Shown here one piece after another: positions 1-64,000 of a stretch of 64,000 bases of DNA (positions within the stretch are counted from its first letter, which is position 1; each line of letters begins with the position of its first letter). Made by a program: the position numbers and the translations under genes. The stretch spans positions 7,025-71,024 of the forward strand of contig JBDRQF010000011.1 in NCBI GenBank assembly GCA_043826435.1, in the 5' to 3' direction. The stretch is from Elusimicrobiota bacterium (GTDB taxonomy: Bacteria > Elusimicrobiota > Endomicrobiia > CG1-02-37-114 > JAHJSO01). The notes beneath the pieces were generated by a model. The model did not search any database and was not told where the DNA came from. It was given only the letters and a program-made list of their open reading frames with translations.

Positions 1-642
1 TTTTTTCATCCGCAGATAAGTCATTTGCCGACCAGCATGGAATATTTGCCTTTTTTGACATCATCATCCACTTGAGCGACGGCAGGCGCGGGGTGTTTAT
101 CTCCTTCGTTACGGTTATAAGCGCCGGCATGGGCATTTCAAGGATGTCATACCCATCTTCCATCATTCTGAGCACCTTTATTTTATCCCCGGTTATTTCC
201 TCAATCTTACCGACGTAGGAGACGTGGGGTATGTCCAGGTGTTCCGCGATGCCCGGGCCGACCTGTGCGGTGTCTCCGTCGGACGCCTGTTTCCCGCAGA
301 TGATTAAATCGGGCATTCCGGCTTTTGTGATTGCCAGTGCCAGAGTATAAGAGGTTGCCAGCGTGTCCGAGCCGGCGAAGTTCCTGTCCGATATTAATAC
401 TGCCGAATCGCAGCCGCGGGATAATGCCTCTCTGAGGGCCGTTTCCGCCTGCGGCGGGCCCATGGTCAGGGCCGTAACCTTCCCGCCCGTTTTTTCCTTT
501 ATACGGACGGCCTCTTCAATTGCATATTCGTCAAAGGGGTTGATTATTGACTCCACTCCCTCCCGTTTCAGCGTGCCGGTTTTATCGTCAATTTGAACAT
601 TTGTTGTTGCAGGGACCTGTTTTATACAGACGATTATATTCA
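1..642 (-). CDS. etfB: Electron transfer flavoprotein beta subunit (3' end truncated by window edge)
   Basis: Reverse-strand translation from ATG at 640-642 gives MNIIVCIKQVPATTNVQIDDKTGTLKREGVESIINPFDEYAIEEAVRIKEKTGGKVTALTMGPP..., a typical EtfB N-terminus. The reading frame stays open to position 1. The gene is absent from the ORF track because it is partial. Confidence 0.8.
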
Positions 643-743
643 TTTTTGTTTTAATGATACCTCATAATATTCGGCAATCAGTTCTCATTGGGCTGCTATA
701 CGGTGGTTGCCCCCCTACCGTTATTCACGGGGCGGTTAATCTT

Positions 744-1901
744 TTATTTCCGAAGTGATTCTTTTATTAAGGCGAGTGCAATTTCGTTTCTCTGTATTTG
801 GCTTGTCCCCTCGTATATCTGAGTAATCTTTGCGTCTCTCATCCTTTTTTCAAACGGGTATTCCCGCATGTATCCATAACCGCCAGCCACCTGGACGGCA
901 TCGGTAGTTACTTTCATCGCTATCTCACTTGCAAACAACTTGCTCATTGCACTTTCTTTTGTGAACCGCCCAGCAGGATTTGCGCTTATTGTTTTTGCCG
1001 TGGCATAAACAAGGGACCTTGCTGCCTCAACCTGTGTGGCCATGTCCGCCAGCATGTGCTGTACTGCCTGCTGCGAAGAGATTGGATGACCGAACTGAAT
1101 CCTCTGCCGGCTATACTCAATGGCATCTTCAAGGGCACCTGATGCTATCCCGAGTGCTTGTGCCGCCACCCCGGGACGGGACACATCAAATGTTTTCATC
1201 GCCACAATAAATCCCATCCCTTCTTTTGCCAGTAAGTTTTCCTTGGGAACTTTGCAATTGTTGAATATCAGTTCCCCGGTTGCAGATGCTCTTATCCCCA
1301 TTTTCTTTTCTTTTTTGCCGAACGAAAATCCGTCCATTCCTTTTTCAAGAATAAAGGCAGATGCCCCCCTGGAACCCTTTGATTTGTCTGTCATTGCTAT
1401 TACAGTATATACATTCGCCTCGCCGGCATTTGTAATAAAACACTTTGTGCCATTGAGGATGTAGTGTTCGCCTTCTTTTTTTGCTGTGGTCTGAATCGCC
1501 CCGGCGTCACTGCCGGCATTCGGTTCGGTTATCGCAAACGCAGCAAGATTTTTCCCGGAAGCGATGTCGGGCAGGAACCTTTTTTTCTGTTGTTCGTTCC
1601 CGGATAGAAATATAGGGAATGTTCCCATGGCGGTTGCTGCAAGTGCCAGAGAGATTGCGCCATCAACCTTTGAAAGTTCCTCAACAACGAGGCAGAGTTC
1701 AAATATCCCCCCGCCGAAACCACCGTATTCCTGCGGAATGTACACGCCGCAGAGCCCTGCCCTGGCAATCTCCTCTACTATGGGCCAGGGAAATTCTTCG
1801 TTTTCTTCATAGTGTTCACGGACTGGCTTGATTTTTTCTACGGCAAGTTTTCTGGCCAGACCAACAATCATTTTCTGTTCATCAGTGAAAAAGTATTCCA
1901 T
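744..1901 (-). CDS. Acyl-CoA dehydrogenase (butyryl-CoA dehydrogenase-like), directly upstream of etfB
   Basis: 385 aa with the acyl-CoA dehydrogenase fold hallmarks (MEYFFTDEQKMI..., FITN, YEGTSQIQR). Forms a bcd-etf-type arrangement with etfB. Confidence 0.85.
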   Translation of the reverse strand: MEYFFTDEQKMIVGLARKLAVEKIKPVREHYEENEEFPWPIVEEIARAGLCGVYIPQEYGGFGGGIFELCLVVEELSKVDGAISLALAATAMGTFPIFLSGNEQQKKRFLPDIASGKNLAAFAITEPNAGSDAGAIQTTAKKEGEHYILNGTKCFITNAGEANVYTVIAMTDKSKGSRGASAFILEKGMDGFSFGKKEKKMGIRASATGELIFNNCKVPKENLLAKEGMGFIVAMKTFDVSRPGVAAQALGIASGALEDAIEYSRQRIQFGHPISSQQAVQHMLADMATQVEAARSLVYATAKTISANPAGRFTKESAMSKLFASEIAMKVTTDAVQVAGGYGYMREYPFEKRMRDAKITQIYEGTSQIQRNEIALALIKESLRK

Positions 1902-1973
1902 AACATTTCCTCGCTTTTTTATTGTATTTTTTATCCGTGATTTTTACAATTACGCCTGCAACGTTTATTTTAA

Positions 1974-2678
1974 TTAGTTCGTTTTATTCTTTAACAATAA
2001 TTGTCTGTTTCCTTGAGTTTTTAAGCGGATTAGCGCCTGTTTTGCAGATTCCTGTTCAGCTTCCTTTTTACTGTTGCCCGTGCCTTTACCGAATACTTTC
2101 TTTTTTATCCGGACGACCATCTCAAAGACCTTTTTATGTTCAGGTCCTGATTCTTTCGTTACCTCGTAAGATGGCAGTGCCTTGCTTTGGGACTGGACTA
2201 TTTCCTGGAGTTTTGACTTGTAATCGTACTCCAGGGAAAGTTTCTTGTTTGCGATGTATTCCCGGACGAACTTTTTTGCCGTATCAAAGCCCCTGTCAAG
2301 ATAGATTGCCCCTATCATCGCTTCAAGGGTGTCGGCGAGCATGTTGTCCCTGTCCCTGCCCCCCGTTATCTCTTCACCCTTGCTCATCAGGACGTAATTG
2401 CCCAGATTGATTTTTCTTGACCAGCCGGCGAGGACACCCCTTGAAACGATCTGCGATTTAAGTTTCGCCAGGTAGCCCTCGGGGGAGGCCGGGAATCTTG
2501 CAAACAGATATTCTGCGACGACGCATGACAACACGCTGTCGCCGAGGAACTCAAGCCGTTCGTTATAAACGTCCGATTTATTTTCCATGGCGTACGACTT
2601 GTGCGTCCGCGCCTCTGTCAGCAGTTTCTGGCTACGAAATTTTACTCCAAGAACAGATTCCAGTTCAGTCATTCCCAA
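1974..2678 (-). CDS. rnc: Ribonuclease III
   Basis: ERLEFLGDSVLSCVVAEYLF RNase III signature box plus a C-terminal dsRBD-like region. 234 aa. Confidence 0.9.
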   Translation of the reverse strand: MGMTELESVLGVKFRSQKLLTEARTHKSYAMENKSDVYNERLEFLGDSVLSCVVAEYLFARFPASPEGYLAKLKSQIVSRGVLAGWSRKINLGNYVLMSKGEEITGGRDRDNMLADTLEAMIGAIYLDRGFDTAKKFVREYIANKKLSLEYDYKSKLQEIVQSQSKALPSYEVTKESGPEHKKVFEMVVRIKKKVFGKGTGNSKKEAEQESAKQALIRLKTQGNRQLLLKNKTN

Positions 2679-3912
2679 ATTTTTTTACGACGATAACGGC
2701 ATTATGCCCGCCGAAACCCAGTGAATTTGAAATGGCGCAGGTTATCTGTGCTTCCCGCGCCTTGTTCGGAACATAGTCCAGGTCGCACTCAGGGTCGGGG
2801 GTTTCATAGTTTATCGTCGGATGAATAAACCCGTTATTCATGCACAACACTGTGGCGGCGAGTTCAATTGCACCCGCAGCCCCAAGCAGGTGCCCTGTCA
2901 TTGATTTCGTTGAAGATACCGGTATCTTGTAAGCCCGTTCACCGAATACCTTTTTTAAGGCCATGGTTTCCGTTTTGTCGTTCAGTGGGGTGGAAGTGCC
3001 GTGTGCATTTATGTAGTCAATATCGGCAGGCGTTACGCCTGCGTCCTCAATAGCCCGCTGTATCGCCTTAATTGCAGCAACTGCCTCCGGGTGGGGCGCC
3101 GTGATATGGTATGCATCGTCAGTCGCTCCGTAGCCGGCGAGTTCAGCGTATATCCTTGCACCGCGGCTTTTTGCGTGTTCTAAGGTTTCAACGACGAATA
3201 TCGCCGCTCCTTCTCCCATAACGAAACCGTCCCTGTCCTTGTCAAAAGGCCGCGATGCCTTCTGCGGCTGGTCGTTTCTCGCAGAGAGCGCCCTGGCCGC
3301 ACAGAACCCCGCCAAACTCAGCGGCGTTATGCCTGCTTCTGCGCCGCCCGTTATCATCACGTCCGCATCCCCGTATCTTATCAGACGCAGGGCATCTCCC
3401 AGGGCATGGTTTGCGCTGGCGCACGCGCTCACTGTCGCGTAATTGGGCCCCTGGAAACCGCAGTCCATGGCGATTTCTCCGCCCGCCATGTTTATAATTT
3501 CCATCGGTATGAGAAACGGGCTGACCCTTTTCGGGCCTTTTTCCAGCAGGTTTTTGTATTCCGCCTCAATGGTTGAAATACCGCCGATACCCGACCCGAC
3601 TACTATACCCGCCCGCGAAAGGTCTATCTTTGCAGTATCCAGTTTTGCGTCTTCAATCGCCATCTTTGCGGCGACTACGGCAAACTGCGTAAACCTGTCC
3701 ATCCTTCTGGCTTTCTTTTTGTCAATGAAATTTTCAGGATTGAAGTTTTTGACTTCCGCTGCAAATTGCGTGGTGAACTGCGACGTGTCAAAAAGGGTAA
3801 TCGGACCGACAGCATCGCTTTTGCCCGACCGCAGGGCTTCGGTAAAGTCCGCAAGCCCCATACCCAAGGGAGAAACAACCCCCATTCCGGTAATGACAAC
3901 TTGTTTCTTCAT
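2665..3912 (-). CDS. fabF: 3-oxoacyl-ACP synthase II
   Basis: 415 aa KAS II with a thiolase-fold ketosynthase (active-site Cys region SACASANHA, HGTSTPLND, GHLLGAAG). Sits immediately after acpP. Confidence 0.9.
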   Translation of the reverse strand: MKKQVVITGMGVVSPLGMGLADFTEALRSGKSDAVGPITLFDTSQFTTQFAAEVKNFNPENFIDKKKARRMDRFTQFAVVAAKMAIEDAKLDTAKIDLSRAGIVVGSGIGGISTIEAEYKNLLEKGPKRVSPFLIPMEIINMAGGEIAMDCGFQGPNYATVSACASANHALGDALRLIRYGDADVMITGGAEAGITPLSLAGFCAARALSARNDQPQKASRPFDKDRDGFVMGEGAAIFVVETLEHAKSRGARIYAELAGYGATDDAYHITAPHPEAVAAIKAIQRAIEDAGVTPADIDYINAHGTSTPLNDKTETMALKKVFGERAYKIPVSSTKSMTGHLLGAAGAIELAATVLCMNNGFIHPTINYETPDPECDLDYVPNKAREAQITCAISNSLGFGGHNAVIVVKKFGND

Positions 3913-3942
3913 AGAGTCACCTCAAATCAAACCCGTGCAGGG

Positions 3943-4188
3943 TTATTTTTGTACCTGGTGGGATTTAATGTAATCCACCGCCTGGCCCACCGTAGTGATC
4001 TTTTCCGCCTCTTCATCCGGTATTTCCATACCGAAATCTTCTTCAAAAGCCATTACCAGTTCAACGGTGTCAAGCGAGTCGGCACCCAGGTCATTGATGA
4101 AGTGTGACTGCGGCGTTACTTCAGCGGGGTCAACCCCTAAACGCTCAACGATAATTTCCTTTACCCTTGTTTCAATGTCGTTTGACAT
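3943..4188 (-). CDS. acpP: Acyl carrier protein
   Basis: 81 aa with the [21 protein letters not shown] phosphopantetheine attachment motif. Confidence 0.92.
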
Positions 4189-4223
4189 TTCTCCTACCTC
4201 CTGTTTTAAAATTGGTGCAGCGG

Positions 4224-4976
4224 TTACATATACATCCCGCCGTTTACGGAAAGGACATGGCCCGTTATGTAGCAGGAATCATCGCTACTTAAAAATATGA
4301 CCGCCTTTGCAACGTCCTCCGGCTCTCCAAGCCGGCCGACAGGTATAAGTTCGGATAATTTCTTTTTCTGTTCTTCGGAGAGTGATTCAGTCATCCGTGT
4401 TCTTATGAAGCCGGGTGCGATGGCGTTTACGAGAATGTTGCGGCCTGCCAGTTCACGGGCGCAGGTTTTTGTTAGCGCTATTACCCCGCCCTTTGAAGCG
4501 GAATAATTTATCTGTCCGGGATTTCCCATAAGCCCGACGACTGAGGCGATGTTTATTATCCTGCCCGAACGCTGTTTCATCATCACCTTGCCGGCCGATT
4601 TCGTACAATTGAAAACGCCCTTCAGGTTGATGTCAATGACTGAGTCCCACTCCTGTTCGCTCATCCTTATTATGAGATTGTCCCGGGTGATGCCTGCATT
4701 ATTGACGAGAATATCAATCTTTGAAAATTTTTCAAGCGCCAGTTTTACCATGTTTTCAACGTCCGCCGGGTTTGAAACGTCCGTCTTCACGGAGAGCGTT
4801 TGCGCCCCGGACTGTTTTGATATTTCTTCCGCGGCGTTTTTCGCCAGTGTTTCGTCTATGTCGGATATGACGATGTTTGCGCCCTCCATGGCAAGGGCTG
4901 ACGCTATCGCCTTCCCTATGCCCTGCGCCGCGCCGGTTACGATTGCGACCCTGTCAAGAAGTTTTTTTTCGCACAT
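4224..4976 (-). CDS. fabG: 3-oxoacyl-ACP reductase (SDR)
   Basis: 250 aa with [12 protein letters not shown] Rossmann motif, NAG, YSASK catalytic motif and FabG-like length. Fits the fab operon context. Confidence 0.85.
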
Positions 4977-4992
4977 TTTAGTTTTTTCGCTG

Positions 4993-5949
4993 TCATACGG
5001 CTGATGTCAGTTCCGCTATTGTTCTATCAAGTGTTGCAATGTCGGAGACATTCAGTGTCTTTATTCTTTTGTCTATCCGTTTAGCAAGCCCGGTGAGGAT
5101 ATTGCCCGGCCCGATTTCAATGAATGCGTCAGCCCCGGATTCAATCATAGCCTTCACCGATTTCTCCCACAACACCGGTCTGTTTATCTGGCCCGCAAGT
5201 TTGCTCTTTATTTCTTCCGATGTTTTTGACGGTTGGGCGTCAACGTTTGTAACGACCGAAAAATCAGGGTTTCTGAAATTATATCCTTCAAGTTCCTTTT
5301 GCATTTTTTGCGACGCTTCGTTCATCAGCGACGAGTGGAAAGCCCCGCTTACGGCAAGCGGTATCGCCTTGAGCGCACCCCTCTCCTTTGCATTTAACAC
5401 GACCGCCTGGACCGTGTTTAATGAGCCGGATATGACTATTTGTCCCGGGGCATTGAAATTGACGAGTTCCGCGACGCCGCCGTTCTGCGACTGCATTTCC
5501 CTGCAGAGTCCGGCGAGTTTTGTTTCGTCAAGCCCGACGATTGCAGCCATTGTCCCCGGGGTTTTTTGGCAACAGTCCTCAATGAACTCAGCCCGTTTTT
5601 GGACAAGTTGAAGCCCTGTTGAAAAATCAAACACACCTGCGGCATAAAGGGCGGTATATTCGCCCAGCGAGTGGCCTGCGGAGCAAATGCTCCCTTCCAG
5701 AATTTTTGGATATTTCGTTTTTGTCGCTTCAAGGCATGCAACGGATGTTACAAAGACAGCCGGTTGAGTATTTATTGTTTGTTTTAGCGACTCTTCGGGC
5801 CCCTCAAATATCAATCTTTTTATGTCATAACCAAGTATTTTATTCGCTGATTCAAAAATTTCCTTTGCCGCAGAGAAAGCATCATGAAATTCCTTCCCCA
5901 TTCCCACCTGCTGTGCGCCCTGTCCCGGAAAAACAATTGCGTATTTCAT
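4993..5949 (-). CDS. fabD: Malonyl-CoA:ACP transacylase
   Basis: 318 aa with FPGQGAQ and the GHSLGEY active-site motif. Confidence 0.9.
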   Translation of the reverse strand: MKYAIVFPGQGAQQVGMGKEFHDAFSAAKEIFESANKILGYDIKRLIFEGPEESLKQTINTQPAVFVTSVACLEATKTKYPKILEGSICSAGHSLGEYTALYAAGVFDFSTGLQLVQKRAEFIEDCCQKTPGTMAAIVGLDETKLAGLCREMQSQNGGVAELVNFNAPGQIVISGSLNTVQAVVLNAKERGALKAIPLAVSGAFHSSLMNEASQKMQKELEGYNFRNPDFSVVTNVDAQPSKTSEEIKSKLAGQINRPVLWEKSVKAMIESGADAFIEIGPGNILTGLAKRIDKRIKTLNVSDIATLDRTIAELTSAV

Positions 5950-6010
5950 AATTCTATTACCCCCTGTAGCCGAATGTGTCCGAACTCACAGGCGGACGGA
6001 AACCCCGATT

Positions 6011-6997
6011 TCATAATTCTATAACCGCCGCCCCCCAGGTGAGTCCTCCGCCAAAAGCAATAAGTTCAACAATGTCCCCTGTTTTTACCCTGCCCTGTTG
6101 TCTCGCTTCGTCAAGTGCAATAATGGTTGTTGCAGCGGAGATATTTCCATATTTGTCCAGGTTTACAAATACCTTTTCTCTTGGAAGAGTAAGTCGTTCA
6201 GCAATGGCTTCTATAATTCTCAGGTTTGCTTGATGAGGTATCAGCAGGGCAAGGTCTTCAATCTTTTTCCCGCTGGCTTCCAGGGCTTTCCGGGATGCCT
6301 CCAGCATTTTCATGACGGCAAGTTTGAATACCTCTTTTCCTTCCATTCTTATAAAATGCAGTCCTTCCTTTACCGTCTTTTCACTGGCAGGCATTCTTGA
6401 GCCCCCAGCAGGTAGTTCCAGGATGTTGGAATATCTGCCATCCGCCTCCATGTAAACAGAAAGTATTTTGTTGGTTTCTGAACGGGTTAGAATTGCAGCA
6501 CCAGCGCCATCGCCGAAGAGGATACAGGTTGTCTTATCCTTCCAGTTTGTAATTTTTGAAAGCATCTCGGCGCCTACCAGCAGGCAGGTTTTGAAGGGGC
6601 CTGATTCTATCATTGATTTTGCAACTGCAAGGCCATAGATAAAACCGCTACATGCGGCGGAGATGTCAAAACACGCGGCTTTCCTTATATTCAGTTTCTG
6701 CTGGACGATACATGCGGTTGAAGGGAAGTACATATCCGGGAGGGTGGTGGCAACGATTATCAAATCAATATCACCGGGTAAAATTTTCGCATCCTCAATC
6801 GCCTTTTTGGCCGCCTCAACAGCCAGGTCTGATGTTACCATGTTTTCAGGGGCTATCCTTCTTTCCCTGATGCCTGTCCGTTCAATAATCCACTGGTCGG
6901 ACGTATCAACCATCTTTTCCAGGTCAAAATTTGTTAGCACCTTTTCCGGCAGGTATGACCCGGTGCCTGCGATCCGGACTCCGAATTTTTCATTCAT
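6011..6997 (-). CDS. fabH: 3-oxoacyl-ACP synthase III
   Basis: 328 aa KAS III with active-site Cys in AACSGF, a C-terminal HQANLRI and the GGGLTWG motif. Confidence 0.9.
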   Translation of the reverse strand: MNEKFGVRIAGTGSYLPEKVLTNFDLEKMVDTSDQWIIERTGIRERRIAPENMVTSDLAVEAAKKAIEDAKILPGDIDLIIVATTLPDMYFPSTACIVQQKLNIRKAACFDISAACSGFIYGLAVAKSMIESGPFKTCLLVGAEMLSKITNWKDKTTCILFGDGAGAAILTRSETNKILSVYMEADGRYSNILELPAGGSRMPASEKTVKEGLHFIRMEGKEVFKLAVMKMLEASRKALEASGKKIEDLALLIPHQANLRIIEAIAERLTLPREKVFVNLDKYGNISAATTIIALDEARQQGRVKTGDIVELIAFGGGLTWGAAVIEL

Positions 6998-8015
6998 TGT
7001 TGCCTTCCATTCTATATTTTTCCATTTCCCCGGATATTTTTTTATTTATGCCTTTTTTGACAAATTCGTTTGCGGCCCTGAGTGCATTTTTTATCGCCTT
7101 TGAATTTGATATGCCGTGACAGATAATACACACACCGTCTATACCCAGCAGCGGGGCGCCGCCGTATTCGGAATAATCAATACGTTTCCTGAGGTCTTTC
7201 AGCGCTCCCCAGAGAAAAGGTATTGAAAGGAATGCAAGCGGGTGTTTCTTCAATTCCAATTTTATCAGTTTAAACAGCATCTCTGCAACCCCCTCGCCGA
7301 ATTTCAGAACGATGTTACCCGTAAAACCGTCGCATACAACCACATCCGCCTTCCCATGGGGGATGTCCTTGCCTTCAATGTTCCCGATAAAGTTGAGGTC
7401 TGTCCCGGAAATCAGGTCGTATGCCTCAAGGGTCAGCTCATTGCCTTTATTCCTTTCCTCGCCTATTGAGAGAAGGCCGACACGCGGGGACCGGATACCA
7501 AAGATATCTTTTACGTACGTGCTCCCCATTAGAGCAAATTGTAGTAAATTTTTAGGTTTGCTGTCAACATTCGCGCCGACATCCAGTATGATGCAGGCGC
7601 CCGTAAGCGTCGGCATTAAGGTTGTTATTGCAGGCCTCGTTATACCCGGCAGGCGGCGCATCAGCATTAATGAACACGCCATAACCGCCCCCGAGTTGCC
7701 TGCAGAAACGACTGCGCCCGCTTTGCGCTGCGCTACCAGTTGGGTGGCTACGGCGATTGAAGAATCCCTTTTTGCCCGGACGGCAGCCGCAGGGGACTCG
7801 TCCATACCTATATTTTCTTTAGCGTGGTGAACCGTTATTTTTTCAGGGTCGTATTTATATTTTGATAATTCGTCCCTGAGTTTTTTTTCATCACCGACCA
7901 GTATTACCCGGATGCCCAGATCGTCCGACGCCCGTACCGCGCCTTCAACGTTTACCCCTATGCCGCCGTCGCCGCCCATTGCATCCAGGGCTACCGGGAG
8001 ATTGTTATTGTCCAT
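6990..8015 (-). CDS. plsX: Phosphate acyltransferase PlsX
   Basis: 341 aa PlsX family (AMGGD..., HGKAD) in the classic position between rpmF and fabH. Confidence 0.88.
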   Translation of the reverse strand: MDNNNLPVALDAMGGDGGIGVNVEGAVRASDDLGIRVILVGDEKKLRDELSKYKYDPEKITVHHAKENIGMDESPAAAVRAKRDSSIAVATQLVAQRKAGAVVSAGNSGAVMACSLMLMRRLPGITRPAITTLMPTLTGACIILDVGANVDSKPKNLLQFALMGSTYVKDIFGIRSPRVGLLSIGEERNKGNELTLEAYDLISGTDLNFIGNIEGKDIPHGKADVVVCDGFTGNIVLKFGEGVAEMLFKLIKLELKKHPLAFLSIPFLWGALKDLRKRIDYSEYGGAPLLGIDGVCIICHGISNSKAIKNALRAANEFVKKGINKKISGEMEKYRMEGNNE

Positions 8016-8016
8016 A

Positions 8017-8223
8017 TCACCGCTTCCCGGCCTTTTCCTTTTTCTTTTCCTTTTTTATCACAACGAGTTCGCCGTTGTAAAACCCGCATGCCCCACACAC
8101 CCTGTGCGGGAGTTTCGGCTCTCCGCACCCGGGGCATTTGCCGGTGTTTTGGGCTGCGATTTTCCAGTTTGCGCGGCGCATGTCACGCCGCATTCCTGAG
8201 TGTTTCTTTTTTGGACAAGGCAT
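8017..8223 (-). CDS. rpmF: 50S ribosomal protein L32
   Basis: 68 aa: MPCPKKKHSGMRRDMRRANWK... is an L32 N-terminal consensus. Contains a CxxC...CxxC zinc ribbon (CPGCG...CGACG). Confidence 0.85.
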   Translation of the reverse strand: MPCPKKKHSGMRRDMRRANWKIAAQNTGKCPGCGEPKLPHRVCGACGFYNGELVVIKKEKKKEKAGKR

Positions 8224-8241
8224 TTTGTTATCCCTCTTAGT

Positions 8242-8655
8242 TTACTGTTTATTTGAACACTTGCACTTCTCTTTGTTAAGGTTTTGTCCGCAGGCAGGAC
8301 ACAACCCCCTGCACGACTCGCTGCAGACAAGTTTCATCGGAAGGGAAAGGAGCAGGTTCTCCCTTATCTCACCGTCAAGATTAAATTCATTACCGAATTC
8401 GTTTGTGTCAATCTTCCTTTTGTCTTTTGACAGGACATTGTATTTAAATTCTTCAAGGCATCTGTCACAAACAAACGTTAATTCGCCGGACATAGCGGTT
8501 TTCAGCATTATGTCCGTGTCGCCGCTGATTTCAGCCATGAACGAAATTTCCAGCGGCGAATCCTGCCTGTGTCCGGTTTGTTCGCCGAGGGTGGCATCCC
8601 CGTATGTCCCCTCTATCCTCTTTTTCTTTTTTAATTCCTGTAAAGAAATTTTCAT
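8242..8655 (-). CDS. yceD: YceD/DUF177 family protein (large-subunit rRNA accumulation protein)
   Basis: Conserved position upstream of rpmF. CxxC...CxxC pairs (CDRC..., CPAC) are typical of DUF177. Start moved to MKISLQEL (ATG ~8653-8655) because a consensus promoter overlaps the track's upstream start at 8703. Confidence 0.7.
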   Translation of the reverse strand: MKISLQELKKKKRIEGTYGDATLGEQTGHRQDSPLEISFMAEISGDTDIMLKTAMSGELTFVCDRCLEEFKYNVLSKDKRKIDTNEFGNEFNLDGEIRENLLLSLPMKLVCSESCRGLCPACGQNLNKEKCKCSNKQ

Positions 8656-8689
8656 ATTTAAAGACCGATGCTTACTTTCTTGTCCGCAT

Positions 8690-8719
8690 ATTATAACAAA
8701 CATAAAATTGCTTTGTCAA
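8690..8719 (-). promoter_or_regulatory. Sigma70-type consensus promoter TTGACA-18nt-TATAAT (minus strand) for the yceD-rpmF-plsX-fab operon
   Basis: On the minus strand: cacTTGACAaagcaattttatgtttgtTATAATatgcgg. Both hexamers are 6/6 with an 18-nt spacer. Confidence 0.5.
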
Positions 8720-8721
8720 GT

Positions 8722-8774
8722 GTAAATGCAAAAACTTGGTAAATGCAAAAACATGGCAAATACAAAAAAACCGG
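8722..8774. repeat. Three tandem ~17-18 bp direct repeats (taaatgcaaaaacttgg / taaatgcaaaaacatgg / caaatacaaaaaaaccgg) immediately upstream of the -35
   Basis: Seen directly at 8722-8739, 8740-8756 and 8757-8774. They lie between the ackA stop and the fab-operon promoter. Confidence 0.6.
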
Positions 8775-8778
8775 TGTG

Positions 8779-9936
8779 TTACAGAAATGGCATAACTTCA
8801 CGGGCGATTATAAGTTCTTCATCGGTCGGGATTACCATAACCTTTGTTGCGGAACCGCCTGCCGATATAACCCCTGAACTTACCGTACTGTTAAGAGCCC
8901 TGTCCAGGATTATACCCATTCCCTGTAAGTCGTCAAGGGATTTGCTCCTGATTAAAGGGGATTTTTCCCCTATGCCCGCAGTAAAAACAATTGCGTCAAC
9001 CTTTCCGAGGACGGCATAATAGGCGCCTATGTATTTCCGGACCCTGTAGGTGAACATATCAATTGCAAGCTGAGCCCTTTCGTTACCTGCGGCGGCTTCG
9101 TCAATTAATGTCTTCATATCATTTGAAATCCCGGAAATGCCGTACAGCCCGCTCTGTCCTGTAAGCAGGGTATTTATTTCGCTTAAAGTCAGTCCCTCGC
9201 TCGCCATAAGGTACGGGACTATCGCCGGGTCTATGTCGCCGCAGCGCGTCCCCATTATAAGCCCTTCAAGCGGGGTGAAACCCATTGATGTGTCCACGAC
9301 ACAGCCCTTCTTTACCGCAGTTATACTGCAGCCGTTACCAAGGTGACATGTAATTATATTGATGTCCGTCATCTCTTTGCCGAGTATTCCTGCTGCCGTC
9401 ATTGATACATACCGGTGCGATATACCGTGAAATCCGAACCTGCGTATAGTGTATTTTCTGTAAAGGTAATAAGGCAATGCGTAAAGATAAGAGTACCTCG
9501 GTATGGTGGAATGAAATGCCGTATCAAAGACTGCGATATTTTTTGCCCCGGGCAGGATTTTTTCAATCATCTCAATGCCTGACAGGTTATGCGGGTTGTG
9601 AAGAGGCGCCAGCTGGAAACATTTTTTTATTTCCTGTTTGACGGCGTCCGTTACCGGTACTGAATTGCGTAGTTTTTCGCCGCCATGCACGACCCTGTGG
9701 CCGACGGCAGTGATACTGCCTTTTTCAATATGTCCGAGAATATATTCAAGAGCCGTCTTGTGGTCGGGTATGTTGCATATTTCTTTGGATTCCGGCTCAT
9801 CTGAACGGTATGACAGGACACAGGCGTCCTTTGAAGATATCCTTTCAACAGACCCCCGTGCTATACGGTTAAGGTCCCTGTCAAAAATGGAATATTTTAT
9901 GGAAGAAGAACCGCAGTTTAAAACCAGTATTCTCAT
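8779..9936 (-). CDS. ackA: Acetate kinase
   Basis: MRILVLNCGSSSIKYSIFD N-terminal ASKHA motif, typical of acetate kinase. 385 aa. Confidence 0.85.
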   Translation of the reverse strand: MRILVLNCGSSSIKYSIFDRDLNRIARGSVERISSKDACVLSYRSDEPESKEICNIPDHKTALEYILGHIEKGSITAVGHRVVHGGEKLRNSVPVTDAVKQEIKKCFQLAPLHNPHNLSGIEMIEKILPGAKNIAVFDTAFHSTIPRYSYLYALPYYLYRKYTIRRFGFHGISHRYVSMTAAGILGKEMTDINIITCHLGNGCSITAVKKGCVVDTSMGFTPLEGLIMGTRCGDIDPAIVPYLMASEGLTLSEINTLLTGQSGLYGISGISNDMKTLIDEAAAGNERAQLAIDMFTYRVRKYIGAYYAVLGKVDAIVFTAGIGEKSPLIRSKSLDDLQGMGIILDRALNSTVSSGVISAGGSATKVMVIPTDEELIIAREVMPFL

Positions 9937-9952
9937 AAGTTAAATGTAGGGT

Positions 9953-10426
9953 TTATTTTTGTTTCCGGTATAGTTCCGAGGGGACCGCCAGTTCCCAGTC
10001 GTGTTCGTCGTAGTTGATTAATTCGCTCATCCTGAAGAAAAACTCTATTTCCCTCACTGCATTTTCAACTGAGTCGGCGGCGTGTACCAGGTTACGCGTG
10101 CCGTCCGTCCCGTACAGTTTTCTGAGAGTACCCGGTTCTGCGCTCTTTGAGTGGGTGGAGCCGATTATATTCCTGACGCGCCTGACGGCGTTTTCGCCCT
10201 CCCACACGCTCACTATAAGGGGGCCTGTCAGTATGAACTCTACAAGGGGGACGAAGAAATCCCTGTCCTTGTGAATAGAGTAAAAATTTTCAACCAGGGG
10301 GCGGGCCGGCCTGAACATTTTCATTGCAATAAGTTTCAACCCGTCCGTTTCAAGCCGGTCAATTATTTTTCCGGCCACCTTTTTTCCGATACCGTCCGGT
10401 TTGATTACAAGGCATGTTTTTTCCAT
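9953..10426 (-). CDS. ndk: Nucleoside diphosphate kinase
   Basis: EKTCLVIKPDG...NIIHGSD-like core (NIIGSTHSKSA..., YGTDGTRNLVHAADS). Start is probably the internal M of MEKTCLVIK, since the track's N-terminal extension is not NDK-like. Confidence 0.8.
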   Translation of the reverse strand: MEKTCLVIKPDGIGKKVAGKIIDRLETDGLKLIAMKMFRPARPLVENFYSIHKDRDFFVPLVEFILTGPLIVSVWEGENAVRRVRNIIGSTHSKSAEPGTLRKLYGTDGTRNLVHAADSVENAVREIEFFFRMSELINYDEHDWELAVPSELYRKQK

Positions 10427-10477
10427 TTTTTTGTCAGTATCCTCCATAGTGATTGGATGTCGCACAGGGCGTTCGCG

Positions 10478-11533
10478 TTATTTTAATTTTGATATTATCG
10501 CGTCTGCGGTTTCCGACATCTTTGCCGTTCCCCCAAGGTCATAGGTAAGGTGTTTGCCTTCCCGAATCACTGCGGCTACCGCATTCTCCAGTGATTGTGC
10601 GGTCTGCGTTTCGCCTATGTGTTCAAGCATAAGTTCGGCCGACAATACCATCGCAATAGGGTTCACCTTGTTTTGTCCAGTATATTTCGGGGCGGAGCCG
10701 TGGACCGCTTCAAAAACCGCGATACCGTCTCCGATGTTCGCCCCGGGAGCAACACCAAGCCCTCCGACCAGGCCGGCGCAAAGGTCCGACAGGATGTCCC
10801 CGTAGAGGTTCGGCAGGACGAGCACGTCGTAAAGGTGCGGTTTCTGGACGAGTTGCATGCACATGTTGTCAACGAGTTTTTCTTCGTATTCAATTTTGGG
10901 GTAGTCCTTTGCTACACCCCTGCCCGCATCAAAGAAAAGCCCGTCGGTAAATTTCATAATGTTCGCCTTGGTGACGGACGTAACCTTCCTGCGGCCGTGC
11001 CGGACGGCGTATTCAAAAGCGAACCGGACTATTCTTTCGGATGCCTGTTTTGAAATCGGCTTTATTGATATGGCGCTGCCCTTCCTTATTTTTCCTCCGG
11101 AGAGGGCTATGATTTTTTCAGCCCCTTCGCTTCCCGGTTCAAATTCAATGCCAGCGTAGAGGTCTTCGGTATTTTCACGGACTATTATTATGTCAACATC
11201 CGTATATTTTGAAACAATACCCCGGTAGATTTTACACGGCCTGAGGCATGCAAAAAGATTGAGTTCCTGTCTTATTGAAACGTTTACCGAGCGGAAGCCC
11301 GTCCCGATGGGAGTGGTGATCGGCCCCTTTAGCGCAACCTTATTTTTTCGGATTGAGTCCAGCGTTTCTTTGGGAAGCGGAGTGCCGTATTCTTTCAGCG
11401 CTGTTTCTCCGGCGGGCATAATTTCCCAGTCAACGTTCAGCCCCGCGGCGGAGAGTATCCTTTTGACGCAGTCGGTTATTTCCGGGCCTGTCCCGTCACC
11501 GGGTATCAGCGTGATTGTGTGTTTTTGATTCAT
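10478..11533 (-). CDS. Isocitrate/isopropylmalate dehydrogenase family protein (NAD-dependent IDH-like)
   Basis: 351 aa with [12 protein letters not shown], a C-terminal metal-binding [10 protein letters not shown] and the GSAP motif. An AGGAGA RBS lies 7 nt upstream of the ATG. Confidence 0.8.
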
Positions 11534-11633
11534 TTTGTATTCTCCTAGTTCCGGGCGAGCACATCCATCTTGCGGCGCTTTCCTGTTGTCTCAGACCCAT
11601 CTTGCGGCGCCTTACTTAATCCCGCCACCGGTT

Positions 11634-12818
11634 TTACCGCAGCGAATATTTAAGCAATTGTTTTATGTAAAGGTCTCCCTGTTGCCGGACCATATAATCA
11701 ATGTCAAATGTCTCGTCAATGGAATCCCTGGCAGTTTCCCCGATTTTCCGGCTTAGAACGGGGTCCTTCAGCAGGGTTATTACTCTTTCGGAAAGTTTAT
11801 TTATATCCTTCGGTTCTGCAAGGAAACCGGTCTCGCCGTCCTGCACTATGTCAACAAGCCCGTCAACCCCGTAAGCCACGACGGGCTTTGCAAGGCACAT
11901 CGCCTCAACGGCCGCCCTGGGGAGCCCCTCCCAGAGTGACGTTAATACGAACACGTCCGTAATTGAAAGGATACGGCTGATGTCTTTCCTCCAGTTTAGA
12001 AGGAGGACGTTCTGTTTTATGCCCGCCTCGGATATCATATTTTCAATCAGGGGCCTTTGTTCACCGTCCCCGACTATAAGGAATTTCGTGCCCGGGACAC
12101 GTTTCAGGATAATTGAAGCCGCAGTTACGAAGTCAGCCAGATTCTTTTGCGGCTTAAACGGGCCTATTGTTGTTACGGTTTTCTCCCCTCCGGCGATTCC
12201 GATTTCGTTCCTTACGGAGTTCTTTTCATCCTCCGCCAGTTTCGTTTTCCTGTAATCGGAAAGCCGTATCCCGCTGCGGACAAGGACGTACTTTTTTTCA
12301 TCCCCTATTTTATTTTTGACGGCCGTGTTAACATTGCTTCTGGAAACGGCTACAAGGACGTCGCTTACGGTCGCAGTCCATTTTTCAGCTGTCAGGAATA
12401 ACGTTCTTGTAAGTTTTTTCTGGTAGTCGTTGAACCCGAAGCCATGGAAGGTGTGGATTATAATTTTTATGCCTGCAAAATGCGCCGCCCACCTGCCGAT
12501 GATTCCCGCTTTTGAAGAGTGGGTATGGACTATGTCGGGTTTTTCCCTCTTCAATATAAGATATATTTGTACCAGGGCGGATATATCCCTCAGGGGGCTT
12601 ACCTGCCTTACGAGGTTCCGGATGAAGAATAATTTTATGCCCGGTATCATCCTTTTCGCTTCGTCGTCAAGGATACCGCCGGTGCCGGCCAGGAGTAGCG
12701 GTTCAAACAAAAGCGGGTCCAGGTGCGAGACGGTATAGAGTGTGTTCTGCTGCGCCCCGCCGAGTTCCAGCATTGTTATTATGTGGGCTACCTTTATTTT
12801 TTTTGTTTCCGGTGACAT
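11634..12818 (-). CDS. Glycosyltransferase family 4 (GT-B, group 1)
   Basis: 394 aa. N-terminal KVAHIITMLELGGAQQ is a GT4 donor-domain opener. The C-terminus has an EGLPRAAVEAM-type E-x7-E region. Confidence 0.8.
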   Translation of the reverse strand: MSPETKKIKVAHIITMLELGGAQQNTLYTVSHLDPLLFEPLLLAGTGGILDDEAKRMIPGIKLFFIRNLVRQVSPLRDISALVQIYLILKREKPDIVHTHSSKAGIIGRWAAHFAGIKIIIHTFHGFGFNDYQKKLTRTLFLTAEKWTATVSDVLVAVSRSNVNTAVKNKIGDEKKYVLVRSGIRLSDYRKTKLAEDEKNSVRNEIGIAGGEKTVTTIGPFKPQKNLADFVTAASIILKRVPGTKFLIVGDGEQRPLIENMISEAGIKQNVLLLNWRKDISRILSITDVFVLTSLWEGLPRAAVEAMCLAKPVVAYGVDGLVDIVQDGETGFLAEPKDINKLSERVITLLKDPVLSRKIGETARDSIDETFDIDYMVRQQGDLYIKQLLKYSLR

Positions 12819-12841
12819 ATATTTTTCTTCCGTTTTTATTG

Positions 12842-14146
12842 TCAGGCGCCTTTAATTTTTTCGACAACGGTTTTGGAGTCCAGTATTGATTCCTCAATGT
12901 ACGAGTATTTCCACCCGCCGAAACGCCCGATTGAATATATTCCGTTTTTATTCAGAAAAGAGTGAATTTCCCTGACGGCGGCTGTCCTGTTCCGGTCATA
13001 GATTATGTATGCATATGGCATCGGCAGGATATTGGTTATCCCGGGGCTTTTATCCCGCTTTGCTATTCCGCACGCCATCAATTGTCGCTGTAGGGCGCTC
13101 GCTGTCCTGTACGGGTCCGGTTTTTCTCCGGGAGTGTGCGATACCTCAACATAAAGAGATGCCTTGCCGGCAGGCGCCATGAATTTTGAAAAGTTGTGGT
13201 AAAACCCCGCCCTGTAAAACATGAATTTTTTTTCAGGGAAGTAAACCCAGTGTTTTGAGTCGTTTATATCCGTTGCGTCATACCCTAAGTTAAAACACAT
13301 CACCGAGTTCCACCGGAGTTTTTCTCCGAAGGCCTTCATTTTTTGCGGGACATTTTCAATAATGTTTAAAAGTTCCGGCAGAGGCATTGTGGATATTATA
13401 TTCTTATACGTAAAGGCGCCTTTTGTTGAAGTTATCCTTTTTTTCTTCATGTCTATTTTTATTGCCGGCGTATTCAGCAGCGGCGACCGTATCCTTTCAA
13501 GCAATGCGTCAATAAGCGACTGTATTCCGCCTTTTACCGGATAGTAAAACGATGCGTTGTAACCGTACTGTTTTGTCTGCATGGTGAATGCCCCGAGTAT
13601 CGTTTCTTCAAGGGTCGGGTTCGGCACAAAGGAAGCGACCCACTCGTCGGTAAGTTCCGATTCATCCACTGTCCAGAGTTTCCTGTTATACGGAAAGAAG
13701 AAGTGTTTTGCGAAGCCCATGCCGAATGTCTTAATCGTCCAGTCCCTGAAAGACAATACCCCGCCGGATGCCGCCGGCCGCCGCCCGGACTGCTGCCTGA
13801 TTTTTGCCTCTATCAACCCGGACAGGCAGTCCGCAATAACCTTGTGCGGAAGGCCGTAAAGATTCGCCTGAAAAGGGTAGCGGGTGTATGTGTCGTGTGA
13901 GAATATCCAGGCGTCCCGCTTGATTTTTTTGATGTTACAACGCAGGAGATTAAATATTAGGCGTTTTGTATAGGGGTTCCTCAGGTGCAGGAGGTGCCCC
14001 GTGTAATCAAATGTGTAACCGCCAGCGCGGACTGACCTGCACAGGCCGCCCGCCGAACCTTCCTTTTCAAGTATAATGCAGTCGTCCGCCATGTGGTAGG
14101 CAGCAGAAAGGCCGGTAATGCCCGCTCCTATTATTATGTTTTTCAT
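12842..14146 (-). CDS. FAD-dependent oxidoreductase (amine oxidase / UDP-galactopyranose mutase-like fold)
   Basis: IIIGAGITGLSAAY dinucleotide-binding motif. Start placed at MKNIIIGAG, which gives an ATGA overlap with the upstream WecA-like gene. The track's 55-aa N-terminal extension overlaps that gene and is rejected. Confidence 0.7.
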   Translation of the reverse strand: MKNIIIGAGITGLSAAYHMADDCIILEKEGSAGGLCRSVRAGGYTFDYTGHLLHLRNPYTKRLIFNLLRCNIKKIKRDAWIFSHDTYTRYPFQANLYGLPHKVIADCLSGLIEAKIRQQSGRRPAASGGVLSFRDWTIKTFGMGFAKHFFFPYNRKLWTVDESELTDEWVASFVPNPTLEETILGAFTMQTKQYGYNASFYYPVKGGIQSLIDALLERIRSPLLNTPAIKIDMKKKRITSTKGAFTYKNIISTMPLPELLNIIENVPQKMKAFGEKLRWNSVMCFNLGYDATDINDSKHWVYFPEKKFMFYRAGFYHNFSKFMAPAGKASLYVEVSHTPGEKPDPYRTASALQRQLMACGIAKRDKSPGITNILPMPYAYIIYDRNRTAAVREIHSFLNKNGIYSIGRFGGWKYSYIEESILDSKTVVEKIKGA

Positions 14147-15159
14147 GTCTGTATTTTTGAAAGCATCACTGCGATTAAAACTGCAACAAGCACCGAACAG
14201 GCGTATATGGCTACTGCGGTATAAAACTGCACGACCGTTACTATGAATGCGAGGAAAGAAAGTAGCATCCCCGCCGCATAAACATAGAGGAGTATTTTTT
14301 TTCTTGGCCACCCGCCTTTTTCAAGCCTGAGCGGGAAGTGGTCCTTACTGCCGACAAACGGCGATATGCCCCTCTTCCACCTGAAATACATTACAAGCAG
14401 TGTGTCGTATATGGGTATGGCGAGTATGAGCATAGGTGCAAACAGTCCCATGTCGTTTATGGTGGTATAACTGGTCCCGAGTGATACGGACGCAAGGATA
14501 AAACCGATAAATAAACTGCCGGTGTCACCCATAAATATTTTGAATTTTTTGCTGAGGTTGTAAGGCAAAAACCCGAGACATCCGCCTGCAAGCGCGACGC
14601 TTGCAAAGTTTACGTACAACTTCTCTTCAACGGGCAAGCCGATGAGGAAAAACCCCATAGCGGCGATAAAAGCGGCCCCGCCGGAGAGCCCGTCCATTAT
14701 GTCTATTATGTTGAAGGCGTTCGTTACGCCGACGACCCACAGGATAGTGATGCAGATGGCGAACCAATCCGGGCGCAAAAATTCAAGGTGTATGCCGTAG
14801 AAGATCAGCAGGATACCCGCGGCGACCTGGATTAAAAACTTGAATTTGAAATGCAGCCCTTTCAGTTTAATGTCGTCAATTATACCGAGGATGCATATTA
14901 TAAAACTTCCCAGGAAAATACCTCTCAGCGACCTGAGTGTCCCCGTGGGGAAGTCAGTAAAAATCCTGATAACCGAGAGCGAAACCCAGAAAGAGACGGC
15001 TATGGCCAGTCCGCCGAGGTACGGCACCGGCGCCTTGTGGGTTTTTATTATGGAGTGCGGGACGTCCATTATGCCGAGTTTTAAAGCAATTTTTCTCATA
15101 ACGGGAACAATCGCTATGGAAACCAGAAATGATAAAACAAAGCAAATCAGTAAGTACAT
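14143..15159 (-). CDS. Polyprenyl-phosphate N-acetylhexosamine-1-phosphate transferase (WecA/MraY family)
   Basis: 338 aa with about 10 TM helices. Has the VGVTNAFNIIDIMDGLSGG motif characteristic of the MraY/WecA PNPT family. Confidence 0.8.
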   Translation of the reverse strand: MYLLICFVLSFLVSIAIVPVMRKIALKLGIMDVPHSIIKTHKAPVPYLGGLAIAVSFWVSLSVIRIFTDFPTGTLRSLRGIFLGSFIICILGIIDDIKLKGLHFKFKFLIQVAAGILLIFYGIHLEFLRPDWFAICITILWVVGVTNAFNIIDIMDGLSGGAAFIAAMGFFLIGLPVEEKLYVNFASVALAGGCLGFLPYNLSKKFKIFMGDTGSLFIGFILASVSLGTSYTTINDMGLFAPMLILAIPIYDTLLVMYFRWKRGISPFVGSKDHFPLRLEKGGWPRKKILLYVYAAGMLLSFLAFIVTVVQFYTAVAIYACSVLVAVLIAVMLSKIQT

Positions 15160-15233
15160 TTATCGTTATTCCTTTAACGTCTGCCGAAGGCCCGGGGACG
15201 GGATTTATCGTTTCCCGCAGGGGGAAATCACCG

Positions 15234-17273
15234 TTACCCGGTCCTGTACAGGTAAACGTCATTTTTGTTAAATTCAACTTCAAGATTTTTTATGAGGTTT
15301 TCCCAGTTCTTTTTACCGCGCGGGGTAAAATTAAGAATGCCGTACGGAGCTAACCGCCCTGCTTCATTTTTGTTATACAGGAGGTGCGTAATTTTCGCAC
15401 CCCTGATTTTTGCAAGCATATCAGCATGGTTTTTTGAATCGTTCGCAAGTTTGGCGAAGGGGTCGGGTGCATATACGTTCGTAGCGATGTAGTCCCTTTT
15501 GCAGTAAAACCCGCGTTGCTCGCCTATGAAATAAATTTTGTCATTTACCGGGAGGTTCCTGTTAATGTAGTCAAAGGCGGGGTACGGGGAATATTTCAGT
15601 TTTTTTGCCAGGTATTCCCCCCGGGTTTCTATCCCCAGCGCCACCCAGAACGGGTCAATGATTTTCTGGATATTGAAATACAGGGAAAAATTTGAAACCA
15701 GCAATAAAACGACAAGGGAGTGGACGAATATTTTAATAAACGTCCCGCCCTCTTTCCGTATGGCGGAAATTGTGTACCCGGAAATCACCGCCAGTACAGG
15801 CAGTAAAGGATAGAGGAACCTCAGGACGGGTTTTGCAGAAAACCACACAATGAAATGCAGAAAGACATAACCTAACAGCAATAAGACCTCTTTCCTTTTT
15901 TCTTTCAGCAGCAGCACGGCGGGCACCGTCACAAAATATATGACCCAGCCGAAATCGCCAAGAACGTCAATCCCGCCGCCATATTTCTGGGGTGTTGAGA
16001 TAATATTCCATGGCAGTTGGAATAATTCAAGCAGGATGTTGCTTTTAAATCCGTACTCTGTCAGGACTGCAAAATAATTTCTGGCGCTTACCTGCGGCCA
16101 CGGGATATTTTTAAAACCGAGGACGTTGTATAAAAAAGGGAACACAGGATTGCCGACATTGATTATGTTCTTAATAGCCCACGGGAGAAAGAACATAACT
16201 GCGATGGAATTCATAACGAGTATCTTCTTAACTGATGCGAATGAAAGTTTTTTGTCTTTCAGCAGTATTATAAAGAGGATAACCGATATTGCGGCGGGGG
16301 TAATGACTCCCGTATATTTTGTACCCATGGCGAGCCCGGAAAAAGCGCCGGCAAGATATAAGAACCCGTCGGATCGGGATGCGGCGTAAATTGAAACGCT
16401 GAATACGGACATAAACGTAAAAAATGCAAGCCCGCCCTCAACGTAACTGCTGCCCGCAAGCAGCATGAAAGACGTTGTGGTTGAAAGCAGCAGGGCAGAG
16501 ACCAGCCCGGCAGCCGTCCCGTTAGCCATCCTGCCGGGCATTTCGTCAAGAGCCCCGCGGTTGAAGAAACGCCTGCAGAAACAGAAAACGGCGAGCAGCG
16601 AGAATATGCCGAAAGCAAAGGAGAAGAGGTTGGGCAACGTCTCCGTGCCGGTAAAAAGGGCGAGTGTATATAGCATCTCCATGTTTTGCGGAAAATGCGA
16701 GTAGATATTAAACAATGGGGAAAATATTTTGCCCTCCATTATGTACATTCCGGGCAGGGCAAGGTGATATACGAGCGAATCGTAATATGTCGGCGGGGCG
16801 AAACACGTCACGGCAACAAGCCCGGCGCTGATCAGGATAAAAAAAAGCACGGCGGCATGCAGGGCATCAATTTTCGGCATTTTTACTGCGGACAATTCCC
16901 TGAAAAGCGAAAGTATATCACGGTGCAAAAATGCAAACGCAGATAAAACCGCAACCCATATTATTGTTGTATGGTAAAGGCCGGCGACCCCCAGGATGAA
17001 CATAACGGCGATGACTGCGCCGGTACCGGCGCCGAATTCAAAGATGTTCTTTTCAAGCGCGCTCGCGAACCGGATTTCTGTTTTCGCGCTTATAGCCCGT
17101 ATAACCGCCCTCCCTGCTGCCATGCACAGCCCGACGAAAATAAGGAGCGCGGCAATGTCTTTCAGGATGATAGTAATGCCGGCCAGCGGGTAAGCGAGAA
17201 AATACCCAGCCGTAATCAGCACGGCAATCAAACAATAAAAAATCAGATATGCTTTGGAGAAAATAGTTTGCAT
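15234..17273 (-). CDS. Large polytopic membrane protein, GT-C-like (PMT_2/ArnT-type) glycosyltransferase candidate
   Basis: 679 aa with more than 12 predicted TM segments. Has an acidic first-loop motif ([12 protein letters not shown]) and a hydrophilic C-terminal domain. Sits next to a DPM-synthase-like GT2. Confidence 0.5.
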
Positions 17274-17983
17274 TTTATAATACCGCTTTTGTGGAACAGG
17301 TATTTCATTATTGTGAATAACGTTTCAACCCCGTATTTTGAACTCCGGATAAAATTTATTGACGACGCCTCTGCAAAATATTTTGCAGGCACAGGTACGT
17401 CCCCTATGCGGAACCCGAAATATGCCGCCTCTATCAGGAACTGCTGGTCAAATACGAAATCGTTAGAATTGTTTTCCCACGGTACCGTATCCAGCACCTT
17501 CCTTGAATAAGCCCTGAGCCCGGAGTGCCACTCACCCAGGTTTTGTCCTAAAATCAGGTTTTCAAGGATGGTAAGGAACCTGTTTGACAGGTATTTATAC
17601 AGGGGCATGCCGTTGCTTATGGCTTCCTTCCTTGTCCTTATGCGGTTACCGAGGACGAAATCACATATATCCTCTTTAATGAAAGCGGTCATATGCGAGA
17701 TTATCTTCGGGTCGTACTGGTAGTCGGGATGAATCATTACAATTAGGTCTGCTCCCGATTTAAGGGCCTCCCTGTAACAGGTCTTTTGGTTGGCGCCATA
17801 ACCCATGTTCTTTTCGTGTGTGATTGTCCTCAGCCCGAGTTTTTTTGCAATCTCCACGGTCCCGTCAGTTGAGCAGTCGTCAACAAGCAGTATTTCATCC
17901 GCAGTGCCCGGGGGAATTTCCCGCAGGGTCATTTCAAGCGTCTTTTCGGCATTGTAGGCAGGCATCACTATTATTGTTTTCAT
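17243..17983 (-). CDS. GT2 polyprenyl-phosphate glycosyltransferase (dolichol-P-mannose synthase/GtrB-like)
   Basis: 246 aa with [13 protein letters not shown]...[11 protein letters not shown]...NMGYG and a short C-terminal tail, typical of DPM1/GtrB-type synthases. Confidence 0.8.
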
Positions 17984-19104
17984 ACGAGGGCTCCCCTGTA
18001 AATATTCTCCGTTTCCTTGACCATCTTTTCCATGTTAAAAAATTTCCTGACTTTTTCCCGGGCATTGTTTCCCATCTTTTTCGCTGCCTCAGTATTTTCA
18101 ATAAGCCATATTATCTTCTCCGAAAGTTCTTTTGGGCTGGCCGGACGGACTATTAACCCGTTGAGCCCGTCGTCAATAATCTCCCGGACGCCGCCAGTGT
18201 CCGTTGAAATTACAGGTCTGCCCTGTGACATCGCCTCAAGCAGGACGTTCGGAGTGCCCTCCCACAGCGACGGCAGGACGAATATGTCGGACGATGAAAT
18301 TATCCGGACGGACTCGTCAGCCGGCTGAAAGCCCGTGAATATCACTTTATCTAGTATTTTCATTTTGAGCGCCTGCGCTTCAAGTTGTCTTTTCTGCGGC
18401 CCGTCACCGGTTATGACGAACAAGACGTTCTTGAATTTTGAAAGTACGGAGGGGATTGCAGAAATAAAATGTTCCATCCCCTTCTGTTCGTGCAGGCGGC
18501 CGGCCGTGCAGACCATAATGTCTCCGTCCGCAATTCCCAATTGCGACCTCACTGCTTCCCTTGCGCCGGGTTGCTGCACCGTTTGCTCAACTCCGTTATA
18601 CAGGACAACGAGTTTGTCGGCCGGCATCCCCCCTTTGACGAGGAAAGATTTGAGCGCCATTGAGTTCACTATGATTTTTCTGCACATGCCCGACGTCAGC
18701 CGTTCAACCGGGGCCTGCCATCTTTTCTGTTTCTCCATCACCCTTATGGAAGAAATGACGGGAACGCCCCCTGCCAGCAGTGCCGACAGTCGCCCCAGTA
18801 TATTCGCCTGGAAAAGAAAGGTATGGACTATGCCTATTTTTTCCCGCCTGATAAAATTCGCGAGCATGATGACAGATGCGACAGCCATAACCGGGAAGGC
18901 AATTATACCATATTTATACATCTCCAGGCAATAGACCTTTATGCCCCGCGCTCTGAGTTTTCCTGCATACTCGCCGCATTTTTTTATTGAGTAAACGAAC
19001 GGATTGAAATCCTTGTTTAACCGCGTGGCGGTCTCATACAGCATTTTTTCCGTGCCGCCCATGTTTAGGTCGGTTATTAAAAACAGGATATTTGTTCCGG
19101 CCAT
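17980..19104 (-). CDS. Glycosyltransferase family 4
   Basis: 374 aa GT-B with a C-terminal [18 protein letters not shown] motif. Confidence 0.8.
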
Positions 19105-20864
19105 TAGAATCCCCTTTTAAATATCTTGACTCCCACATTTTCACTCGGGACGAACGCCGCCGGGAAACGTATTCCGAGAAATCTTTCAACCCCGGGCCAT
19201 GAAATTATTTCGCTGTAAATTTTGCTGAATTGTTCAATGTTTTCAATGTCGTTATATATTTCCGGCACGATTATATATTCCGGGTAGGTGTAACCCCTGC
19301 TGTCCTGCCATGTTTCTTTTTCAAGCGGTACGTTTACAAGTTTGTATTTCAGGAAGTTAAAAGCAGGCATCGTGCCGGGCAGCGCCCATCCGGTCGGGAT
19401 GCCCACGCGGGAATTTCCGGGTATATTTTCGTTTATCCACTCGCCGGCGGCGGTAAAATTGCCGTGAATGACAAATAGGTTGTTCGCGTAGTGGAGAGAT
19501 CTCGCCAGCATAAAAAAAACAACTATTGCCGCGTAAAGCAGGACGCCGGTTTTTAACGCCGGCCTGTTTAATACCTTGAGAAAATGGATTATTGCAGCCG
19601 AAAGACATATTGCTATAACCGGATACCCTATTGACCACACGCCCTGGTGTCTTAAAAAAATTGCATTTGACGCAAAAAAGATGAGCCCGAATATGGAAAT
19701 GATTTTGCCCGCGGGGTTATTGCCGTAGAGCAAAACGGACATGCCCGCCGCAAAAAGCGGCAGGACGGTCCAGTGGTCGCCCCATGTGAAAATTCTGTGA
19801 ATAAATTTAAAGGTTTCAGAAGCATTAAAAATCCCGTAGCCGCTGTATATCTTCTGGTGGAGGATAAATCTCAGGAAACGTTCGGGGTGCAGGAGTAAAA
19901 AGTAATTTGTTGAAAGGAACGCAAGAAAGAAGAAAAACACCCCGAACCACAGTCCCCTGCTCCTGAATGAAAACCTTTTTTCCTTTATGAAGTGGGCGAT
20001 AAAAATTATTAAAATAAAAGACAGGTTGGTTATCAGGGCGCCGGCTGATAGCCCGAGAAAAACCCCTCCCAGCGCATAATATTTTGTCCCGGGAGCGGTA
20101 AATATTTTTAGAATAAAATACAGGCCGGCAAGCAACAGGAGCATTGAGAGAGCATGCGGTTTGGACAGGTGGCTGTGGATTGATACAAGCGGCGAAATCG
20201 CAAGGAACAGGCATGCCAGTGCCGGGTTTGCCACGCCGTTAAAAAATTTTGCGACCACTATGTATAACAATACTACGCTTAAAACGGAAAACAGGGCGCC
20301 GGCCCCACGCACGATAGTATAAATTCTTGTTGTCTCTTCGGGATGAAGGAAATAGTATCCCGTGTCTTTCGTCAGGGATATTATGCCGGCAAGTTTCGCC
20401 GCCACCAGTGACGAAGCCACCGTATAGTAATAAAACCCGCCGTATATGTAGTTCTTCGGGTCAAGGTCAAGTTTTTTAGGGTTCATAGAGGCAAGAGGGA
20501 AAATGGCGTGGGCTTCATCGGAGAGATTTACGTTTATGAAATACGCCCTTGAAAAATCCAGGACAACTTCTTTTGGAATGATGCCAAACGGTTTTGACTT
20601 TTCCGAATGCCCCCATGTATCCAGCATTGATTGTTCTATTTGTTTTAGTTTAACCTTTCCCTTTTCTTCAAATATCTTTTCCCTTTTGGAATAGTAGGCA
20701 TCCCTCAGGGCGATCATCCGGGGGACGTGTCCCTGCAGTTCTTCTTTTGAAGAAAACACCAGGAGGTTCCTGCGCCAGTTGGGAGTTCCCCATTGGATAT
20801 TCCCGAACTGTAAAAATGCAGACAGGGCGGTTAGTGCGGCAATGATAAAAATCTTATTTTTCAT
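19104..20864 (-). CDS. Membrane protein, GT-C-like candidate with N-terminal extracytoplasmic extension
   Basis: Signal/TM at the N-terminus, a ~160-aa hydrophilic region, then at least 9 TM helices. Carries HPEETTRIY and LSDEAH acidic motifs. Confidence 0.45.
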   Translation of the reverse strand: MKNKIFIIAALTALSAFLQFGNIQWGTPNWRRNLLVFSSKEELQGHVPRMIALRDAYYSKREKIFEEKGKVKLKQIEQSMLDTWGHSEKSKPFGIIPKEVVLDFSRAYFINVNLSDEAHAIFPLASMNPKKLDLDPKNYIYGGFYYYTVASSLVAAKLAGIISLTKDTGYYFLHPEETTRIYTIVRGAGALFSVLSVVLLYIVVAKFFNGVANPALACLFLAISPLVSIHSHLSKPHALSMLLLLAGLYFILKIFTAPGTKYYALGGVFLGLSAGALITNLSFILIIFIAHFIKEKRFSFRSRGLWFGVFFFFLAFLSTNYFLLLHPERFLRFILHQKIYSGYGIFNASETFKFIHRIFTWGDHWTVLPLFAAGMSVLLYGNNPAGKIISIFGLIFFASNAIFLRHQGVWSIGYPVIAICLSAAIIHFLKVLNRPALKTGVLLYAAIVVFFMLARSLHYANNLFVIHGNFTAAGEWINENIPGNSRVGIPTGWALPGTMPAFNFLKYKLVNVPLEKETWQDSRGYTYPEYIIVPEIYNDIENIEQFSKIYSEIISWPGVERFLGIRFPAAFVPSENVGVKIFKRGF

Positions 20865-21558
20865 TTTTTTGACAGACACACAAAAGCGACATTCCTGCGG
20901 GCGGCGTAATTATTTTTTCAAACTTTGCAATGAACGGCACAAACTTGTCAAATATCAACGGCTGCAGGATTGAGAATTTTTTTCTTTTCAGCAGCCGGCC
21001 GTTTAAGTACCATCCGAATATGCCGGGAAAGTTGCTGTAATTTATTTTCTTAATTTCAAAACCGGCGTTCTTTACCTTGTCGGAAAGGCCATTTTTGTCG
21101 TAGCGCCTGCAATGAGACAGAAAACGGTCCATCGTGCCGTACAGGGATGACATAGCGGGGACAAAGAGTATAAGTTTTCCCCCCGGGTCAAGGATGTCGT
21201 AAATATTTTTGAGCGACTGAACGTCGTTTTCAACGTGCTCAAGGACGTTGATGCAGACGATGGTGTCAAATTTTTCCGGGAATTTTTGATAGATATATTT
21301 GTCTGAAATATCGGCGCAAATAAAATTTATCGCCTGCCAGTCAATTTTCATGTGCCGGATGTAGGTATCTTCCCTGTCAAGGCAGGTCAGGTTTGTTATG
21401 TCTTTTAAATAACCGGTAATGTTCCCTGTGCCGCAGCCGACCTCAAGGGTCCTTTTGCCTACGTGTGGAAGGATCATATCAAAAATCCACTTGTTGTAAT
21501 TGTGTGCGAGTGCAAACGTTTTTAACACGTTTGATGCATAATCATAATTCATAGACAT
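20854..21558 (-). CDS. Class I SAM-dependent methyltransferase
   Basis: TLEVGCGTGNITGYL (motif I) and DTIVCINVLEHVEND (motif II/post II). Start moved to the internal MSMNYDY to remove a 128-nt overlap. Confidence 0.8.
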   Translation of the reverse strand: MSMNYDYASNVLKTFALAHNYNKWIFDMILPHVGKRTLEVGCGTGNITGYLKDITNLTCLDREDTYIRHMKIDWQAINFICADISDKYIYQKFPEKFDTIVCINVLEHVENDVQSLKNIYDILDPGGKLILFVPAMSSLYGTMDRFLSHCRRYDKNGLSDKVKNAGFEIKKINYSNFPGIFGWYLNGRLLKRKKFSILQPLIFDKFVPFIAKFEKIITPPAGMSLLCVCQKNEK

Positions 21559-23245
21559 ATATTTCAGGCCCTTTTGACGGCGCCGTTTGCCGTTTGCCGC
21601 CGTCCGTTTTATCGGGGAATTGTTTAAGTATCCGGGCGTTCTTTTCAACCCCGGTATAAAAGTCAACAATACCCTTATCCCGTGAATTTAATCCTGAATG
21701 CCTCGCCCAGGAATTCAGTACCAGGTACCGGATGCCCTTTTTTCGCAGGTATTTAAAACCGGGGGCAACGTCAACCAGGTCCTGCATTTTCTCCGCTTCT
21801 TCAACGACATATTTTATCCCGCTGACCTCTGCCGGCGGGCGATAGACCCTGTAAATCTCATAACCGTAATTTCCGTCCGGGTGGGCCTCCAGCAGGAGTT
21901 TTAGGTATTCCTTTTTATAATGGTTCAGCAGGGCCGCCCTGTCGTACAGCCGTTCAAGTTGGGTTTTCGTTTCCTTTATGGGCGGCGAGAAAGGGTACAG
22001 GTCAACAAGGACGGCGGCGCCGTGTGGCAGGTTTTTGTAAATCCACTCTTTTGCAATCGTCCGGTTATCTTTAAGCGTGTAGATATAACCGGTTTTGAGG
22101 CAGAGTATAACGGATGGGGTAAGGACTATGAGAAATGCCAGGATAAATGCCGGGGTGCTCAGTGAAGACGATTTTATTTTGCCGGCAAGTTTATCGGCGA
22201 GCCATCCACCCGCAAGCGCAAGGAACGGGAATGCAGGAAATAAATAACCGATACCGGGGCTGTGATAAAATACCACGGGTATTGAAAACAACGCGACGGG
22301 AACCATCAGGAGAAATCCTTTGGACAACAGCCATATCGCGCCTGCAAGGCACAGCATCCCTGCAAACGGCGGTCCCTGCGGCGGCGTCACGTGTCCCCTG
22401 TTCCCCATAAACAGGATGTTTGAAAAGACCTCCCTGATGTTGATTAATATGCTTGCCGGCGGAGTGCTCGCATGCGCAAAAAAATCCCTTCTGAAAGTGG
22501 CGAAGTCAAGGACGCTGTAAGGGGTGCCTGCTATAAAGGTTACCAGGACGATAGACAGCCCTAACCACAGCCGGGCGTCGGAAAGGGCCGCTATTTTTTT
22601 GTTACGCACAAAATAGACAACGGGCAGCATCACGACCATAGGTATTGCGTTGTAAAAGATTGATATTGATATGCCAAGGGATATACAGGACAGGTAGAAA
22701 TTTTTGTTTTTGCCCTCCATGTAGAATAACGCCAGGAAATAAAACGAAAGGACAAGGAAAAATAAACTCGGCTGGCTCGGCCGTATCTCGTGAGCTGAGA
22801 TTAATACCGAAGGGATGCAGGTAAACAACGCTGCGGCGCAAAGCCCCGCCTTTTTATTGAAGAGGAGTTTTCCCGTTTTATACACCAAAAGGGCCGCGCC
22901 CGTCGTCCACAAGACGGAGAATATCCGGAGCGTCAAATAGACGCCGCTTGGGTCTTTTACAAAGGATATTGCGAATTCCTGCGTGCTTGAGAATGCGCCG
23001 GCAATCCTTCCAATGATAAAATAAATCCCACATACAAAAAAGGTGAAATACAGATACAGGGACGGGTAGTTGAAAAAATGAGGGTTCAGGTCGCCCGTGC
23101 CGAACCTTAAGGCGTAATTCACCACCTTGTACTCCTCGGTGGTGTATATGTGGGGTAAATCATAGTTAATCCCCCACAGGCCCAGTGCCAGAGATGCGAG
23201 CATTATACAGACCGGCAAAATGTTATTTTTCAGGATACCATTCAT
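21542..23245 (-). CDS. GT-C family membrane glycosyltransferase (GT39/PMT_2/ArnT-like)
   Basis: 567 aa with at least 11 TM helices. The first-loop acidic motif YTTEEYKVVNYA and the topology with a C-terminal soluble domain fit PMT_2. Confidence 0.65.
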   Translation of the reverse strand: MNGILKNNILPVCIMLASLALGLWGINYDLPHIYTTEEYKVVNYALRFGTGDLNPHFFNYPSLYLYFTFFVCGIYFIIGRIAGAFSSTQEFAISFVKDPSGVYLTLRIFSVLWTTGAALLVYKTGKLLFNKKAGLCAAALFTCIPSVLISAHEIRPSQPSLFFLVLSFYFLALFYMEGKNKNFYLSCISLGISISIFYNAIPMVVMLPVVYFVRNKKIAALSDARLWLGLSIVLVTFIAGTPYSVLDFATFRRDFFAHASTPPASILINIREVFSNILFMGNRGHVTPPQGPPFAGMLCLAGAIWLLSKGFLLMVPVALFSIPVVFYHSPGIGYLFPAFPFLALAGGWLADKLAGKIKSSSLSTPAFILAFLIVLTPSVILCLKTGYIYTLKDNRTIAKEWIYKNLPHGAAVLVDLYPFSPPIKETKTQLERLYDRAALLNHYKKEYLKLLLEAHPDGNYGYEIYRVYRPPAEVSGIKYVVEEAEKMQDLVDVAPGFKYLRKKGIRYLVLNSWARHSGLNSRDKGIVDFYTGVEKNARILKQFPDKTDGGKRQTAPSKGPEIYVYEL

Positions 23246-24782
23246 ACCTTTGTTTGTCCCACCGGACTTTGGTAAAGGTTACGGGCGGTACGTCCCTCTG
23301 GAACAGGACTACCTGTGTCGGGGAATTCCGCAGAGTCATTTTGCGGTTAAACCCTTTTTTAATAACCTGCCCTAACGGGCTAGCCTCGTTAAAATTTTCC
23401 CACTCAAGTATAATTACAGTGCGGATTTTTTTATCCGTGACTGATTTTGCAATGTCCGTCTCAAAATCCGTAGCGGGCGGGATAACGTTCCTGCCGTGCG
23501 GGAAAATGCCTGCGAAGAAGTAGTACCTGTGTTCAGAATACATCGCTACGATTTCTTTTTCCACCGTGTGACTGCGGATTTCATCTGCGAGGGCCAGGTC
23601 ATGCCAGATGGTATATACCGATAAAGGGGTTTTTTGTTTTTGAAATTCAACCCCCGCGGGGTGTACCCTTATCAGGTAATAGAAGAAGCGCGCCGTGTTG
23701 AGTCCCACCCTTGCGGCAGCCGGCGCCAGAAGCAGGACGGTTAAAACGAAAGCAGTTTTCTTAAAACGTCCGAAGAACGGCGACTCCGCAATGTACTTCA
23801 TACCAATCCCGGCGAGTATAATCATTAGAGGTAGCGTTTGCAGGGTATAGTAGTGCCACAACTTCTGAAAATGTATCAAAAGCCCTGAAATAGCGAGGAC
23901 AAAAAGCAGGACCTCCGGCGAATTTATTTTTGTTTTATAAACACCATCCTTAATGATTTTTAATGCCCCGAGGAGAAAAAGAATCCAGAATAGAGGTATC
24001 TGTCCGGCGAAGAAGTCAAAAGCGGTTTTCCATCTGAATTCCCTTGGATATGCAGACACAACCTGCGGGAATATGTTGTCCCACACGAGCGATGCAAGTC
24101 CATGCAGGTGATAAAAAAAGAAAAACAAAAAAATTAAAAATAGAACCGCAACGGTAATACCAGAAATTCTCTTAAAAGTTTCTTTGAGTCGGGTCTCTCT
24201 GAAAAGAAAAGCAAGCAGACAAAAACAGGCATAGCCCAGAAGATAAAGTAGCCCGGTCTGTTTAAAGAGGAAGCACAAGAAAATAAGCCCTCCTATTGTT
24301 AGAAAATTCAGTATGGATTTTCCGTCCGAAAATAGGTCTTTTTTGATGTAGATATAAAAGGATAGAAGGCCCAAAAAGGCAATAAACTGTTCCGCCCGCA
24401 GGTCAGTTCCGCCGAACAGAGGTAATGACAAAATATATAAACAGACAGTTATCCATTTCTGGATATAAGTAAACTCAAAAAAAATCAGGGTTTTCCAGAG
24501 CAGCCACAGGGTGAGAATGTTCAAGCAAAAAATTGTAAGGCGGGCGACAAAAACATTGTAAGAGAATATCAAAAAAATGGGTGCCAGGAATATACCAGTG
24601 CCTGGTGTTTTGTGTGAGCCGGAAAACTGGTAGGGCAAAAAACCATTCATTATTCCCTGTGCGACAAGGCAGTACTCGTTTTCCCCGTTCCACGCAAAAA
24701 GCCATATAATGACTAAATTGTAAAAAATCAGCAGAAAAAAACATGAACGGATTAAAAGTTTAAAATTAATATTTTTTATCAT
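23223..24782 (-). CDS. GT-C family membrane glycosyltransferase paralog
   Basis: 519 aa and polytopic. Has a WNGENEYCLVAQG first-loop motif. Translationally coupled (overlapping) with its neighbours. Confidence 0.55.
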   Translation of the reverse strand: MIKNINFKLLIRSCFFLLIFYNLVIIWLFAWNGENEYCLVAQGIMNGFLPYQFSGSHKTPGTGIFLAPIFLIFSYNVFVARLTIFCLNILTLWLLWKTLIFFEFTYIQKWITVCLYILSLPLFGGTDLRAEQFIAFLGLLSFYIYIKKDLFSDGKSILNFLTIGGLIFLCFLFKQTGLLYLLGYACFCLLAFLFRETRLKETFKRISGITVAVLFLIFLFFFFYHLHGLASLVWDNIFPQVVSAYPREFRWKTAFDFFAGQIPLFWILFLLGALKIIKDGVYKTKINSPEVLLFVLAISGLLIHFQKLWHYYTLQTLPLMIILAGIGMKYIAESPFFGRFKKTAFVLTVLLLAPAAARVGLNTARFFYYLIRVHPAGVEFQKQKTPLSVYTIWHDLALADEIRSHTVEKEIVAMYSEHRYYFFAGIFPHGRNVIPPATDFETDIAKSVTDKKIRTVIILEWENFNEASPLGQVIKKGFNRKMTLRNSPTQVVLFQRDVPPVTFTKVRWDKQRYEWYPEK

Positions 24783-26316
24783 ATTTGTTTATCCGTTTGG
24801 TTTTTATTGTCTTTTCTGATTTCCTGTAGATTTTATATAATTTGCCTTCATATATTAGTTGGTAGTCGTTGTTCAGGGTAAACTGAATATGCGAGTATAT
24901 TTCCGGCCTGTTATTCCGGATGTTATTAAAGTCCTTTTCGTATGTTTCGTCAACTATAATGACGTCGGTTTTTTGTTTACTGTAATATCCGAGGGAATGG
25001 TCAGCCACCACCCTGTCAAAACCCAGTAAGAACGATGTTTCCCATGGGGCATTAATAGTGTCTGTGGGCGATAAAATTTGCAGGACCTTGTTTATATCGG
25101 GCAGGAATTTTTTATGATACTCGTTCCTTTTAAATCTGTATATGTTGACCCCCGAAGACAGCATTACTACAGGAATAAGTGCAAGCGTAAAAATCTGCCT
25201 GGGGATGGTTTTTTCTTTGAGACGGCTGCGAAAGATTACGACACATGCTGCGAATATAGGGACTATATGGACCAGATAAGTCGGCCATTTATGGCTGGAT
25301 AAAAACATTAATAGAAAAAAATAGATTGCCGTGAGGAAGAAAATCATGCGGGAGGGATAATTATCCTTTTTTCTGAGTATTAAATAACCGAGAGAGATGA
25401 ATGAAAAAAAGTAGACAACAAGTATAAATAATAATGCACGGGAATGAACTGAAAAATCTGACCCGAGCCCATATGCAAACAGATATCTCCATCTTATTTC
25501 ATTATAGATTGTTGTTATACTGAAACCACTTTGTGTCGGATAGTGTAATCCGAATACAATTCCAAAAAATTGATGATAAAAAGCGTCTAAATCCTTAAGA
25601 ATATACCATCCCCATGACAAAGCCCCGATAAAGTATGGAATGGCGGATATTAAAATATGTTTTATTTTTATTTTTTTAATGTCATGATATAAAACTAAAA
25701 ACAAAAGTGCTGCAAAGCCAAGAATTCCGTTTGGATGGGTTAACCCGGACATAACAATCAGAGTGTTTGATAGCAGGAGTGCTTTTGGAAGCGATCTTTC
25801 TCTTAGAGCCATATAACCCGCCCACGAGCAGAAGGCAAGGGAGGCGCACATAATGTCAAATACCCTGCCGCTTGCCGAGAAACGGGTGTATATAAAATCA
25901 ACGCTTATTAAAACCAGAGCGAACAAAGAGGTTTGTCCGTCAACATTGAATTTGTTAAGAATTATATACCATGCAAACAGTCCGATTAAACCCCAGAAAA
26001 CAGCAAGAGATCGCAGTTGAAACAAACCAATGCCAAACAATTTAAACCAGCAGGCCTGTGCTATTATAGATAATGGTGGTTGTCCATAATAATACTTGTC
26101 CAGTCCCTTCCACCATGGATTATATTCTGCAGGGACAACTGATTTTACCTGCGGGATTCCCATAAACCCGTTTCTTAGTAAATTTACAGCAACATTTGAT
26201 TGTATCATTTCATCTTCGTGTGGTCTTTGTACATATATCAAACCGGCAGCAAAAAACAAGTATAATATTAAAGGTATTAACAAAAATAATCTGGGATTAG
26301 TTGGATTATTAAACAT
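24766..26316 (-). CDS. GT-C family membrane glycosyltransferase paralog (PMT_2/ArnT-like)
   Basis: 516 aa and polytopic. RPHEDEMIQSNVAVNL is a strong PMT/ArnT-type DE loop motif. Confidence 0.65.
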   Translation of the reverse strand: MFNNPTNPRLFLLIPLILYLFFAAGLIYVQRPHEDEMIQSNVAVNLLRNGFMGIPQVKSVVPAEYNPWWKGLDKYYYGQPPLSIIAQACWFKLFGIGLFQLRSLAVFWGLIGLFAWYIILNKFNVDGQTSLFALVLISVDFIYTRFSASGRVFDIMCASLAFCSWAGYMALRERSLPKALLLSNTLIVMSGLTHPNGILGFAALLFLVLYHDIKKIKIKHILISAIPYFIGALSWGWYILKDLDAFYHQFFGIVFGLHYPTQSGFSITTIYNEIRWRYLFAYGLGSDFSVHSRALLFILVVYFFSFISLGYLILRKKDNYPSRMIFFLTAIYFFLLMFLSSHKWPTYLVHIVPIFAACVVIFRSRLKEKTIPRQIFTLALIPVVMLSSGVNIYRFKRNEYHKKFLPDINKVLQILSPTDTINAPWETSFLLGFDRVVADHSLGYYSKQKTDVIIVDETYEKDFNNIRNNRPEIYSHIQFTLNNDYQLIYEGKLYKIYRKSEKTIKTKRINKYDKKY

Positions 26317-26320
26317 TGGT

Positions 26321-27811
26321 TCAATCGGATTGTTTTTTAAAATTAAACACGAATAATATTTTTATAAATAAATAGAGTAAATTTATACCGAGAGAAGCGA
26401 GATAGAATAATTCCTTTAGGTTAATAAACCATCTGTCTGAGAGTAGGAACCATCCTACCGGGCCTTCTTTTTCAAGTAGTAAACGGATTACCCTTTTCGG
26501 CCTCAGCGAGAAAAAGAGATTTATTTTGAGCACGTCGTTCACCAGTTCTTTTTCCGTAGTTGTCCGCGGGACATAAGACAGCCGTGAACTTTTGAAGGGT
26601 GATTCCACCAGTGAACCGCAGGCATTGAGATTCTCCCAGTTTTTACCGGTATTCAGCCGGTTTTCTCTTTTTGCAATCTCATAGAGTTCCGTGCCGGGAT
26701 AGGGCGTGGCGTTGTTGAACCTGACATAATTCAGGTCCAGTTGTTTTGCAAGTTTATATGACTGCCATCTTTCTTCTTTCGTTTCAGTCGGCAGTCCTAA
26801 AATAAATGTAGCCGAGACCTGGAATCCGAATTTTTTTACCAGTTTAACCGCTTGTATGTTTTTCTCTACCGTCTCTCCCTTGTTTATCAATTTCATCAAC
26901 CGTTCGGAGGCAGTTTCTATGCCGAAATTAATCGTCCTGAAACCGGCCATTTTCAAATATTCAAGGATTTCCGGATTGATAGAATCGCCTCGCGTTTGAC
27001 AATCAAATTTCGCTTTCAGGTAAAACTTATTTTTGTGCATCAACGTGCATAATTTTTTTGTTCTGTTTTTGTTTACTGTGAAATCATCGTCAACGAACAA
27101 TATATATTTTTGTTTATATTTGTTTATCAACAAATCAAGCAGTTCAATTACTTTTTCAGGATTTATATAGCGATATGTTCTGCCGGAAATACATCTTTGA
27201 CTGCAGAAAATACAATTGTACGGACACCCCCTGGATGTGGCTATAAACCCAAAATTATATTTACCCAGATGTTTTTCAAACAGATGGTAAGGAAATGGTG
27301 GCAGGGAATCCATTGCGGGCAATCTGGCGTCCGGGTTGTGGATTAAGTTACCATGCCTGTCGTTGAATGAAATCCCCTGTATTTTTGAGTAGTCCTCTTT
27401 TCTTTTTATTGACTCATATAGCAAATTAAGGGTTTCTTCCCCTTCCCTTCTGACTACTATATCTACATAACCGGTTTTAAGCGCCTCTTCCGATAATACG
27501 GTCGGGTGTATTCCCCCCAGTATAATCTTTGAATCAGGATATTTTTCCTTTAGCATTTTTGCAAGTTCATATGCTCTGGAAATACCGGCAGTAAGGCATG
27601 AAATACCGAATATGTATGGAGCGACGGTGTCTCTTGAATATTCATCTATAAGTCCGGAATTAATTGGCGTAATGTTTTCATCTATTATTCCGACCTTTCT
27701 GTTCTGGCTGATTAAATATCCTGCCAGGGAGCCGAGACCGATGGGCACATACATCGGGACATACCGCGCAAACTTACCTAATTTTTGAACCTGAGGGTTT
27801 ATCAGAATCAT
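26321..27811 (-). CDS. B12-binding radical SAM protein (class B radical SAM, methyltransferase-like)
   Basis: N-terminal cobalamin-binding domain (...ILGGIHPT...) followed by SRGCPYNCIFCSQ (a CxxxCxxC radical SAM cluster). 496 aa. Confidence 0.85.
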   Translation of the reverse strand: MILINPQVQKLGKFARYVPMYVPIGLGSLAGYLISQNRKVGIIDENITPINSGLIDEYSRDTVAPYIFGISCLTAGISRAYELAKMLKEKYPDSKIILGGIHPTVLSEEALKTGYVDIVVRREGEETLNLLYESIKRKEDYSKIQGISFNDRHGNLIHNPDARLPAMDSLPPFPYHLFEKHLGKYNFGFIATSRGCPYNCIFCSQRCISGRTYRYINPEKVIELLDLLINKYKQKYILFVDDDFTVNKNRTKKLCTLMHKNKFYLKAKFDCQTRGDSINPEILEYLKMAGFRTINFGIETASERLMKLINKGETVEKNIQAVKLVKKFGFQVSATFILGLPTETKEERWQSYKLAKQLDLNYVRFNNATPYPGTELYEIAKRENRLNTGKNWENLNACGSLVESPFKSSRLSYVPRTTTEKELVNDVLKINLFFSLRPKRVIRLLLEKEGPVGWFLLSDRWFINLKELFYLASLGINLLYLFIKILFVFNFKKQSD

Positions 27812-27826
27812 TTATTTATCCGCCGT

Positions 27827-28378
27827 TTAGCCGCCCGGGTCTAATTTTAAAAAATCCTTCAGGAATTTGGACATCACCGCTATGTAATGCCCCTTTTTTG
27901 TATTCTTATATCGCCCGTTTTCTATGACAATACAATTTGATTCAAGTATGTGATGCAGCCGTCTTTTAAAAACATCATCAGGCGGGTATTTGTGTTTCAT
28001 TTCCTCGTAAGAAAGTTTTTTTGCGGGAGATGTTTCAAATTCAATCATCATCCTGCCGGTAATGGTGCGGTCAATGAAAAAATAAAACTGGCAGTAGCCA
28101 ATGAATAAAAAGACATACAGGATGTACCCCGTTATAAAATTAAGTATTTTTGAAACAGACAAAACAACTCTGGAAGTCAAAAGCAGGTCGGCGGGTATTA
28201 GCATAAGGATGTTTACCGGGATTAGAATGTATGCTAATACATAGCCGAGCGTGAACGCATAAAAGGTGATTTTTATTGTTCTGAATCTCTCTTTTATATT
28301 GAATAGATGGAAAATAATTATGTGTATTATAAAAAACAGAATAAAACATAAAAAGCCAATAATTAATCCTTTTAACAT
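27827..28378 (-). CDS. Small membrane protein with C-terminal winged-helix-like domain (paralog A)
   Basis: 183 aa with three N-terminal hydrophobic helices, then a charged cytoplasmic domain (SYEEMKHKYPPDDVFKRRLHHILESNCIVIENGRYKNTKKG). About 45% identical to the adjacent gene. Confidence 0.6.
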   Translation of the reverse strand: MLKGLIIGFLCFILFFIIHIIIFHLFNIKERFRTIKITFYAFTLGYVLAYILIPVNILMLIPADLLLTSRVVLSVSKILNFITGYILYVFLFIGYCQFYFFIDRTITGRMMIEFETSPAKKLSYEEMKHKYPPDDVFKRRLHHILESNCIVIENGRYKNTKKGHYIAVMSKFLKDFLKLDPGG

Positions 28379-28390
28379 GTTTTTTGCTCT

Positions 28391-28945
28391 TTAACCGCCG
28401 GGCCAGACATTCAGAATTTTCTTTGATATTCCGAACAAATTTGCTAAACAGCGTCCCTTTGTCGTATTTCTGTAGTAGCCCGCCTCTTCAACGATGCATC
28501 CGGATTCAACCATGTGTCTGAAGCGTCTTCTATAAATCTCGTCGGGCGAATAGACATTTTTCAGTTCTTCAAAAGAGACGCGTTTTTCCGGATGTCTTTC
28601 CAGTTCAACCATTACTCTGAGAGAGAGAGAACGATCAATTATAAAATAAAACTCGCCGTAAGACATAAAAAGAAAAACATACAGCATAAAACCGGTTACA
28701 AAGTTGAGAACTTTTGATATGGCCAGGACTGTTTCGGATGTCTGCATCGGGTCGGCGGGTATTAGCATAAGGATATCCCCGGAAATTAAAGTATAAAGGA
28801 CGATATAAAGAGGGATGAGTGAAAGGAAAATATTTCTTATTACCCTGAACCTTTTTTCAAATGGACCCCGATAGTGGAATACAATGGAGTGCAATATAAG
28901 GAACAACATGAAACAAAAAAAACCTATCAGGAGTCCTTTTAGCAT
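28391..28945 (-). CDS. Small membrane protein with C-terminal winged-helix-like domain (paralog B)
   Basis: 184 aa, same architecture as paralog A (MLKGLLIGFFCF..., ...SFEELKNVYSPDEIYRRRFRHMVESGCIVEEAGYYRNTTKG). A tandem duplicate. Confidence 0.6.
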   Translation of the reverse strand: MLKGLLIGFFCFMLFLILHSIVFHYRGPFEKRFRVIRNIFLSLIPLYIVLYTLISGDILMLIPADPMQTSETVLAISKVLNFVTGFMLYVFLFMSYGEFYFIIDRSLSLRVMVELERHPEKRVSFEELKNVYSPDEIYRRRFRHMVESGCIVEEAGYYRNTTKGRCLANLFGISKKILNVWPGG

Positions 28946-28961
28946 TGTTTTAACCCGGGCA

Positions 28962-30494
28962 TTACTTCATAAAACTCTGAATTAATTTTATCATGTCAGA
29001 GGGTTGTATGGTTTCTTTATTGCCTAAATACTGTACCGCGAGGGATCCTGCGCAGTTGCCTACAAAGGCAACTATTTCCGGATGGACATTTAAATAGGTT
29101 AAGGGGGATGTAAGAGCCAGGACGGCGTCCCCTGCACCGATCGTGTCAACGATTTTCCATGCCAATGCGGGGACCCTGTATAAACTTCCTTTACTGTAAT
29201 ATAAAGAGCCTTCATGTCCCAGTGTTGTATTTATTTTGGGGCATTTGAGTTGTAGGGCGATTTTTTTAACCATATCTTCTAAATTGCCGTGCTGGTCATG
29301 GCATGCCAGACGGATTTCTTCGTGGTCTAAAACAACATAGTCAGCCCTCGAGTATTTGGTTATCAGATTATATCCTAAATTTGCACTATTGGATTGAGCC
29401 ATCACCACCAGGTAAGGAGAGTTGTTGCAGAGAATATTAACAATTCCATTTGTTATGAACCCATGTCCGAAATCAGCGGAAATTACCATGTCATATCCGC
29501 CCACCATTTTGTTGAATAATTTTATTACATCCTTTTCAAGTTCAGGGTTTATGGGCTGTTCATTTAGAGAGCATATTTCAAACATTTTTTGATTAAAGAC
29601 GCGTTCAAGGAAGCGGGATTTTATTATTGTGGATCCATCATCGCGATAACATGGAAATAATTTTATATTTTTTTTCAGACGCGTCCTGATAAAATATTCC
29701 TTGGTATTTTGTTTACCTAACAGCCCTATAAGACCCACTTCCTTTACAAATCCCGCGATGTGATTTGCCACACACAGGGCGCCACCCGGGTATGTCTCCC
29801 TATGAGTAAATTTTGATGAAACAACCGTTGATTTTGATGCCCGCTGAAACAGATGACAAAAATTATATTCATCAATGATGGGTTCTCCTATGATTAACAC
29901 TTTAAGTTTTTTTAACCCTTCAATTGCATCCAAAACATCCTCAAGGGTGAACTTCTGCGTAAAACCAGAAAGGAAGTGTTTTATTTTGTCAGGCAGGATG
30001 TCAAAATGGTCTTTAAGGAGTTTTGTTGAGGAGAATATCTCTTCGTCCGTAAAAATAAGTTTCCCGCCGATTGATTTGACCACGGATGCTTCCCGGTCAA
30101 GTCGCCCGGTTGCATCGCTTTTTACCGATTCAAAATCGCTACCTTTGACATATAAATCGGGCCTGATGGTTTTCAATGTTTCTTCGGCAGTGGGCCATTG
30201 ATTTATAGCGACATAATCCGCGCAGTCAAGAGCAGCGATTGAGTCCGCCCTTTGTTTTTCGTTAAAGACAGGTCTGCCCGGCCCTCTCTTTATATAACAG
30301 TCGGGCGTGATGGTTACAACCAGAACGTCCCCCATCTTTTTTGCCGCCTGCAGATGTTTAATATGGCCGAAATGCATTAAATCAAAACAGCCGTGGCAAA
30401 GGACAATTTTTTTGCCCTGTTTTTTGATTTTAGTTATTATTTTAGAAAGGGTATTTAAATCTTTGATTTTGGTTGACGGTTCTATTTTGCTCAC
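28962..30494 (-). CDS. Bifunctional sugar-phosphate nucleotidyltransferase (RfaE-domain-II/cytidylyltransferase-like) / PfkB-family sugar kinase, HldE-like with reversed domain order
   Basis: N-terminus: IVLCHGCFDLMHFGHIKHLQAAKKMGDVLVVTITPD (HxGH nucleotidyltransferase, RfaE domain II type). C-terminus: PfkB signature DTIGAGDAVLA. 510 aa. Confidence 0.8.
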   Translation of the reverse strand: MSKIEPSTKIKDLNTLSKIITKIKKQGKKIVLCHGCFDLMHFGHIKHLQAAKKMGDVLVVTITPDCYIKRGPGRPVFNEKQRADSIAALDCADYVAINQWPTAEETLKTIRPDLYVKGSDFESVKSDATGRLDREASVVKSIGGKLIFTDEEIFSSTKLLKDHFDILPDKIKHFLSGFTQKFTLEDVLDAIEGLKKLKVLIIGEPIIDEYNFCHLFQRASKSTVVSSKFTHRETYPGGALCVANHIAGFVKEVGLIGLLGKQNTKEYFIRTRLKKNIKLFPCYRDDGSTIIKSRFLERVFNQKMFEICSLNEQPINPELEKDVIKLFNKMVGGYDMVISADFGHGFITNGIVNILCNNSPYLVVMAQSNSANLGYNLITKYSRADYVVLDHEEIRLACHDQHGNLEDMVKKIALQLKCPKINTTLGHEGSLYYSKGSLYRVPALAWKIVDTIGAGDAVLALTSPLTYLNVHPEIVAFVGNCAGSLAVQYLGNKETIQPSDMIKLIQSFMK

Positions 30495-30539
30495 TATTTT
30501 TCTCCTTTTATTAAATTATACATTTTTTATGTTTGTAAA

Positions 30540-31643
30540 TCAAATAAAATTTATATGTATTGGGGGTTCACCTTTTGGTTTTTCCAAGGTGGTATTTCCG
30601 TGTTTTAAGTCCCACAAAAACTCATTTACCTTATGTTGAAGGCAAAGAGTCCCACACATTGTTTTAGCATCAAAATTATCTAAAGCAATAAAATTCATAA
30701 CCTCCCAATAGCGTTCGCTGCGCCATATCTCTTTAAAAGATTTATCTACAATGTTACCAATGTGATATCTTTTATACTTTCTGTTGAACAACATACCACA
30801 AGGAGCAACAAGTCCTGAACCAGAGAATTGGGTAATAAAAGGTGGGCCATAACATTGGGAATATTTACGTTTCCCTTCACTCAAGATTTTTGACCATTTC
30901 ACTTTCACTAAGTAGCCCTCATCAGAATATCCTTCCGCTTCTTTTAAAACATTAACCAATTCAAAATATTTAGAGTAATTTACTCCTAAACTACCTTTTT
31001 CATCATCACTGCAATGCTTAATGATTGAATAATCAACTCCCAGTTCCTTGCCAAGTTTAGCAAAAGGTATAATCTGGCCGACAAATTGAGGGAGTAAAAC
31101 CATCTGTAAACCCAAAGTAACAGAAAGATTTTTTTCTTTTTTTATTCTTACCGCTTCTTTTATAGTGTTAAGTACTTTATAAAAATGTTCTTCCTTGCAT
31201 CCCATTATTTGAGAATAACGGAGTGGCTCCGCAGCAGAAATATTAAATCTAAGATATGTTAAACAAGGCAAAATTTCTTCTAATTTTTCATCTTTTAATA
31301 AATAGCCGTTTGTTCCCAATGCCATATCCAGTCCATTTGCTTTGCCTCTTAATATCGCATCATATAAATGTGGCGAACAAGTGCTTTCGCCGTCACTGAC
31401 AAAACTTATTGCTTTCACACCAATTTCAGTAGCATCGTCAAGGAATCTGAAAATTACATCTTTTGTCATTCTCTTTTCGTCGTTTGTTTGTAGTTGGCCA
31501 TAGCAATAAATACATCTGTAGGTGCACCTTCTGGTCAGTGAACAATCTATGGTTATAGGAGCAATTCTTTCGCCTCTAAGCCATGCCTCTATTCTATCTG
31601 TATGCCAGAGCATTTTATGACCATCTAAGATTAATTCGTCCAT
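30540..31643 (-). CDS. Radical SAM domain protein (no B12 domain), sugar-modifying candidate
   Basis: CSLTRRCTYRCIYCYG CxxxCxxC motif near the N-terminus, plus C-terminal extra cysteines (possible auxiliary cluster). 367 aa. Confidence 0.8.
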   Translation of the reverse strand: MDELILDGHKMLWHTDRIEAWLRGERIAPITIDCSLTRRCTYRCIYCYGQLQTNDEKRMTKDVIFRFLDDATEIGVKAISFVSDGESTCSPHLYDAILRGKANGLDMALGTNGYLLKDEKLEEILPCLTYLRFNISAAEPLRYSQIMGCKEEHFYKVLNTIKEAVRIKKEKNLSVTLGLQMVLLPQFVGQIIPFAKLGKELGVDYSIIKHCSDDEKGSLGVNYSKYFELVNVLKEAEGYSDEGYLVKVKWSKILSEGKRKYSQCYGPPFITQFSGSGLVAPCGMLFNRKYKRYHIGNIVDKSFKEIWRSERYWEVMNFIALDNFDAKTMCGTLCLQHKVNEFLWDLKHGNTTLEKPKGEPPIHINFI

Positions 31644-31649
31644 ATGTAT

Positions 31650-32429
31650 TTATCCTTTATTTAATGCTTGATAACGCTTTGCCGAGACGGAGTCAGGATT
31701 AATAGTTTGTCTTTCTTTCTTAAAATAAATGTGTGTAAACAATAGAAAAAATCCCTTTATTACTTTATAAAAAGAATGAAAGGACAATGCTTTTGACTTA
31801 CCCTCCTTTCTTAGTTTTAATCTGTAAGGAACTTCTGCAAAAAGATATTTTCTCTTGATTAATCTTATCAAGATATCAGTTTGATAAAAAAAACCGCTAT
31901 TCCTATGTTCCATCTCACTTAATAATGATTTTCTGTAAAGAACAGTTCCATTAGTATAGTTTAGCGAGACAAAAAAGGTATTATTTATAACAAGTTTATA
32001 AACAAACGAAATAAAGTTTCTAAAAAAAGAACGTGTCCCTTTATTAAAAACAAAAGGAATAACTATATCAACATTTTCTAGAAGGTAAATATAACGAAAA
32101 ATTTCTCCGGGCTCATTTTCATTATCCCCCGGTAACATACAAACTATATTTCCTTTTGCATTATCTACTCCATCCCAGAAAGAAGCGCCAAGTCCTTTTG
32201 GTTTGTTATGGTTAATCATTCTAACTTTTTCAGGATTTTCTTCCATTTTGCGTTGTATAATATTAGGAGTTGTATCAGAACTCCCGTCATTAATTACAAC
32301 TATTTCGCCTTTTATCCCAAACTCCCCAAACGCAGATAGAGTATCATCAATAGATGAGGAAATATTTTTTTCTTCATTGAGCGCGGGCATTATAATAGTT
32401 AAAAATATGCTATCGGTTTTATTCGCCAT
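31650..32429 (-). CDS. Glycosyltransferase family 2 (DPM-synthase-like)
   Basis: LTIIMPALNEEKNI...IVVINDGSSDTT DXD-region GT-A signature. 259 aa. Confidence 0.8.
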   Translation of the reverse strand: MANKTDSIFLTIIMPALNEEKNISSSIDDTLSAFGEFGIKGEIVVINDGSSDTTPNIIQRKMEENPEKVRMINHNKPKGLGASFWDGVDNAKGNIVCMLPGDNENEPGEIFRYIYLLENVDIVIPFVFNKGTRSFFRNFISFVYKLVINNTFFVSLNYTNGTVLYRKSLLSEMEHRNSGFFYQTDILIRLIKRKYLFAEVPYRLKLRKEGKSKALSFHSFYKVIKGFFLLFTHIYFKKERQTINPDSVSAKRYQALNKG

Positions 32430-32435
32430 TTTCAG

Positions 32436-33485
32436 TTATTTTTTTAAAAGTTTTTTTATTTCAAAAACTATATTTTCAACATTTGGATAATAAATTTTTT
32501 CTAAAACAGAACTCGCGGGTGTAGGAATATCGGGCAGTGCTATTCTTGATACAGGTGCTTTTAGAAATTTCAGAGCATTTTCCATCAAAAATGAAGAAAT
32601 TTCAGAACTAATTCCGCAAAATTTATAACCAAAATCTAAAACAATCGCCCTTTGCGTTTTTTTAACTGAACTTAGAATTAAATCATAATCAAGAGGCTTT
32701 ATTGTTCGCAAATCTACGATTTCAATATTTATCCCTTCGTCCTCAAGTCTTTTTGCTGCTTCTATTGCTAAGATTGTCATAAATGAATTGGTGATTAAAG
32801 TTAGATCTTTTCCCTCTTTTCTTAATACAGCTTTTCCTAAGGGTATTAAGTAAGGATCCTTTGGGACTATATCCTTATAGTCATAAAGCCATCGGTGTTC
32901 AATAAAAATTACAGGTGACTCATCCAGAATGCTTGACAGTAGCAATCCTTTTACATCATAAGCAGTGGAAGGCATAACGACTTTAAGTCCGGGGACATGG
33001 GTAAATAAAGATTGAAGAGGTTGAGAATGTTGTGCAGCAGACCCCCAGCCACCACCTATTATTGCCCTTACTACAATGGGAACAGATGCTTTCCCACCAA
33101 ACATATATTTCCACTTTGCAGCATGGTTTATTAACTGGTCCATTGATAATAGCATGAAGTCAGTCCTCATGTGAACCAAGACGGGTCTCAACCCTGCCAG
33201 AGAAGACCCAATAGCAATTCCTGTTAAAGTATTTTCACATAAGGGCGTATCAAACACCCTATCACTGCCAAATTCTTTATGAAGATTTAAAGTTGTTCCA
33301 AAAGTTCCGCCGGGGTCATCAACTCCTTCTCCAAATATAAAAACCCTCTTATCTTCTTTTAATGCTAGATACAATGCTTCTTTAATAGCTTCCCTGTAAC
33401 TGATTTCCCTCTCTTTTTTAGACCCTGTTTTCCGAGTGGAAATTTTTATTTTAGATAAATCTATTGGTGCTTTATCCCAGGACAT
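32436..33485 (-). CDS. TPP-dependent 2-oxoacid dehydrogenase E1 beta subunit / transketolase C-terminal-like
   Basis: 349 aa with the ...FGEGVDDPGGTFGTT...FDTPLCENT... motif typical of PDH/acetoin-DH E1-beta. Paired with an E1-alpha just upstream. Confidence 0.85.
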   Translation of the reverse strand: MSWDKAPIDLSKIKISTRKTGSKKEREISYREAIKEALYLALKEDKRVFIFGEGVDDPGGTFGTTLNLHKEFGSDRVFDTPLCENTLTGIAIGSSLAGLRPVLVHMRTDFMLLSMDQLINHAAKWKYMFGGKASVPIVVRAIIGGGWGSAAQHSQPLQSLFTHVPGLKVVMPSTAYDVKGLLLSSILDESPVIFIEHRWLYDYKDIVPKDPYLIPLGKAVLRKEGKDLTLITNSFMTILAIEAAKRLEDEGINIEIVDLRTIKPLDYDLILSSVKKTQRAIVLDFGYKFCGISSEISSFLMENALKFLKAPVSRIALPDIPTPASSVLEKIYYPNVENIVFEIKKLLKK

Positions 33486-33487
33486 AG

Positions 33488-34447
33488 TCAGTAAACATCC
33501 TTATATAGATCTTTTTCTTGAGGATAAGGGCTTTTCAGAGCAAAATCCAGCGCTTCCTCTATCTCTTTTTCTACTTCTCCGTCTATCTGTTTAAGGTCTT
33601 TTTCTTTAAGTAGATTATTTTCCAGGATATATCTTTTGAATTTTTCCAGGGGGCATTTCTTTGTCCATTTTTCAACTTCTTCTTTTTGTCTGAATCCTTT
33701 CTCTACATCTGTTTCAGGACCAACATGAGTTCTCCATCTATATGTTCTTGTTTCAATCAAAGAAGGACCTGAACCATTTCGTGTTCTCGCTATAAATTTT
33801 TTGGCTGTTTTGTGTACCTCAAATACATCATTTCCGTCAATGCAAATACCTGGCATGGAGAAAAAATCCGCTATCTTATAAATGTCAGTATTCACCTGTC
33901 TAACTTTTTGAAGAGAGTTTGTTGCATAAAAATTATTTTCACATACAAATATTATAGGCAACTTCTTTAACGAAGAAAAATTAAGAGATTCATAAAAAAC
34001 ACCTTCATCAACTGCCCCATCGCCAAAAAATGCTATAACAATTCTATTATCTTTCTTTATTTTAGAAGCCAATGCCGATCCAACTGCAATAGGTATTCCC
34101 CCGCCCACAATTGCAGAAGTTCCCAATATAGAATGTTTAACAGATATCATATGCATTGAACCACCTTTTCCGGACGAACAGCCAGTTTTTTTTCCATAAA
34201 GTTCTGCGAATAAAGGTTTTAAATCCACACCTTTGGCAATTAAATGACCGTGGTTTCTATGATTACTGAAGACATAATCTTCTTTTTTTAAGTTGATGCA
34301 AAAACCCACAGCAATAGCTTCTTGACCTATATATAAGTGAACAGGGGTGCACATATCCTGTTTTGGGTAAATTTGAATTATCTTCTCTTCAAATTTTCTA
34401 ATTTTTGTAAGGTAGTAATAAATTTTTTTTAATGTATCAGATGTCAT
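33488..34447 (-). CDS. TPP-dependent E1 alpha subunit (thiamine diphosphate-binding)
   Basis: GDGAVDEGVFYESLNFSSLKKLPIIFVCENNFYA TPP-binding GDG...N motif. 319 aa. Confidence 0.85.
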   Translation of the reverse strand: MTSDTLKKIYYYLTKIRKFEEKIIQIYPKQDMCTPVHLYIGQEAIAVGFCINLKKEDYVFSNHRNHGHLIAKGVDLKPLFAELYGKKTGCSSGKGGSMHMISVKHSILGTSAIVGGGIPIAVGSALASKIKKDNRIVIAFFGDGAVDEGVFYESLNFSSLKKLPIIFVCENNFYATNSLQKVRQVNTDIYKIADFFSMPGICIDGNDVFEVHKTAKKFIARTRNGSGPSLIETRTYRWRTHVGPETDVEKGFRQKEEVEKWTKKCPLEKFKRYILENNLLKEKDLKQIDGEVEKEIEEALDFALKSPYPQEKDLYKDVY

Positions 34448-34467
34448 ATCTCTTTATTATATAAAAT

Positions 34468-35583
34468 CTAACCGGAAAAATCAAGATAAAATTTTCTTAT
34501 TTTATCAACGATATAGTCCAGTTGTTTTTCTGTCAATTCAGGATAAACGGGCAAACTTAAAATCTCTCCCGCCAGACGTTCGGTTACGGGAAAAGCGCCT
34601 TTTTTATATCCTAACGGTTTAGCCGCCCTCTGCATATGTATGGGCAGCGGATAGTGGATTTTTGTTTCAATCCCGTTTTTTGCAAGGTAGGTTTGAAGCC
34701 GGCCCCTCTTTTCTGCCCGGATTATAAAAGTATGGTAAACACATTTTTCATGGCTGTTTTCTTCCGGTGTTTTTACGAATCCATTCATGTCAGATAAATT
34801 TTTTATATAGTATTTTGCAACCTTTCTTCTGCCTTCAATCCATCTGTCCAGATATTTAAACTTAACATTGAGTATTGCCGCCTGCATAGTATCAAGCCGG
34901 CTGTTATACCCCCACTGCGGAGATTCATTTCTGTTTTTTAATCCGATGTTTCTGAGTCGGATTAATTTTTGGTATAGTTTTTTATCGCCTGTCGTGATGA
35001 AACCCCCGTCACCGCAGGCATTCAGTGTTTTTAATGGATGTAAACTGAAACAGCCGAATGTCCCGAATGAACCCACTCTCTTTCCTCTGTATTCTGCGCC
35101 GAGTGACTGTGCAGCATCTTCAATAATATACAGGTTGTATTTTTTTGCTGTTTCCATAATCGGGTGCATGTCCGCTGTCTTTCCTGTTAAATGCACCAGA
35201 AGGATTGCTTTTGTTTTCCGGGTGATTTTTTCAGATATAAGGTCCGGGTCAATATTCATATCTTCCCGGACATCTACAAAAACCGGCTTTAGCCCTGCTG
35301 TGATTATGCTTGAGGTTGTAGAGAGAAAGGAGTTTGGGACCGTAATAACCTCATCGTCATCTTTTAACCCTAACGATTTCATCGCAAGAAAGAGTGCATC
35401 AGTTCCTGAGTTGACCCCGACAGCGTATTTTGTATCGCAGTAGTGCGCCGCCCTTTGTTCAAACAGCGAGACCTCTTTGCCGAGAATAAAGTCGGCCCTT
35501 TCAAGGGTTTTTGAAACCGCCGCGAGTATCTCTCTTTTCAGTTTTTTATGCTGGGCTTTCAGGTTTATGTAAGGTATTTTCAT
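34468..35583 (-). CDS. DegT/DnrJ/EryC1/StrS family PLP-dependent sugar aminotransferase (copy 1)
   Basis: 371 aa aspartate-aminotransferase-fold family. FSLHPLKTLNACGDGGFITT contains the conserved lysine region. The ...GVNSGTDALFLA... N-terminus is typical. Confidence 0.85.
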   Translation of the reverse strand: MKIPYINLKAQHKKLKREILAAVSKTLERADFILGKEVSLFEQRAAHYCDTKYAVGVNSGTDALFLAMKSLGLKDDDEVITVPNSFLSTTSSIITAGLKPVFVDVREDMNIDPDLISEKITRKTKAILLVHLTGKTADMHPIMETAKKYNLYIIEDAAQSLGAEYRGKRVGSFGTFGCFSLHPLKTLNACGDGGFITTGDKKLYQKLIRLRNIGLKNRNESPQWGYNSRLDTMQAAILNVKFKYLDRWIEGRRKVAKYYIKNLSDMNGFVKTPEENSHEKCVYHTFIIRAEKRGRLQTYLAKNGIETKIHYPLPIHMQRAAKPLGYKKGAFPVTERLAGEILSLPVYPELTEKQLDYIVDKIRKFYLDFSG

Positions 35584-35630
35584 AAAAATTTTTTGGCGGA
35601 TATATTGGCCGTTTACAACGGATATTTTAC

Positions 35631-36629
35631 CTATTTCAACCCTATGGATTTCATCTTCCTGACATTGTAATAATTTATGTCCTGCCAGTCAACAATCCTT
35701 TTTGTTTCAAATGCAATTTTAATGTCGCTGATTGCGTCCCTTATTGTTTTTGCAGGAATAAGGCCCAGTTCTTTTTTGATTTTTTCGGAAGATATGTGGT
35801 ATGACCTGTTGTCTTTTGTCGGGACGGTCTCTATCGGTACGTGGGCACTAACCGTTTCTTTTACCATATTAGCAAGATCCATTACAGTATAATTTTCATA
35901 GCCGGCATTATATATTTTGCCGGCAATTTTTTCCTTTGGGACTTCTAATAATTTCACATAATAGTCGGTTATATCTTCAATATGAATATTTGGCCGTTTC
36001 TGTCCGCCGCCGAAGACAGTAATTTTGTTTGTGTTTAAAGCATTTGCGGTGAGGATATTAACTGTCAGGTCAAGCCGCATCCTCGGCGAAAATCCACACA
36101 CAGTAGCAGGTCTGATTACAGTGCAGGTGAACTCAGGGGTCTGGTTTTTCAGCAGGAATTCCTCGCACAGCACTTTGTATTTTGAGTAGTCAGTAAGCGG
36201 CTCAAGAGGCAGTGTCTCTGTTACATTCTCTTCTTTTTTTACGCCGTACACGCTTGAACTAGAAGCAAAAACGAATAGTCCGACCCCCGATTTTTTTGAA
36301 ACATCAACCAGATCAAGGAATGCATCGTAATTTATGGATTTTGAAAGTAACGGGTCAAGTTCATAACTTGGGTCGTTGGAAATGCACGCAAGATGTATAA
36401 CCGCGTCCGTTCCCGGTATTATTTTTTCAAGCAGAGCCCTGTCCCGGATGTCTCCCTTTACCTGTTGCAGGCCCGGGTGATTCTTTACTTCGTCCAGGAC
36501 GTGTTTGCCGTATATGTACAAATCAATGACTTTTACCCTGTACCCTTTTTTCAGGAGTTTGGGGACAAGGACGCTGCCGACGTATCCCGCCCCGCCCGTT
36601 ACAAGTATATTTTTTTGTTTATGGTTCAT
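35631..36629 (-). CDS. NAD-dependent epimerase/dehydratase (extended SDR)
   Basis: ILVTGGAGYVGSVLV Rossmann motif and YSKYK catalytic motif. Start moved to MNHKQKNIL to limit overlap with the upstream gene. Confidence 0.85.
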   Translation of the reverse strand: MNHKQKNILVTGGAGYVGSVLVPKLLKKGYRVKVIDLYIYGKHVLDEVKNHPGLQQVKGDIRDRALLEKIIPGTDAVIHLACISNDPSYELDPLLSKSINYDAFLDLVDVSKKSGVGLFVFASSSSVYGVKKEENVTETLPLEPLTDYSKYKVLCEEFLLKNQTPEFTCTVIRPATVCGFSPRMRLDLTVNILTANALNTNKITVFGGGQKRPNIHIEDITDYYVKLLEVPKEKIAGKIYNAGYENYTVMDLANMVKETVSAHVPIETVPTKDNRSYHISSEKIKKELGLIPAKTIRDAISDIKIAFETKRIVDWQDINYYNVRKMKSIGLK

Positions 36630-37740
36630 TATAGGCACCCTTTCCGTAAAATTCTCTGACCTTCCCGATGACGTATTCAACCTGTTGCGGGCTCAGGTGC
36701 TGATGCACGGGCAGCGATATTATTGACTCCGCCTGTTTTTCAGCCACGGGGAAGTCGCCCTTTTTATAACCGAACTGTTTGCTCGCCTCCTGCAGGTGCA
36801 GGGGAATGGGGTAGTGGATTTTTGCTTCAATTTCATTTTTTATGAGATATAAAAGAAGTTCGTCCCTTTTTTCTACCTGAATGATATAGATGTGGAATAC
36901 GTTTTTGAACCTTTTATCTCTCGGTGGAATTGCGATAAATTCCTTTAAGTTGGCAAATGCGTCATCATATTTTTGTGCATTCCGGATCCTTTTGATTGTG
37001 ATGTCCTCAACCTGGTCAATAAGGTGCAGGCCGACGATCGCCTGTATTGTATCCAGACGGCTGTTGTATCCGAAGATTTCTATCTCATCCCTGTTTTTAA
37101 GACCGTGGTTCCGCAACAGTATAAGTTTGTTTCTTATTTCTTCCGAATCGGTTATCGCAAGCCCCGCATCCCCCCACACGTTTAAGTTTTTTAGCGGGTG
37201 CAAACTGTAACCCGCGGCAAGCCCGAACGTGCCCACGGGTTTGTCGTTGATTTTGGCGCCTATTGCCTGGCAGGCGTCCTCAATAACGAGAAGATTATGC
37301 TTTCCGGCTATTTTCATTATTTCAGGCATGTCTGCCGGGTTGCCGGAGTAGTGGACGGGCATAATTACTTTTGTTTTTTGGGTAATGGCTGATTCTATTT
37401 TTGAGACATCTATGTTGTAGTCGTCCTGCACATCAACAAATACCGGCCTCGCACCGGCGGCGACTATCGCACCGACGGTTGCTATGAAAGTATCCGGGGC
37501 GGTTATCACCTCGTCTCCCGGCATGACGCCAGCGGTTTTCAGGGACAGGAAGAGCGCATCCGTGCCCGAATTTACTCCAACGGCGTATTTTGTCCCGCAC
37601 AAAACGGCGAATTTCTTCTCAAACTCTTCAACCTCGGCGCCCAGGGTGAAATCACATTTTTTGAGCTGGTTTTTTATCGCCTCAAGAATTTTCTCCGGGC
37701 GAGCAAACTGGTCAACCAGATAAGAATAAGGTACTTTCAT
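36619..37740 (-). CDS. DegT-family PLP-dependent sugar aminotransferase (copy 2)
   Basis: 373 aa. The GVNSGTDALFLS...YSLHPLKNLNVWGDAGLAIT motif is typical of DegT. Confidence 0.85.
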   Translation of the reverse strand: MKVPYSYLVDQFARPEKILEAIKNQLKKCDFTLGAEVEEFEKKFAVLCGTKYAVGVNSGTDALFLSLKTAGVMPGDEVITAPDTFIATVGAIVAAGARPVFVDVQDDYNIDVSKIESAITQKTKVIMPVHYSGNPADMPEIMKIAGKHNLLVIEDACQAIGAKINDKPVGTFGLAAGYSLHPLKNLNVWGDAGLAITDSEEIRNKLILLRNHGLKNRDEIEIFGYNSRLDTIQAIVGLHLIDQVEDITIKRIRNAQKYDDAFANLKEFIAIPPRDKRFKNVFHIYIIQVEKRDELLLYLIKNEIEAKIHYPIPLHLQEASKQFGYKKGDFPVAEKQAESIISLPVHQHLSPQQVEYVIGKVREFYGKGAYNEP

Positions 37741-39440
37741 TTTAATTTTTTGTAAATTATTATTTCAGGATTAGGTATTAACCAATCGTGCGGCGGATAG
37801 TTTTTCCTGAAAACTATTCCCATGAACGATGCCTGCCTGTTGAACCGCGCAACCTCTTCAAATCTATCAGTGTTGAACATTATGCTTTGTAAAATTTCTG
37901 CGCCCCGCAAAACTTTGTCTTTTTCCTGTTCCTGTTTTGAAAAATAATTAGCAAGAAAATCAGGATAATAAATATAGTCCCTGTACTCAAATTCAGACAG
38001 GACGACGTAGTCCGCTTCTTTTTTGATTGAGTCAAGCCCAAGGACCGCCTCGCTCAAAGCGGATTGTATATCCCCGCCCATCAGGAGATTGTAAGGCGGG
38101 TTGTATTGCCGCAGGATGCCAGGCGTCCAGAAATAACTCCTGGGTATGGCGACCTTTGCCGATTCCGGAACGTTATTCTTAATCCATTCCGACGTTTCTT
38201 CCCTTGTGTTTTTTGAGACGTATAAATTCAGGTTTGCGAGTGAATAGACGGAGGAATAAGCAAATATAAAAACAAGGGCCAGCAGGGTTATGACTGCCGG
38301 AACAGATTTTTTCACGATTTTTGAAGAGAGCATCGCCCCGGCCGTTCTTGCAGCGAACAGAACAAAGAAGGGTATAACTGGCAGGGTGTACCATGCCGCC
38401 TGGTTTTTGGGCCGGGTGATGACAAAGTAAATAATAATTCCTGAAATCAAAAAGAGCATGTCATAGGGCGCTCCGGATTGGCTCCTACTTTTTATAGAGG
38501 ATAACTGCTTTGCCGTTATGTAAACAAAACCCGCCAGCCCCCCTGCAAGTAGCGGCCAGCCCATTGCATGCGGGAGGTAGTATCTTATGTAACTTAACCA
38601 CCCCGGGCCGAAAAGCGCAAATTCAACAGGATGGGTGGTCCCTCCGGCAAACGCAAAATTCATTTTCATGTAATACCAGAAAGTAGGGAAGTCAAAAATG
38701 GAATAAGGACAGCCGATTAAAAACCCAGCGGCAGATGATGCAATTAATATCCAGAGGTTCTTGTTTTTAACGGAGTCGCCGCGGATGAAATGCGCCAGTA
38801 CCGGGACTATCACGTAAACGCCGGCGCTGAGTTTTGTCGCCGTGGCAAGCCCGACGCAAATGCCCGCAAGGACGTAGTACTTTGTCCGGTTTCTGCCGGA
38901 AATTATCATAACTGAAAACAGTGCCCCGAGCAAAGCGAAAAACAACATGATAACGTCGGGCCGGACATAGAATGAATTTATGATATGCCCCGCGGTTATG
39001 CACAATAGCCCCGCAGAAATAAGCCCCGTGGTACTGTTGTATGCCTTTTTGGCTATAAGATAAATCAGCAGTATGCTCAGCGTCCCGAAGATTATTGAAA
39101 TCAACCGGCCGATAACGTAGAGTTTGTCCGCCTCGTGAAGGTTTGCAATGAGGAACTCCCTTGTGACAGGGCTCACCATGCCCGCTACCTGGCTTATCTT
39201 CAGGAAAAACCCGAGAATATAAACGCTGAAACCGCCCCAGAGGAACGCCCTCTTCGGGCTGAAATCAAGTTTTGAAGGGACCATGCGTTCAAGCGAGTAA
39301 TAGGAGAGCGGTTCGTCGGGATTGTACGTCGTTAAGGCGAGGTTTTTACTCGGGAGGCCGAATCTTATCGGCGCCACTCTTAAAAAAAAACCTGCCAGCA
39401 GGATAAGTATCAACAAAAAAATGTGCGTCTTATCCTTCAT
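37737..39440 (-). CDS. GT-C family membrane glycosyltransferase (PMT_2/ArnT-like)
   Basis: 567 aa and polytopic. YNPDEPLSYYSLE is a first-loop DE motif. Confidence 0.65.
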   Translation of the reverse strand: MKDKTHIFLLILILLAGFFLRVAPIRFGLPSKNLALTTYNPDEPLSYYSLERMVPSKLDFSPKRAFLWGGFSVYILGFFLKISQVAGMVSPVTREFLIANLHEADKLYVIGRLISIIFGTLSILLIYLIAKKAYNSTTGLISAGLLCITAGHIINSFYVRPDVIMLFFALLGALFSVMIISGRNRTKYYVLAGICVGLATATKLSAGVYVIVPVLAHFIRGDSVKNKNLWILIASSAAGFLIGCPYSIFDFPTFWYYMKMNFAFAGGTTHPVEFALFGPGWLSYIRYYLPHAMGWPLLAGGLAGFVYITAKQLSSIKSRSQSGAPYDMLFLISGIIIYFVITRPKNQAAWYTLPVIPFFVLFAARTAGAMLSSKIVKKSVPAVITLLALVFIFAYSSVYSLANLNLYVSKNTREETSEWIKNNVPESAKVAIPRSYFWTPGILRQYNPPYNLLMGGDIQSALSEAVLGLDSIKKEADYVVLSEFEYRDYIYYPDFLANYFSKQEQEKDKVLRGAEILQSIMFNTDRFEEVARFNRQASFMGIVFRKNYPPHDWLIPNPEIIIYKKLK

Positions 39441-40545
39441 ATTTTTTCAGCGCGTCCGCGACGTATTCAATTTCCTGTTCCGTTATACCGGGAAACATCG
39501 GCAGCGAGAGGATTTCATCCGACAACCTTTCAGCCACCGGTAAATCCCCCTTCTTATAACCGAGGCCGGCAAAGACCGGGCTCAGGTGCAACGGCATGGG
39601 ATAGTGGATGCCGGCGCCGATGTCATTCTTGGACAGGTATTCCCTGAGTTTGTCCCTGTTTTTTGTCCGTATCACAAAGAGATGGTATACGTGCCTTGCA
39701 TGCTCCGACTCGGCAGGGAGTATAAAACCGGCTCCTGAAAGCATCTTCCTGTAAATCCCTGCCGCCGTCCTCCTCTGTGAATTCCATTCGTCCAGAGAAT
39801 GCAATTTTATAGACAGAACAATTGCTTGCAGTGAATCAAGTCGGGCGTTAAATCCGAGCATGGTATGTTCACTTTTTTTCTTTTGTCCCAGGTCACGCAG
39901 GGCATAGACCTCTTCCGCAATTGATTTGTCATTTGTTACGACGGCGCCCGCATCCCCGAGTGCCCCGAGGTTCTTCCCGGGATAAAAACTAAAACACCCT
40001 GCCCTGCCAATTGTCCCTGACTTTATCCAGTTTTTGTCTACAAGGCATTCGGCTCCGTGCGACTGGCAAGCGTCTTCTATTATGTCAACCTTGTATTCGT
40101 TTGCAATCCCGAGCAGGCCCGCCATATTGCATGGCTGCCCGTAAAGATGAACGGGGATTATCGCCTTTATCTTTTGCTTTTGCATGGCCTCACGGACTTT
40201 CTGCAAATCAATATTATACGTATTCTCTTCAACGTCAACAAACACAGGCCTTGCGCCCGTATATGCGACTGCAAGGGCGGTTGATATGAAAGTGTTGGCA
40301 GGCACGATAACACTATCGCCGCTGCCTGCTGAAACGGATCTGAGTGCAAGTTGAAGCGCATCCGTCCCCGAGCTTATGCCGACGCAGTACTTCGTCCCGC
40401 AGTATTCCGCAAACTGTTTTTCAAAAGCGGCGACTTCACCCGAGAGGATAAAATGACTCTGCTGTATCGCCGTATCAATGGCTGAAACAATCTCGCCCCT
40501 TATGGCATTGTGTTGCCTGGACAAATCAACGAACGGTACTTTCAT
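39430..40545 (-). CDS. DegT-family PLP-dependent sugar aminotransferase (copy 3)
   Basis: 371 aa with GISSGTDALQLAL...FSFYPGKNLGALGDAGAVVT motifs. Confidence 0.85.
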   Translation of the reverse strand: MKVPFVDLSRQHNAIRGEIVSAIDTAIQQSHFILSGEVAAFEKQFAEYCGTKYCVGISSGTDALQLALRSVSAGSGDSVIVPANTFISTALAVAYTGARPVFVDVEENTYNIDLQKVREAMQKQKIKAIIPVHLYGQPCNMAGLLGIANEYKVDIIEDACQSHGAECLVDKNWIKSGTIGRAGCFSFYPGKNLGALGDAGAVVTNDKSIAEEVYALRDLGQKKKSEHTMLGFNARLDSLQAIVLSIKLHSLDEWNSQRRTAAGIYRKMLSGAGFILPAESEHARHVYHLFVIRTKNRDKLREYLSKNDIGAGIHYPMPLHLSPVFAGLGYKKGDLPVAERLSDEILSLPMFPGITEQEIEYVADALKKYEG

Positions 40546-40597
40546 AAATATGTCCTTCCCTTCCTTTCCTGCGCCCTTTCTTCGGGTGCCTTTCCTT

Positions 40598-41602
40598 TTA
40601 ACTTATCTTTATTATTTTGCCCCTGTTCTTTGCGGACTCCTCAGCTGCAGCAAGCACTTTTACGACGTTCACGCCGTAAGTTATGTCACTTTTGGGTTTT
40701 TTGTTTTTCTCTACACTCTCAAGGAAATCGGCGCATTCAGTTTTCAACGGTTCGGCTACCGGTAAGCGGGGGCTTATAATGTCCCCCGAGCGGTAGGTTA
40801 ACTGGAACTCTCCGAATGTCTCAGGGTTTTTCACGACGCCCTCGTTGTAAATCTTTATCTTTTCAACCGGCTCAATGTCGTCGTAAACCGCCATCCGCTT
40901 GCTTCCTATGAGAACGGTCCTGCGGAGTTTGCACGGGGCAAGCCAGCTTATGTGCAGATGCGCGACGATGTTTTTGCTGAAGAACAACGTTATGTATGCC
41001 ACCTCAAATATTTCTTTGCGTATGTACGATTTTCCGTGGCATGCTACCGCATGTGGAGTTTCGCCGAGCCAGTATATCATAATTGATGCATCGTGCGGGG
41101 CGAGGTCCCACACCACGCTGACGTCCGGCTGGAACAGTCCCAGGTTAACCCTGGAAGAATCAATGTAAAAGAGCCGGCCCAGCGTTTTTTTGTCAAGGAG
41201 TTCCTTCACCCGTATCACGGGCGGGCTGTAAAGGAAGGTATGGCTGACCGAGACAATTTTTTTCTTTTTTTCGGAGATGTCCAGGAGTTTCTTCGCCTCT
41301 TCAACGGAGGTGCAGAGGGGTTTTTCAATTAGAACGTTTTTCCCCGCCTCCAGGAATTTTTTTGCAAGCGGGAAGTGGGTTGATACCGGCGTTGCGATGG
41401 CGACTGCGTCAATTGTATTGTCCGCCAGTATCTGGTCGTAATTTTTCGTCAATTTTACGTAAGGATACTTTTCCCCTGCTTTCCTGAGGTTCTTGTCGTG
41501 CAGGTCACAGATGTATTTCAGATTACAGCCGGGCAACTCAAAGAAGTTCCTTGCCAGGTTCGGCCCCCAGTAGCCATAACCGATTATCGCAATGTTTATC
41601 AT
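40598..41602 (-). CDS. Gfo/Idh/MocA family NAD(P)-dependent sugar oxidoreductase (WbpB-like)
   Basis: INIAIIGYGYWGPNLARNF N-terminal Rossmann motif of the Gfo/Idh/MocA family. 334 aa. Confidence 0.85.
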   Translation of the reverse strand: MINIAIIGYGYWGPNLARNFFELPGCNLKYICDLHDKNLRKAGEKYPYVKLTKNYDQILADNTIDAVAIATPVSTHFPLAKKFLEAGKNVLIEKPLCTSVEEAKKLLDISEKKKKIVSVSHTFLYSPPVIRVKELLDKKTLGRLFYIDSSRVNLGLFQPDVSVVWDLAPHDASIMIYWLGETPHAVACHGKSYIRKEIFEVAYITLFFSKNIVAHLHISWLAPCKLRRTVLIGSKRMAVYDDIEPVEKIKIYNEGVVKNPETFGEFQLTYRSGDIISPRLPVAEPLKTECADFLESVEKNKKPKSDITYGVNVVKVLAAAEESAKNRGKIIKIS

Positions 41603-41749
41603 AATGCCTCCGTATCGTGTGTCATTGCGAGGAGCGTTAGCGACGAAGCAATCTCGTTATTAAAATAAGTAGATTGCCACGCTCCCTTCGGTCGCTCGCA
41701 ATGACACTTTGATTGCCACGCCCTTCGGGCTCGCGATGACAATGTTTAT
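41590..41749. repeat. Composite REP/MITE-like element made of three palindromic units (TGTGTCATTGCGAGG-N-GAAGCAATC), flanked by the 10-bp direct repeat CAATGTTTAT
   Basis: Unit 1 (direct) ~41619-41655. Units 2 and 3 (inverted) ~41672-41705 and ~41711-41740. CAATGTTTAT occurs at 41590-41599, overlapping the start codon of the downstream gene, and again at 41740-41749. Confidence 0.6.
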
Positions 41750-41845
41750 ATCCCTTTGTTTTCTGCGTTTGTATCAAGCGGTAATTATACCATATTTAAT
41801 GAAAATATTCAAATTTTCTGCGCTGCGTATATTTTTTGCGACGGT

Positions 41846-42550
41846 TTACGACAGGAGATACAGGATAATGTCAGCGGCGGCCTTGAGCACGACTGCGATC
41901 TTGTTGCCCGTGGCTCCGCCGCCCGTCCTCGGGAGGTGTTCAATGGATACCTCAACCGTTTTACCCCCGCCTTTCAGGACGCTTAAAAAAATCTCGGCAT
42001 GTATAAAAGCGCCCCTGGATTTAAAACGGATGTTTTTAAGTATTTCCCTGCGGAAGAGGACTACGCTGTCAACGTCAAAAACCCGCTTCAGTCCCATGAA
42101 ACTTATTACCATATTGTAAATCCAGGCATTCATCCGTCTTACGGCGTTGTCTTTTCTGGCAATTCTCCTGCCGATTATATAATCGTAATTGGCTGTCCAA
42201 GGGAGTAATTTGTGAATCTCCGCGGCGGGTATCTGCCCGTCTCCGGGTATAAAAAATACCCATTCCTTTGTGGGATAGGAGACGACGTCCTTTAACGTCG
42301 GCCCGATGCCCATATTTTTATCATGACGGTATATGCGTAGTCCGGGATGATGAGCGGATAACTCCCGGAGAATTTTTGCGGTTGAGTCGGTGGAACCGTC
42401 GTCAATTACTACGACCTCGTAGTCGTCAGTCAGAGCGGACAGCACTTTAAAGCTGTCCCCCACGACCCTGGCGATGGCTCCTTCCTCATTGTAAGCCGGG
42501 ATACTTATTGATATGGACTTCATAGTAGTGATGGGGTCAGGTCTTGACAT
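41846..42550 (-). CDS. GT2 polyprenyl-phosphate glycosyltransferase (DPM synthase/GtrB-like)
   Basis: ISISIPAYNEEGAI...VVVIDDGSTDST...HDKNMGIG. 234 aa. Confidence 0.8.
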   Translation of the reverse strand: MSRPDPITTMKSISISIPAYNEEGAIARVVGDSFKVLSALTDDYEVVVIDDGSTDSTAKILRELSAHHPGLRIYRHDKNMGIGPTLKDVVSYPTKEWVFFIPGDGQIPAAEIHKLLPWTANYDYIIGRRIARKDNAVRRMNAWIYNMVISFMGLKRVFDVDSVVLFRREILKNIRFKSRGAFIHAEIFLSVLKGGGKTVEVSIEHLPRTGGGATGNKIAVVLKAAADIILYLLS

Positions 42551-42565
42551 TTGACAAAATGCTAA

Positions 42566-43219
42566 TTATTTATTTCCCCTGTCCGGGTAAGGTCTGTCCG
42601 TAATGCCCTTATCGCACACGAGTTCCGAAACCTTTCCGCACACACGCGCCGGGTTTCCGTACGCGACCGAACCGGCGGGTATGTTCTTTGTCACAACGCT
42701 CCCTGCGCCGACCAGGCAGTTCTTTCCGATAACGACAAAAGGCAGAATAGTTGAATTCACTCCTATGCGGGCGCCCTTTTTTATTGTCGGCCCACGCATG
42801 CACTTCTTTGAAAAACTGCAGCCGGGGTGCGGGTCGTTTGCAATAGTTACTCCGGGCGCAAGGAACACGCCGTCCTCCAACGCCGTGTATTGCGCCACAT
42901 AGACGTTTGAATGGACCTTAACGTTATTGCCTATCGTGCACCCGTAATCAATTACCGAGTTATTCCAGATGTTAAAATTGTCGCCAATCTTATTTTCTTC
43001 CCGTATTACCGCGTTGTGGCCTGTTTCAAGGCCGTCACCTATTGTCGTATTGCCGTAAATCACCGCGCCTGAACGGACAATCGCTCCCCTGCCTATCCCG
43101 AGGCGCCCTGCAGATTTTTTTCTCGGGGAAGCCATACCGAGTATTGCTGTCCTGTGGATTTTGCACCCTTTACCGAGAGATACGTTTCCGTTTTTAACTG
43201 AAATTTTACTCTTTGACAT
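42566..43219 (-). CDS. Sugar N-acetyltransferase with left-handed beta-helix (hexapeptide repeats; WbpD/PglD-like)
   Basis: 217 aa with repeated [LIV]G-x4 hexapeptide pattern (IGDNFNIWNNSVIDYGCTIGNNVKVHSNVYV...). Confidence 0.8.
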   Translation of the reverse strand: MSKSKISVKNGNVSLGKGCKIHRTAILGMASPRKKSAGRLGIGRGAIVRSGAVIYGNTTIGDGLETGHNAVIREENKIGDNFNIWNNSVIDYGCTIGNNVKVHSNVYVAQYTALEDGVFLAPGVTIANDPHPGCSFSKKCMRGPTIKKGARIGVNSTILPFVVIGKNCLVGAGSVVTKNIPAGSVAYGNPARVCGKVSELVCDKGITDRPYPDRGNK

Positions 43220-43256
43220 TTTTCCGGGTAACCTCCTGCTGTCGTGCCTGCGTGCG

Positions 43257-44516
43257 TCATTTCAAAATTTTATCTTTTATACCCATCAGCCCGTAAACGG
43301 CGAAAAACATTATATATGGTTCAATGGGGAGACGGTACCTTGCGACTGAAGTGATAACGTTGTGCATTACGGTGAAATACACGAACAGGACCGTAACCGG
43401 GAGATAGTCCAGCCGGTATTGTTTTGACTTTATAAAACCGAAGCACGCCATCGCCAGCCATACAAAATGAAACAGATACATTGCAATGCCGATTTTTTTT
43501 GACCTTTCTGCGACGAGCGACTGTCCCACGGGCTGGAACCAGAACCTGACAAATTTTTTAACCGTAAGTTTCATAAAACCGGACGGGTTTTCTCTGATGT
43601 TCCTTATCCCTTCACGGAACATCTCCTTCTCACCGTCAACGGGATTTTTTATTTTTCCGAACCTTTCCCAAAAATAGGGATCCCTGTCGGTTATGGCGAG
43701 GCCGTCCCACGGGAGGTAAGTGCCTGCCCAGAACAGTTCTCCCGCGCTTGTATTGACGAGGAGGAACCTGTCAAACGTACGGTAGTTCCGGAGCGTCCAC
43801 GGGAGGACAGGCAGTAAACTTATAAGAATAAACAGCACTAATTCAACGGTCCGCTTCCGGAACGTTTCTTTGGCAGGCATCACAAGAAAGATTGCTGCTG
43901 CCAGAAAGAAAGGATAAAATATCGCCGTTGACCTGCACAGGTTTGATACACCTAACACAAAGCCGCCGCATAAGAGAATAAACCTGTCCCGGTACTTGAG
44001 GCCTGTGAGAATACAATACACCCAGACCGACATCAGAAAGATATAAAGCGTTTCAGTCCCGATTATGTGCGTATATACGACCAGCGGCGGATAAACCGCA
44101 AGCAGGAGTGCCGTTATGACAGGTATGTCCATGCCGAGGGCCGGAAGCATGGTGCCGTCGTGTCCTGCCGTATGACTCCCGTCCGTTTTTTTGGCGCCCA
44201 GAATTCCCCTTGATATTAAATAAAGTACAACTACGGTGGCTGAGCCGGCAACTGCCTGAAATATTTTTATGGACAAAAAATTATGTCCGAAGAGTAAATA
44301 TAAAAAGGCAAGGATTATGGGATAGACGGGAGCCCTGATTGACGTCGGCGTGCCGTCCGCCTCAAGGAAGCCCCTGCCGTTCGCCAGGTTGTTCGCCACC
44401 GCGTCCCATGAGAGAGTGTCGTCCCAGTGGACGGGCCTCGGAGGCATGACGGCAAGGAATATTAGCCGGACAAAAAGGGACACCAGAAATATTTTCAATA
44501 AAAGGTTGTGTTTCAT
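43257..44516 (-). CDS. Polytopic membrane protein, GT-C-like (ArnT/PMT_2-like) candidate
   Basis: 419 aa with about 11 TM helices. PVHWDDTLSWDAVANNLANGRGF resembles the ArnT/PMT_2 first periplasmic loop. Confidence 0.5.
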   Translation of the reverse strand: MKHNLLLKIFLVSLFVRLIFLAVMPPRPVHWDDTLSWDAVANNLANGRGFLEADGTPTSIRAPVYPIILAFLYLLFGHNFLSIKIFQAVAGSATVVVLYLISRGILGAKKTDGSHTAGHDGTMLPALGMDIPVITALLLAVYPPLVVYTHIIGTETLYIFLMSVWVYCILTGLKYRDRFILLCGGFVLGVSNLCRSTAIFYPFFLAAAIFLVMPAKETFRKRTVELVLFILISLLPVLPWTLRNYRTFDRFLLVNTSAGELFWAGTYLPWDGLAITDRDPYFWERFGKIKNPVDGEKEMFREGIRNIRENPSGFMKLTVKKFVRFWFQPVGQSLVAERSKKIGIAMYLFHFVWLAMACFGFIKSKQYRLDYLPVTVLFVYFTVMHNVITSVARYRLPIEPYIMFFAVYGLMGIKDKILK

Positions 44517-44521
44517 TCTTG

Positions 44522-45958
44522 TTATGCCCCGCCCGACTTTTTAAAAATTTTTACCGATTTAATTAATTGCAAGTTGAACCTTATCATTTCGCCTGTTTTC
44601 ATCCTGTACAATTTGAATACGTAGTTGTAAAGATAGATTACGGAGAAAATAGCGTCGTATATAAAGGTGAGCGGCAGTTTAATCAGAATCTTTATCAACG
44701 GGAACAGCCGGGGGAACCGCGCGGCTATCAAAAAAAATTTCTGCAGGTTGACGAGTTGCCTTATATTATCCTGCTTTATGACGCTCCGTTTCAGATAGAA
44801 CTCGGGGATACTGTCAAGGTTAAAACCGTCCTCAACAAAACCGTTCCGGATTGCAAAATCCCCTGCCTCGGTCCCGGGGTATGGGGTAAAAATAGAACAC
44901 CATGGATATGTTGATTTTATCTTCTGGTTGAGGGTTACCGTCTCATACGCCTCTTCAAGCGTTTCCCCCGGCAGGCCCACCATGTTGAATGTTTTAAATT
45001 CAATACCGTATTTGCGCAGCAGGTCGGCGGTATTGGTAATCTGGTGGTTTGTGATATTTTTCTTTAGCACGTTTTGTCTTATTAATTCATTTCCGTGTTC
45101 AATGCCGAATGATACGGCAAAACAGGAACTCATTTTTAACTCCCTGACAATTTCTTCGGTTACCAGGTTCGCCCTCAGGTTGCAGTGGAACGGCAGGTTT
45201 ATGCGTTTGCGGTATAACTCAAGAAACTTAAACAGCCAGGATGTGTTCAGAATAAACGTGTCGTCATGAAAATGGACCCGTTCAAGCGGCCGGGTTCCCC
45301 TGTATTCTTCTATTTCGTTTACGACGTTCTCCGGGCTCCTGTACCTGACATATTTCCCTTCCTGCAAAGTTGATGCCGCCCGGTTAAAACAGAAACTGCA
45401 CTTATACGGGCAGCCCCTTGAGGCGATGAAGAAAGCCATTGTGCTTTTTCTGAAATAGGTATATCTGTCATAGTGCGAGCGGTCCGGGAACGGCAGGGTG
45501 TTAAGATCACCTACAAGAGGCCTTGTATTGTTTGCGATAATCCTGCCGTCTTCTTTTGTTGAAAGGTTTAATATCTTTTTTATTTCTTTGCGTCCGTCTA
45601 TGGCGTCAAGCAGTTCCAACGTTGCGAGTTCCCCTTCACCCCTGCAGATTATATCAACCTGCGGTTTTTCCAGTACAGGCGGATAAAATGTCGGGTGCGG
45701 GCCGCCGAAGACCGTCAATATATTTTTGAACCTCTCCTTTATCGATGCGGATACGTTCAGCGTCCACCTGTGCGCCCCTGTGATGCAGTAAAAACCAACC
45801 ACGTCGGGCGAGAAATTTTTAACCTCGTCAATAATTTTGCGGGTGTCGGGCTCAATGATTATCCTGGATTCGTGTCCCTTTGATTTCACGTAGGACGAAA
45901 TCCACATCGGGCCCGCCAGGTCAACCCATATATTCTGGACAAAAATTATCCTTGCCAT
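44522..45958 (-). CDS. B12-binding radical SAM protein (copy 2)
   Basis: Cobalamin-binding domain (...VFGGPHPTFYP...) plus SRGCPYKCSFCFN. 478 aa. Confidence 0.85.
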   Translation of the reverse strand: MARIIFVQNIWVDLAGPMWISSYVKSKGHESRIIIEPDTRKIIDEVKNFSPDVVGFYCITGAHRWTLNVSASIKERFKNILTVFGGPHPTFYPPVLEKPQVDIICRGEGELATLELLDAIDGRKEIKKILNLSTKEDGRIIANNTRPLVGDLNTLPFPDRSHYDRYTYFRKSTMAFFIASRGCPYKCSFCFNRAASTLQEGKYVRYRSPENVVNEIEEYRGTRPLERVHFHDDTFILNTSWLFKFLELYRKRINLPFHCNLRANLVTEEIVRELKMSSCFAVSFGIEHGNELIRQNVLKKNITNHQITNTADLLRKYGIEFKTFNMVGLPGETLEEAYETVTLNQKIKSTYPWCSIFTPYPGTEAGDFAIRNGFVEDGFNLDSIPEFYLKRSVIKQDNIRQLVNLQKFFLIAARFPRLFPLIKILIKLPLTFIYDAIFSVIYLYNYVFKLYRMKTGEMIRFNLQLIKSVKIFKKSGGA

Positions 45959-45960
45959 TG

Positions 45961-46641
45961 TTAATCAAAAATCCTGTATTTTATGAGAGTCCAGATGGCC
46001 GCGAGCCCGTCTTTCCAGTTTATCTTCTTCCCCTCCCGGTAAGTCCTCGGGTAATAACTAACAGGCACCTCGTAAATCTTGTGACCATTTTTGAGAATTT
46101 TCGCAGTAACCTCGGGACAGAATTCAAAGCGGCGGCATTTCAACTCAATTGATTTAAGCGCTGAGATATGAAAAACCTTGTAGCAGGTGGCTTCGTCGCT
46201 GATGTTTGATTTATATAGGACGTTTGTCAAAAAAGACAAAAACTTCACGCCGTAATGGAATATTAAACTGCGGGTAGGGGCTTTACCGAGGATACGCGAG
46301 CCGTAAACCACCATGGCTTTACCGGAAATAATCGGCTCAATCAGTTTCGGATAGTCGGCAGGGTCGTACTCCATGTCGGCGTCCTGGACAAGGACTATGT
46401 CTCCGGTTACCTCTTTCAGCCCCGTCCTTATGGCGCTTCCCTTGCCCATGTTCCTTTCATGAAAAATTACTTTAACCCCGCCGTCAGCAGCGATTTTTTT
46501 TAATATTTCTCTGGTAGCATCATCAGAGCCATCGTCCACTATAATTATTTCTTTATCAATCGGGACGGCCCGGACCCTCTCCAGTAATTTTAATACGGTC
46601 TCTTTTTCATTATAAACAGGAATTATTATTGATAGTTTCAT
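45961..46641 (-). CDS. GT2 polyprenyl-phosphate glycosyltransferase (DPM synthase-like)
   Basis: MKLSIIIPVYNEKETV...IIIVDDGSDDATREI...NMGKGSA. The track start uses TTG, so the ATG at MKLSIII is preferred. Confidence 0.8.
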   Translation of the reverse strand: MKLSIIIPVYNEKETVLKLLERVRAVPIDKEIIIVDDGSDDATREILKKIAADGGVKVIFHERNMGKGSAIRTGLKEVTGDIVLVQDADMEYDPADYPKLIEPIISGKAMVVYGSRILGKAPTRSLIFHYGVKFLSFLTNVLYKSNISDEATCYKVFHISALKSIELKCRRFEFCPEVTAKILKNGHKIYEVPVSYYPRTYREGKKINWKDGLAAIWTLIKYRIFD

Positions 46642-46802
46642 TCTTGTCAATCAAGACTGTCGGGCTACCCCGTCCGGCCACCCCGTCGCCGACACTACCC
46701 ACAATTTGCTTATTTTAGCAAATTATCCGTGTAATTGCAAATTTCAAGGGGCATGCGGGCAGGATTTGGATGTTACCGGCTTTAATACAGGGGTTCTTAT
46801 AT

Positions 46803-48710
46803 TTAGATGGGGCTGATTTTCTTGTCAATAAACACACGGTGCCAGATTTCAAGCACCAGCAACGCCCAAAGACGATAGCCGTGGTCCTGTTTCCCCTCTA
46901 TGTGCTGTTCTATGAGTTTTTTTAATTCGTTTGAGTCAAAGTACCCTCTCTGTAAGGACTCCCTGTCCAGCAGGATTTCCCTGATGTAGTCCTTAAGGTT
47001 TTCCCTGAACCATTTTCCAACCGGCAACCCGAAGCCCTGTTTTTGACGATTTAATATTTCTTTTGGCAGAATGTATCCGAATGTCTTTTTGAGGATGTAT
47101 TTTGTTGTCAGCCCATGGATTTTCCATTTAGCGGGCAGGGTCGCAGCGAATTCAACTAATTTATGGTCTAAAAAGGGAGAACGCGCCTCAAGGGAGTTCG
47201 CCATTGAAGCGACGTCCATTTTTACAAGAAGGCATTCCGGCAGGTACGTGTTTATGTCGGAGCAGAAAGCCCTGTCAAGGACACCGTCTGCCGGGGCGTT
47301 AAGGAATGCGTTTATGAGATAATCGTAGGCGTTTGCGCCGGCAGTCATCTTTTTCATTCCCCCCGAATATATCCGTTGTTTCGTTTCATTGTCAAAATAA
47401 CAGTGCCACAGGAGGTTCCTCATGTGAGGCGGTTCCGCCGCAGCGGACAGGAGGCGGCCTATTTGTTTAAGATAGGTTGATTTTGACTGCGGGAACATGG
47501 AGGCGATTTTTGAGGTGAATTTTTTGCCCGCCAGCGCGAACAAGGATGAAAAATACATAGTCCCTTTCATTGCCTTGTACCGCAGGTAACCGCCGAAATT
47601 TTCATCCCCCCCGTCGCCGTTCAGGGCGACCTTTACGTGTTTGCGCGTTATTTCGGATACGTAGTAAGAGGGCAGAGCGGATGTGTCTGCAAACGGTTGG
47701 TCGTAATGCCAGATGATTTTCGGAAGTATTTCTACGAACTGTGGTTTCACGATAAGTTCATGGTGCTCCGTCTTAAACCTGTCCGCCACGAGACGGGCAT
47801 AGGGCAGTTCCGAGAACGCCTCGTCTTCAAAGCCGATTGAAAATGTTTTTATCGGCGCGCTGGACAGATGACTCATAAGCCCTACCACAATACTTGAGTC
47901 GTGTCCCCCTGAAAGAAACGCACCCAGGGGCACATCGGATATCATTCGCAGTTTAGTCGCCTCAGTCAGGATTTGCCTGGTGTAGTTACATGCTTCGGGG
48001 AATGTCATGCTGGTTTTCTTTGTAAAATCCAGATGCCAGTATTTCTCAATTTTTTTAATACCTGAGCCGCTGCATACCAGATAAGATGCGGGCGGAAGAC
48101 GGTGTATGTTTTTGAAGATTGTCATTGGTGATGGTATGTATTGATATGTAAGATATAAATCAATTGCAGACAGGTTAATCTCCGGGGTGGCGCCTTCCAT
48201 CCCCGCCCCTGCAAGGATGGCTTTTATCTCTGAAGCGAAAATAAACGAGCCGTTTTTTTGTGTCCAGTATAACGGTTTTTTCCCGAGGCGGTCCCTGGCA
48301 ATAAAAAGCAGGTCATTTTTTTTATCCCACAGGGCAAAAGCAAACATCCCCCTCATGTGCAGGACGCAGTTGTGACCGTACTCTTCGTATAAATGAACAA
48401 TTGTTTCTGTATCTGATTTTGTATGGAATTTGTGATTTTTTTTCTCAAGTTCCTCTCTCAGTTCCTGAAAATTGTATATTTCCCCGTTTAAAATTACAGA
48501 GATACTTTTATCTTCATTGAATATCGGCTGATTCCCCGTCTGCAAGTCAATTATGGAAAGACGTCTCATCCCGAAGCCAAAGTTTTTTTCTGTGTAAATT
48601 CCCTTGTCATCAGGACCCCTGTGCTTTATTATATTGCACATTTTCTCAATAGTGCCTGATTCAACAGGTTTCTTATTCCCGAAATTATATATACCGCATA
48701 TCCCGCACAT
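46803..48710 (-). CDS. asnB: Asparagine synthetase (glutamine-hydrolysing) family amidotransferase (AsnB/WbpS-like)
   Basis: MCGICGIY N-terminal nucleophile Cys (Ntn glutaminase), an SGGHDSS/SGGLDSS-type PP-loop (FLSGGHDSSIV) and 635 aa length. Confidence 0.85.
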   Translation of the reverse strand: MCGICGIYNFGNKKPVESGTIEKMCNIIKHRGPDDKGIYTEKNFGFGMRRLSIIDLQTGNQPIFNEDKSISVILNGEIYNFQELREELEKKNHKFHTKSDTETIVHLYEEYGHNCVLHMRGMFAFALWDKKNDLLFIARDRLGKKPLYWTQKNGSFIFASEIKAILAGAGMEGATPEINLSAIDLYLTYQYIPSPMTIFKNIHRLPPASYLVCSGSGIKKIEKYWHLDFTKKTSMTFPEACNYTRQILTEATKLRMISDVPLGAFLSGGHDSSIVVGLMSHLSSAPIKTFSIGFEDEAFSELPYARLVADRFKTEHHELIVKPQFVEILPKIIWHYDQPFADTSALPSYYVSEITRKHVKVALNGDGGDENFGGYLRYKAMKGTMYFSSLFALAGKKFTSKIASMFPQSKSTYLKQIGRLLSAAAEPPHMRNLLWHCYFDNETKQRIYSGGMKKMTAGANAYDYLINAFLNAPADGVLDRAFCSDINTYLPECLLVKMDVASMANSLEARSPFLDHKLVEFAATLPAKWKIHGLTTKYILKKTFGYILPKEILNRQKQGFGLPVGKWFRENLKDYIREILLDRESLQRGYFDSNELKKLIEQHIEGKQDHGYRLWALLVLEIWHRVFIDKKISPI

Positions 48711-49943
48711 CTATGTGTTTGTCCCCCCTGATTTTTCTATGGCAGACACATACAGCCGCTCAAATTTTTCAGCGGACAGCTGCCATGTGTAGTTTTTCAA
48801 CACCATATCCCGTCCCGCGGCAGAAATCCTTCCGGCTAACGCTCTGTCTTTTAGCAATTGAATAATTTTATTTGCAAAACTTTGTGGCTCGGACGAGCCA
48901 TCAGCAGCGATTAAAATATTTTCACCATCTTTTGTTTCGTTTATCCCGTCGCATGCAATTTGGGTTGCAACAACAGGCCTGGCGAGGGCCATCGCCTCCA
49001 GTATTTTATATTTAATCCCTGTGCCTGTTCTCATCGGACATATATTTACAGACGCCCTGCTCATCCACTCCCTGATGTCCCCTACCTCACCTGTTACGAT
49101 GCAGTTTTTGTCAGCCGAGAGTGAGGTTATTTCTTTTGATGGATTTTTGCCGACGATATAAAATTTTAATTCAGGAAATTCCTTTAACACCAGAGGATAT
49201 ATTTCTCTATAGAAATAAAGTACCGCATCCACATTGGGGAAGAAGTTCATAACCCCGCGAAAAATCACAGATGGGTAGTCCTCATCGTATGATATCGGTT
49301 TAAAATATTCAGGGTCAATCCCGACAGGAATAACCTCAATATCGGAATTCTTACCCAGCCAGTCCCGGTCAACCGCCGACACAACGGCCGTTTTCCGGGT
49401 TTTTGAAGAAACATAATTTTCCCACCGTTTCATCTTTTTGTATTGAGAAATCAGGTAAAATTTTTTCAGCAAATTTTTTTCTTTCCCGGCATTTCTTAAA
49501 AAATGCAGGGACATAGCGTCGTGCGGGTAATATACTACCGACAGTCCTTTTAATGCCCTGACATATATTGAAGTATTGACGAAATGCAGGTGGGCGATAT
49601 CAAATTTTGTTCCGGAGATAACCTCCGAAATCTTTTCTGTCAGTTCCCTTGAATAAAACTGAAGGACAGAAAACGGTTCTTTTTCAAAGATAAGATTTTT
49701 GAGTCGCCGAATCGCTAATTTCGGAATAGTATGAATAACTGTAATAATCCTGCTGCAGTATTTTTTCAGTTCGGGGACATATTTTTCTTCTTCAGACGAT
49801 TCAATTAAAGATGCCAGGACAATAGTGTGTTTTTTAGAGAGTTCTCTTATTAGATTGTAGGCGGACATCTTTATGCCTTCATTAACCGGGAAAGGAAAAG
49901 TGTGGGTTATAAAAAGTATGTCCATCGGGTAATTATGTGTCAT
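48711..49943 (-). CDS. Glycosyltransferase family 4
   Basis: 410 aa GT-B with a C-terminal GTGIKYKILEAMALARPVV motif. Confidence 0.75.
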   Translation of the reverse strand: MTHNYPMDILFITHTFPFPVNEGIKMSAYNLIRELSKKHTIVLASLIESSEEEKYVPELKKYCSRIITVIHTIPKLAIRRLKNLIFEKEPFSVLQFYSRELTEKISEVISGTKFDIAHLHFVNTSIYVRALKGLSVVYYPHDAMSLHFLRNAGKEKNLLKKFYLISQYKKMKRWENYVSSKTRKTAVVSAVDRDWLGKNSDIEVIPVGIDPEYFKPISYDEDYPSVIFRGVMNFFPNVDAVLYFYREIYPLVLKEFPELKFYIVGKNPSKEITSLSADKNCIVTGEVGDIREWMSRASVNICPMRTGTGIKYKILEAMALARPVVATQIACDGINETKDGENILIAADGSSEPQSFANKIIQLLKDRALAGRISAAGRDMVLKNYTWQLSAEKFERLYVSAIEKSGGTNT

Positions 49944-50016
49944 TGCGAGGGGCGAAGCCCCGAAGCAATCTCATTTTATGATAATGTCATTGCGAGGCGC
50001 AGCTGAAGCAATCCCA
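49936..50016. repeat. Two direct copies of the same palindromic REP-like unit (TGTGTCATTGCGAGGGGCGAAGCCCCGAAGCAATCTC; TGTCATTGCGAGGCGCAGCTGAAGCAATCCC)
   Basis: Copy A ~49937-49972 is a near-perfect hairpin ATTGCGAGGGGC-GAA-GCCCCGAAGCAAT. Copy B ~49984-50015. They overlap the 3' end of the upstream CDS. Confidence 0.6.
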
Positions 50017-51083
50017 ATAACAGCACTGCTCATCAGCCGGTTTCGGTCGCAGTGTGATTTTTCTGTTTCCACCGAGATGCCCAGTTCTTCATACAATCGC
50101 TCATACTGTTTCCTGACGATAGAATAATCAAAATTTGATGCAATCTGTTTTGCCTTTTCAGAATTTGTTTTGCGGAGTTGCGGGTCTGACAGATATTTTC
50201 TTATGTTTTCTGCGAGTGCTTCCGAGTTGTGATTTGGGTGGAACAATGCACACCCCCTGAACGGCTCAAATGTGCCATAATCAGGAACACACAGAGGCAC
50301 ACCCGCAGAGGCGGACTCATATACAGCGCTCCCCATTGCTTCGCCATCCTCGTCGGATGAGTTAATATAGATTGTTGATGCATCAAAAGCAGAAGCGAGC
50401 CCGGCGGCGTCAAGGTGCCCGGTAAAAATTATATTCCTGCCGGAAACCAGGGAGTCCAGCACCGCCTGTCCGATTTTAAATCCCCCGTACACCCCTTTTG
50501 CCGTAAGTTTGTCTTTATAGCCGGCGATTATCAGTTTTATTTTTGCAATCTGACAGGCACCGATAATGATCTCGGGGTTTTTATGATAACTCGTTCCGAT
50601 GGTAAAGGCAAATGGTTCACCGGGGCTGATTCCAAACTTTTTTCTGAAGCCCGCGCCGTTTGTCTCCGGATGTTTTTTTGAAAAATACTCATAGTCAATG
50701 GGTAGCGGTATTACGGCAAGTTTCTCCGGTTTGATTCCCTGCCTGATGTAATTCTGCCTTGCCCAATCGCTCTGCACTACAATTCTGTCGTACCTGTTGA
50801 AAAGGAAGCGCCGGACGATTACTGCATACCACTTCTGCCCTATGAAATTATTGTGAAAAGTATAAACGGACTTTCTGGCAAACAGGCAACTCATTTCGGG
50901 GAAAGGCAAACCCCTACCGTGCCCGTGGACATCCTGGCCCCAGATTTTTTTAATTACCGTAAAGGATCTTACCCCGGCTACCGGGACGACTTCCCCTCCT
51001 GTAATTTTAGCCGGAAGTCCAAGATAATCGCCCCTCGGTGTTGACGTATAATGCGGGTAAAAAGGCACCACTGCTTTCATCAT
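49971..51083 (-). CDS. Glycosyltransferase, GT-B (group 1-like)
   Basis: 370 aa. The C-terminal region EAMGSAVYESASAGVPLCVPD is GT4-like. The last ~20 codons read through the REP repeat, so the true C-terminus is uncertain. Confidence 0.6.
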   Translation of the reverse strand: MMKAVVPFYPHYTSTPRGDYLGLPAKITGGEVVPVAGVRSFTVIKKIWGQDVHGHGRGLPFPEMSCLFARKSVYTFHNNFIGQKWYAVIVRRFLFNRYDRIVVQSDWARQNYIRQGIKPEKLAVIPLPIDYEYFSKKHPETNGAGFRKKFGISPGEPFAFTIGTSYHKNPEIIIGACQIAKIKLIIAGYKDKLTAKGVYGGFKIGQAVLDSLVSGRNIIFTGHLDAAGLASAFDASTIYINSSDEDGEAMGSAVYESASAGVPLCVPDYGTFEPFRGCALFHPNHNSEALAENIRKYLSDPQLRKTNSEKAKQIASNFDYSIVRKQYERLYEELGISVETEKSHCDRNRLMSSAVIGIASAAPRNDIIIK

Positions 51084-51088
51084 AATTT

Positions 51089-51964
51089 TTATCGGTTCCC
51101 CTTAAGCATCCGGGTGATTTTCAGCACAGGCATCTTCCACAGTCGCAGGATGGCAGCGAGAATTATCCATGCAATAATGCCGTAGTGTTTCCTGTAGTAA
51201 TACAAGAAACTGTTGTCAAATATCTTTTCTTTTTTTTCTCTGCCAAGTTTATCCATGGACACGCCCCAGTGGTGTATGACCTGTGCATCTGCAACAAAAA
51301 AAATCTTCCAGCCATGTTTTTTTATTTTATGACACCAGTCAATTTCTTCAAAATACGCAGTAAAATTTTCGTCCAACAATCCCACCTGTTGAATAACTTC
51401 TTTTCTAACCAGCAGGCAGGCACCACTGACCGAATCAACTTCTCTTGTGTCTTCCCTATTCCAGTCAAAAAGTGTGCGGTTTTTCTTAACAATATTATTC
51501 GGAAATAAAGTATTCAATAGACCGACCTCAAACAGCCCCCATAAAAATGTTGGAAATTTTTCTCCTGACCACTGGTGTCGTCCTTGCCGGTCAATCAATT
51601 TTGGACCACACGCTCTGCAACGCAATTCAGTGTCCATAAAATTGACCATCCTGCCGAGTGCATTATCTAAAATAACAGTATCAGGATTTAATAACAACAG
51701 ATATCTCCCGGTAGAATTTTTTAGTGCCTGATTGTGGGCTTTTGTAAAAAAGAAGTTTTCCTGATTGACAATCAATTTCACATCCGGAAATTTTTGTTTA
51801 AGCATCTCCGCACTTCCGTCCCCAGATGCATTATCAACCACTATAATTTCGTATTTGATGTTTTTTGTATTTTGATAAATGGAAGATAAGCATTCTTCTA
51901 AAAATTTTTTTGTATTGTAGTTTACAATTGTAATTGATAAATCAAGCATTGCCTTTGGACCCAA
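51089..51964 (-). CDS. Glycosyltransferase family 2
   Basis: LSITIVNYNTKKFL...IIVVDNASGDGS GT-A signature. 291 aa. Confidence 0.8.
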   Translation of the reverse strand: MGPKAMLDLSITIVNYNTKKFLEECLSSIYQNTKNIKYEIIVVDNASGDGSAEMLKQKFPDVKLIVNQENFFFTKAHNQALKNSTGRYLLLLNPDTVILDNALGRMVNFMDTELRCRACGPKLIDRQGRHQWSGEKFPTFLWGLFEVGLLNTLFPNNIVKKNRTLFDWNREDTREVDSVSGACLLVRKEVIQQVGLLDENFTAYFEEIDWCHKIKKHGWKIFFVADAQVIHHWGVSMDKLGREKKEKIFDNSFLYYYRKHYGIIAWIILAAILRLWKMPVLKITRMLKGNR

Positions 51965-52643
51965 TATCGGTCAAAACAAAAATAAACTGGTACCCGAAAA
52001 GTGTCGGGCAAAGAGAATAAATTTTTTTAAGAAATTTCCAGCCACCAGGTATTCTTAAAAATACTCCATGAAACCTTGGAATACCTTTATCGGGGTCAAT
52101 AGATAAGTGTTCTATTTTTAGCCCAGATGACTCAATCATTTCTTTTGCTGTCTTCAAAGTAAAAAATCTCAGATGTGTATTGTCCAGAATCCCATAGTCC
52201 TCATAATCAAATTTGCCAAAAAGCAACCGTACTCTAATTGAGAAGTGAGCAATATTTGGCAGTGTGATTATTACACGCCCCGCGGGAGCCAGAAATTTTT
52301 TTATTTTTTGCAGCACTCCCAGAGGGTTTACTAAGTGTTCCAATACATTCATACACAGGATAAAATCAAATTTCCGGTCTATTTGCTGAAGTATTTGTTC
52401 ATTTTCAATGTTTCCCACCAGTATTTTCTGATAATATGGCTTTGCCATTTCTGCCGAGTCAGGGTCAATTTCAACTCCCCAAGACTCGCAGTTCACTTTT
52501 TCTTTCAGGTATTTTCCGATATAACCGGTGGCACACCCGATTTCAAGTACTTTGGAATTTGGTTTGACTAATTTTACTACCTGATAGTCAGTCCACAACG
52601 GACAGATTTTATCTATATCATAATTTTGGCGATGGTATTTCAT
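51942..52643 (-). CDS. Class I SAM-dependent methyltransferase
   Basis: VLEIGCATGYIGKYL (motif I) and DFILCMNVLEHL (motif II). ATGA overlap with the downstream small ORF. Confidence 0.8.
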   Translation of the reverse strand: MKYHRQNYDIDKICPLWTDYQVVKLVKPNSKVLEIGCATGYIGKYLKEKVNCESWGVEIDPDSAEMAKPYYQKILVGNIENEQILQQIDRKFDFILCMNVLEHLVNPLGVLQKIKKFLAPAGRVIITLPNIAHFSIRVRLLFGKFDYEDYGILDNTHLRFFTLKTAKEMIESSGLKIEHLSIDPDKGIPRFHGVFLRIPGGWKFLKKIYSLCPTLFGYQFIFVLTDIGSKGNA

Positions 52644-53070
52644 TGTTTTGTTTCTAATGCTTCGTCTATTTTACTAATCAAGTATTCAAAATTCTTATCA
52701 GAGTAATATTTCCGCATTCCTGCTTCAAGAATTGAACCAAGTGCGACCCTATAGTCGGTTATCTTGAATGATTTTATTATATTTTTTATCCTGATTAAAT
52801 TTTCTTTTTTTGTATTCAGGGGTATCCCCCGCCTCAATAAAAATTCTATATCAAAACAATCTCTGACCTCACCCCTGTTTAAGAATGTCTCTATTTTGTT
52901 TTTCATCATTTGTTCAAGTGTTGCACTTCCTTATTGAACTTGGGAGTTTAAATAAGTCATTTTATCAATGTTTGTTAGTTAACAATTTTGTTAACTAGTT
53001 ATACTTAATAATTTTTTAATTGTCAATACCCTTTTGAGATAATGTCGTAATTTTGGCGATGGTATTTCAT
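52622..53070. repeat. 22-bp perfect direct repeat (AATTTTGGCGATGGTATTTCAT) at 52622-52643 and 53049-53070, flanking a ~427-bp segment
   Basis: Both copies include the TGA/ATG (tcat) overlap. The second copy encodes a vestigial MKYHRQNYDIISKGY* reading frame that duplicates the methyltransferase start. Confidence 0.7.
52640..52909 (-). CDS. Hypothetical 89-aa protein carried on a ~427-bp insert
   Basis: ORF only, with no recognisable motif. It lies inside a segment bounded by 22-bp direct repeats. Confidence 0.35.
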   Translation of the reverse strand: MMKNKIETFLNRGEVRDCFDIEFLLRRGIPLNTKKENLIRIKNIIKSFKITDYRVALGSILEAGMRKYYSDKNFEYLISKIDEALETKQ

Positions 53071-53975
53071 CGTTTAACCGTCCTCAGAATTTCTTCTGCC
53101 CGGTGGTCATAGGTGTGTTTTAAAACAACTTCTCTATGTCCTGTCAGAGCAATCTCCTCTCGTTCTGTTTCGTGTTTCAGGTAATAGTCAATTTTTTCCA
53201 ACAGGTCATTCCCATTATCATATAAAACCAGATGTTTTTTATCTTGGAAAAGTTCTTCCAGTCCTGCTTCCAGTTTTAACCGGTCAGTGATAAGTAAACT
53301 TCCACAAGAAAGCGCTTCGAAAACACGCATATTCAAATCACCCCTTATACTTTTATTGAAAACTATCTTTGCTTGACTATATATTTTAGCCATATCTTCA
53401 CCGAATATTCCTGGAAATACTTGGATATTAAATTTCTGACCAATCAATTTTAACAATGTAACTCTCTCTGGATAAACCATAGGATTGGTGTTACCTACAA
53501 ATACAACATCATAAATTTTGGGCAATTCATATTTTCTATGTATTTCGTGGTCACATGCAACTGGCAACCATTGACTACTATTCCCAAATTTGCACATATA
53601 GTTTTTATGGCAGGAGAAAACATAAGAAAAATCGTTTTTTAAATAGGTGTGAAATTTTATTTTATCTGGTTCATGGGTATCTAATGACCATAATATCGCA
53701 GGGATACTAAGTTTGTTGAATCCTATTAGATGATATTGGCCAGCGGAATCAACTTCAACAATAATGTCAAACGATTTTTTCATTTTTTTTATCACCGATT
53801 GAACATAAACAGGAAGACCTTTAGGAATAAAAAATGGTAGATGGTTGTATAAATTAGTCCAGTATGGCGTTTTACCCAAATCAAAACTTTCCACAAAATG
53901 TTTTTTTCTTAATGCTTTTTCTAAATACATTCCAGTTGTCCAGGGAATTTTATTATATGCCAGAAATATGTTCAT
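53067..53975 (-). CDS. CgeB-like / GT-B C-terminal-domain glycosyltransferase candidate
   Basis: 302 aa. The C-terminal region (VFVGN...ERV..L...G..VFPG..., FEALSCGSLLITD) resembles the CgeB/GT1 C-terminal domain. Confidence 0.45.
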   Translation of the reverse strand: MNIFLAYNKIPWTTGMYLEKALRKKHFVESFDLGKTPYWTNLYNHLPFFIPKGLPVYVQSVIKKMKKSFDIIVEVDSAGQYHLIGFNKLSIPAILWSLDTHEPDKIKFHTYLKNDFSYVFSCHKNYMCKFGNSSQWLPVACDHEIHRKYELPKIYDVVFVGNTNPMVYPERVTLLKLIGQKFNIQVFPGIFGEDMAKIYSQAKIVFNKSIRGDLNMRVFEALSCGSLLITDRLKLEAGLEELFQDKKHLVLYDNGNDLLEKIDYYLKHETEREEIALTGHREVVLKHTYDHRAEEILRTVKR

Positions 53976-55543
53976 TTTTTTATTAAATCTGCTCTTTGTT
54001 TACAGTTTTGGTATTCAACAATTTCCCTGATTTTGTCTTCAACACATTCATATCTTAATTTTGTATCCGATAAAACTTCAGCCAAAAAAAGTTTATTTTT
54101 TTCTGCAAGTTTCAAGTAATTATGCAAGGTTAAACTTCTTAGTTGTCTATGAAATTCTGTATGCAATCTTTCTAAATCTAAAATACTAAAACTTTCAGTT
54201 CCAATCAGTGAGGTGCCAGATATGAGTGACCTATAATTTTCGTTTTCAAGTGAAACTTGCAGATAATTTTTTTCTTTACATATTTGATATAACTTTGTTC
54301 CAACATATGGCATAGCAATATGAATATAAGGATAAACACCATATTTTTCAAGCATCTCTAAAGTAAAATCTATAGTTTGTTTAATATTGTCAATGGTTTC
54401 TCCAGGAAATCCAAAAACATAGAATGCTCGTAGGTCTATACCTAAATCTTGACACCATTGAGCACACTGAATAACTTTTTTCAAATCCAGTCGTTTGTGT
54501 ATTATTTTATCAAGTACACCTTGATTGCCTGATTCAACTCCTATAATAAGATATGTACATTTAGATTTTTTTATTTTCTTCAAAATTTCTAAACTAAGAC
54601 CGTCGGCTCGCAATCCATTTGGTGTATCCCAGGTAATCCCTGAGTTAAGATGAATTATGCCGTCAACTATTTTCTCAAATCTTTTAATGTCAATATTGAT
54701 AGTGTCATCCTCAAAGTGTATGTGTTTTACGTCGTACTCTTCGGTAACAAATTTGATATAATTTAAGACATACTTTGCAGAATGAGGTCTCCATTTTCTG
54801 CCCATATGTAAATGCACAGAACAAAAAATACAATTATAAGGACAACCTCGACTTGTAATCATTGGAATACATCTTTCCGAACCAGGATAATTATATCTGC
54901 CTCTTATTTCAAATCCAAGTTCTTGTGCTTTGAAATATTTCTCCAACCGGATGAGATGATATGCAGGATAAGGTAAATCGTCTAAGTTTGAAATTGGTTC
55001 ACGGATTCCGTTATTTATGATTTTACCGTCCATACTACGATAAGTAATTCCTTTAATTTTTTGCAAAGATTTTTTACCATTATAGGCATCAATTATATCT
55101 AATATAACATATTCTCCTTCTCGCATAACAACAATATCAATAGCGTTTGATAACTTCAAAAAAGATTCCGGGCAAACAGAAGCATGTGGTCCACCAACTA
55201 TAGTTAGGATATTTTTATTGGCTGATTTCACAACTTCTGCTACTCTTACAGCATTAAATATTTGTGCACTAAATTGATTGGTAATGCCAACAACATCGGG
55301 GTTTTTATGTTGAATAACTTTTTTTAATTCAGTTATCCAATGTTTCTCTACAAATTCTTTATTTGCGTATGTATTTAATAATTTATGGTCAGCAAAATCT
55401 ACTCTTGCATCAAAAACTTCTACTTGATAACCATTTTTTTCCAACACACCGGCTATGTAAAGAATCCCTAACGGTAAATCCAATTGAAATCCTCGTAAAT
55501 TTTCACCATAACTTGAAGGCGGTCTGACAAGAAGTATTTTCTT
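53972..55543 (-). CDS. B12-binding radical SAM protein (copy 3)
   Basis: MKKILLVRPP...PLGILYIAGVL cobalamin-domain N-terminus, ...GGPHAS... and SRGCPYNCIFCSVH. Start is likely the internal MKKILLV. Confidence 0.85.
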   Translation of the reverse strand, partial: KKILLVRPPSSYGENLRGFQLDLPLGILYIAGVLEKNGYQVEVFDARVDFADHKLLNTYANKEFVEKHWITELKKVIQHKNPDVVGITNQFSAQIFNAVRVAEVVKSANKNILTIVGGPHASVCPESFLKLSNAIDIVVMREGEYVILDIIDAYNGKKSLQKIKGITYRSMDGKIINNGIREPISNLDDLPYPAYHLIRLEKYFKAQELGFEIRGRYNYPGSERCIPMITSRGCPYNCIFCSVHLHMGRKWRPHSAKYVLNYIKFVTEEYDVKHIHFEDDTINIDIKRFEKIVDGIIHLNSGITWDTPNGLRADGLSLEILKKIKKSKCTYLIIGVESGNQGVLDKIIHKRLDLKKVIQCAQWCQDLGIDLRAFYVFGFPGETIDNIKQTIDFTLEMLEKYGVYPYIHIAMPYVGTKLYQICKEKNYLQVSLENENYRSLISGTSLIGTESFSILDLERLHTEFHRQLRSLTLHNYLKLAEKNKLFLAEVLSDTKLRYECVEDKIREIVEYQNCKQRADLIKK

Positions 55544-55605
55544 CATATATCCATTTATCTTTTTTCGCAAAAAATTACCTCGTTAATCTATTTTGTCAGG
55601 GTGGT

Positions 55606-56358
55606 TTAATCCTGATCACAACCTTGTTTAGAAGCAACTGTAATAAAAACACTTCCGTACATGAAAGAAATTGCTCGTTTATCAATTAAAGCAATAAACC
55701 TTTTTACAAAATCCTTAATTTTATTACCAGTAAGAGGAATTTTAGGAACTAATTTGCAAAATTCTACTTTAAGCCCACTTTCAGTAAGAATTCCTTTCAT
55801 CTTTTCCTCATCAAACGATGCTAAATGTTCTGAAGGAGGAAAAACAGCATAACAATCCGGACAGACAACTTTTTGAATATTTTCTTTATAGGGAACAGTA
55901 ATTATAACTTTCCCCAACGGCTTTAGAACTCTTTTTATTTCTTTAAGCCCTTTTTCAAGAGTGTCCGGCAAAAGATGTTCTAATACCTCAGTCACAAACA
56001 CATAATCAAAAAAACATGTCACAAGCGGCAAATTTGTTATACTCCCCTCTTTAAGAATAATATTTTTATTTAAAGAACTAAATTTTTCTTTTAGACTTTT
56101 TATATTTTGGCGAGAAACATCACATCCATAGACTTCAAATCCTATATTATAAAGTTCATCCATAAGTGTCCCTATTCCACATCCTATATCAAGGGCCTTT
56201 CCAGGCAACCTAAAAAACTTTTTTACATTTTTAATAACACATTTATAAAAATCTGCTGGCAAAAACATACCTTCAGAGAGTTCCGGCAATGTTTCATACA
56301 TTTCCCATAAACTTTTTATTTTTTCTTCGGCCCATTCTACTTCGTGAATTTTTTTCAT
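55606..56358 (-). CDS. Class I SAM-dependent methyltransferase
   Basis: ALDIGCGIGTLMDEL (motif I) and DYVFVTEVLEHL. C-terminal CPDC suggests a small Zn-ribbon-like insertion. Confidence 0.8.
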   Translation of the reverse strand: MKKIHEVEWAEEKIKSLWEMYETLPELSEGMFLPADFYKCVIKNVKKFFRLPGKALDIGCGIGTLMDELYNIGFEVYGCDVSRQNIKSLKEKFSSLNKNIILKEGSITNLPLVTCFFDYVFVTEVLEHLLPDTLEKGLKEIKRVLKPLGKVIITVPYKENIQKVVCPDCYAVFPPSEHLASFDEEKMKGILTESGLKVEFCKLVPKIPLTGNKIKDFVKRFIALIDKRAISFMYGSVFITVASKQGCDQD

Positions 56359-56385
56359 TTACCGGAGGCCCCCTTAACTATCTTT

Positions 56386-56526
56386 TTAAAACTTTATGAG
56401 ATGCCTGTTTTCAAGGACGGCTGCGAGATATAACAGCCCGAGCGGAGGCAGGTAAGAGCCGACTTTTGTAAGCCCACCGTACCTCTCTTCCCCTAACATA
56501 GGCGGAAAAACCAGAAGTATTTTCAT
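56386..56526 (-). pseudogene. Remnant N-terminal fragment (46 aa) of a B12-binding radical SAM gene
   Basis: Minus-strand translation MKILLVFPPMLGEERYGGLTKVGSYLPPLGLLYLAAVLENRHLIKF* matches the conserved N-terminus of the B12-rSAM paralogs (MKKILLVRPP...PLGILYIAGVL). The fragment is GC-richer than its flanks. Confidence 0.6.
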
Positions 56527-56530
56527 GGCG

Positions 56531-57541
56531 TTATTTGTTTTTGAAGTAAGATTTATACCAGGCGATTGTTTTTTTGAGACCTTCTTTTAATGAATATTTT
56601 GCCTTCCAGCCCAGCGCCCTCCTTGCTTTTTCAGATGACAGGTATTGTGCATGTATTTCTGTAAATGGCTTGTCTTTGCCAAGTATTCTTGGCCTGAGTG
56701 TTGACCTGCGATGGAGAGAAATCAGCATTTTAACCAGGTCTAATGCCGTTATTGGTGTTTCACAACTGAAGTTGAATGCATCGCCCCTGACTTCCGGTTT
56801 TTTGACAACTTTTTCCGCCAGGGTTAAATATGCCGAGACAGCATCTTCAATATAAAAATAGTCCCGCACAGGAGTTCCGTCAGAGCGGATGATTGGCGCC
56901 TCATTGTGAATTAAAGAACGGATAGTGCCGGGGATTATTCTTGACCAGTGAAAATCGCCGGGTCCATATAGATTGCCGCACCTGGTTATCGCAATAGGCA
57001 GGTTAAAGGCGTGAAAGTAAGCTTTTGCAAGTGTTTCGGCACATACCTTTGAAGCATCGTATGGATAGAACCCCACCAGGAGATAGTCCTCTTTATATGG
57101 AAGTTTTTTGTGTTCCCCGTACGCCTTATCACTGGAAGCAATAACAACCGATTCAATAGTCCTGCATTCCCGTGCGGATTCCAGGACACACCATGTTCCT
57201 TTTATGTTTGTTTCAAATGTATTTAAGGGAAAGTTTTTTGCAAACGACTCAACTGCCGTAGCGGCCAGATGGAAACATACCTGAATTTCATATTCATTTA
57301 AAACTCTTTTAATAATCGGGTGGTTGGTAATTGAACCCGGAACAATTGATATTTTTTTGTCATAGCTCCCCAGGCAGAGTAGTGAAACAGGAATATAATC
57401 ATTGCTGATCCCTACAATATTTGCTCCTTTTTTGAGGAGATATATTATAATATTTGATGCCAGAAATCCGTAGCAGCCGGTTACGAGGACATTTTTTCCC
57501 CGCCAGAAGTTTTTGTTGGCTTTCATTTCATTTACCTCCAT
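56531..57541 (-). CDS. NAD-dependent sugar 4,6-dehydratase-like SDR (CDP-glucose 4,6-dehydratase-like)
   Basis: NFWRGKNVLVTGCYGFLASN resembles the RfbG N-terminus (FW.GK.V.VTG.TGF). YDASK catalytic motif. 336 aa. Confidence 0.75.
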   Translation of the reverse strand: MEVNEMKANKNFWRGKNVLVTGCYGFLASNIIIYLLKKGANIVGISNDYIPVSLLCLGSYDKKISIVPGSITNHPIIKRVLNEYEIQVCFHLAATAVESFAKNFPLNTFETNIKGTWCVLESARECRTIESVVIASSDKAYGEHKKLPYKEDYLLVGFYPYDASKVCAETLAKAYFHAFNLPIAITRCGNLYGPGDFHWSRIIPGTIRSLIHNEAPIIRSDGTPVRDYFYIEDAVSAYLTLAEKVVKKPEVRGDAFNFSCETPITALDLVKMLISLHRRSTLRPRILGKDKPFTEIHAQYLSSEKARRALGWKAKYSLKEGLKKTIAWYKSYFKNK

Positions 57542-58229
57542 AAAATTTCCACCGCAGTATATTTTTCAGCATCTGAAAACTTGCAGAAAGTTTTATGTGT
57601 GAATTTCCTTTTTCCCTTTTTTGAAAACTGAGGGGAACCTCTGACATTTTGGCTCCGAGAGATGAGGATTTTATAATAAACTCAGAATCAATAAACCAGT
57701 CCTTTGACACAGGAGATATTTTTTCATAAAGAGACCTGGTAAAAATTTTTGGGTTGCTGCCTATGTCTATCGACGGATTGGGGAAGAAAAACTGAAATAG
57801 TATATTAAATATTTTTGAATTTATCTTTCGGAGAAATCCATCCTCTCGGGTTATCCTTTTACCCTGGGCAAAATCAAGCCCTTCCTCTTTTATTTTCTTA
57901 AATACCCTGACTACATCTTCGGGTTTTATCTGGCCGTCTCCTGCCATGTAGCCAACATATTTTCCAGTGGCAGATTTTAGTCCCTGTATTACTCCCCAGC
58001 CATAGCCCTGGTTTATTTCAACGGTTACAACTTTTATTTGCGGATATTTGCCTGCTAATTTTTTCAGGAGTTCGGGTGTTCTGTCGTAAGAGCCATTGTT
58101 GACCGCCACGATTTCATAATGGATGCTATGTTTTGTGAATTCATTTGAGAGGTCTCCGCAGACCTTTTCCACATTTTCTTCTTCGTTGTAGAAAGGAATA
58201 ACTATAGACAAATCAACCGAAGGGATCAT
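57528..58229 (-). CDS. GT2 polyprenyl-phosphate glycosyltransferase (DPM synthase/GtrB-like)
   Basis: LSIVIPFYNEEENV...VAVNNGSYDRT...INQGYGWG. 233 aa. Confidence 0.8.
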   Translation of the reverse strand: MIPSVDLSIVIPFYNEEENVEKVCGDLSNEFTKHSIHYEIVAVNNGSYDRTPELLKKLAGKYPQIKVVTVEINQGYGWGVIQGLKSATGKYVGYMAGDGQIKPEDVVRVFKKIKEEGLDFAQGKRITREDGFLRKINSKIFNILFQFFFPNPSIDIGSNPKIFTRSLYEKISPVSKDWFIDSEFIIKSSSLGAKMSEVPLSFQKREKGNSHIKLSASFQMLKNILRWKFYGGK

Positions 58230-59035
58230 TTTGATTTTTCTCGCCGGGAAATTTTTGAAATATTTAACCTTATTCGGACAAGGTCTCTGAGAATTTTTAA
58301 GAATTCCCTGCGGGGATTGAGCCGTGTGTCAAAATCGCATGACCATTTTAAGGGAAATTCTTTTATGGTGTATCCGAGTCGTTGGGCTATTGACAGGACT
58401 TCAACATCAAAAATGAAGCCGTTTATTTTTTGCTGACTGAGAATTTTTTGGGCTACTTCTTTTTTGAAAAATTTGAAACCGCATTGTGTATCCACTATCC
58501 CCTTAATGTTAACGATTGCTCTTGTAATGGAAGCGAATATCCTGCCGGAAATCGTTCTATAGAATGGTTGCTTTATAACTATTTCCGACTCGCTTAACAG
58601 CCGTGAGCCGATTGCAATATCATATCCGTTTTCTAAAAAATTTATGCCCTTTTCTGTTTCATGAAAAGGAACGCAATATCCAGCGTCAACAAAAAGAATA
58701 TATTTGCCGGTTGCCTGTAAAACCCCAGTTTTCACTGCATAACCTTTTCCTTTGTTTTCAGGATAACTTACTATTTTTAAATTTTTGTGGCGTTCTTTGA
58801 TTTTTGTTAATATATCAAGTGTTTTGTCTTTGCTCCCGTCGTTAACGATTATTATTTCAAAATTATATGTTTGTTTATTGAAATACTCGTATAGCAGTTT
58901 TATGTCTTTCTCTATTTTGTTTTCCTCGTTGTAAGACGGGACTACAACCGAAAGATAAATATCATGCTCTGGTTTCATATAATCGGGCATTTCACGATAA
59001 TCCTCTCTGTAACCCCTACACTGAAAGGGATACAT
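58226..59035 (-). CDS. GT2 polyprenyl-phosphate glycosyltransferase (DPM synthase-like), tandem paralog
   Basis: LSVVVPSYNEENKI...IIIVNDGSKDKT...NKGKGYAV. 269 aa. Confidence 0.8.
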   Translation of the reverse strand: MYPFQCRGYREDYREMPDYMKPEHDIYLSVVVPSYNEENKIEKDIKLLYEYFNKQTYNFEIIIVNDGSKDKTLDILTKIKERHKNLKIVSYPENKGKGYAVKTGVLQATGKYILFVDAGYCVPFHETEKGINFLENGYDIAIGSRLLSESEIVIKQPFYRTISGRIFASITRAIVNIKGIVDTQCGFKFFKKEVAQKILSQQKINGFIFDVEVLSIAQRLGYTIKEFPLKWSCDFDTRLNPRREFLKILRDLVRIRLNISKISRREKSK

Positions 59036-59056
59036 TTTTCAATTTTTAGTTCTTGA

Positions 59057-59563
59057 TTAATCAATTCCATGTATCTCTCTTTTGTTCTTATGTATTTGCC
59101 TATATCGGTTGCAATCAAAATCCGCCCGAAGATGTTGTTTCTTTGATTGAACTATGGGTTCAGCGATTACAACAAGTTTTTTTGTAACCCTGTTTGCTTC
59201 TTTTATTGCTTTAATAAAGGTATCATCGTCAACATGGTGAAGTGTTTCAAGTATAACTGTTTTGTCAAACGATTTATCAGGGAAATTAAGTTTTGAGATA
59301 TCCATAGCCAGGAAATTTTTTTTATATTTTTCTCTTGCATACTCTATAAATTTTCTATTAATATCAATTCCTGTGTAATTTTGAGTAACCCCCGAAAATC
59401 TTCCTGTGCCGCAGCCCATATCTAATAATGTTTCTGTCTCTGTCAGTTGAAGTTCCTCTTTTATAATTTTAATATACCTGTTGTAATAGCCGGGTTCAAA
59501 CAGCAGGGTTACAAGTTTTCTGACAAAGTTGCGGATATATGCGTTGTCCAGTAATTTTCCCAT
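59057..59563 (-). CDS. Small class I SAM-dependent methyltransferase (C-terminus possibly truncated)
   Basis: LLDMGCGTGRFSG (motif I) and KTVILETLHHVDDD (motif II). Only 168 aa and ends soon after motif III. Confidence 0.6.
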   Translation of the reverse strand: MGKLLDNAYIRNFVRKLVTLLFEPGYYNRYIKIIKEELQLTETETLLDMGCGTGRFSGVTQNYTGIDINRKFIEYAREKYKKNFLAMDISKLNFPDKSFDKTVILETLHHVDDDTFIKAIKEANRVTKKLVVIAEPIVQSKKQHLRADFDCNRYRQIHKNKREIHGID

Positions 59564-59571
59564 GGGTTACC

Positions 59572-61191
59572 CTAAATTTTGCTCAATGTCTTGCTTATGT
59601 CATATATTTTTATTTCGTCATTTTCAAATATCTGCACATCGGGGCTGTTATGTTCTTCCCAGTAGAGCGGTTTGATTTTCCCCGTTCCGAGCGGCACTCT
59701 AAAAACCGGTTCGGATTCGCGGACGATTTCAGTTATCAGGGAATTCAGCGGTATCCTGTTGTACGTATTAACGTGTAAATATTTGACATACAGCATATAC
59801 CGTACATTTTGTTTCCTGTAGAGGGCAAGTAATTCGTCTTTTGATTTTATGTAACTCACATCTATTGTGTTTTCCTTACCGGCAAAAAATTCAGAATTGG
59901 GATAACAAAAACTGATATGTTTCGGGCAGCCGCTTTTAATGATGTATTCAACAGCGGACTTATAGCCGGATTTTATTCCGAGTATCTTAAGGGACTTGTA
60001 AATCCCGGGTGCAGTTATGACAACGAGGGCTGCTGCCAGTTTTACAAGAAAGCTGACCGAAGGGAAAAAACTCAGCAATACCATGACGCCCGTGGACGAT
60101 ATTATGGACATTGAATAGATGGAAGACGAAATAAGGCGGGGCAGGGCGTAGGCATAGGTACCTGTACCGTCGTCCATTGCCAGCGCCTTTTCACGCGATA
60201 TGTCGGGCCTCCCGCTCCAGAATAAAAGAGGGATAAAAAACTGACTGAGCAGGACACCTCCCTCAAAGGATATGTTTTTTAACAGGAGGACGGCGCCCAG
60301 AAAGACAAGCAGGATGGTGAGCGGGCCGTCGAACGCATAGATGGTTTTGAGGTACATCCTTAAAAACGGGAGGCGGGCCGTCGGTAAAACGAAATTCCCC
60401 GACCTAAAAAAGAGTTGTCTGAAGAAGGTCGGGTAAGGGTAACCGATTTCCTTTAGGATGACGAAGAATTCCTCAATGATAATCAGGGGCAATGCCATTG
60501 CCGTGAAGAGCAGTATAAACCGCGAAACCACAATGTCTGCGGGGAATTTAAATAACACCGCTGCCACGATTTCCCACCCGGCAAAGAAAACAGGCAGGTA
60601 GAATTGCCGCGTGTTACAACAGAATGCAGCGCCGACGAAAATGCCGGCGATTATCAGGTAAATGAAATTACCGGTTTTACAACTCATTAAGTAAAGATAG
60701 GTCGCCCATACATAAAATGCCCCGCATGTTATTTCTGCATGTACCGACCTTGAATACACAAGGTGATAACCTGAAACCGTTAGGATTAAGGCGGAGATAA
60801 TGGCGAACAAAGGGCCGAAAATGATTTTACCGGTAAAATATACGCCAAGGATTCCGATTATGCCGAAGAAAGCGTTGGCATATAGGGCAGAGTATTCCAC
60901 ATTGCGGACGACTTTTGAAGTGAGGTAATAAATGAATATGTTAAGCGGGTTCGTGTCAAACAAATAACGCCCGCGGAAACCGGCAGCCGCCTGCCCGAGG
61001 CCAATCTTCTTTTTTGAAAGCAACGGCCTGATGTTCTTTTTGATAAACGTCATTAGGTCGTCAAGGAACGCCACTTCAAGCATCCGGAGCCCGTCGTCAA
61101 AATGAAGGAGCCCCCTCTGTTTGAGAGCATAAAACCTTAGGAAGGCGCCGAGTAGCAGAACAAAAATAACCAGAATCCACGTTAATGCCAT
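59572..61191 (-). CDS. Polytopic membrane protein, GT-C-like glycosyltransferase candidate
   Basis: 539 aa with at least 11 TM helices. Acidic N-terminal loop (HFDDGLRMLEVAFLDD) and a C-terminal hydrophilic domain. Confidence 0.5.
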   Translation of the reverse strand: MALTWILVIFVLLLGAFLRFYALKQRGLLHFDDGLRMLEVAFLDDLMTFIKKNIRPLLSKKKIGLGQAAAGFRGRYLFDTNPLNIFIYYLTSKVVRNVEYSALYANAFFGIIGILGVYFTGKIIFGPLFAIISALILTVSGYHLVYSRSVHAEITCGAFYVWATYLYLMSCKTGNFIYLIIAGIFVGAAFCCNTRQFYLPVFFAGWEIVAAVLFKFPADIVVSRFILLFTAMALPLIIIEEFFVILKEIGYPYPTFFRQLFFRSGNFVLPTARLPFLRMYLKTIYAFDGPLTILLVFLGAVLLLKNISFEGGVLLSQFFIPLLFWSGRPDISREKALAMDDGTGTYAYALPRLISSSIYSMSIISSTGVMVLLSFFPSVSFLVKLAAALVVITAPGIYKSLKILGIKSGYKSAVEYIIKSGCPKHISFCYPNSEFFAGKENTIDVSYIKSKDELLALYRKQNVRYMLYVKYLHVNTYNRIPLNSLITEIVRESEPVFRVPLGTGKIKPLYWEEHNSPDVQIFENDEIKIYDISKTLSKI

Positions 61192-61259
61192 TTCTTATAT
61201 GTGCTCCTTTTCGTATGCTATCCCGCTACGGTTAAGTGTCCACAACTTTGTTTTTGGGT

Positions 61260-62681
61260 TCATCCTTTCGCCTCTGTTTTTTGTTTCATTATTATTTTTT
61301 TAATAAGAAGGAAGTCATCAATTGTTAATAGTCTGAGTGATATAATATATACGGCAAATACAGGGATGGACACGCTTAAATGGGACAGAAGCCCGGTTAT
61401 TATACTTAAGGATAAACCAAGTAAAAGTAGCAGGTTTGTTTTTATGAGAGGTATCTTATATTTTGATATTACTATGGTTATTATTATTGTCTGGATTGTT
61501 AAACCGGCAATCGCGCTGATGGCGGGACCTGTGGATTTAAACGCCGGTATCAGCCAGAAGTTTAATGAAGTGGAAATGATGAAATAGATAAAACCCGCGG
61601 CTATAACCAGGAACGGCCTGTTTATCGAGTAGAAAAATGGGCCGAAGAACGCCTGGAGCCCGAACAAAAAAAGAGTAAATGAATATATTTGAGTAACCTT
61701 TATACTTTCAGCATAAACATTGGTGAACAGTAGGGGAATTATTTTATCGGCGAAACTGAAGATCACAAGGGATATAAAACCGAATGCAATGCCGAGCGTC
61801 TTGCTGCCGAATTGGACGATTTTTTCCTTTGTTTCTACGGTGTCGGGATGTGAAAAATAATACAGGAACGGGACAGGGAGAGATGCGAGCGATAATGATT
61901 CTATTAACTGGGGGACTCTCAGTCCGGCAGAGTAATAACCGACATCAACCGGGTTTTTTAACAGAACCCTTAGCATCACATAGTGCAGTGTTGTTAATAA
62001 GATAAATAATATTTGTCCGACAAACATTGCGAGTCCGAAATTGAATATGTCTTTCCTGATATTCAGGTTGGTGAAGCCAAGATTTTTCCTTATGAATACA
62101 AAATTTATTGCTATAAAGAACAACATTACGAAAAACATGTTGTATATGACGGTTTTAAAACTGTTTGATATAAGGACGATAATTATTATTGAGATGGCCC
62201 GCCAGAAAAATTCATAAGCGCCCTCCAGTATGGACCATTTCAGGAATTTGCCCAGTCCGCGGTAAACCCCCTGGAATATGTTTATAAAAGCATAAAGCAG
62301 TATAAGAAACAGGAATATATTTTTAATTTCCCTGATTTCAATCGGGTACAATTTTGGGAACTTATTTATGCTGAATACAAAAAACAGCGAGAATAGGAGG
62401 AAAGCGATAAAGGTTATTTCAAATGACTGGGAACAAAGATTTTTTTTCTCGTTTTGATTGTTTATTTCGGGCAGGAATCTTGAAAGCGTGCCGGAAAAGC
62501 CGAAACTCAATAACAACCCGATGGTTACTATCAGCTGGGTTACAAGTGAAAATCTGCCATATTCGTCCGGCCCAAGGAGCCGTACCACAAAAATAGACAG
62601 AAATCCGGACAATACCTGAAAAAATATCTTCAATACAAAATATTTTGAACTGGAATGAAATATTTCGGAGTATTTTGACAT
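61260..62681 (-). CDS. Wzx-like oligosaccharide flippase (MOP superfamily, polysaccharide biosynthesis protein family)
   Basis: 473 aa with about 12-14 TM helices. The N-terminus VLKIFFQVLSGFLSIFVVRLLGPDEYGRFSL is typical of PST/Wzx-family exporters. Confidence 0.7.
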   Translation of the reverse strand: MSKYSEIFHSSSKYFVLKIFFQVLSGFLSIFVVRLLGPDEYGRFSLVTQLIVTIGLLLSFGFSGTLSRFLPEINNQNEKKNLCSQSFEITFIAFLLFSLFFVFSINKFPKLYPIEIREIKNIFLFLILLYAFINIFQGVYRGLGKFLKWSILEGAYEFFWRAISIIIIVLISNSFKTVIYNMFFVMLFFIAINFVFIRKNLGFTNLNIRKDIFNFGLAMFVGQILFILLTTLHYVMLRVLLKNPVDVGYYSAGLRVPQLIESLSLASLPVPFLYYFSHPDTVETKEKIVQFGSKTLGIAFGFISLVIFSFADKIIPLLFTNVYAESIKVTQIYSFTLFLFGLQAFFGPFFYSINRPFLVIAAGFIYFIISTSLNFWLIPAFKSTGPAISAIAGLTIQTIIITIVISKYKIPLIKTNLLLLLGLSLSIITGLLSHLSVSIPVFAVYIISLRLLTIDDFLLIKKIIMKQKTEAKG

Positions 62682-64000
62682 TACTTGTTATAGGGGACTT
62701 TTTTTATTAACGGTGACACCAGTTGTTTCTGCCTGCCGACAAACTTTATTAAACGGCTCAAACCCGCCGCCAACCCGTATAGGTTTAATCTGATAAAAAT
62801 CCTGAACAAGTTTCCCAACAGTTTATTCGCTATTTTTTCAAGACGTTCTCTCCCGCCTAAAAAATTCTTAAAACTTTTTGCATCTAGCCAGGTTGCGACA
62901 TAAGCCATTTCTTTTACAAACTCAAATTTTTTGCTGTCGTCCTGCAGCCATGGATAAAGTTTTGATTCCCACGCCTCATAATCAAATTTGACCCAGTCCT
63001 CCATTTTTTCAGGGGGCTTAAATCCATACTGTTTCGCAACCTCAAACAATTCCATCCCGGGATACAGGGTGACCATCATCAATTGTGTTATGTAGGCGGA
63101 CGGATTGTCTTCAAGCAGCCGGTTAATCAGTTTAATTGTTAATTTCACGTCCTCTATGGTTTCCGTCGGGAACCCTGCCATGAAGCCGAACCTTGCCGTG
63201 ATTCCGACTTCCCTCAATTTTTTATTTACTTCAATCACCTGTTCCACCGTTATGTCTTTTTTTATGTCATTTAGTATCTTTGCCGAGCCGGACTCTACCC
63301 CGATGTATATTTCAACAAAACCGGCTCTCTTAAGCAGTTTCAGGTAATCCATGGAAAAACAATAAAGGTAATTCGCCCTGCAGCCACTGGTAAGTTTTAT
63401 TGAAATGTTTTTTTCGATGATAAGCCCACATATTTCCGTCGCACGGTCAAAATCGGCAAAAAAATTGTCATCCAGTAACTGGATCGTTGATATTTCCGGG
63501 TTTTTGACTAAATATTCAATGTGGGGCAAAACAGATTTCGGTTCTATTGCCCGGTGTTTCCTGAAATTAAACGCAACGTTGTAGCAGAAACCGCACCTGT
63601 GCGGGCAACCTCTGCTGGTAAAAATTGGGAACAGTCCGTTAATTATATAATCGTTGACGTTTATCAGACCATAATTCGGTATTGGAGATTTATTGAGATT
63701 TGCAAACCCGCAGGGCTGATTTACAATAATTTTGCCTTTTTCCCTGTATCCAATCCCCTTCATCTTTTTGATGGCTTCAGGGTTGCCCAGGTTTTTAAGC
63801 AATTCAACGAACGTTTCTTCACCGTCGCCGATAACAACGTAATCCACAAATTCATTTTGCAGCGTGTCGTCGGGCATCAGGGAAGGGTGTACACCCCCTA
63901 AAATGACAGGAATGGCACTGTCAATAGTTTTTATGAATTTCGCTACTTCAAGGGCGGATTTAATCTGATAACCGCTCATGGCGCTCAGCCCCACGGCGTA
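62681..64000 (-). CDS. B12-binding radical SAM protein (copy 4; N-terminus runs off the window)
   Basis: ...PVILGGVHPSL... cobalamin-domain motif and TSRGCPHRCGFCYN. The frame is open through position 64000. Confidence 0.8.
   Translation of the reverse strand, partial: YAVGLSAMSGYQIKSALEVAKFIKTIDSAIPVILGGVHPSLMPDDTLQNEFVDYVVIGDGEETFVELLKNLGNPEAIKKMKGIGYREKGKIIVNQPCGFANLNKSPIPNYGLINVNDYIINGLFPIFTSRGCPHRCGFCYNVAFNFRKHRAIEPKSVLPHIEYLVKNPEISTIQLLDDNFFADFDRATEICGLIIEKNISIKLTSGCRANYLYCFSMDYLKLLKRAGFVEIYIGVESGSAKILNDIKKDITVEQVIEVNKKLREVGITARFGFMAGFPTETIEDVKLTIKLINRLLEDNPSAYITQLMMVTLYPGMELFEVAKQYGFKPPEKMEDWVKFDYEAWESKLYPWLQDDSKKFEFVKEMAYVATWLDAKSFKNFLGGRERLEKIANKLLGNLFRIFIRLNLYGLAAGLSRLIKFVGRQKQLVSPLIKKVPYNK

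Follow-up and report, generated by a model that had tools for sequence, protein, structure and literature searches.

The window analysed here is a stretch of 64,000 nucleotides from a MAG of an uncultured Elusimicrobiota. In the ORF list, 46 cluster genes, 45 ORFs of at least 100 aa and one 89-aa ORF (g47), occupy positions 11634-64000 (Table 1). All lie on the minus strand, and ~98.6% of the DNA falls inside them. The preliminary description had spoken of about 50 minus-strand genes in one run; the direction holds, and the count in the window is 46. Among the 45 junctions inside the cluster, genes overlap or abut at 18, while 15 measure 1-25 nt, 8 measure 26-99 nt and 4 reach at least 100 nt. 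These counts use longest-ORF starts; the starts of g13, g19 and g32 are clearly too long, which leaves the picture unaffected. As judged from the sequence, the overlaps plausibly reflect translational coupling. All five gaps noticed earlier were found: a border of 100 nt between icd and the cluster (11534-11633), and four internal gaps of at least 100 nt, at 41603-41845 (243 nt, the largest), 46651-46802 (152 nt, or 161 nt with an ATG at 46641), 52910-53066 (157 nt) and 56359-56530 (172 nt).

Table 1. Features of the gene cluster, in order of position
Feature	Coordinates	Strand	Description	Families and remarks
g12	11634..12818	-	GT4 glycosyltransferase	PF00534 2e-37, PF13439
g13	12842..14311	-	FAD enzyme, eukaryote-type UDP-galactopyranose mutase-like	PF01593, PF13450
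g14	14143..15159	-	WecA/MraY-family polyprenyl-phosphate HexNAc-1-P transferase, initiating enzyme	PF00953 4e-32
g15	15234..17273	-	679-aa GT-C glycosyltransferase, tail block	PF13231 PMT_2
g16	17243..17983	-	Small GT2, polyprenyl-phosphate sugar synthase type (ArnC/DPMS-like)	PF00535
g17	17980..19104	-	GT4 glycosyltransferase	PF00534 2.5e-47; 46% identity to syntenic gene of sister locus L170
g18	19104..20879	-	GT-C glycosyltransferase	PF13231; ~9 TM segments; 33% identity to syntenic L170 gene
g19	20854..21669	-	SAM-dependent methyltransferase	PF08241, PF13649; 234 aa as called in L176; 53% identity to partial homologue at sister contig's end
g20	21542..23245	-	GT-C glycosyltransferase (PMT_2/PMT)	PF13231 2.6e-12, PF02366
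g21	23223..24782	-	Polytopic membrane protein, weak Wzy_C domain	PF04932
g22	24766..26316	-	GT-C glycosyltransferase	PF13231 26.2 bits (at cutoff); 53% identity to gene of RIFOXYA2_FULL_39_19-type cluster L175
g23	26321..27811	-	B12-binding (class B) radical SAM enzyme	PF04055, PF02310
g24 + g25	27827..28945	-	Tandem paralogues, 183 + 184 aa	50% identical
g26	28962..30494	-	Bifunctional nucleotidyltransferase + PfkB sugar kinase	PF01467 33-144, PF00294 199-493
g27	30540..31643	-	Radical SAM/SPASM enzyme	PF04055, PF13186; GC3 0.28
g28	31650..32429	-	Small GT2 glycosyltransferase	PF00535; GC3 0.24
g29 + g30	32436..34447	-	Beta + alpha subunits, thiamine-diphosphate E1-type enzyme	PF02779/PF02780, PF00676; GC3 0.24-0.25
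g31	34468..35583	-	DegT-family sugar aminotransferase	PF01041 1.5e-111; 64% identity to L175
g32	35631..36680	-	SDR nucleotide-sugar epimerase/dehydratase	PF01370; 70% identity to L175
g33	36619..37740	-	DegT-family sugar aminotransferase	PF01041 3e-108; 66% identity to L175
g34	37737..39440	-	GT-C glycosyltransferase (GT39 in NCBI naming)	PF13231, PF02366; 59-60% identity in L174, L175
g35	39430..40545	-	DegT-family sugar aminotransferase	PF01041 9e-109; 49-50% identity to syntenic genes of L174, L175
g36	40598..41602	-	GFO/IDH/MocA oxidoreductase, UDP-GlcNAc 3-dehydrogenase-like	PF01408; NF040723 2e-48 (under cutoff); 64-69% identity in L174, L175
Repeat	41619..41741	-	REP/MITE-like palindromic repeat	Inside 41603-41845 gap
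g37	41846..42550	-	Small GT2, polyprenyl-phosphate sugar synthase type	PF00535; 54-56% identity in L174, L175
g38	42566..43219	-	Hexapeptide-repeat sugar N-acetyltransferase (NeuD/PglB/VioB-like)	PF00132, TIGR03570 5e-30; 61-64% identity in L174, L175
g39	43257..44516	-	419-aa GT-C glycosyltransferase	PF13231 7e-13; 48-49% identity in L174, L175
g40	44522..45958	-	B12-binding radical SAM enzyme	PF04055, PF02310
g41	45961..46650	-	Small GT2 glycosyltransferase	PF00535 2.8e-39
g42	46803..48710	-	AsnB-type glutamine amidotransferase	PF00733, PF13537; TIGR01536 over cutoff; 64-65% identity in L174, L175
g43 + g44	48711..51083	-	Two GT4 glycosyltransferases	PF13692, PF00534, PF13439; g43 55% identity to L174 gene
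g45	51089..51964	-	291-aa GT2 glycosyltransferase	PF00535, PF13641; one predicted C-terminal TM segment
g46	51942..52643	-	SAM-dependent methyltransferase	PF13489; 59% identity to sister locus L166 gene
g47	52640..52909	-	89-aa ORF	No Pfam match; called as gene in independent contigs L179, L180
g48	53067..53975	-	GT-B type glycosyltransferase (Glyco_trans_1_2)	PF13524 1e-32; 48% identity in L166; GC3 0.28
g49	53972..55570	-	B12-binding radical SAM enzyme	PF04055, PF02310; GC3 0.21
g50	55606..56358	-	SAM-dependent methyltransferase	PF08241; GC3 0.20
g51	56531..57541	-	SDR nucleotide-sugar epimerase/dehydratase	PF01370, PF16363
g52 + g53	57528..59035	-	Two small head-block GT2s	PF00535; 51-56% identity in L166, L168
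g54	59057..59563	-	SAM-dependent methyltransferase, head block	PF08241; 59-69% identity in L166, L168
g55	59572..61191	-	Head-block GT-C glycosyltransferase	PF13231 1e-10; 52-59% identity in L166, L168
g56	61260..62681	-	MOP-superfamily (Wzx/Polysacc_synt) flippase	PF01943 42.5 bits (cutoff 28.2); ~14 TM segments; 40% identity in L166, L168
g57	62681..64000	-	B12-binding radical SAM enzyme, cut by window edge	PF04055, PF02310

The cluster continues past position 64000, as had been noted, by ~700 nt. Contig L001, 100% identical over 4104 nt, carries the g57 ORF onward past the window; the full protein has 508 aa and starts near 64207. It is preceded by a MarR_2-like 165-aa gene (MarR_2, 28.8 bits; ABIJ11_01960, Elusimicrobiota, in NCBI) that reaches ~64701. 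With this as the first gene, the whole cluster, down to the GT4 gene beside icd, spans ~53 kb and 48 genes. At its other end it directly adjoins icd, ndk, ackA, yceD, plsX, fabH, fabD, fabG, fabF and rnc. The 11 large housekeeping ORFs of 744-11533, with two gaps that fit acpP and rpmF, are likewise on the minus strand, so co-directionality is no trait specific to the cluster. Because related Elusimicrobiota genomes keep the same icd-ndk-ackA-plsX-fab neighbourhood, the cluster is chromosomal, in agreement with the preliminary description. Assembly chimerism, raised there as a concern, is argued against by independent Logan and ENA contigs, which match the window at 100% identity over 14766-31263, 49945-58882 and 59897-64000, across the GC transitions.

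Pfam families and tiling bear out a glycan-assembly cluster that is very large, densely packed and read in one direction. Carbohydrate-specific families were found in 31 of the 46 ORFs. There are 20 glycosyltransferases, 7 of them GT-C enzymes with PMT_2, together with a WecA-like primer (PF00953), a Wzx-like flippase (PF01943), a weak Wzy_C-like protein (PF04932) and nine nucleotide-sugar enzymes, including three DegT, two SDR, a GFO, a hexapeptide acetyltransferase and an HldE-like enzyme. A further 12 are generic tailoring enzymes (five radical SAM, four methyltransferases, E1 alpha and beta, AsnB), tied to sugars by gene context, not family, and g24, g25 and g47 match no Pfam family. The earlier view that all genes act on sugars is therefore carried by family for 31 genes, by context for 12 and by neither for these three. 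No radical SAM or GT-C protein passes the cutoff of an NCBIfam equivalog, so that the tailoring chemistry is a guess. Paralogues within the cluster are at most 50% identical in all cases, so no recent tandem duplication has taken place.

The last cluster gene, g12, has syntenic homologues of 47-55% identity beside icd in L005, L087/L170, L093-L095, L107 and L109. The g13 reading frame probably begins near 14167; its product is matched best in the PDB by UDP-galactopyranose mutase 4dsg (E 1e-38), followed by 3ute (1e-31), and the gene is kept beside g14 in all related loci. With ~9 predicted TM segments, g14 scores 3e-33 against the WecA model TIGR02380, under the model's cutoff; metagenomes contain 299 relatives, with identities of up to 64-68%. 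The g15 protein (~15 TM segments) has syntenic homologues at 27-34% identity, and an identical protein in L176 is annotated DUF8201 + PMT_2. Within the cluster, conservation is highest for g16 (true start likely 17965), with 61-81% identity in many Elusimicrobia-labelled proteins and PDB matches that include ArnC and dolichol-P-mannose synthase. The sole WaaL or Wzy candidate in the window, g21 (~9 TM segments), stays below the Pfam threshold (27.8 bits vs a gathering score of 31.7 bits), and PDB and NCBIfam searches gave no match for it; polymerase, ligase and O-oligosaccharyltransferase are all conceivable roles.

A lower-GC stretch opens with g22 (GC3 0.38). Membrane anchors are predicted for two of the B12-binding radical SAM enzymes, g23 (a C-terminal helix at residues 468-493) and g40 (C-terminal TM segments at residues 408-444), and not for g49 and g57. 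The best NCBIfam model for g23 is HpnJ, at 185 bits vs a cutoff of 578, and g40 and g49 match no equivalog. The N-terminal half of g24 and g25 is membrane-embedded and the C-terminal half weakly winged-helix-like. Their family has 326 representatives among 1.84 billion proteins; of 40 members, 12 match PF25213, 8 HTH_45 and 7 HemN_C, and an AF2 model has a pLDDT of 52, too low for use. The g26 enzyme resembles HldE, but with the domain order reversed, and scores 1e-30 to 1e-44 against HldE domain models, under their cutoffs. The g29/g30 pair exceeds the cutoff of NF006667 (343 bits) and may supply a two-carbon branch or an acyl donor for a sugar. Residues D42-E43 of g34 are invariant among 38 homologues, and the structural matches of its AF2 model (pLDDT 93) with E <= 0.001 are all GT-C enzymes. 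Some g34 homologues, of ~790 aa, are natural GT2+GT-C fusions, which indicates a functional tie between both enzyme classes. Among the small GT2s, g37 has full-length PDB matches to ArnC and sll0501, and g52 to DPMS (1e-18) and ArnC (6e-15).

Comparison with relatives resolves the run into three recurrent blocks. The tail block comprises g12-g16 next to icd, and extends to g19 in a sister genome; the middle block is g43-g34, and the head block runs from the MarR gene to g52. The head block was found in L166/L167 and L168/L169. L174 and L175 have the middle block on contigs that also carry the head, co-directional over at least 36-40 kb. The tail block with icd-ndk-ackA-plsX is present in L170, L093-L095, L107 and L109, and many genomes have it without the rest of the cluster (L102, L139, L150, L154). 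In L005, L111 and L116 only g12-g14 are present, with groESL immediately upstream. Between the blocks lie variable low-GC cassettes (g27-g30 and g48-g50), with GC3 of 0.20-0.28 vs 0.5-0.6 elsewhere. The continuous one-direction run of the proposed supercluster stands, and its monolithic character gives way to conserved blocks, which would have been inherited within this Elusimicrobiota clade, and cassettes that look exchanged or acquired, as expected of a surface-antigen locus under diversifying selection. Since tail, middle and head blocks occur separately in other genomes, they may also yield different products and be merely adjacent in this one.

We favour, with moderate confidence, a composite cell-envelope glycan biosynthesis locus that works on a lipid carrier, a proposal in which the gene content is observed and the chemistry and acceptor are inferred. 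WecA-like g14 would prime polyprenyl phosphate with HexNAc-1-phosphate, and cytoplasmic GT4 and GT2 enzymes would lengthen the lipid-linked glycan using nucleotide sugars made by the cluster. These may include UDP-galactofuranose from UGM-like g13, a 3-acetamido sugar formed by g36 (oxidoreductase), g35 (aminotransferase) and g38 (acetyltransferase), and other products of g26-g33 and g51, namely sugars of amino, deoxy, branched or heptose type. We infer that AsnB-type g42 amidates a uronic acid or similar carboxylate, giving an amidated residue. The lipid-linked material would be carried across the inner membrane by the MOP-family flippase g56; its cargo might instead be polyprenyl-P-sugars that serve the head module, in place of repeat units. 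In the periplasm, as many as seven GT-C enzymes would attach residues from polyprenyl-monophosphate sugars. Small ArnC/DPMS-like GT2s would supply these donors, g16, g37 and g52 at the least, with g28, g41 and g53 as further candidates by size and family. Wzy_C-like g21 may polymerise or ligate the product, and the five radical SAM enzymes (four B12-dependent, one of SPASM type) and four methyltransferases would tailor the sugars. The glycan might be passed on to lipid A-core, to a polysaccharide, to a protein or to a lipid. Among the matches listed in Pfam scans of every window ORF there is no Wzz/PCP, Wza/Wzc or ABC exporter and no GtrA, SMR-type or EamA (ArnE/F-type) flippase; this and the sub-threshold score of g21 weigh against the pathway reading.

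The cluster is a large, ornate case of a known type of cell-surface polysaccharide locus, and not a new type of system. It does exceed a typical O-antigen locus, as first described, and its size is not unprecedented, since the rfb locus of Leptospira can be longer than 100 kb (PMC13111663). The suggested likeness to mycobacterial or protein-glycosylation loci is an analogy drawn from the WecA-like, UGM-like and GT-C enzymes; UbiA, DprE1/E2-type (FAD_binding_4) and arabinosyltransferase families are absent from the Pfam matches listed for the 46 ORFs. Three-component periplasmic glycosylation is an established scheme (PMC11127046). The small GT2s and GT-C enzymes of the cluster would form several Gtr/Arn-type decoration modules next to one another.

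Finally, the repeat in the largest gap folds into a hairpin with an MFE of -55.5 kcal/mol (z -5.9). An Rfam search gave no match for it; its core 11-mer was found again in 6 other loci, and a promoter scan placed a sigma70-like match at 41812-41784, upstream of the repeat.

The co-directional run reported in the preliminary description is real: all ORFs tiling the 64-kb window lie on the minus strand. Between 11634 and 64000 we identified 45 ORFs of at least 100 aa and one of 89 aa, giving 46 genes (g12 to g57) that make ~98.6% of this interval coding. The five gaps listed in that description were all recovered. The 45 internal junctions are mostly tight, with 18 overlapping or abutting, 15 of 1-25 nt, eight of 26-99 nt and only four of 100 nt or more. 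The housekeeping genes at 744-11533 share the strand of the cluster, so that the single orientation characterises the window as a whole. These genes belong to a conserved Elusimicrobiota housekeeping array, in which acpP and rpmF are presumed members, rpmF being called in the sister locus L170. A plasmid or phage origin is unlikely because this housekeeping synteny is conserved. The tRNA and Rfam scans of the window gave no match, and there is thus no tRNA-anchored island signature. Over most of its length the window has a negative plus-strand GC skew, and the cumulative skew declines overall. Promoter and terminator scans yielded no clear operon map, their counts being close to, or modestly above, those of shuffle controls. 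The gap next to icd carries an imperfect 25-nt direct repeat, CA(C/G)A(T/C)CCATCTTGCGGCGC..., with a spacing of 32 nt, which may be a candidate regulatory site for icd.

The cluster was initially described as open at position 64000, and extension of the contig bears this out. The last ORF of the window, g57, continues past its edge, and contig L001, which shares 4104 nt with the window at 100% identity, contains the full-length gene (508 aa). Its start is overlapped by 4 nt by a gene for a 165-aa MarR_2-like protein, whose NCBI entry (ABIJ11_01960) belongs to an 'Elusimicrobiota bacterium' MAG that has g34 on the same contig. In total, ~1.4 kb beyond the edge could be seen (L001 and L165). The cluster most likely ends at ~64.7 kb, giving ~53 kb and 48 genes, since in the near-identical strain represented by L165 the MarR-like gene is preceded by a 158-nt gap and then by a same-strand gene without a family match, whose product ends in ...SFSVKF. 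Four contigs from other samples (L002, L003, L004 and L165) differ from the window by a 1-nt indel equivalent to ~63.85-63.9 kb. It splits g57 into a 118-aa ORF and a downstream fragment of 398, 388 and 398 aa in L002-L004, respectively, the fragment in L165 being cut by the contig end; the difference is due to either a pseudogene at the strain level or an assembly error that recurs.

Table. Gene classes, as obtained from Pfam scans of the cluster ORFs, with gaps and other mapped features of the window
Feature	Genes	Position	Strand	Number or length	Remarks
Housekeeping flank	acyl-CoA dehydrogenase, rnc, fabF, (acpP), fabG, fabD, fabH, plsX, (rpmF), yceD, ackA, ndk, icd	1-11533	minus
GT-C (PMT_2) membrane glycosyltransferases	g15, g18, g20, g22, g34, g39, g55			7
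GT2	g16, g28, g37, g41, g45, g52, g53			7
GT4 / GT-B	g12, g17, g43, g44, g48			5
Initiating transferase	g14				WecA/MraY family
MOP flippase	g56				Wzx-type
Polytopic protein	g21				sub-threshold Wzy_C domain
DegT aminotransferases	g31, g33, g35			3
SDR epimerase/dehydratases	g32, g51			2
GFO-type oxidoreductase	g36
Hexapeptide acetyltransferase	g38
Nucleotidyltransferase + PfkB kinase	g26				HldE-like with reversed domain order
FAD enzyme	g13				closest solved relatives eukaryote-type UDP-galactopyranose mutases (4dsg, E 1e-38)
B12-binding radical SAM	g23, g40, g49, g57			4
SPASM radical SAM	g27			1
Methyltransferases	g19, g46, g50, g54			4
E1 alpha/beta thiamine-diphosphate pair	g29, g30
AsnB amidotransferase	g42
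No family match	g24, g25, g47
Tandem paralogues	g24, g25	27827-28945
89-aa ORF		52640-52909	minus
Gap		11534-11633		100 nt	boundary with icd
25-nt direct repeat		11560-11616			in the gap next to icd
Gap		41603-41845		243 nt	between g37 and g36
REP/MITE-like palindromic element		41619-41741			in the 243-nt gap
Promoter-like sequence		41812-41784			just upstream of the palindromic element
Gap		46651-46802		152 nt
Gap		52910-53066		157 nt
Gap		56359-56530		172 nt

The claim of a sugar-related role for every gene is borne out by family assignment in 31 of the 46 cases, while for the others the role is assigned by context. Radical SAM enzymes, methyltransferases, the E1 pair and AsnB make up 12 genes for generic tailoring enzymes. 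The initiating transferase g14 is recognised by PF00953 (111.8 bits, cutoff 27) and matches the WecA model TIGR02380 with an E-value of 3e-33, which is under the equivalog cutoff. The flippase g56 matches PF01943 (42.5 bits, cutoff 28.2) and has ~14 predicted TM segments. The Wzy_C match of g21 (PF04932, 27.8 bits) falls under the 31.7-bit cutoff, and searches of PDB and NCBIfam with g21 gave no match. The only NCBIfam models passing their cutoffs were the generic asparagine synthase TIGR01536 and a PDH E1-beta subfamily model, and the same search assigned no functional equivalog to any GT-C or radical SAM protein.

On the basis of these families, we propose that a WecA-primed lipid-linked glycan would be extended by the GT4 and GT2 enzymes, with Galf probably supplied by g13, a 3-acetamido sugar by g36, g35 and g38, and an amidation by g42. 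Flipping of either the repeat unit or a Pren-P-sugar may be the role of g56; the GT-C enzymes would add sugars in the periplasm, g21 would polymerise or ligate the product, and the glycan may undergo radical and methyl tailoring. Such a scheme resembles Wzx/Wzy O-antigen or heteropolysaccharide loci, which likewise contain a polyprenyl-P sugar-phosphate transferase, an MOP flippase and a Wzy_C-like membrane protein together with many GT2/GT4 and nucleotide-sugar genes, run in one direction, have variable cassettes and bear signs of horizontal exchange. However, no Wzz was found here, nor a clear WaaL or Wzy: Pfam scans of all window ORFs gave no PF02706, PF02563 or related match for Wzz/PCP or Wza/Wzc, which may be encoded at other sites of the genome. 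Seven GT-C and five radical SAM enzymes are also far above the usual number. The cluster is larger than a typical O-antigen locus, as said in the preliminary description, but this size has precedents: LPS loci that are large, one-directional and equipped with variable regions are known, and the Leptospira rfb locus can reach >100 kb (PMC13111663). The cluster is best filed as an unusually ornate case of a known locus type, and it reveals no new type of system.

The tailoring enzymes raise the question of a secondary metabolite, such as an aminoglycoside-like or glycolipid natural product, in place of a structural envelope glycan. B12-radical SAM methylases, DegT aminotransferases, GFO oxidoreductases and E1-type TPP enzymes also characterise the pathways for aminoglycoside and deoxysugar antibiotics, and their counterparts here would fit a pathway of this kind. 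In g23, g40, g49 and g57, PF02310 and PF04055 both score above their cutoffs, the architecture of class B (cobalamin-dependent) radical SAM enzymes, which pair an N-terminal B12-binding domain with a radical SAM core, and NCBIfam shows weak similarity to radical SAM enzymes of the AprD4, KedN5 and PhpK types. We nevertheless regard such a product as very improbable. Seven polytopic GT-C proteins, a WecA-like primer, an MOP flippase and a Wzy_C-like protein speak for membrane-based assembly on a lipid carrier; neither a 2-deoxy-scyllo-inosose synthase nor a resistance gene or exporter family appeared in the Pfam scans, and the position beside housekeeping genes is kept across a clade. C-terminal TM helices are predicted on g23 and g40, which would fit an action at the membrane. 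Directly downstream of g23 lie the tandem paralogues g24 and g25 (50% identical), members of an uncharacterised family of small membrane proteins with 326 representatives. They have a hydrophobic N-terminal half with 4-5 predicted TM segments and a weakly winged-helix-like C-terminal half, and other members give weak HVO_A0261_N, HTH_45 and HemN_C matches. The AF2 model of g24 (pLDDT 52) was left out of the fold search.

The large set of GT-C enzymes goes together with candidate donor synthases. PF13231 is present in seven cluster proteins, and g20 and g34 also match PF02366 (PMT). Three GT2 proteins, g16, g37 and g52, match ArnC, DPMS and sll0501 in PDB (E 1e-8 to 1e-18; full-length for g37 and g52) and by this homology are putative polyprenyl-phosphate glycosyltransferases of the GtrB/ArnC/DPMS type. 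The two enzyme classes appear to be joined by a Rosetta-stone link, as natural GT2+GT-C fusions occur; these are the g34 homologues P0231-P0240 (~790 aa, Elusimicrobiota/Endomicrobiia), in which a GT2 domain is fused to a GT-C (PMT_2) domain. Three-component periplasmic glycosylation relies on the joint action of a synthase for polyprenyl-P-sugars, a flippase and a GT-C enzyme (PMC11127046), and the small GT2s, GT-C enzymes and flippase of the cluster would match this scheme, potentially in several copies. The GtrA/GtrB/Gtr*, ArnC/ArnEF/ArnT and C. youngae ORF12-15 systems (PMC11127046) likewise combine a small GT2 of the ArnC/DPMS/sll0501 kind with a GT-C enzyme; the C. youngae system uses a MATE-family flippase, and the head block of our cluster (the MarR-like gene to g52) holds one of the MOP superfamily. 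In contrast to these systems, no GtrA, SMR or EamA (ArnE/F-type) small flippase was detected by Pfam among the cluster ORFs, which do include the uncharacterised small membrane proteins g24 and g25, and up to seven GT-C enzymes occupy one locus instead of a single module being added to a backbone locus. Systems with multiple GT-C enzymes have already been noted (PMC11127046). The cluster also differs from the Arn pathway in lacking ArnA and ArnD, as no formyltransferase or polysaccharide deacetylase domain was found by Pfam in its ORFs and the ArnA model of NCBIfam gave only a weak partial SDR match to g32.

The likeness to mycobacterial cell-wall glycan loci suggested earlier stands as an analogy. 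The cluster shares with arabinogalactan and LAM assembly a primer of the WecA type, an enzyme resembling UDP-galactopyranose mutase and several GT-C proteins; there, the GT-C enzymes use polyprenyl-phosphate donors, as those described here might. However, Pfam gave no match among the cluster ORFs to UbiA, FAD_binding_4 (DprE1/E2-type) or arabinosyltransferase families, to which the decaprenyl-P-ribose/arabinose donor enzymes (UbiA-type DPPR synthase, DprE1/DprE2) and the Emb/Aft arabinosyltransferases would belong, and no GlfT-specific assignment could be made. The UGM-like g13 is of the long eukaryote type, the GT-C proteins are of the PMT_2 type, and the mycobacterial Emb/Aft structures are distant fold matches to g34 only. 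A more ambitious interpretation, which we consider possible but rather improbable, is that the clade keeps a conserved assembly line of >50 kb in which sugars on lipid carriers undergo C-methylation or another radical reaction catalysed by B12 radical SAM enzymes and the large GT-C set builds much of the polymer periplasmically from polyprenyl-phosphate donors. Two of the radical SAM enzymes would be membrane-anchored, as predicted, and one would always be the first enzyme gene after the MarR-like regulator; by analogy, the periplasmic building of the polymer would resemble arabinogalactan assembly, but in a diderm phylum.

Comparison with homologous loci separated the head, middle and tail blocks kept across the clade from exchangeable cassettes, as the preliminary description had advised. 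The tail block consists of g16-g15-g14-g13-g12 and is succeeded by icd-ndk-ackA-yceD-rpmF-plsX-fabH; this arrangement was seen again at several metagenomic loci and in the sister MAG GCA_043819315.1, where everything from g19 to g12 is syntenic. Within the cluster, conservation is highest for g16 (61-81% identity). The head block, in the order MarR, radical SAM (g57), flippase (g56), GT-C (g55), methyltransferase (g54), GT2 (g53) and GT2 (g52), was found at 40-69% identity in the sister lineage (L166 and L167) and a genome of the RIFOXYA2_FULL_39_19 type (L168 and L169), each time with a divergent ECF sigma/anti-sigma pair upstream. In L168, two Wzy_C proteins and a GT2 adjoin a secretin gene just upstream of the head block. 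The middle block (g43, g42, ..., g39, g38, g35, g37, g36, g34) lies on the same two contigs as the head, co-directional and 48-69% identical, and in these two relatives the clusters run at least 36-40 kb from the MarR gene. Homologues of g31-g33 and g22 (53-70% identity) are found in rearranged order in the RIFOXYA2_FULL_39_19-type cluster L175. After AsnB, L174 (2693-3844) and L175 (2089-3261) carry a GT9 (heptosyltransferase-family) gene at the place of the GT2 g41 of the window; together with the HldE-like g26 it hints at heptose-containing LPS-type glycans. From the recurrence of the three blocks, the giant co-directional glycan locus appears to be a trait of this clade and not a peculiarity of one assembly. 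Our searches of the accessible literature brought up no account of this Elusimicrobia locus.

The same comparison bears on whether the cluster is one unit. Several independent envelope pathways might simply be adjacent on the leading strand and linked by position only; for example, the tail might hold a conserved Galf glycolipid or primer pathway, the middle a module for Arn-like modification of lipid A or glycan, and the head a three-component module of its own. Indeed, the tail genes g16-g13 stand alone in four loci (L102, L139, L150 and L154), and in the more distant L005, L111 and L116 the block is limited to g14-g13-g12, immediately preceded by groES-groEL, coaX and recG. L172 has a g18-g16-g17-like trio in another setting, the head block comes with a regulator, a flippase, a GT-C and GT2s of its own, and two of the four internal gaps (152-243 nt) contain sigma70-like matches. 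With the housekeeping genes on the same strand as well, co-directionality alone is no proof of a unit. Against this, two other genomes of widely different GC keep head and middle linked, with order and orientation unchanged, 33 of the 45 junctions are 25 nt or shorter, and only a single initiating transferase and a single MOP flippase were identified across 53 kb. We therefore judge a merely positional association to be unlikely.

An alternative destination for the glycan would be proteins, the cluster being a general O-glycosylation locus for pilins, S-layer or other envelope proteins. A WecA-primed glycan would be flipped and then moved to proteins by g21 acting as a Wzy_C O-oligosaccharyltransferase (PglL/PilO-like), while PMT_2 (GT39-like) enzymes would put polyprenyl-P-sugars on Ser/Thr as actinobacterial and eukaryotic PMTs do. 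The Wzy_C domain is found in Wzy, WaaL and PglL/PilO alike, so that g21 would be compatible with this role, as would the Wzy_C proteins and GT2 beside the secretin gene in L168; yet the match of g21 itself is under the threshold. Similarly, the cluster shares with GT39/PMT and Ppm1/DPMS systems its PMT and PMT_2 matches and DPMS-like GT2 partners, and g34 is named 'glycosyltransferase family 39' in NCBI. An Asp-Glu (DE) motif in loop 1 is a PMT feature, and the corresponding pair, Asp42-Glu43, is invariant in the g34 family. Sequence searches of g15 and g34 against PDB gave no match. With the AlphaFold model of g34 (pLDDT 93), all structural matches at E <= 0.001 were GT-C enzymes; Pmt4 was among the top ones, but ALG12, AglB/STT3, ArnT, ALG9, PglB, AftD and others did equally well (TM-scores ~0.5), with no family ahead and thus no PMT-specific signal. 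Moreover, the window ORFs include neither MIR domains nor acceptor-protein genes, and the GT9 gene of the relatives and g26 point to LPS-type glycans. Taken together, protein O-glycosylation as the main function seems improbable to us, and we favour, with moderate confidence, a composite envelope-glycan locus.

The composition of the cluster is mosaic. GC3 is 0.5-0.6 in the housekeeping genes, g12-g20, g33-g42 and g55, falls to 0.23-0.28 in g27-g30 and to 0.20-0.28 in g48-g50, and is intermediate around both blocks. Since the relatives sharing the locus have a much lower GC (0.33-0.39 in the fetched loci), cassette exchange among Elusimicrobiota is a plausible source of the low-GC blocks. The paralogues do not stem from recent tandem duplication, as all pairs are at most 50% identical, the closest being the DegT genes (41-49%) and g24/g25. 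An assembly chimera at the GC shifts, which would have undermined the original description, is ruled out by independent assemblies from other runs that are 100% identical over 14766-31263, 49945-58882 and 59897-64000, GC transitions included; for 31.3-49.9 kb the support is synteny with relatives alone. In relatives and other samples, contig ends tend to coincide with the borders of variable parts, namely at a g19-like gene in the sister (start of L170/L171), within the MarR-like gene (start of L002-L004) and in the low-GC g27 block (end of L176, 31263). These recurrent breaks are consistent with strain-level heterogeneity of the locus. The map provides a comparatively anchored view of the main surface-glycan locus in an uncultured Elusimicrobiota lineage, and can be used for interpreting strain heterogeneity and assembly breaks in metagenomes, for predicting surface-antigen and phage-receptor diversity in Elusimicrobiota and for picking candidate enzymes for biochemistry, such as the orphan B12-radical SAMs and the GT2/GT-C pairs and fusions.

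The largest gap of the cluster harbours a REP/MITE-like palindromic element, with two direct copies of GTCAT(T/C)GCGAG...CGTGGCAATC and an inverted partner. The minus-strand RNA is predicted to fold into a ~90-nt hairpin (MFE -55.5, z -5.9), and the element has no match in Rfam. Its core 11-mer, GTCATTGCGAG, is also present, partly in inverted pairs, in L109, L055, L018, L023, L027 and L093, which come from several phyla. Just upstream of the element is a promoter-like TTGAAT-17-TATAAT (TG).

Follow-up and report, generated by a model that had tools for sequence, protein, structure and literature searches.

A module-rich array of predicted GT-C glycosyltransferases and polyprenyl-phosphate GT2s in a probable cell-envelope glycan locus of the Elusimicrobiota

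Results

A co-directional array of glycan genes

The window, by which we mean the whole 64,000-nucleotide stretch of DNA that was analyzed, carries an array of co-directional glycan genes, the last ORF of which extends past the window end at 64000. It begins at 11634, outside the 15234 of the preliminary description, and takes in a WecA-like gene (14143). All 14 ORFs on which that description was built, eight for polytopic proteins and six for short GT2s, are present on the minus strand at the coordinates given there.

11634..64000, minus strand: glycan array of 45 called, co-directional genes (Pfam)
11634, 17980, 48711, 49971 and 53067, minus strand: cytoplasmic GT4/GT1-type genes (Pfam)
14143..15159, minus strand: WecA/MraY-family polyprenyl-phosphate HexNAc-1-phosphate transferase (Glycos_transf_4, 111.8 bits)
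15234..17273, minus strand: predicted GT-C 1, 679 aa (PMT_2, 32.0 bits)
17243..17983, minus strand: short GT2 a, 246 aa (Glycos_transf_2, 78.9 bits)
19104..20879, minus strand: predicted GT-C 2, 591 aa (PMT_2, 31.3 bits)
21542..23245, minus strand: predicted GT-C 3, 567 aa (PMT_2, 47.7 bits; PMT, 29.9 bits)
23223..24782, minus strand: predicted GT-C 4, 519 aa, divergent (sub-threshold Wzy_C; profile evidence)
24766..26316, minus strand: predicted GT-C 5, 516 aa (PMT_2, borderline at 26.2 bits)
31650..32429, minus strand: short GT2 b, 259 aa, ArnC-like (Glycos_transf_2; NCBIfam; PDB)
37737..39440, minus strand: predicted GT-C 6, 567 aa (PMT_2, 53.4 bits; PMT, 44.3 bits)
39430..40545, minus strand: DegT aminotransferase (Pfam), PseC-like (NCBIfam)
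40598..41602, minus strand: GFO/IDH/MocA oxidoreductase (Pfam), UDP-GlcNAc 3-dehydrogenase-like (NCBIfam, 165 bits, below cut-off)
41846..42550, minus strand: short GT2 c, 234 aa (Glycos_transf_2; PDB ArnC over residues 9-211)
42566..43219, minus strand: acetyltransferase, NeuD/PglB/VioB type (NCBIfam)
43257..44516, minus strand: predicted GT-C 7, 419 aa (PMT_2, 49.5 bits)
45961..46650, minus strand: short GT2 d, 229 aa, AglJ/DPM synthase-like (Glycos_transf_2, 135 bits; AglJ, 117 bits)
51089, minus strand: conventional GT2 (Pfam)
57528..58229, minus strand: short GT2 e, 233 aa (PDB PfDPMS, E = 1e-18 over residues 4-229)
58226..59035, minus strand: short GT2 f, 269 aa, adjacent to e (PDB GtrB, E = 1.6e-17; PfDPMS, E = 4e-17)
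59572..61191, minus strand: predicted GT-C 8, 539 aa (PMT_2, 42.4 bits)
61260..62681, minus strand: Wzx-like MOP-family flippase (Polysacc_synt, 42.5 bits; about 12-15 hydrophobic segments)

Pfam also identified AsnB, an HldE-like gene, TPP-dependent E1 alpha and beta genes, five B12-radical SAM genes and one SPASM radical SAM gene, five SAM methyltransferases, three DegT genes and two epimerase/dehydratase genes in the array. The product of 14143, likely the initiating enzyme, scored 115 bits against the WecA model in NCBIfam, under the cut-off of that model, and an ortholog (52%) occupies the equivalent place in the genome of a distant member of the Elusimicrobia (L010). The Wzx-like protein is the sole flippase candidate found: GtrA-, ArnE/F- and MATE-type flippases were detected neither in the window by Pfam nor in the neighbor tables of the related loci. 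The window likewise yielded no Wzy, Wzz, WaaL or oligosaccharyltransferase. The base composition is mosaic, with a per-gene GC3 of 0.20-0.61 across the array, and more than one pathway may therefore be joined in the locus. GT-C 5 lies in a low-GC segment (GC3 0.38) and GT2 b (GC3 0.23) in a low-GC cassette together with the E1 alpha/beta genes.

Eight polytopic proteins of the GT-C type

Profile and fold evidence identifies all eight polytopic proteins as GT-C glycosyltransferases, in agreement with the preliminary description. The PMT_2 gathering score in Pfam (26.1 bits) is passed by seven of them, two of which (21542 and 37737) also match PMT. The eighth, GT-C 4, matched only Wzy_C, at 27.8 bits and below the cut-off of 31.7, and was resolved by hhalign and through its relatives. 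Only 3 homologs were found at word-index sensitivity and 56 remote relatives by HMMER, PMT_2 was present in 45 of the 52 that were scanned, and the family aligns end to end with that of GT-C 6 (hhalign 99.7%, E = 5e-27, 454 columns). The profile of the 37737 family was also aligned with residues 214-507 of GT-C 1 (98.4%), and hhalign gave 96.8% over residues 101-458 of GT-C 5. On the PMT_2 matches, the profile alignments and the structural matches, an identity as transporters or as Wzy/WaaL was rejected.

The best-characterized of the eight is GT-C 6, the only one with a usable AF2 model (pLDDT 93.5, pTM 0.93; the model of GT-C 4 has a pLDDT of 44). The top 46 Foldseek matches of this model in the PDB are all GT-C enzymes, among them STT3/AglB/PglB, ALG12/ALG9/ALG3, Pmt4, Pmt1-Pmt2, DPY19, AftA/AftB/AftD, Emb, PimE and ArnT (5ezm, E = 9e-6, at a sequence identity of about 13%).

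The acidic motifs quoted for the first loop (RPHEDEM of GT-C 5, YTTEEY of GT-C 3 and YNPDEPLSYY) are indeed located immediately past TM1 and are in part aligned across the GT-Cs. In the YNPDEP motif of the 37737 family, as represented by 45 sequences, E43 is invariant and D42 nearly so, and this pair is aligned with E37-E38 of GT-C 3 and with D121-E122 of GT-C 2, which has a 78-aa insertion in the first loop. GT-C 4 has ENE (residues 34-36), followed by HKTPG, in place of the DEG of its family, GT-C 7 has HWDD, and GT-C 8 has HFDD after TM1. We presume that the conserved Asp/Glu pair past TM1 serves as the catalytic site. In the fusion proteins described below, exactly one hydrophobic segment lies between the nucleotide-sugar-using GT2 domain and the NPDE motif, and the motif should therefore face outward, as the preliminary description had proposed.

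A crude hydropathy scan gave 9-13 hydrophobic segments per protein, with 13 in GT-C 1, which has an additional N-terminal block of TM helices. The 11 or more TM helices that had been ascribed to the proteins are not borne out in every case. Likewise, the C-terminal soluble domain was recovered in GT-C 1 (146 aa), GT-C 6 (169 aa) and GT-C 8 (142 aa) but not in GT-C 7, the tail of which is 27 aa. The three tandem genes 21542, 23223 and 24766 overlap, by 23 and 17 bp. For GT-C 2, the start may be GTG at 20879 (591 aa) or ATG at 20864 (586 aa).

Six short GT2s

All six short GT2s (229-269 aa) match Glycos_transf_2 in Pfam, and the hydropathy scan gave no convincing TM helix in any of them. The top NCBIfam match of each is a polyprenyl-phosphate glycosyltransferase (PpgS, ArnC, AglJ or PgfS), and further models of this kind rank high; the scores are all far under the equivalog cut-offs, and no donor sugar can therefore be assigned. 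In the PDB, the matches cover about 200 aa, which is the whole catalytic domain, of ArnC, PfDPMS or GtrB, none of which was matched at E <= 1e-5 by the conventional GT2 51089, taken as a control. These proteins are probably of the polyprenyl-phosphate glycosyltransferase type, loading sugars onto a lipid carrier, which accords with the DPM1/GtrB type named earlier.

The best NCBIfam matches of GT2 a are PpgS (top), a haloarchaeal dolichyl-phosphate hexose transferase and AglJ, and its PDB matches are ArnC and PfDPMS. GT2 b matches ArnC (E = 6.6e-12 over residues 10-220) and PfDPMS (E = 2e-10), and GT2 d matches PfDPMS (5mlz) with E = 3.6e-21 over residues 3-208. The top PDB match of GT2 c by score is a short stretch, 77 aa, of chondroitin synthase. 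PgfS is a top NCBIfam match for GT2 e and GT2 f.

Fusions and conserved gene order

The strongest new evidence for the proposed coupling of GT2s to GT-Cs comes from natural fusions. At least 10 orthologs of GT-C 6 in other Elusimicrobiota are GT2::GT-C proteins of about 790 aa, the GT2 halves of which align over their full length with GT2s of the window, with 47% identity to GT2 c (fusion protein P0042) and, in most of them, 35-39% to GT2 f. Further support is provided by the adjacency of GT2 and GT-C genes in relatives. The order GT2 c, GFO, GT-C 6 is kept in two related loci (L090 and L097), and GT2 c stands beside GT-C 6 in two more (L099 and L100), and the fused GT2 of L109 and L110 occupies the place of 41846, behind the genes for the GFO, acetyltransferase and DegT proteins. 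A 74% ortholog of GT2 a adjoins the GT-C 2 ortholog in L100, and orthologs of GT2 d (63-65%) adjoin those of GT-C 7, which directly follow them in L100, L104, L105 and L109.

We infer that GT2 c is the donor synthase for GT-C 6, and this is the best-supported pair of the locus. The DegT aminotransferase, the GFO oxidoreductase and the acetyltransferase, which are syntenic in L090, L097, L109 and L110, would be the nucleotide-sugar tailoring set of the GT-C 6 module, and these neighbors suggest a 2,3-diacetamido-hexose as a possible cargo. With eight GT-Cs for six GT2s, the pairing would not be one-to-one.

Old divergence and related loci

The view of the array as a paralog expansion of unusual degree did not stand. 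BLAST finds no similarity in most pairs of GT-Cs, the exception being 19104, 21542 and 37737, which share 22-26% identity (25% over 417 aa for GT-C 2 and GT-C 6). Judged by their sequences, the GT-Cs are anciently diverged and not recent paralogs. At least five of the GT-Cs and three of the GT2s have orthologs in related loci, in many cases beside the same neighbors: those of GT-C 2 (31-34%) in L100, L109, L110, L113 and L116, those of GT-C 3 (38-48%) in six loci, that of GT-C 5 (53%) in L090 and those of GT-C 7 (43-53%) in seven. Such orthologous modules were found again in 16 related loci, each 12-22 kb long and some of them redundant, with a median of 4 GT-Cs per locus, or about 4 per 20 kb, versus 8 in 46 kb here. 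The GT-C density is ordinary for this lineage. The gene for GT-C 1 is present in identical form in 4 other assemblies.

Discussion

We consider it fairly likely that the window holds the greater part of a locus, over 52 kb in length, for a cell-envelope glycan that is made in three stages. In the cytoplasm, the WecA-like enzyme would initiate a glycan on polyprenyl phosphate, to be lengthened by the cytoplasmic GT4 and GT2 enzymes and flipped by the Wzx-like protein. In parallel, the six soluble GT2s, of the DPM1/PpgS type, may each load polyprenyl phosphate with one sugar taken from a nucleotide sugar, and these sugars would often be tailored by the aminotransferases, the 3-dehydrogenase-like oxidoreductase and the acetyltransferase, and also by the B12-radical SAM proteins, the SAM methyltransferases and the TPP-dependent E1. 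Once flipped, the lipid-linked sugars would be transferred by the eight GT-Cs at the outer face of the inner membrane, with the conserved Asp/Glu pair after TM1 as the presumed catalytic site. The glycan, or some other acceptor in the envelope, would receive them. Each GT-C may add a different residue, as suggested in the preliminary description.

We also considered the possibility, which we regard as unlikely, that no polysaccharide is decorated and that the GT-Cs are protein O-glycosyltransferases, moving single sugars from polyprenyl-phosphate-sugars to Ser/Thr residues of secreted, S-layer or pilin proteins, much like the actinobacterial and eukaryotic PMTs or streptococcal PgfM1. All eight GT-Cs are members of the PMT_2/PMT families, the structural matches include Pmt4 and Pmt1-Pmt2, the PgfS matched by GT2 e and GT2 f is the GT2 of streptococcal protein glycosylation, and the lack of Wzy and WaaL would fit. 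However, the WecA-like, Wzx-like and several cytoplasmic GT4/GT2 neighbors point to a lipid-linked oligo- or polysaccharide, and ArnT, ALG and Aft/Emb, which act on lipids and glycans, match equally well as the PMTs. Furthermore, the window contains no candidate gene for a Ser/Thr-rich acceptor, and the MIR domain of the PMTs is absent.

Less likely again is that some modules modify lipid A or the LPS core in the manner of ArnT/LgmB, where an ArnC-like GT2 loads undecaprenyl phosphate with an amino sugar made in the cytoplasm and the GT-C passes this sugar to phosphates of lipid A or to sugars of the core. For GT2 a, b and c, ArnC is the best match or close to it, ArnT matches the GT-C 6 model, and this module carries an ArnB-like DegT aminotransferase and an acyltransferase, but neither an ArnA-type decarboxylase/formyltransferase nor an ArnD deformylase or ArnE/F flippase accompanies them, and eight GT-Cs far exceed what lipid A decoration needs. 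Some sources label homologs as "ArnT family" or "4-amino-4-deoxy-L-arabinose transferase-like," but these names are automatic family labels. It is very improbable that the short GT2s are ordinary cytoplasmic extenders of a polyprenyl-diphosphate-linked glycan, near the GT-Cs by chance while the donors come from elsewhere: the sub-cut-off NCBIfam scores, the missing TM helices of GtrB, ArnC and PfDPMS and the chondroitin synthase match of GT2 c could be read in this way, but they are outweighed by the fusions with GT2 halves homologous over their full length, the repeated adjacency across loci, the full-domain matches that the control lacks and the existence of TM-less polyprenyl-phosphate glycosyltransferases such as human DPM1 and mycobacterial PpgS.

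The three-stage mechanism that we favor has parallels in several known systems. The TM-less GT2s resemble human DPM1, PfDPMS is the best PDB match of GT2 d and GT2 e, and the PMT matches of GT-C 3 and GT-C 6, with the ALG12, ALG9, ALG3 and Pmt4 structural matches, recall the PMT and ALG lumenal mannosyltransferases that go with eukaryotic DPM1 and archaeal DPM synthase. The bacterial setting, with its WecA-like and Wzx-like genes, and the absence of DPM2/DPM3 homologs and MIR domains distinguish the locus from the DPM/PMT systems. In mycobacteria, PpgS (Rv3631), a TM-less GT2 of roughly 226 aa, has Rv3779 as its GT-C partner, and arabinogalactan and LAM are assembled by numerous GT-Cs (Emb, Aft, PimE, Mpt), an envelope glycan being built sugar by sugar as we propose here. 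The mycobacterial GT-Cs belong to families GT53, GT85, GT87 and GT89 and their genes are scattered in the genome, whereas those described here are all PMT_2-type and clustered. As in ArnC/ArnT and Bordetella LgmA/LgmB, an amino sugar modified by an aminotransferase and an acyltransferase is the probable cargo; the low identity to ArnT and the absence of ArnA, ArnD and ArnE/F equivalents set the locus apart from the Arn pathway.

A GT2 synthase, a flippase and a GT-C make up an established route of periplasmic glycosylation (Kelly et al., 2024, PMC11127046), and the locus is an unusually module-rich case of this known kind of system, in which one route of extracytoplasmic sugar addition would be used many times over, with the same layout in relatives. 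As in the three-component systems, namely GtrA/GtrB/GtrC of Shigella and Salmonella, CsbB/GtcA/YfhO of Firmicutes and the pentofuranose system (Kelly et al., 2024), a GT2 expected to make a polyprenyl-phosphate monosaccharide stands here beside a GT-C that would use it outside the cytoplasm, in a glycan locus. Those systems have one module, whereas this array would have six to eight, with synthases that have no TM helices and with no GtrA- or MATE-type flippase in the window, and in relatives of this locus the synthase is fused to the GT-C.

Identity of the polytopic membrane proteins

The preliminary description had assigned eight polytopic proteins, named here by the start coordinates of their minus-strand genes (15234, 19104, 21542, 23223, 24766, 37737, 43257 and 59572), to the GT-C glycosyltransferases rather than to transporters, Wzy polymerases or WaaL ligases, and this assignment is upheld by our results. 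Membership of the superfamily (GT39/GT83-like in CAZy terms) was judged by the Pfam PMT_2 gathering cut-off of 26.1 bits, which was passed by seven of the eight proteins (26.2-53.4 bits). One of these, 24766, passed narrowly (26.2 versus 26.1 bits), and hhalign comparisons with the 37737-family profile gave 96.8% for 24766 and 98.4% for 15234, which confirms both assignments. In the 15234-17273 protein, the GT-C core is preceded by about four additional TM helices at the N-terminus, and the precomputed annotation of an identical protein from other assemblies lists DUF8201 (PF26626) with a weak PMT_2 match; DUF8201 was not reported for 15234 by the Pfam copy searched in this analysis.

The remaining protein, 23223-24782, failed the PMT_2 cut-off directly and gave a Wzy_C match of 27.8 bits versus a cut-off of 31.7 bits. 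It has only three close homologues, and an AlphaFold model built from the resulting 4-sequence alignment was unusable (pLDDT 44). A HMMER search against 1.84 billion representative sequences identified 56 relatives, and PMT_2 was matched by 45 of the 52 scanned members of the family (23223 included), while Wzy_C was matched by none of the 51 relatives in the Pfam scan. The 23223-family profile aligned with the 37737-family profile at 99.7% probability (E = 5e-27) over 454 columns. The family profile and the PMT_2 matches of the relatives thus place all eight proteins among the GT-Cs. A role for 23223 as a Wzy or WaaL protein was rejected, since the Wzy_C match is sub-threshold, no relative matches Wzy_C and the family mostly matches PMT_2. 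In Elusimicrobia RIFOXYA2_FULL_39_19, a homologue of 23223 with 50% identity adjoins pyrimidine genes, a context that is uninformative.

The GT-C fold was tested on 37737 alone, for which a 45-sequence alignment yielded a model with a pLDDT of 93.5 and a pTM of 0.93. Every one of the top 46 Foldseek matches to this model in the PDB is a GT-C enzyme, including STT3/AglB/PglB, ALG12/ALG9/ALG3, Pmt4, ArnT, DPY19, AftA/AftB/AftD, Emb and PimE, and no transporter, Wzy or WaaL protein is found among these 46. A phmmer search of 37737 against PDB sequences gave nothing meaningful, and the fold search was needed to recognize these similarities.

The proteins had also been credited with 11 or more TM helices and a C-terminal soluble domain. 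The first figure holds in part: a hydropathy scan, which is a crude measure, gave 9-13 segments, and at least 11 are not clear in every protein. The second feature does not apply to 43257, which is without such a domain.

An acidic motif follows the first TM helix. In the 45-sequence alignment of the 37737 family, E43 is invariant and D42 nearly so, and these residues align with E37/E38 of 21542 and D121/E122 of 19104. The 23223 family has the consensus DEGxFLxxAxxILxGxxPYxDxxDHKPPG after TM1, and in a profile alignment with the 37737 family, residues ENE 34-36 of 23223 fall at the DE position. By inspection, the motifs are HEDEM in 24766, HWDD in 43257 and HFDD in 59572; only D165 was found in this way in 15234, for which the assignment is uncertain.

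Short GT2s resembling polyprenyl-phosphate glycosyltransferases

Six short GT2s (17243, 31650, 41846, 45961, 57528 and 58226; 229-269 aa) all match Glycos_transf_2, and none contains a convincing TM segment. The top-scoring NCBIfam match of each is a polyprenyl-phosphate glycosyltransferase (PpgS, ArnC, AglJ or PgfS), and a haloarchaeal dolichyl-P hexose transferase is also among the high-ranking matches. For all six, these matches are far under the equivalog cut-offs, which places them in the broad family rather than in a named ortholog group, so that no donor sugar can be named.

Among PDB sequences, each short GT2 matches ArnC, the Pyrococcus DPM synthase and/or GtrB over about 140-225 residues, and the matches stop about where the TM helices of these proteins start. 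The conventional GT2 51089 (291 aa), which served as a control, had rhamnosyltransferase and PgaC-type enzymes as its best matches and, at E <= 1e-5, matched none of the PDB sequences of ArnC, DPMS or GtrB. Likewise, a custom HMM gave 236-283 bits for the six short GT2s, which were in its building set, versus 57 bits for the control. Based on the family matches and the negative control, we classify the six as DPM1/PpgS-like synthases without TM helices, which agrees with the DPM1/GtrB type proposed previously; the C-terminal TM helices of the GtrB/ArnC/archaeal DPMS subtype are absent from all six, which in this respect are like human DPM1 and PpgS.

Natural fusions of GT2 and GT-C domains

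At least 10 homologues of 37737 in Endomicrobiia/Elusimicrobiota and in metagenomes are proteins of 755-804 aa with both Glycos_transf_2 and PMT_2/PMT domains.

Fusion proteins, GT-C half orthologous to 37737: P0021-P0024, P0026-P0028, P0030, P0038, P0042
Loci with fusions in other genomes or metagenomes: L091, L104, L105, L109, L110, L113

In these proteins, an N-terminal GT2 domain of the polyprenyl-P type leads into one hydrophobic segment, after which comes the motif GLPSKNxALTTYNPDEP, as in the 37737 family. Since the GT2 domain uses a nucleotide sugar and must therefore be cytoplasmic, the one hydrophobic segment between it and the NPDE motif argues that the DE loop faces outward. With the alignments and the inspected motifs, this backs the earlier placement of the acidic motif in the first extracytoplasmic loop, 15234 being the uncertain case.

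Over their full length, the GT2 halves of the fusions show homology to the short GT2s of the window (P0042 with 47% identity to 41846, most others with 35-39% identity to 58226). At loci L109 and L110, the fusion comes after the GFO/IDH/MocA oxidoreductase (GFO), acetyltransferase and DegT genes, which is the position of 41846 in the window. This Rosetta-stone pattern supports a predicted functional coupling of synthase and GT-C, and the suggested coupling thereby gains backing that is independent of the window. The fusions may also lend indirect support to the use of polyprenyl-phosphate-linked donors by the GT-Cs, and in the relatives it is the fusion to the GT-C that supplies the GT2 with its membrane anchor. 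A limited literature search on GT2/GT-C fusions or PMT-type glycosyltransferases in Elusimicrobia returned nothing relevant, which is not proof of novelty.

Organization of the locus and conservation in relatives

Every relevant ORF of at least 150 aa is located on the minus strand. A housekeeping block is followed by a glycan array of 45 co-directional genes that runs unbroken from 11634 to the end of the window, with gaps that are mostly a few bases or overlaps (the largest being 423, 243, 172 and 152 bp). The final ORF, 62681-63994, reads on beyond position 64000, and the locus is therefore longer than the window.

Housekeeping and anchor genes
744-11533, minus strand: housekeeping block with acyl-CoA dehydrogenase, RNase III, fabF/G/D/H, plsX, yceD, acetate kinase, ndk and isocitrate/isopropylmalate dehydrogenase
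11634-15159 (6468-10004 in L010, a distant Elusimicrobia genome): anchor block with WecA-like, FAD/amine-oxidase-like and GT4 genes beside the dehydrogenase, 39-52% identity

The 37737 protein is 100% identical to the NCBI entry 'MAG: glycosyltransferase family 39 protein [Elusimicrobiota bacterium]', and five assemblies, including GCA_018830385.1, have identical housekeeping and proximal cluster genes. A scan of genome contigs with the dehydrogenase gave an uncultured Elusimicrobia as the best match (70% identity) and no genome of the same species; what this best-matching genome shares with the window is limited to the anchor genes (WecA-like, FAD oxidoreductase, GT4 and dehydrogenase). In L010, the gene content differs upstream of the anchor block, which serves as a fixed, conserved point next to genes that vary. 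Within the block, the ORF 12842-14311 (489 aa) overlaps the WecA-like gene 14143 by 169 bp, and the FAD/amine-oxidase-like protein probably starts at an internal ATG, giving 434 aa.

The GC3 values per gene range from 0.20 to 0.61 across the array, and two blocks of low GC lie near 24.8-35.6 kb and 51-59.6 kb, a mosaic which suggests that cassettes have been horizontally exchanged on top of a conserved core. The compositional breaks are sharp at 24766-35583 and 51089-59563, where GC3 drops from about 0.55 to 0.20-0.45. One break lies within the overlapping GT-C trio (0.58 in 21542, 0.49 in 23223 and 0.38 in 24766).

The GT-C set had been described as an unusual paralog expansion, an interpretation that we do not share. 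In BLAST comparisons among the eight, only 19104, 21542 and 37737 are detectably similar (22-26% identity). Recent duplication as the origin of the set is rejected because BLAST detects no similarity between most pairs and the orthologs persist across loci. By inspecting gene contexts and by searching metagenomes with the 37737 family, we compiled 16 related loci of 12-22 kb, some of them redundant. HMMs derived from the window proteins were then run on these loci. These loci encode 1-5 GT-Cs each, with a median of 4, and 1-4 short synthase-type GT2s. Best-match mapping revealed a conserved module of GT2 45961 with GT-C 43257, and a conserved order of acetyltransferase, DegT, GT2 41846, GFO and GT-C 37737. 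Further conserved modules are GT-C 21542; a methyltransferase with GT-C 19104 and GT2 17243 (up to 74% identity); and GT-C 24766 (53%). The cluster of RIFOXYA2_FULL_39_19 covers at least 36 kb, with five GT-Cs, three short GT2s and one 337-aa GT2, and it also keeps tandem small membrane proteins, an HldE-like gene, a TPP-dependent enzyme and radical SAM genes. The recurrence of the modules indicates that the pathway belongs to the lineage as a whole, the window being a rich case of it and not an expansion of its own. The multiplicity is unusual compared to textbook Gtr/Arn systems, but not within this lineage.

Proposed assembly of the glycan outside the cytoplasm

We consider it probable that a polyprenyl-diphosphate-linked glycan is built and exported, that the synthases load monosaccharides and that the GT-Cs add these outside. 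The WecA-like protein 14143, the cytoplasmic GT4 and GT2 enzymes and the Wzx-like protein 61260 would build and export the glycan, the six synthases would put tailored monosaccharides on polyprenyl phosphate, and the eight GT-Cs would add the sugars so loaded on the outward side of the inner membrane. Of the modules, the following is defined best.

37737-43219: UDP-GlcNAc 3-dehydrogenase-like GFO, DegT aminotransferase, NeuD/PglB/VioB-type acetyltransferase, GT2 41846 and GT-C 37737

This gene combination suggests that the cargo may be a 2,3-diacetamido-hexose, a prediction drawn from the gene families.

The proposed route corresponds to the three-component scheme for such additions, which was reportedly treated as established by Mann and Whitfield in 2016. 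GT-C-dependent periplasmic glycosylation has usually been regarded as one extra step, for example in serotype conversion or the modification of lipid A. A more recent study also presents the three-component periplasmic scheme as established, and describes more elaborate multi-GT-C loci in Xanthomonas and Bacillus (Kelly et al., 2024; PMC11127046). Here and in related Elusimicrobiota, the GT-C route appears to serve as the principal way of making an envelope glycan, with at least five conserved GT-C/synthase modules joined with heavy tailoring by B12-radical SAM proteins, SAM methyltransferases and a TPP-dependent enzyme.

Several observations fit the scheme poorly. The window yielded no dedicated flippase gene, and the GT-Cs outnumber the synthases (eight versus six). 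As for components of the Wzx/Wzy type, WecA-like and Wzx-like proteins are present in the window; Wzy, Wzz and WaaL were not found in the window, beyond which the locus continues, or in the neighbour tables of the relatives. The GT-Cs might instead act on protein acceptors, in the way of PMT and PgfM-type enzymes, which we regard as unlikely. That some modules modify lipid A or the core, in the manner of ArnT and LgmB, seems to us slightly less likely still. The short GT2s are very unlikely to be ordinary cytoplasmic transferases, given the natural fusions of homologous GT2 domains to GT-Cs.

Returning to polyprenyl-linked assembly with addition of sugars outside, the fusions provide a testable pairing rule of donor to transferase. 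Since no flippase gene is nearby, they also prompt one to ask by what route the lipid-linked donor reaches the other side of the membrane. No Pfam family of GtrA, ArnE/F or MATE flippases was recovered among window ORFs of at least 150 aa or in the neighbour tables of the relatives, and the Wzx-like protein is the only flippase candidate found in the window. The gene for a dedicated flippase may lie at another site of the genome. A more speculative idea, to which we give little credence at present, is that a TM-less synthase docked on its cognate GT-C, an arrangement made covalent in the fusions of roughly 790 aa, might form a self-contained unit that makes, flips and transfers the sugar without a GtrA-type flippase. 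If so, the greater part of an envelope glycan conserved in this lineage would arise by stepwise addition of single sugars outside the cytoplasm. This would resemble the assembly of mycobacterial arabinan or assembly in the ER lumen, yet in a bacterium of Gram-negative type.

The earlier interpretation is largely upheld, although it overstated both the paralog expansion and the rarity of the locus. The system is of a known kind, here in a module-rich form and from a phylum that has received little study, and the fusions and the missing flippase are the most interesting leads. For glycoengineering, it offers a compact set of divergent GT-Cs, probably with distinct specificities.

Tailoring enzymes and small membrane proteins

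The GT-C and synthase genes are interspersed with the following genes.

26321-27811, 44522-45958, 53972-55570 and 62681-64000, minus strand: B12-radical SAM proteins
30540-31643, minus strand: radical SAM/SPASM protein
20854, 51942, 55606 and 59057 (starts), minus strand: SAM methyltransferases
27827-28378 and 28391-28945, minus strand (10001-11162 in the related locus L126): tandem small membrane paralogs of 183 and 184 aa, 50% identical
32436-34447, minus strand: TPP-dependent E1 alpha/beta pair (E1_dh and Transket_pyr/Transketolase_C)
28962-30494, minus strand: HldE-like bifunctional enzyme in swapped order, nucleotidyltransferase N-terminal and PfkB kinase C-terminal

The load of cobalamin-dependent radical SAM proteins and SAM methyltransferases is unusually high, and the same families recur in related loci. 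This suggests that the sugars are extensively C-/O-methylated or otherwise radical-tailored.

In each of the small membrane paralogs, about three TM helices at the N-terminus precede a soluble C-terminal portion of some 80 aa. Neither matches any Pfam or NCBIfam family, even at E <= 10, and only 3 homologues were identified in 5.8 billion proteins. In RIFOXYA2_FULL_39_19, the tandem adjoins HldE-like, SIS, HD, B12-radical-SAM, GT2, SPASM and PMT_2 genes. The pair are candidates for anchoring the TM-less GT2s to the membrane or for serving them as components of a flippase.

The E1 alpha/beta pair is flanked by DegT/epimerase genes on one side and GT2 31650 on the other, within the cassette with the lowest GC content (GC3 0.23-0.25), and the comparable pair in RIFOXYA2_FULL_39_19 consists of Transketolase_N/E1_dh and Transket_pyr. 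Such enzymes could provide a sugar with a two-carbon branch or an acylated one. In the window itself, we saw no SIS gene. The HldE-like gene of RIFOXYA2_FULL_39_19 adjoins SIS (GmhA-like) and HD genes, and these neighbours point to an NDP-heptose-type branch.

Follow-up and report, generated by a model that had tools for sequence, protein, structure and literature searches.

Class-B-Type Radical SAM Genes in an Envelope-Glycan Locus of an Elusimicrobiota Bacterium: Candidates for Sugar Tailoring

Why would a locus for envelope-glycan assembly carry several radical SAM genes with a B12-binding domain? The question is raised by a 64,000-nucleotide stretch of Elusimicrobiota DNA (the window), for which a preliminary description, made from the letters alone, proposed multiple C-methylations, or other radical chemistry, on sugars or lipid-linked intermediates. 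Its reading as class B type enzymes that turn over within a glycan locus was borne out, whereas C-methylation and the use of cobalamin stay putative.

The Envelope-Glycan Locus

The glycan locus spans more than 52 kb with its genes all on a single strand, and every gene listed below lies on the minus strand of the window. It contains seven PMT_2 GT-C membrane transferases and six small GT2s similar to polyprenyl-phosphate-sugar synthases (AglJ/ArnC/PpgS-like), together with a WecA-type initiating transferase, a Wzx-like flippase, GT4s, a WbpB/E/D-like trio, an AsnB-like amidotransferase, and four class I methyltransferases. A match to Wzy_C was weak and below the cut-off (27.8 vs. 31.7 bits). 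O-antigen, S-layer glycan, and EPS are candidate products. In GC3, the locus is a mosaic. No cobalamin riboswitch and no B12 genes were found in the window.

Four Diverged Radical SAM Proteins with a B12-Binding Domain

Pfam searches and a motif scan recovered all four genes, here named A to D, each encoding a B12-binding domain and a CxxxCxxC radical SAM core. E-values for the B12-binding (PF02310) and Radical_SAM (PF04055) domains were 4e-17 and 1e-30 in A (26321–27811, 496 aa), 9e-16 and 3e-26 in B (44522–45958, 478 aa), 2e-18 and 2e-20 in C (53972–55546, 524 aa), and 2e-15 and 6e-25 in D (62681 to beyond 64000). One CxxxCxxC and a GGxH[PA][ST] motif occur in each protein. The gene boundaries first proposed were retained except for the start ATG of C, which lies at 55546 rather than 55543; a database protein of 524 aa (P0121) is 100% identical. 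The window edge cuts the 5' end of D, leaving its 3' 439 codons inside; the missing N-terminus of ~68 residues was recovered from a 99%-identical contig, giving a full protein of ~507 aa.

Pairwise identities among the four are 27–31% (BLASTP E-values 1e-31 to 1e-45), within the 25–35% earlier estimated by eye; they are diverged paralogues within a true glycan locus. Judged by their sequences, A–D are class-B-type radical SAM enzymes, and A is also of this type by its predicted fold. Enzyme A, the one B12-rSAM protein whose structure was predicted, has its B12-binding domain at residues 21–129 and its radical SAM core at 192–354 (C196/C200/C203). The AF2 model (pLDDT 87) combines a Rossmann fold with a barrel, the kind of fold whose absence had been named beforehand as a refutation, and its top Foldseek matches are the solved class B enzymes OxsB, MgmA, TsrM, CysS, and TokK, together with AprD4. 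Each of the four represents a separate subfamily, widely distributed and uncharacterised, and each would serve one glycan module.

None of the five radical SAM proteins (A–D and the SPASM-type enzyme described below) reached the cut-off of any NCBIfam model, including HpnJ, BchE, Sden_1168, PhpK, and AprD4; the best score among them was 205 bits against a cut-off of 575. The named families that came closest, each far below threshold, were HpnJ, BchE, Sden_1168, and the ladderane enzyme. Matches of HemN type were marginal, and in other phyla, too, the homologues of A, B, and C, every one of them from a MAG or a metagenome contig, occur in glycan loci, so that affiliation with a HemN-like or other non-glycan clade, named beforehand as a refutation, did not emerge.

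On the reading that we prefer, A–D would be class B sugar-tailoring enzymes and most likely C-methylases. We regard it as possible, though distinctly less probable, that they occupy the same pathway position and catalyse radical chemistry other than methylation, some variants being cobalamin-free; candidate reactions are carbocycle ring contraction (HpnJ, OxsB), 1,2-diol dehydration or deoxygenation (AprD4), epimerisation, oxidation, and C–C bond formation. Among sub-threshold families, HpnJ and BchE score highest for A, B, and D, and D has a score for the ladderane enzyme as well; these three families cluster together and are non-methylases (PMC9204698), although the majority of annotated class B enzymes do methylate (PMC9204698). 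Among PDB sequences, B and C match the sugar diol dehydratase AprD4 best, but only the radical SAM core is aligned, and AprD4-family scores (51–89 bits) are lower than those for HpnJ, BchE, and Sden_1168. In favour of this alternative, the locus already has four class I methyltransferases, whereas the B12-binding domain, at 57–67 bits in A–D, is well above its cut-off of 32. With both methylases and non-methylases among the nearest named families, C-methylation is a candidate reaction, and with AprD4 as the match of B and C, cobalamin use is putative.

Enzyme A and a SPASM-Type Enzyme in a Conserved Cassette

The fifth radical SAM gene (30540–31643, 367 aa; Pfam Radical_SAM 2e-16, SPASM 5e-8), previously noted as a stand-alone enzyme with extra cysteines, encodes a SPASM-type protein. 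Besides C40/C44/C47 it has invariant C264, C282, C330, and C334, suggesting one auxiliary cluster. Members of its subfamily share 67–84% identity across phyla.

A DegT-type sugar aminotransferase (34468–35583) heads a cassette that continues with the TPP-dependent pair E1 alpha (33488–34447) and E1 beta (32436–33485), a small GT2 of polyprenyl-phosphate sugar synthase type (31650–32429), the SPASM-type enzyme, a bifunctional nucleotidyltransferase/PfkB kinase (28962–30494) that is HldE-like with swapped domain order, two small membrane proteins, A, and, after a 4-nt gap, a GT-C-like membrane protein with seven TM helices (24766–26316). The last scored 26.2 bits for PMT_2 against a cut-off of 26.1. 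This low-GC arrangement recurs in nine related loci (L023, L029, L037, L048, L059, L074, L078, L083, and L094). A and the SPASM-type enzyme share one conserved cassette, probably imported by horizontal transfer, a unit absent from the preliminary description.

More than 1600 homologues of A were found at 55–74% identity. In GTDB representative genomes, the A family occupies 80 loci, all from MAGs or single-cell assemblies, in Elusimicrobia, Omnitrophota, anammox Planctomycetes, Nitrospirota/Nitrospinota, Desulfobacterota, Leptospirales, and Latescibacterota. SPASM-enzyme matches occur in 30 of these 80 loci (median identity 69%), the small GT2, whose best matches ArnC, PgfS, and AglJ are all sub-threshold, in 26, and the E1 pair in 14–15; other loci have a split transketolase instead. 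The HldE-like enzyme has a 67% identical counterpart in locus L007. It is known that E1 alpha/beta pairs put two-carbon branches on NDP-sugars (PMC4802897). The small membrane proteins, tandem paralogues of 183 and 184 aa (27827–28945), are conserved partners of A; each contains 3–4 TM helices and a winged-helix-like C-terminal domain. They had no Pfam match and no similarity to known flippases, and the model obtained was poor (pLDDT 61).

Enzymes B, C, and D and a Relic Gene

Enzyme B, native-like in GC3, is flanked directly upstream by a small GT2 (45961–46650, 229 aa), whose best matches (AglJ, ArnC, dolichyl-P hexose transferase) are all sub-threshold, and directly downstream by a PMT_2 GT-C with nine TM helices (43257–44516). 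B-like genes (34% identity) adjoin A homologues and YfhO/DUF2079 proteins in L005, in L007, and in 15 of the 80 A-family loci.

Enzyme C (GC3 0.20) is translationally coupled with a Glyco_trans_1_2 glycosyltransferase gene (53067–53975) that overlaps its stop; upstream lies a class I SAM methyltransferase (55606–56358) within the low-GC imported module. Homologues of C were found in glycan loci (L013–15, L098, L099, and L100) of Nitrospirae, a MAG labelled 'Nanoarchaeota', and Elusimicrobia-like contigs, and the pairing with the glycosyltransferase is kept in L100. The stop of D overlaps the start of the Wzx-like flippase gene (61260–62681), which is followed by a PMT_2 GT-C gene (59572–61191). 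Three tandem D-like genes are present in another locus (L097).

An ORF of 46 codons (56386–56526; GC3 0.51, native-like), taken earlier for a degraded copy of the family, matches residues 1 to ~40 of numerous C-type B12-rSAMs, starting from its own first residue. With a best E-value of 9e-7, compared with at least 0.09 for 20 shuffled sequences, the ORF is by this alignment a genuine N-terminal stub of a C-type gene. Together with the GC3 mosaic, the relic upholds the suggested turnover of the family in the locus. Such a stub in a compositional mosaic might imply that the co-localisation is meaningless or that the genes are decaying passengers of a recombination-prone locus. We consider this highly improbable: the three complete frames and the edge-cut one are intact with all cluster cysteines kept, identical or near-identical sequences of A, C, and D appear in several independent metagenome assemblies, synteny is kept across many phyla, and the genes touch or overlap their neighbours at starts and stops, suggesting co-translation.

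Recurrence and Coupling to Membrane Transferases

The clustering of B12-rSAM genes is not due to chance. Among 88 related loci of other genomes, 35 have 2–4 such genes within ~20 kb. The remark that this gene content is uncommon for glycan loci does not extend to uncultivated anaerobic phyla, in which multi-rSAM glycan loci are recurrent rather than rare.

B12-rSAM genes are systematically coupled with GT-C membrane transferases, an association that the preliminary description did not mention. Of 122 genes directly following a B12-rSAM gene, 49 encode at least six TM helices; for other genes the count is 84 of 933, so that such a neighbour is 4–5 times more frequent after a B12-rSAM gene (odds ratio 6.8; Fisher p 6e-17, which overstates the support given that the related loci are phylogenetically non-independent). 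For A alone, such a neighbour was found downstream in 35 of 80 loci and upstream in 9 of 73. In five loci (L016, L020, L054, L076, and L085), a GtrB/ArnC-like GT2 gene, A, and a gene for a large polytopic membrane protein form a triad, and the last is a Pfam YfhO match in the first three. B occupies an equivalent triad in the window, as is also seen in L099. The strict GT2–A–GT-C triad is present in only 8 of the 80 loci.

Such coupling is to polytopic membrane proteins and not to one particular sugar pathway, and could also point to a non-sugar substrate, either a polyprenyl or membrane lipid or a protein, for instance an S-layer protein or the neighbouring GT-C. Precedents for lipid substrates are HpnP/HpnR and tetraether/ladderane-type enzymes, and MgmA (a protein glutamine C-methylase) and Mmp10 methylate protein residues. 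Among solved proteins, MgmA is nearest to A and D in sequence, but the MgmA family score is 116 bits against a cut-off of 360. Hydropathy analysis revealed hydrophobic C-terminal segments in A (helix 465–495, also in the AF2 model) and B (408–443), which would suit such substrates, and none in C and D; only 35 of 80 A homologues passed a strict test for this tail. However, lipid-biosynthesis and precursor-peptide genes are absent from the locus, the cassette genes that accompany A encode sugar enzymes (DegT, HldE-like, SIS, E1/transketolase, GT2, GT9), and C-type genes are paired with cytoplasmic glycosyltransferases. A non-sugar substrate thus appears unlikely.

Proposed Function in Sugar Tailoring

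The reading to which we give about half of our confidence is that the five genes encode functional sugar-tailoring radical SAM enzymes of envelope-glycan assembly, with canonical class B methylation as the most likely chemistry of the B12-rSAMs. NDP-sugar pathways would feed the small GT2s, which would load single sugars onto polyprenyl phosphate, and the GT-Cs would then attach these sugars outside the cytoplasmic membrane. The cassette product is probably a branched or extended amino sugar. From the hydrophobic C-terminal segments and the adjoining GT2 and GT-C genes, we infer that A and B act at the membrane and modify the polyprenyl-phosphate-linked sugar before flipping and transfer, a step that would be comparable to that of ArnD in the Arn pathway or of DprE1/2 with decaprenyl-P-ribose. 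Lacking a hydrophobic tail, and with a class I methyltransferase and a cytoplasmic glycosyltransferase as its partners, C would more likely act on a soluble or nascent intermediate. If cobalamin is used, one SAM would methylate Co(I), a second would give a 5'-deoxyadenosyl radical that takes hydrogen from an unactivated sugar carbon, and the substrate radical would acquire a methyl group from methylcobalamin. Known class B enzymes with glycosides or lipid-linked sugars as substrates include GenK, GenD1, Fms7, MoeK5, and HpnJ (PMC9204698). The locus and its related clusters in many uncultured anaerobes suggest a hitherto unstudied radical chemistry of surface sugars.

Comparison with Known Systems

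GenK, GenD1/GntE, Fms7, and MoeK5, which methylate unactivated sugar carbons (PMC9204698), likewise combine an N-terminal B12-binding Rossmann domain with a CxxxCxxC barrel and are encoded in sugar-rich clusters. However, they belong to actinomycete antibiotic pathways and act on soluble pseudo-oligosaccharides or moenomycin, whereas A–D lie in an envelope-glycan locus, lack a family-level score to any named model, are coupled to GT-Cs and, in A and B, have hydrophobic C-termini.

HpnJ, which acts on glucosamine bound to a membrane lipid (PMC9204698), offers a precedent for lipid-linked sugars as substrates of radical chemistry. Its NCBIfam model ranks first or second for A–D, but with 127–190 bits against a cut-off of 577.6, and HpnJ is proposed to contract a ring, not to methylate. 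The hopanoid genes hpnH, hpnG, hpnI, hpnK, and shc were not found in the window.

AprD4, the apramycin 1,2-diol dehydratase matched by B and C in sequence and by A in fold, has an amino-sugar substrate and a B12-like N-terminal domain; to our knowledge, it does not use cobalamin. The cut-off of its family model (500 bits) is far above the scores of A–D.

The E1 pair adjoining an aminotransferase in a sugar cluster resembles Plm8/Plm9 and AviB1/B2, which furnish an NDP-4-keto sugar with a two-carbon branch that comes from pyruvate (PMC4802897). Unlike in those systems, a split transketolase replaces the pair in some homologous cassettes.

GtrA/B/C, CsbB–GtcA–YfhO, ArnC–ArnD–ArnE/F–ArnT, and DprE1/2 with Emb/Aft are three-component polyprenyl-phosphate glycosylation systems, in which a monosaccharide is first loaded onto polyprenyl phosphate by a small GT2 and then transferred by a GT-C on the outer side of the membrane. 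The Arn and DPA pathways chemically modify the sugar in between, while it is bound to the lipid; we know of no such system in which a radical SAM enzyme performs this modification. The two small membrane proteins of the window, with their winged-helix-like domain, are unrelated to GtrA, GtcA, and ArnE/F. The likeness to three-component systems lies in the six GT2s and seven GT-Cs of the window and in the order GT2, B12-rSAM, YfhO-like protein of several homologous loci.

Gene content of the glycan locus

The window opens with housekeeping genes (1–11.5 kb: fab genes, plsX, ackA, ndk, rnc, and an isocitrate/isopropylmalate dehydrogenase-family gene). The remainder, from 11.6 kb onward, forms a single continuous glycan locus, in which every open reading frame (ORF) of at least 100 amino acids lies on the minus strand. 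The locus encodes a WecA/MraY-type initiating transferase, a Wzx-like flippase, GT4 enzymes, three DegT aminotransferases, two SDR epimerase/dehydratases, a WbpB/E/D-like set of oxidoreductase, aminotransferase, and acetyltransferase, an AsnB-type amidotransferase, and four class I methyltransferases, as well as a membrane protein with a weak Wzy_C match below the cutoff (27.8 vs. 31.7 bits). Seven membrane proteins with a PMT_2 or PMT match are of GT-C type. Six small GT2 proteins (about 230–270 amino acids) have their best matches in AglJ, ArnC, PgfS, PpgS, and dolichyl-phosphate hexose transferase, all at the family level and below equivalog cutoffs. These seven GT-Cs and six GT2s, located between 15234 and 61191, represent unusually many putative polyprenyl-phosphate-monosaccharide modules for one glycan cluster.

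Four minus-strand genes of this locus, here named A (26321–27811, 496 amino acids), B (44522–45958, 478 amino acids), C (53972–55546, 524 amino acids), and D (62681 to beyond 64000, truncated by the window edge), had been described from the sequence as combining a B12-binding domain with a radical SAM core. This was borne out with small coordinate corrections: each contains the Pfam B12-binding domain (PF02310, 56.9–67 bits vs. a cutoff of 32.1) followed by Radical_SAM (PF04055, 74–108 bits), with one CxxxCxxC and one GGxH[PA][ST] motif. The start of C, placed at 55543 in the preliminary description, proved to be 3 nt short; the ATG is at 55546, and the database protein P0121 (524 amino acids) is 100% identical to C. 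Pairwise identity among the four proteins is 27–31%, and the CxxxCxxC motif is invariant across 32 sequences of the A family. A hydrophobic C-terminal helix was found in A (residues 465–495) and a hydrophobic C-terminal region in B; no such segment was found at the C-termini of C and D.

About 68 extra N-terminal residues of D were obtained from a metagenome contig, L096 (related loci and contigs are numbered with L), which is 99% identical. Compared with the window sequence, the D copy on this contig (JGI contig Ga0180009_10034493, 339–1866) has a frameshift around codon 100, due either to misassembly or to disruption of the allele. Elusimicrobia/Elusimicrobiota MAGs are the annotated source of proteins 99–100% identical to A and C, and near-identical copies of both recur on contigs of several metagenome assemblies. 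As database entries the proteins are unremarkable ("B12-binding domain-containing radical SAM protein"); what is new is a conserved cassette around A, the arrangement of GT2, radical SAM, and GT-C genes, and two partner membrane proteins.

Family placement and predicted fold

None of the five radical SAM proteins (A–D and the SPASM enzyme encoded at 30540–31643) reached a curated NCBIfam cutoff. HpnJ (TIGR03471, cutoff 577.6 bits) scored 184.9, 136.3, 190.4, and 127.1 bits with A, B, C, and D, respectively, and BchE (TIGR02026, cutoff 481.35 bits) scored 184.4, 113.7, 120.6, and 140.9 bits; no bacteriochlorophyll genes are present within the window. These models led the subthreshold matches of A (HpnJ 185, BchE 184) and B (HpnJ 136), while C was headed by Sden_1168 (205) and HpnJ (190), and D by BchE (141), HpnJ (127), and the ladderane enzyme (121). 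The AprD4 diol dehydratase model (NF033070) gave 51–89 bits for A–D against a cutoff of 500. Among solved proteins, the closest by sequence were MgmA (9CCB, identified through PMC11796369) for A and D, and AprD4, with a PDB alignment limited to the radical SAM core, for B and C, followed by OxsB, TokK, and CysS.

HpnJ, BchE, and the ladderane enzyme are nonmethylases that group together, and the same main cluster includes the methylases Fom3, MoeK5, GenK, and Fms7 (PMC9204698). Methylases and nonmethylases are not separable by sequence in this part of the family, and low identity makes the function of uncharacterized class B members hard to predict (PMC9204698). Methylation is the majority activity among class B enzymes (PMC9204698), and because of this we prefer cobalamin-dependent radical C-methylation of an unactivated sugar carbon as the most likely reaction of A–D. 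The main rival assigns them the same pathway position with nonmethylating chemistry, such as HpnJ/OxsB-type ring contraction, AprD4-type dehydration, epimerization, or C–C coupling; HpnJ and BchE lead the subthreshold matches of A, far below their cutoffs, and AprD4 is the closest solved relative of B and C. We consider this rival less likely than methylation but a serious alternative.

A phosphonate (P-methylation) reading of C was also considered and rejected: Sden_1168 (NF038361), best matched by C, reached 205.4 bits against a cutoff of 575, PhpK (TIGR04479), also best matched by C, reached 123.9 against 600, and neither PEP mutase, phosphonopyruvate decarboxylase, nor other phosphonate genes were found in the window. 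Affiliation with the HemN clade, raised in the preliminary description, was likewise not observed, as HemN (1olt) matched A only with an E value of 8e-5 over 116 residues and the HemW and HemZ models gave 20–34 bits, far under the class B models.

An AlphaFold2 model of A, the one protein of the four that was modeled, was built from 32 homologs (pLDDT 87.2, pTM 0.86). Its top Foldseek matches were OxsB, MgmA, AprD4, TsrM, CysS, and TokK, and it superposes over the length of A on OxsB, MgmA, TsrM, CysS, and TokK. A Rossmann plus barrel fold is thus predicted for A, contrary to the possibility, considered earlier, that the cobalamin-binding fold might be absent. Fold alone does not prove cobalamin use, because AprD4, which is not known to use cobalamin, has the same fold. 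Rfam and tRNA scans detected no cobalamin riboswitch, RNA gene, or tRNA in the window, and B12 genes were also not found within it. By sequence, A–D are class B-type radical SAM enzymes with predicted cobalamin dependence.

A conserved cassette around A

The A family comprises more than 1600 homologs (55–74% identity). Among GTDB species representatives it occurs in 80 loci, each of them on a MAG or a single-cell assembly, which belong to Elusimicrobia, many Omnitrophota, anammox Planctomycetes (Scalindua, Brocadiales), Nitrospirota/Nitrospinota, Desulfobacterota, Latescibacterota, Leptospirales, and others. When the ORFs of these 80 loci were clustered de novo, a recurrent cassette emerged: an HldE-like nucleotidyltransferase-kinase with swapped domains, a SIS (GmhA-like) isomerase, a radical SAM/SPASM enzyme, E1 alpha and beta subunits or a split transketolase, a small GT2, a radical SAM/SPASM enzyme, A, and two small membrane proteins (e.g., loci L023, L029, L037, L048, L059, L074, L078, L083, and L094). 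Frequent additions are GT9, DegT, a B-like B12-binding radical SAM (B12-rSAM) gene, and a large GT-C (YfhO-like, DUF2079-like, or PMT_2). In the window (from 35583 down to 24766), the order is DegT, E1 alpha, E1 beta, GT2, SPASM enzyme, HldE-like gene, two small membrane proteins, A, and a GT-C-like gene; the SIS gene and a second SPASM gene are absent.

The HldE-like protein (28962–30494, minus strand) has an N-terminal cytidylyl/adenylyltransferase domain and a C-terminal PfkB kinase domain, the swapped order, and scores 151 bits against the HldE cutoff of 521. It is kept in homologous cassettes (at most 67% identity), often beside the SIS isomerase. The presence of SIS, HldE-like, and GT9 genes suggests heptose-type chemistry, and E1 alpha/beta pairs in sugar clusters add pyruvate-derived two-carbon branches to NDP-keto-sugars (PMC4802897). 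The cassette probably yields an amino sugar that is branched or extended.

In many Omnitrophota (L005, L028, L031, L033, and L073), a block of A, YfhO-like, B-like, and DUF2079-like genes directly follows housekeeping genes (an aminotransferase, panC, and an AspDH-like gene). In L005, dnaA, dnaN, and parAB are no more than about 10 kb from this block, which places it near the replication origin.

The SPASM enzyme (30540–31643, minus strand, 367 amino acids) had been noted as a further radical SAM protein with additional cysteines, in agreement with Pfam, which assigns Radical_SAM and SPASM (PF13186, 33.7 bits vs. a cutoff of 21.5). Invariant in 36 homologs are the three radical SAM cysteines and C264, C282, C330, and C334, i.e., only four C-terminal cysteines vs. 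the seven-cysteine motif of SPASM proteins with two auxiliary clusters, which fits a single predicted auxiliary cluster (twitch-like) rather than the classical two. Its best NCBIfam model is a tungsten-cofactor maturase (89.8 bits vs. a cutoff of 380), and a PDB sequence search detected only PqqE (E value 3e-4). The subfamily is 67–84% identical across phyla and therefore more conserved than A; the second SPASM subfamily, absent from the window and found in many cassettes, is approximately 30% identical to it.

The two small membrane proteins next to A (27827–28378 and 28391–28945, minus strand) are tandem paralogs, 50% identical, each with 3–4 transmembrane (TM) helices and a winged-helix-like C-terminal domain with a conserved GxGG at its end. 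Neither has a Pfam or NCBIfam match. The family includes 622 cluster representatives (E value ≤ 1e-3), and the best 150 of these are 73–208 amino acids long, mostly 160–200, with none of fusion length; members show weak hits to HVO_A0261_N, HTH_45, and HemN_C. A word-indexed homolog search returned only three matches, an AlphaFold2 model from four sequences was poor (pLDDT 61.5), and profile comparison with PDB gave only marginal winged-helix matches. Their genes adjoin A homologs in about 19 of the 80 loci. The pair shows no match to the small flippases of GtrA/GtcA or ArnE/F (SMR) type that serve such glycosylation modules. A flippase role is speculation, and the putative alternatives are a substrate adaptor or a radical SAM anchor.

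Coupling of B12-rSAM genes to GT2 and membrane-protein genes

Directly downstream of each of A, B, and D in the window lies a polytopic membrane-protein gene whose start codon abuts or overlaps the preceding stop. The protein is a GT-C downstream of A and B, and a Wzx-like flippase and then a GT-C downstream of D; a small GT2 gene directly precedes B. Across 88 loci, the same-strand gene downstream had at least six predicted TM helices for 49 of 122 B12-rSAM genes and for 84 of 933 other genes (odds ratio 6.8; Fisher P = 6e-17, an optimistic value as the loci are kin to one another). For A alone, such a neighbor was found downstream in 35 of 80 cases vs. upstream in 9 of 73. Triads of a GtrB/ArnC-type GT2, A, and a large membrane protein occur in L016 (which holds the closest GTDB ortholog of A, 65% identity), L020, L054, L076, and L085, and the protein downstream of A passes the Pfam YfhO cutoff in L016, L020, and L054.

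B-like genes (34% identity) adjoin A homologs in Omnitrophota and Elusimicrobia and are present in 15 of the 80 loci. The C family has more than 3200 homologs, whose sampled contexts are glycan loci throughout, often with extra B12-rSAMs and a SPASM enzyme (L013–L015, L098), and the pair of C and Glyco_trans_1_2 is kept in L100. Nonsugar substrates of A–D, e.g., a lipid or a protein, are unlikely. For D, few close relatives were detected in the scanned collections, and the metagenome scan yielded two loci only.

Even denser arrangements exist on other metagenome contigs. L097 (1–6556) carries three D-like genes in tandem beside AsnB-like and SDR genes, and L098 (5448–14176), from Nitrospirae, has three B12-rSAMs and a SPASM enzyme. 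L099 (1–17512, from a MAG labeled "Nanoarchaeota") contains six B12-rSAMs in 17 kb, interleaved with PMT_2, small GT2, LPG_synthase_TM, DegT, and FemAB genes and including a GT2-rSAM-PMT_2 triad that matches the one around B. L099 and the window sequence come from the same ENA sample.

Base composition and turnover

The GC content at third codon positions (GC3) is 0.23–0.43 in the A cassette (24766–35583) vs. 0.5–0.6 in housekeeping genes and most of the locus, suggesting that the cassette was acquired horizontally. GC3 is also low (0.20–0.28) in the module of methyltransferase, C, and glycosyltransferase (53067–56358). The adjacent ORF at 56386–56526 (minus strand) had been considered a degraded copy of the B12-rSAM family, and its alignment agrees with this: its 46 codons align from residue 1 to the N-termini of many C-type enzymes, with a best E value of 9e-7 vs. 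at least 0.09 in 20 shuffles. The relic has a host-like GC3 of 0.51, which is most simply explained if a native C-type gene was displaced by an imported low-GC module, with its 5' stub remaining. The locus is a compositional mosaic, which suggests that imported modules replaced native ones.

Nearby, an 89-amino acid ORF (52640–52909, minus strand) occupies the 424-nt gap between the glycosyltransferase at 53067–53975 and the methyltransferase at 51942–52643. An independent contig, L010, carries a gene call for the same ORF, which may be the remnant of a gene.

Proposed function and comparison with known systems

Domain content and synteny suggest that A–D may be class B enzymes that tailor sugars, each serving one module. 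For A and B, the probable substrate is a polyprenyl-phosphate-linked sugar, modified at the membrane between the GT2 and GT-C steps; for C, a soluble or nascent intermediate is the more probable substrate.

Two recent reviews of cobalamin radical SAM enzymes (one of them PMC9204698) list no member in cell-surface glycan assembly. A literature search that combined these enzymes with LPS, O-antigen, polyprenyl, or GT-C retrieved no such loci, with many subscription journals outside its coverage. A study of the Kuenenia S-layer glycan (PMC5088730) reported glycan methylation, did not describe a radical SAM gene cluster, and gives no support. Radical SAM clusters also lie beside nitrogenase paralogs in Elusimicrobia (bioRxiv 10.1101/765248), but that system is distinct from the present one; the window has no nifHDK-like genes.

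Class B radical SAM proteins are among the largest enzyme groups with mostly unassigned functions. If envelope sugars are the substrates of these subfamilies, bacterial glycan diversity would gain a new chemical layer (C-methyl, carbocyclic, or branched sugars made on the lipid carrier), which would help explain the many B12-rSAM genes, and a possible cobalamin need, in many uncultured anaerobes. The A cassette of roughly ten genes and the GT2-rSAM-GT-C triads are defined gene sets suited to heterologous reconstruction, and the presence of the cassette in anammox bacteria that can be grown in enrichment makes its glycan product experimentally reachable.

A more novel and rather doubtful proposal is a conserved multiphylum pathway in which membrane-anchored cobalamin radical SAM enzymes, aided by the winged-helix membrane-protein pair, would carry out radical C–H functionalization directly on sugars linked to polyprenyl phosphate, after a DPM1/GtrB-type synthase and before a GT-C. 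If true, it would be the radical equivalent of ArnD or DprE1; its products could be C-methylated, ring-contracted, or branched, and it would create unprecedented envelope sugars in Elusimicrobiota, Omnitrophota, anammox bacteria, and other uncultured anaerobes.

For A and B, the step at the lipid stage would be a radical analog of ArnD or DprE1/2, by analogy with the ArnD and DprE1/2 pathways. The pairing of a polyprenyl-phosphate sugar synthase-type GT2 with a GT-C, as in Gtr/Arn/CsbB-YfhO modules, is also present in the window.
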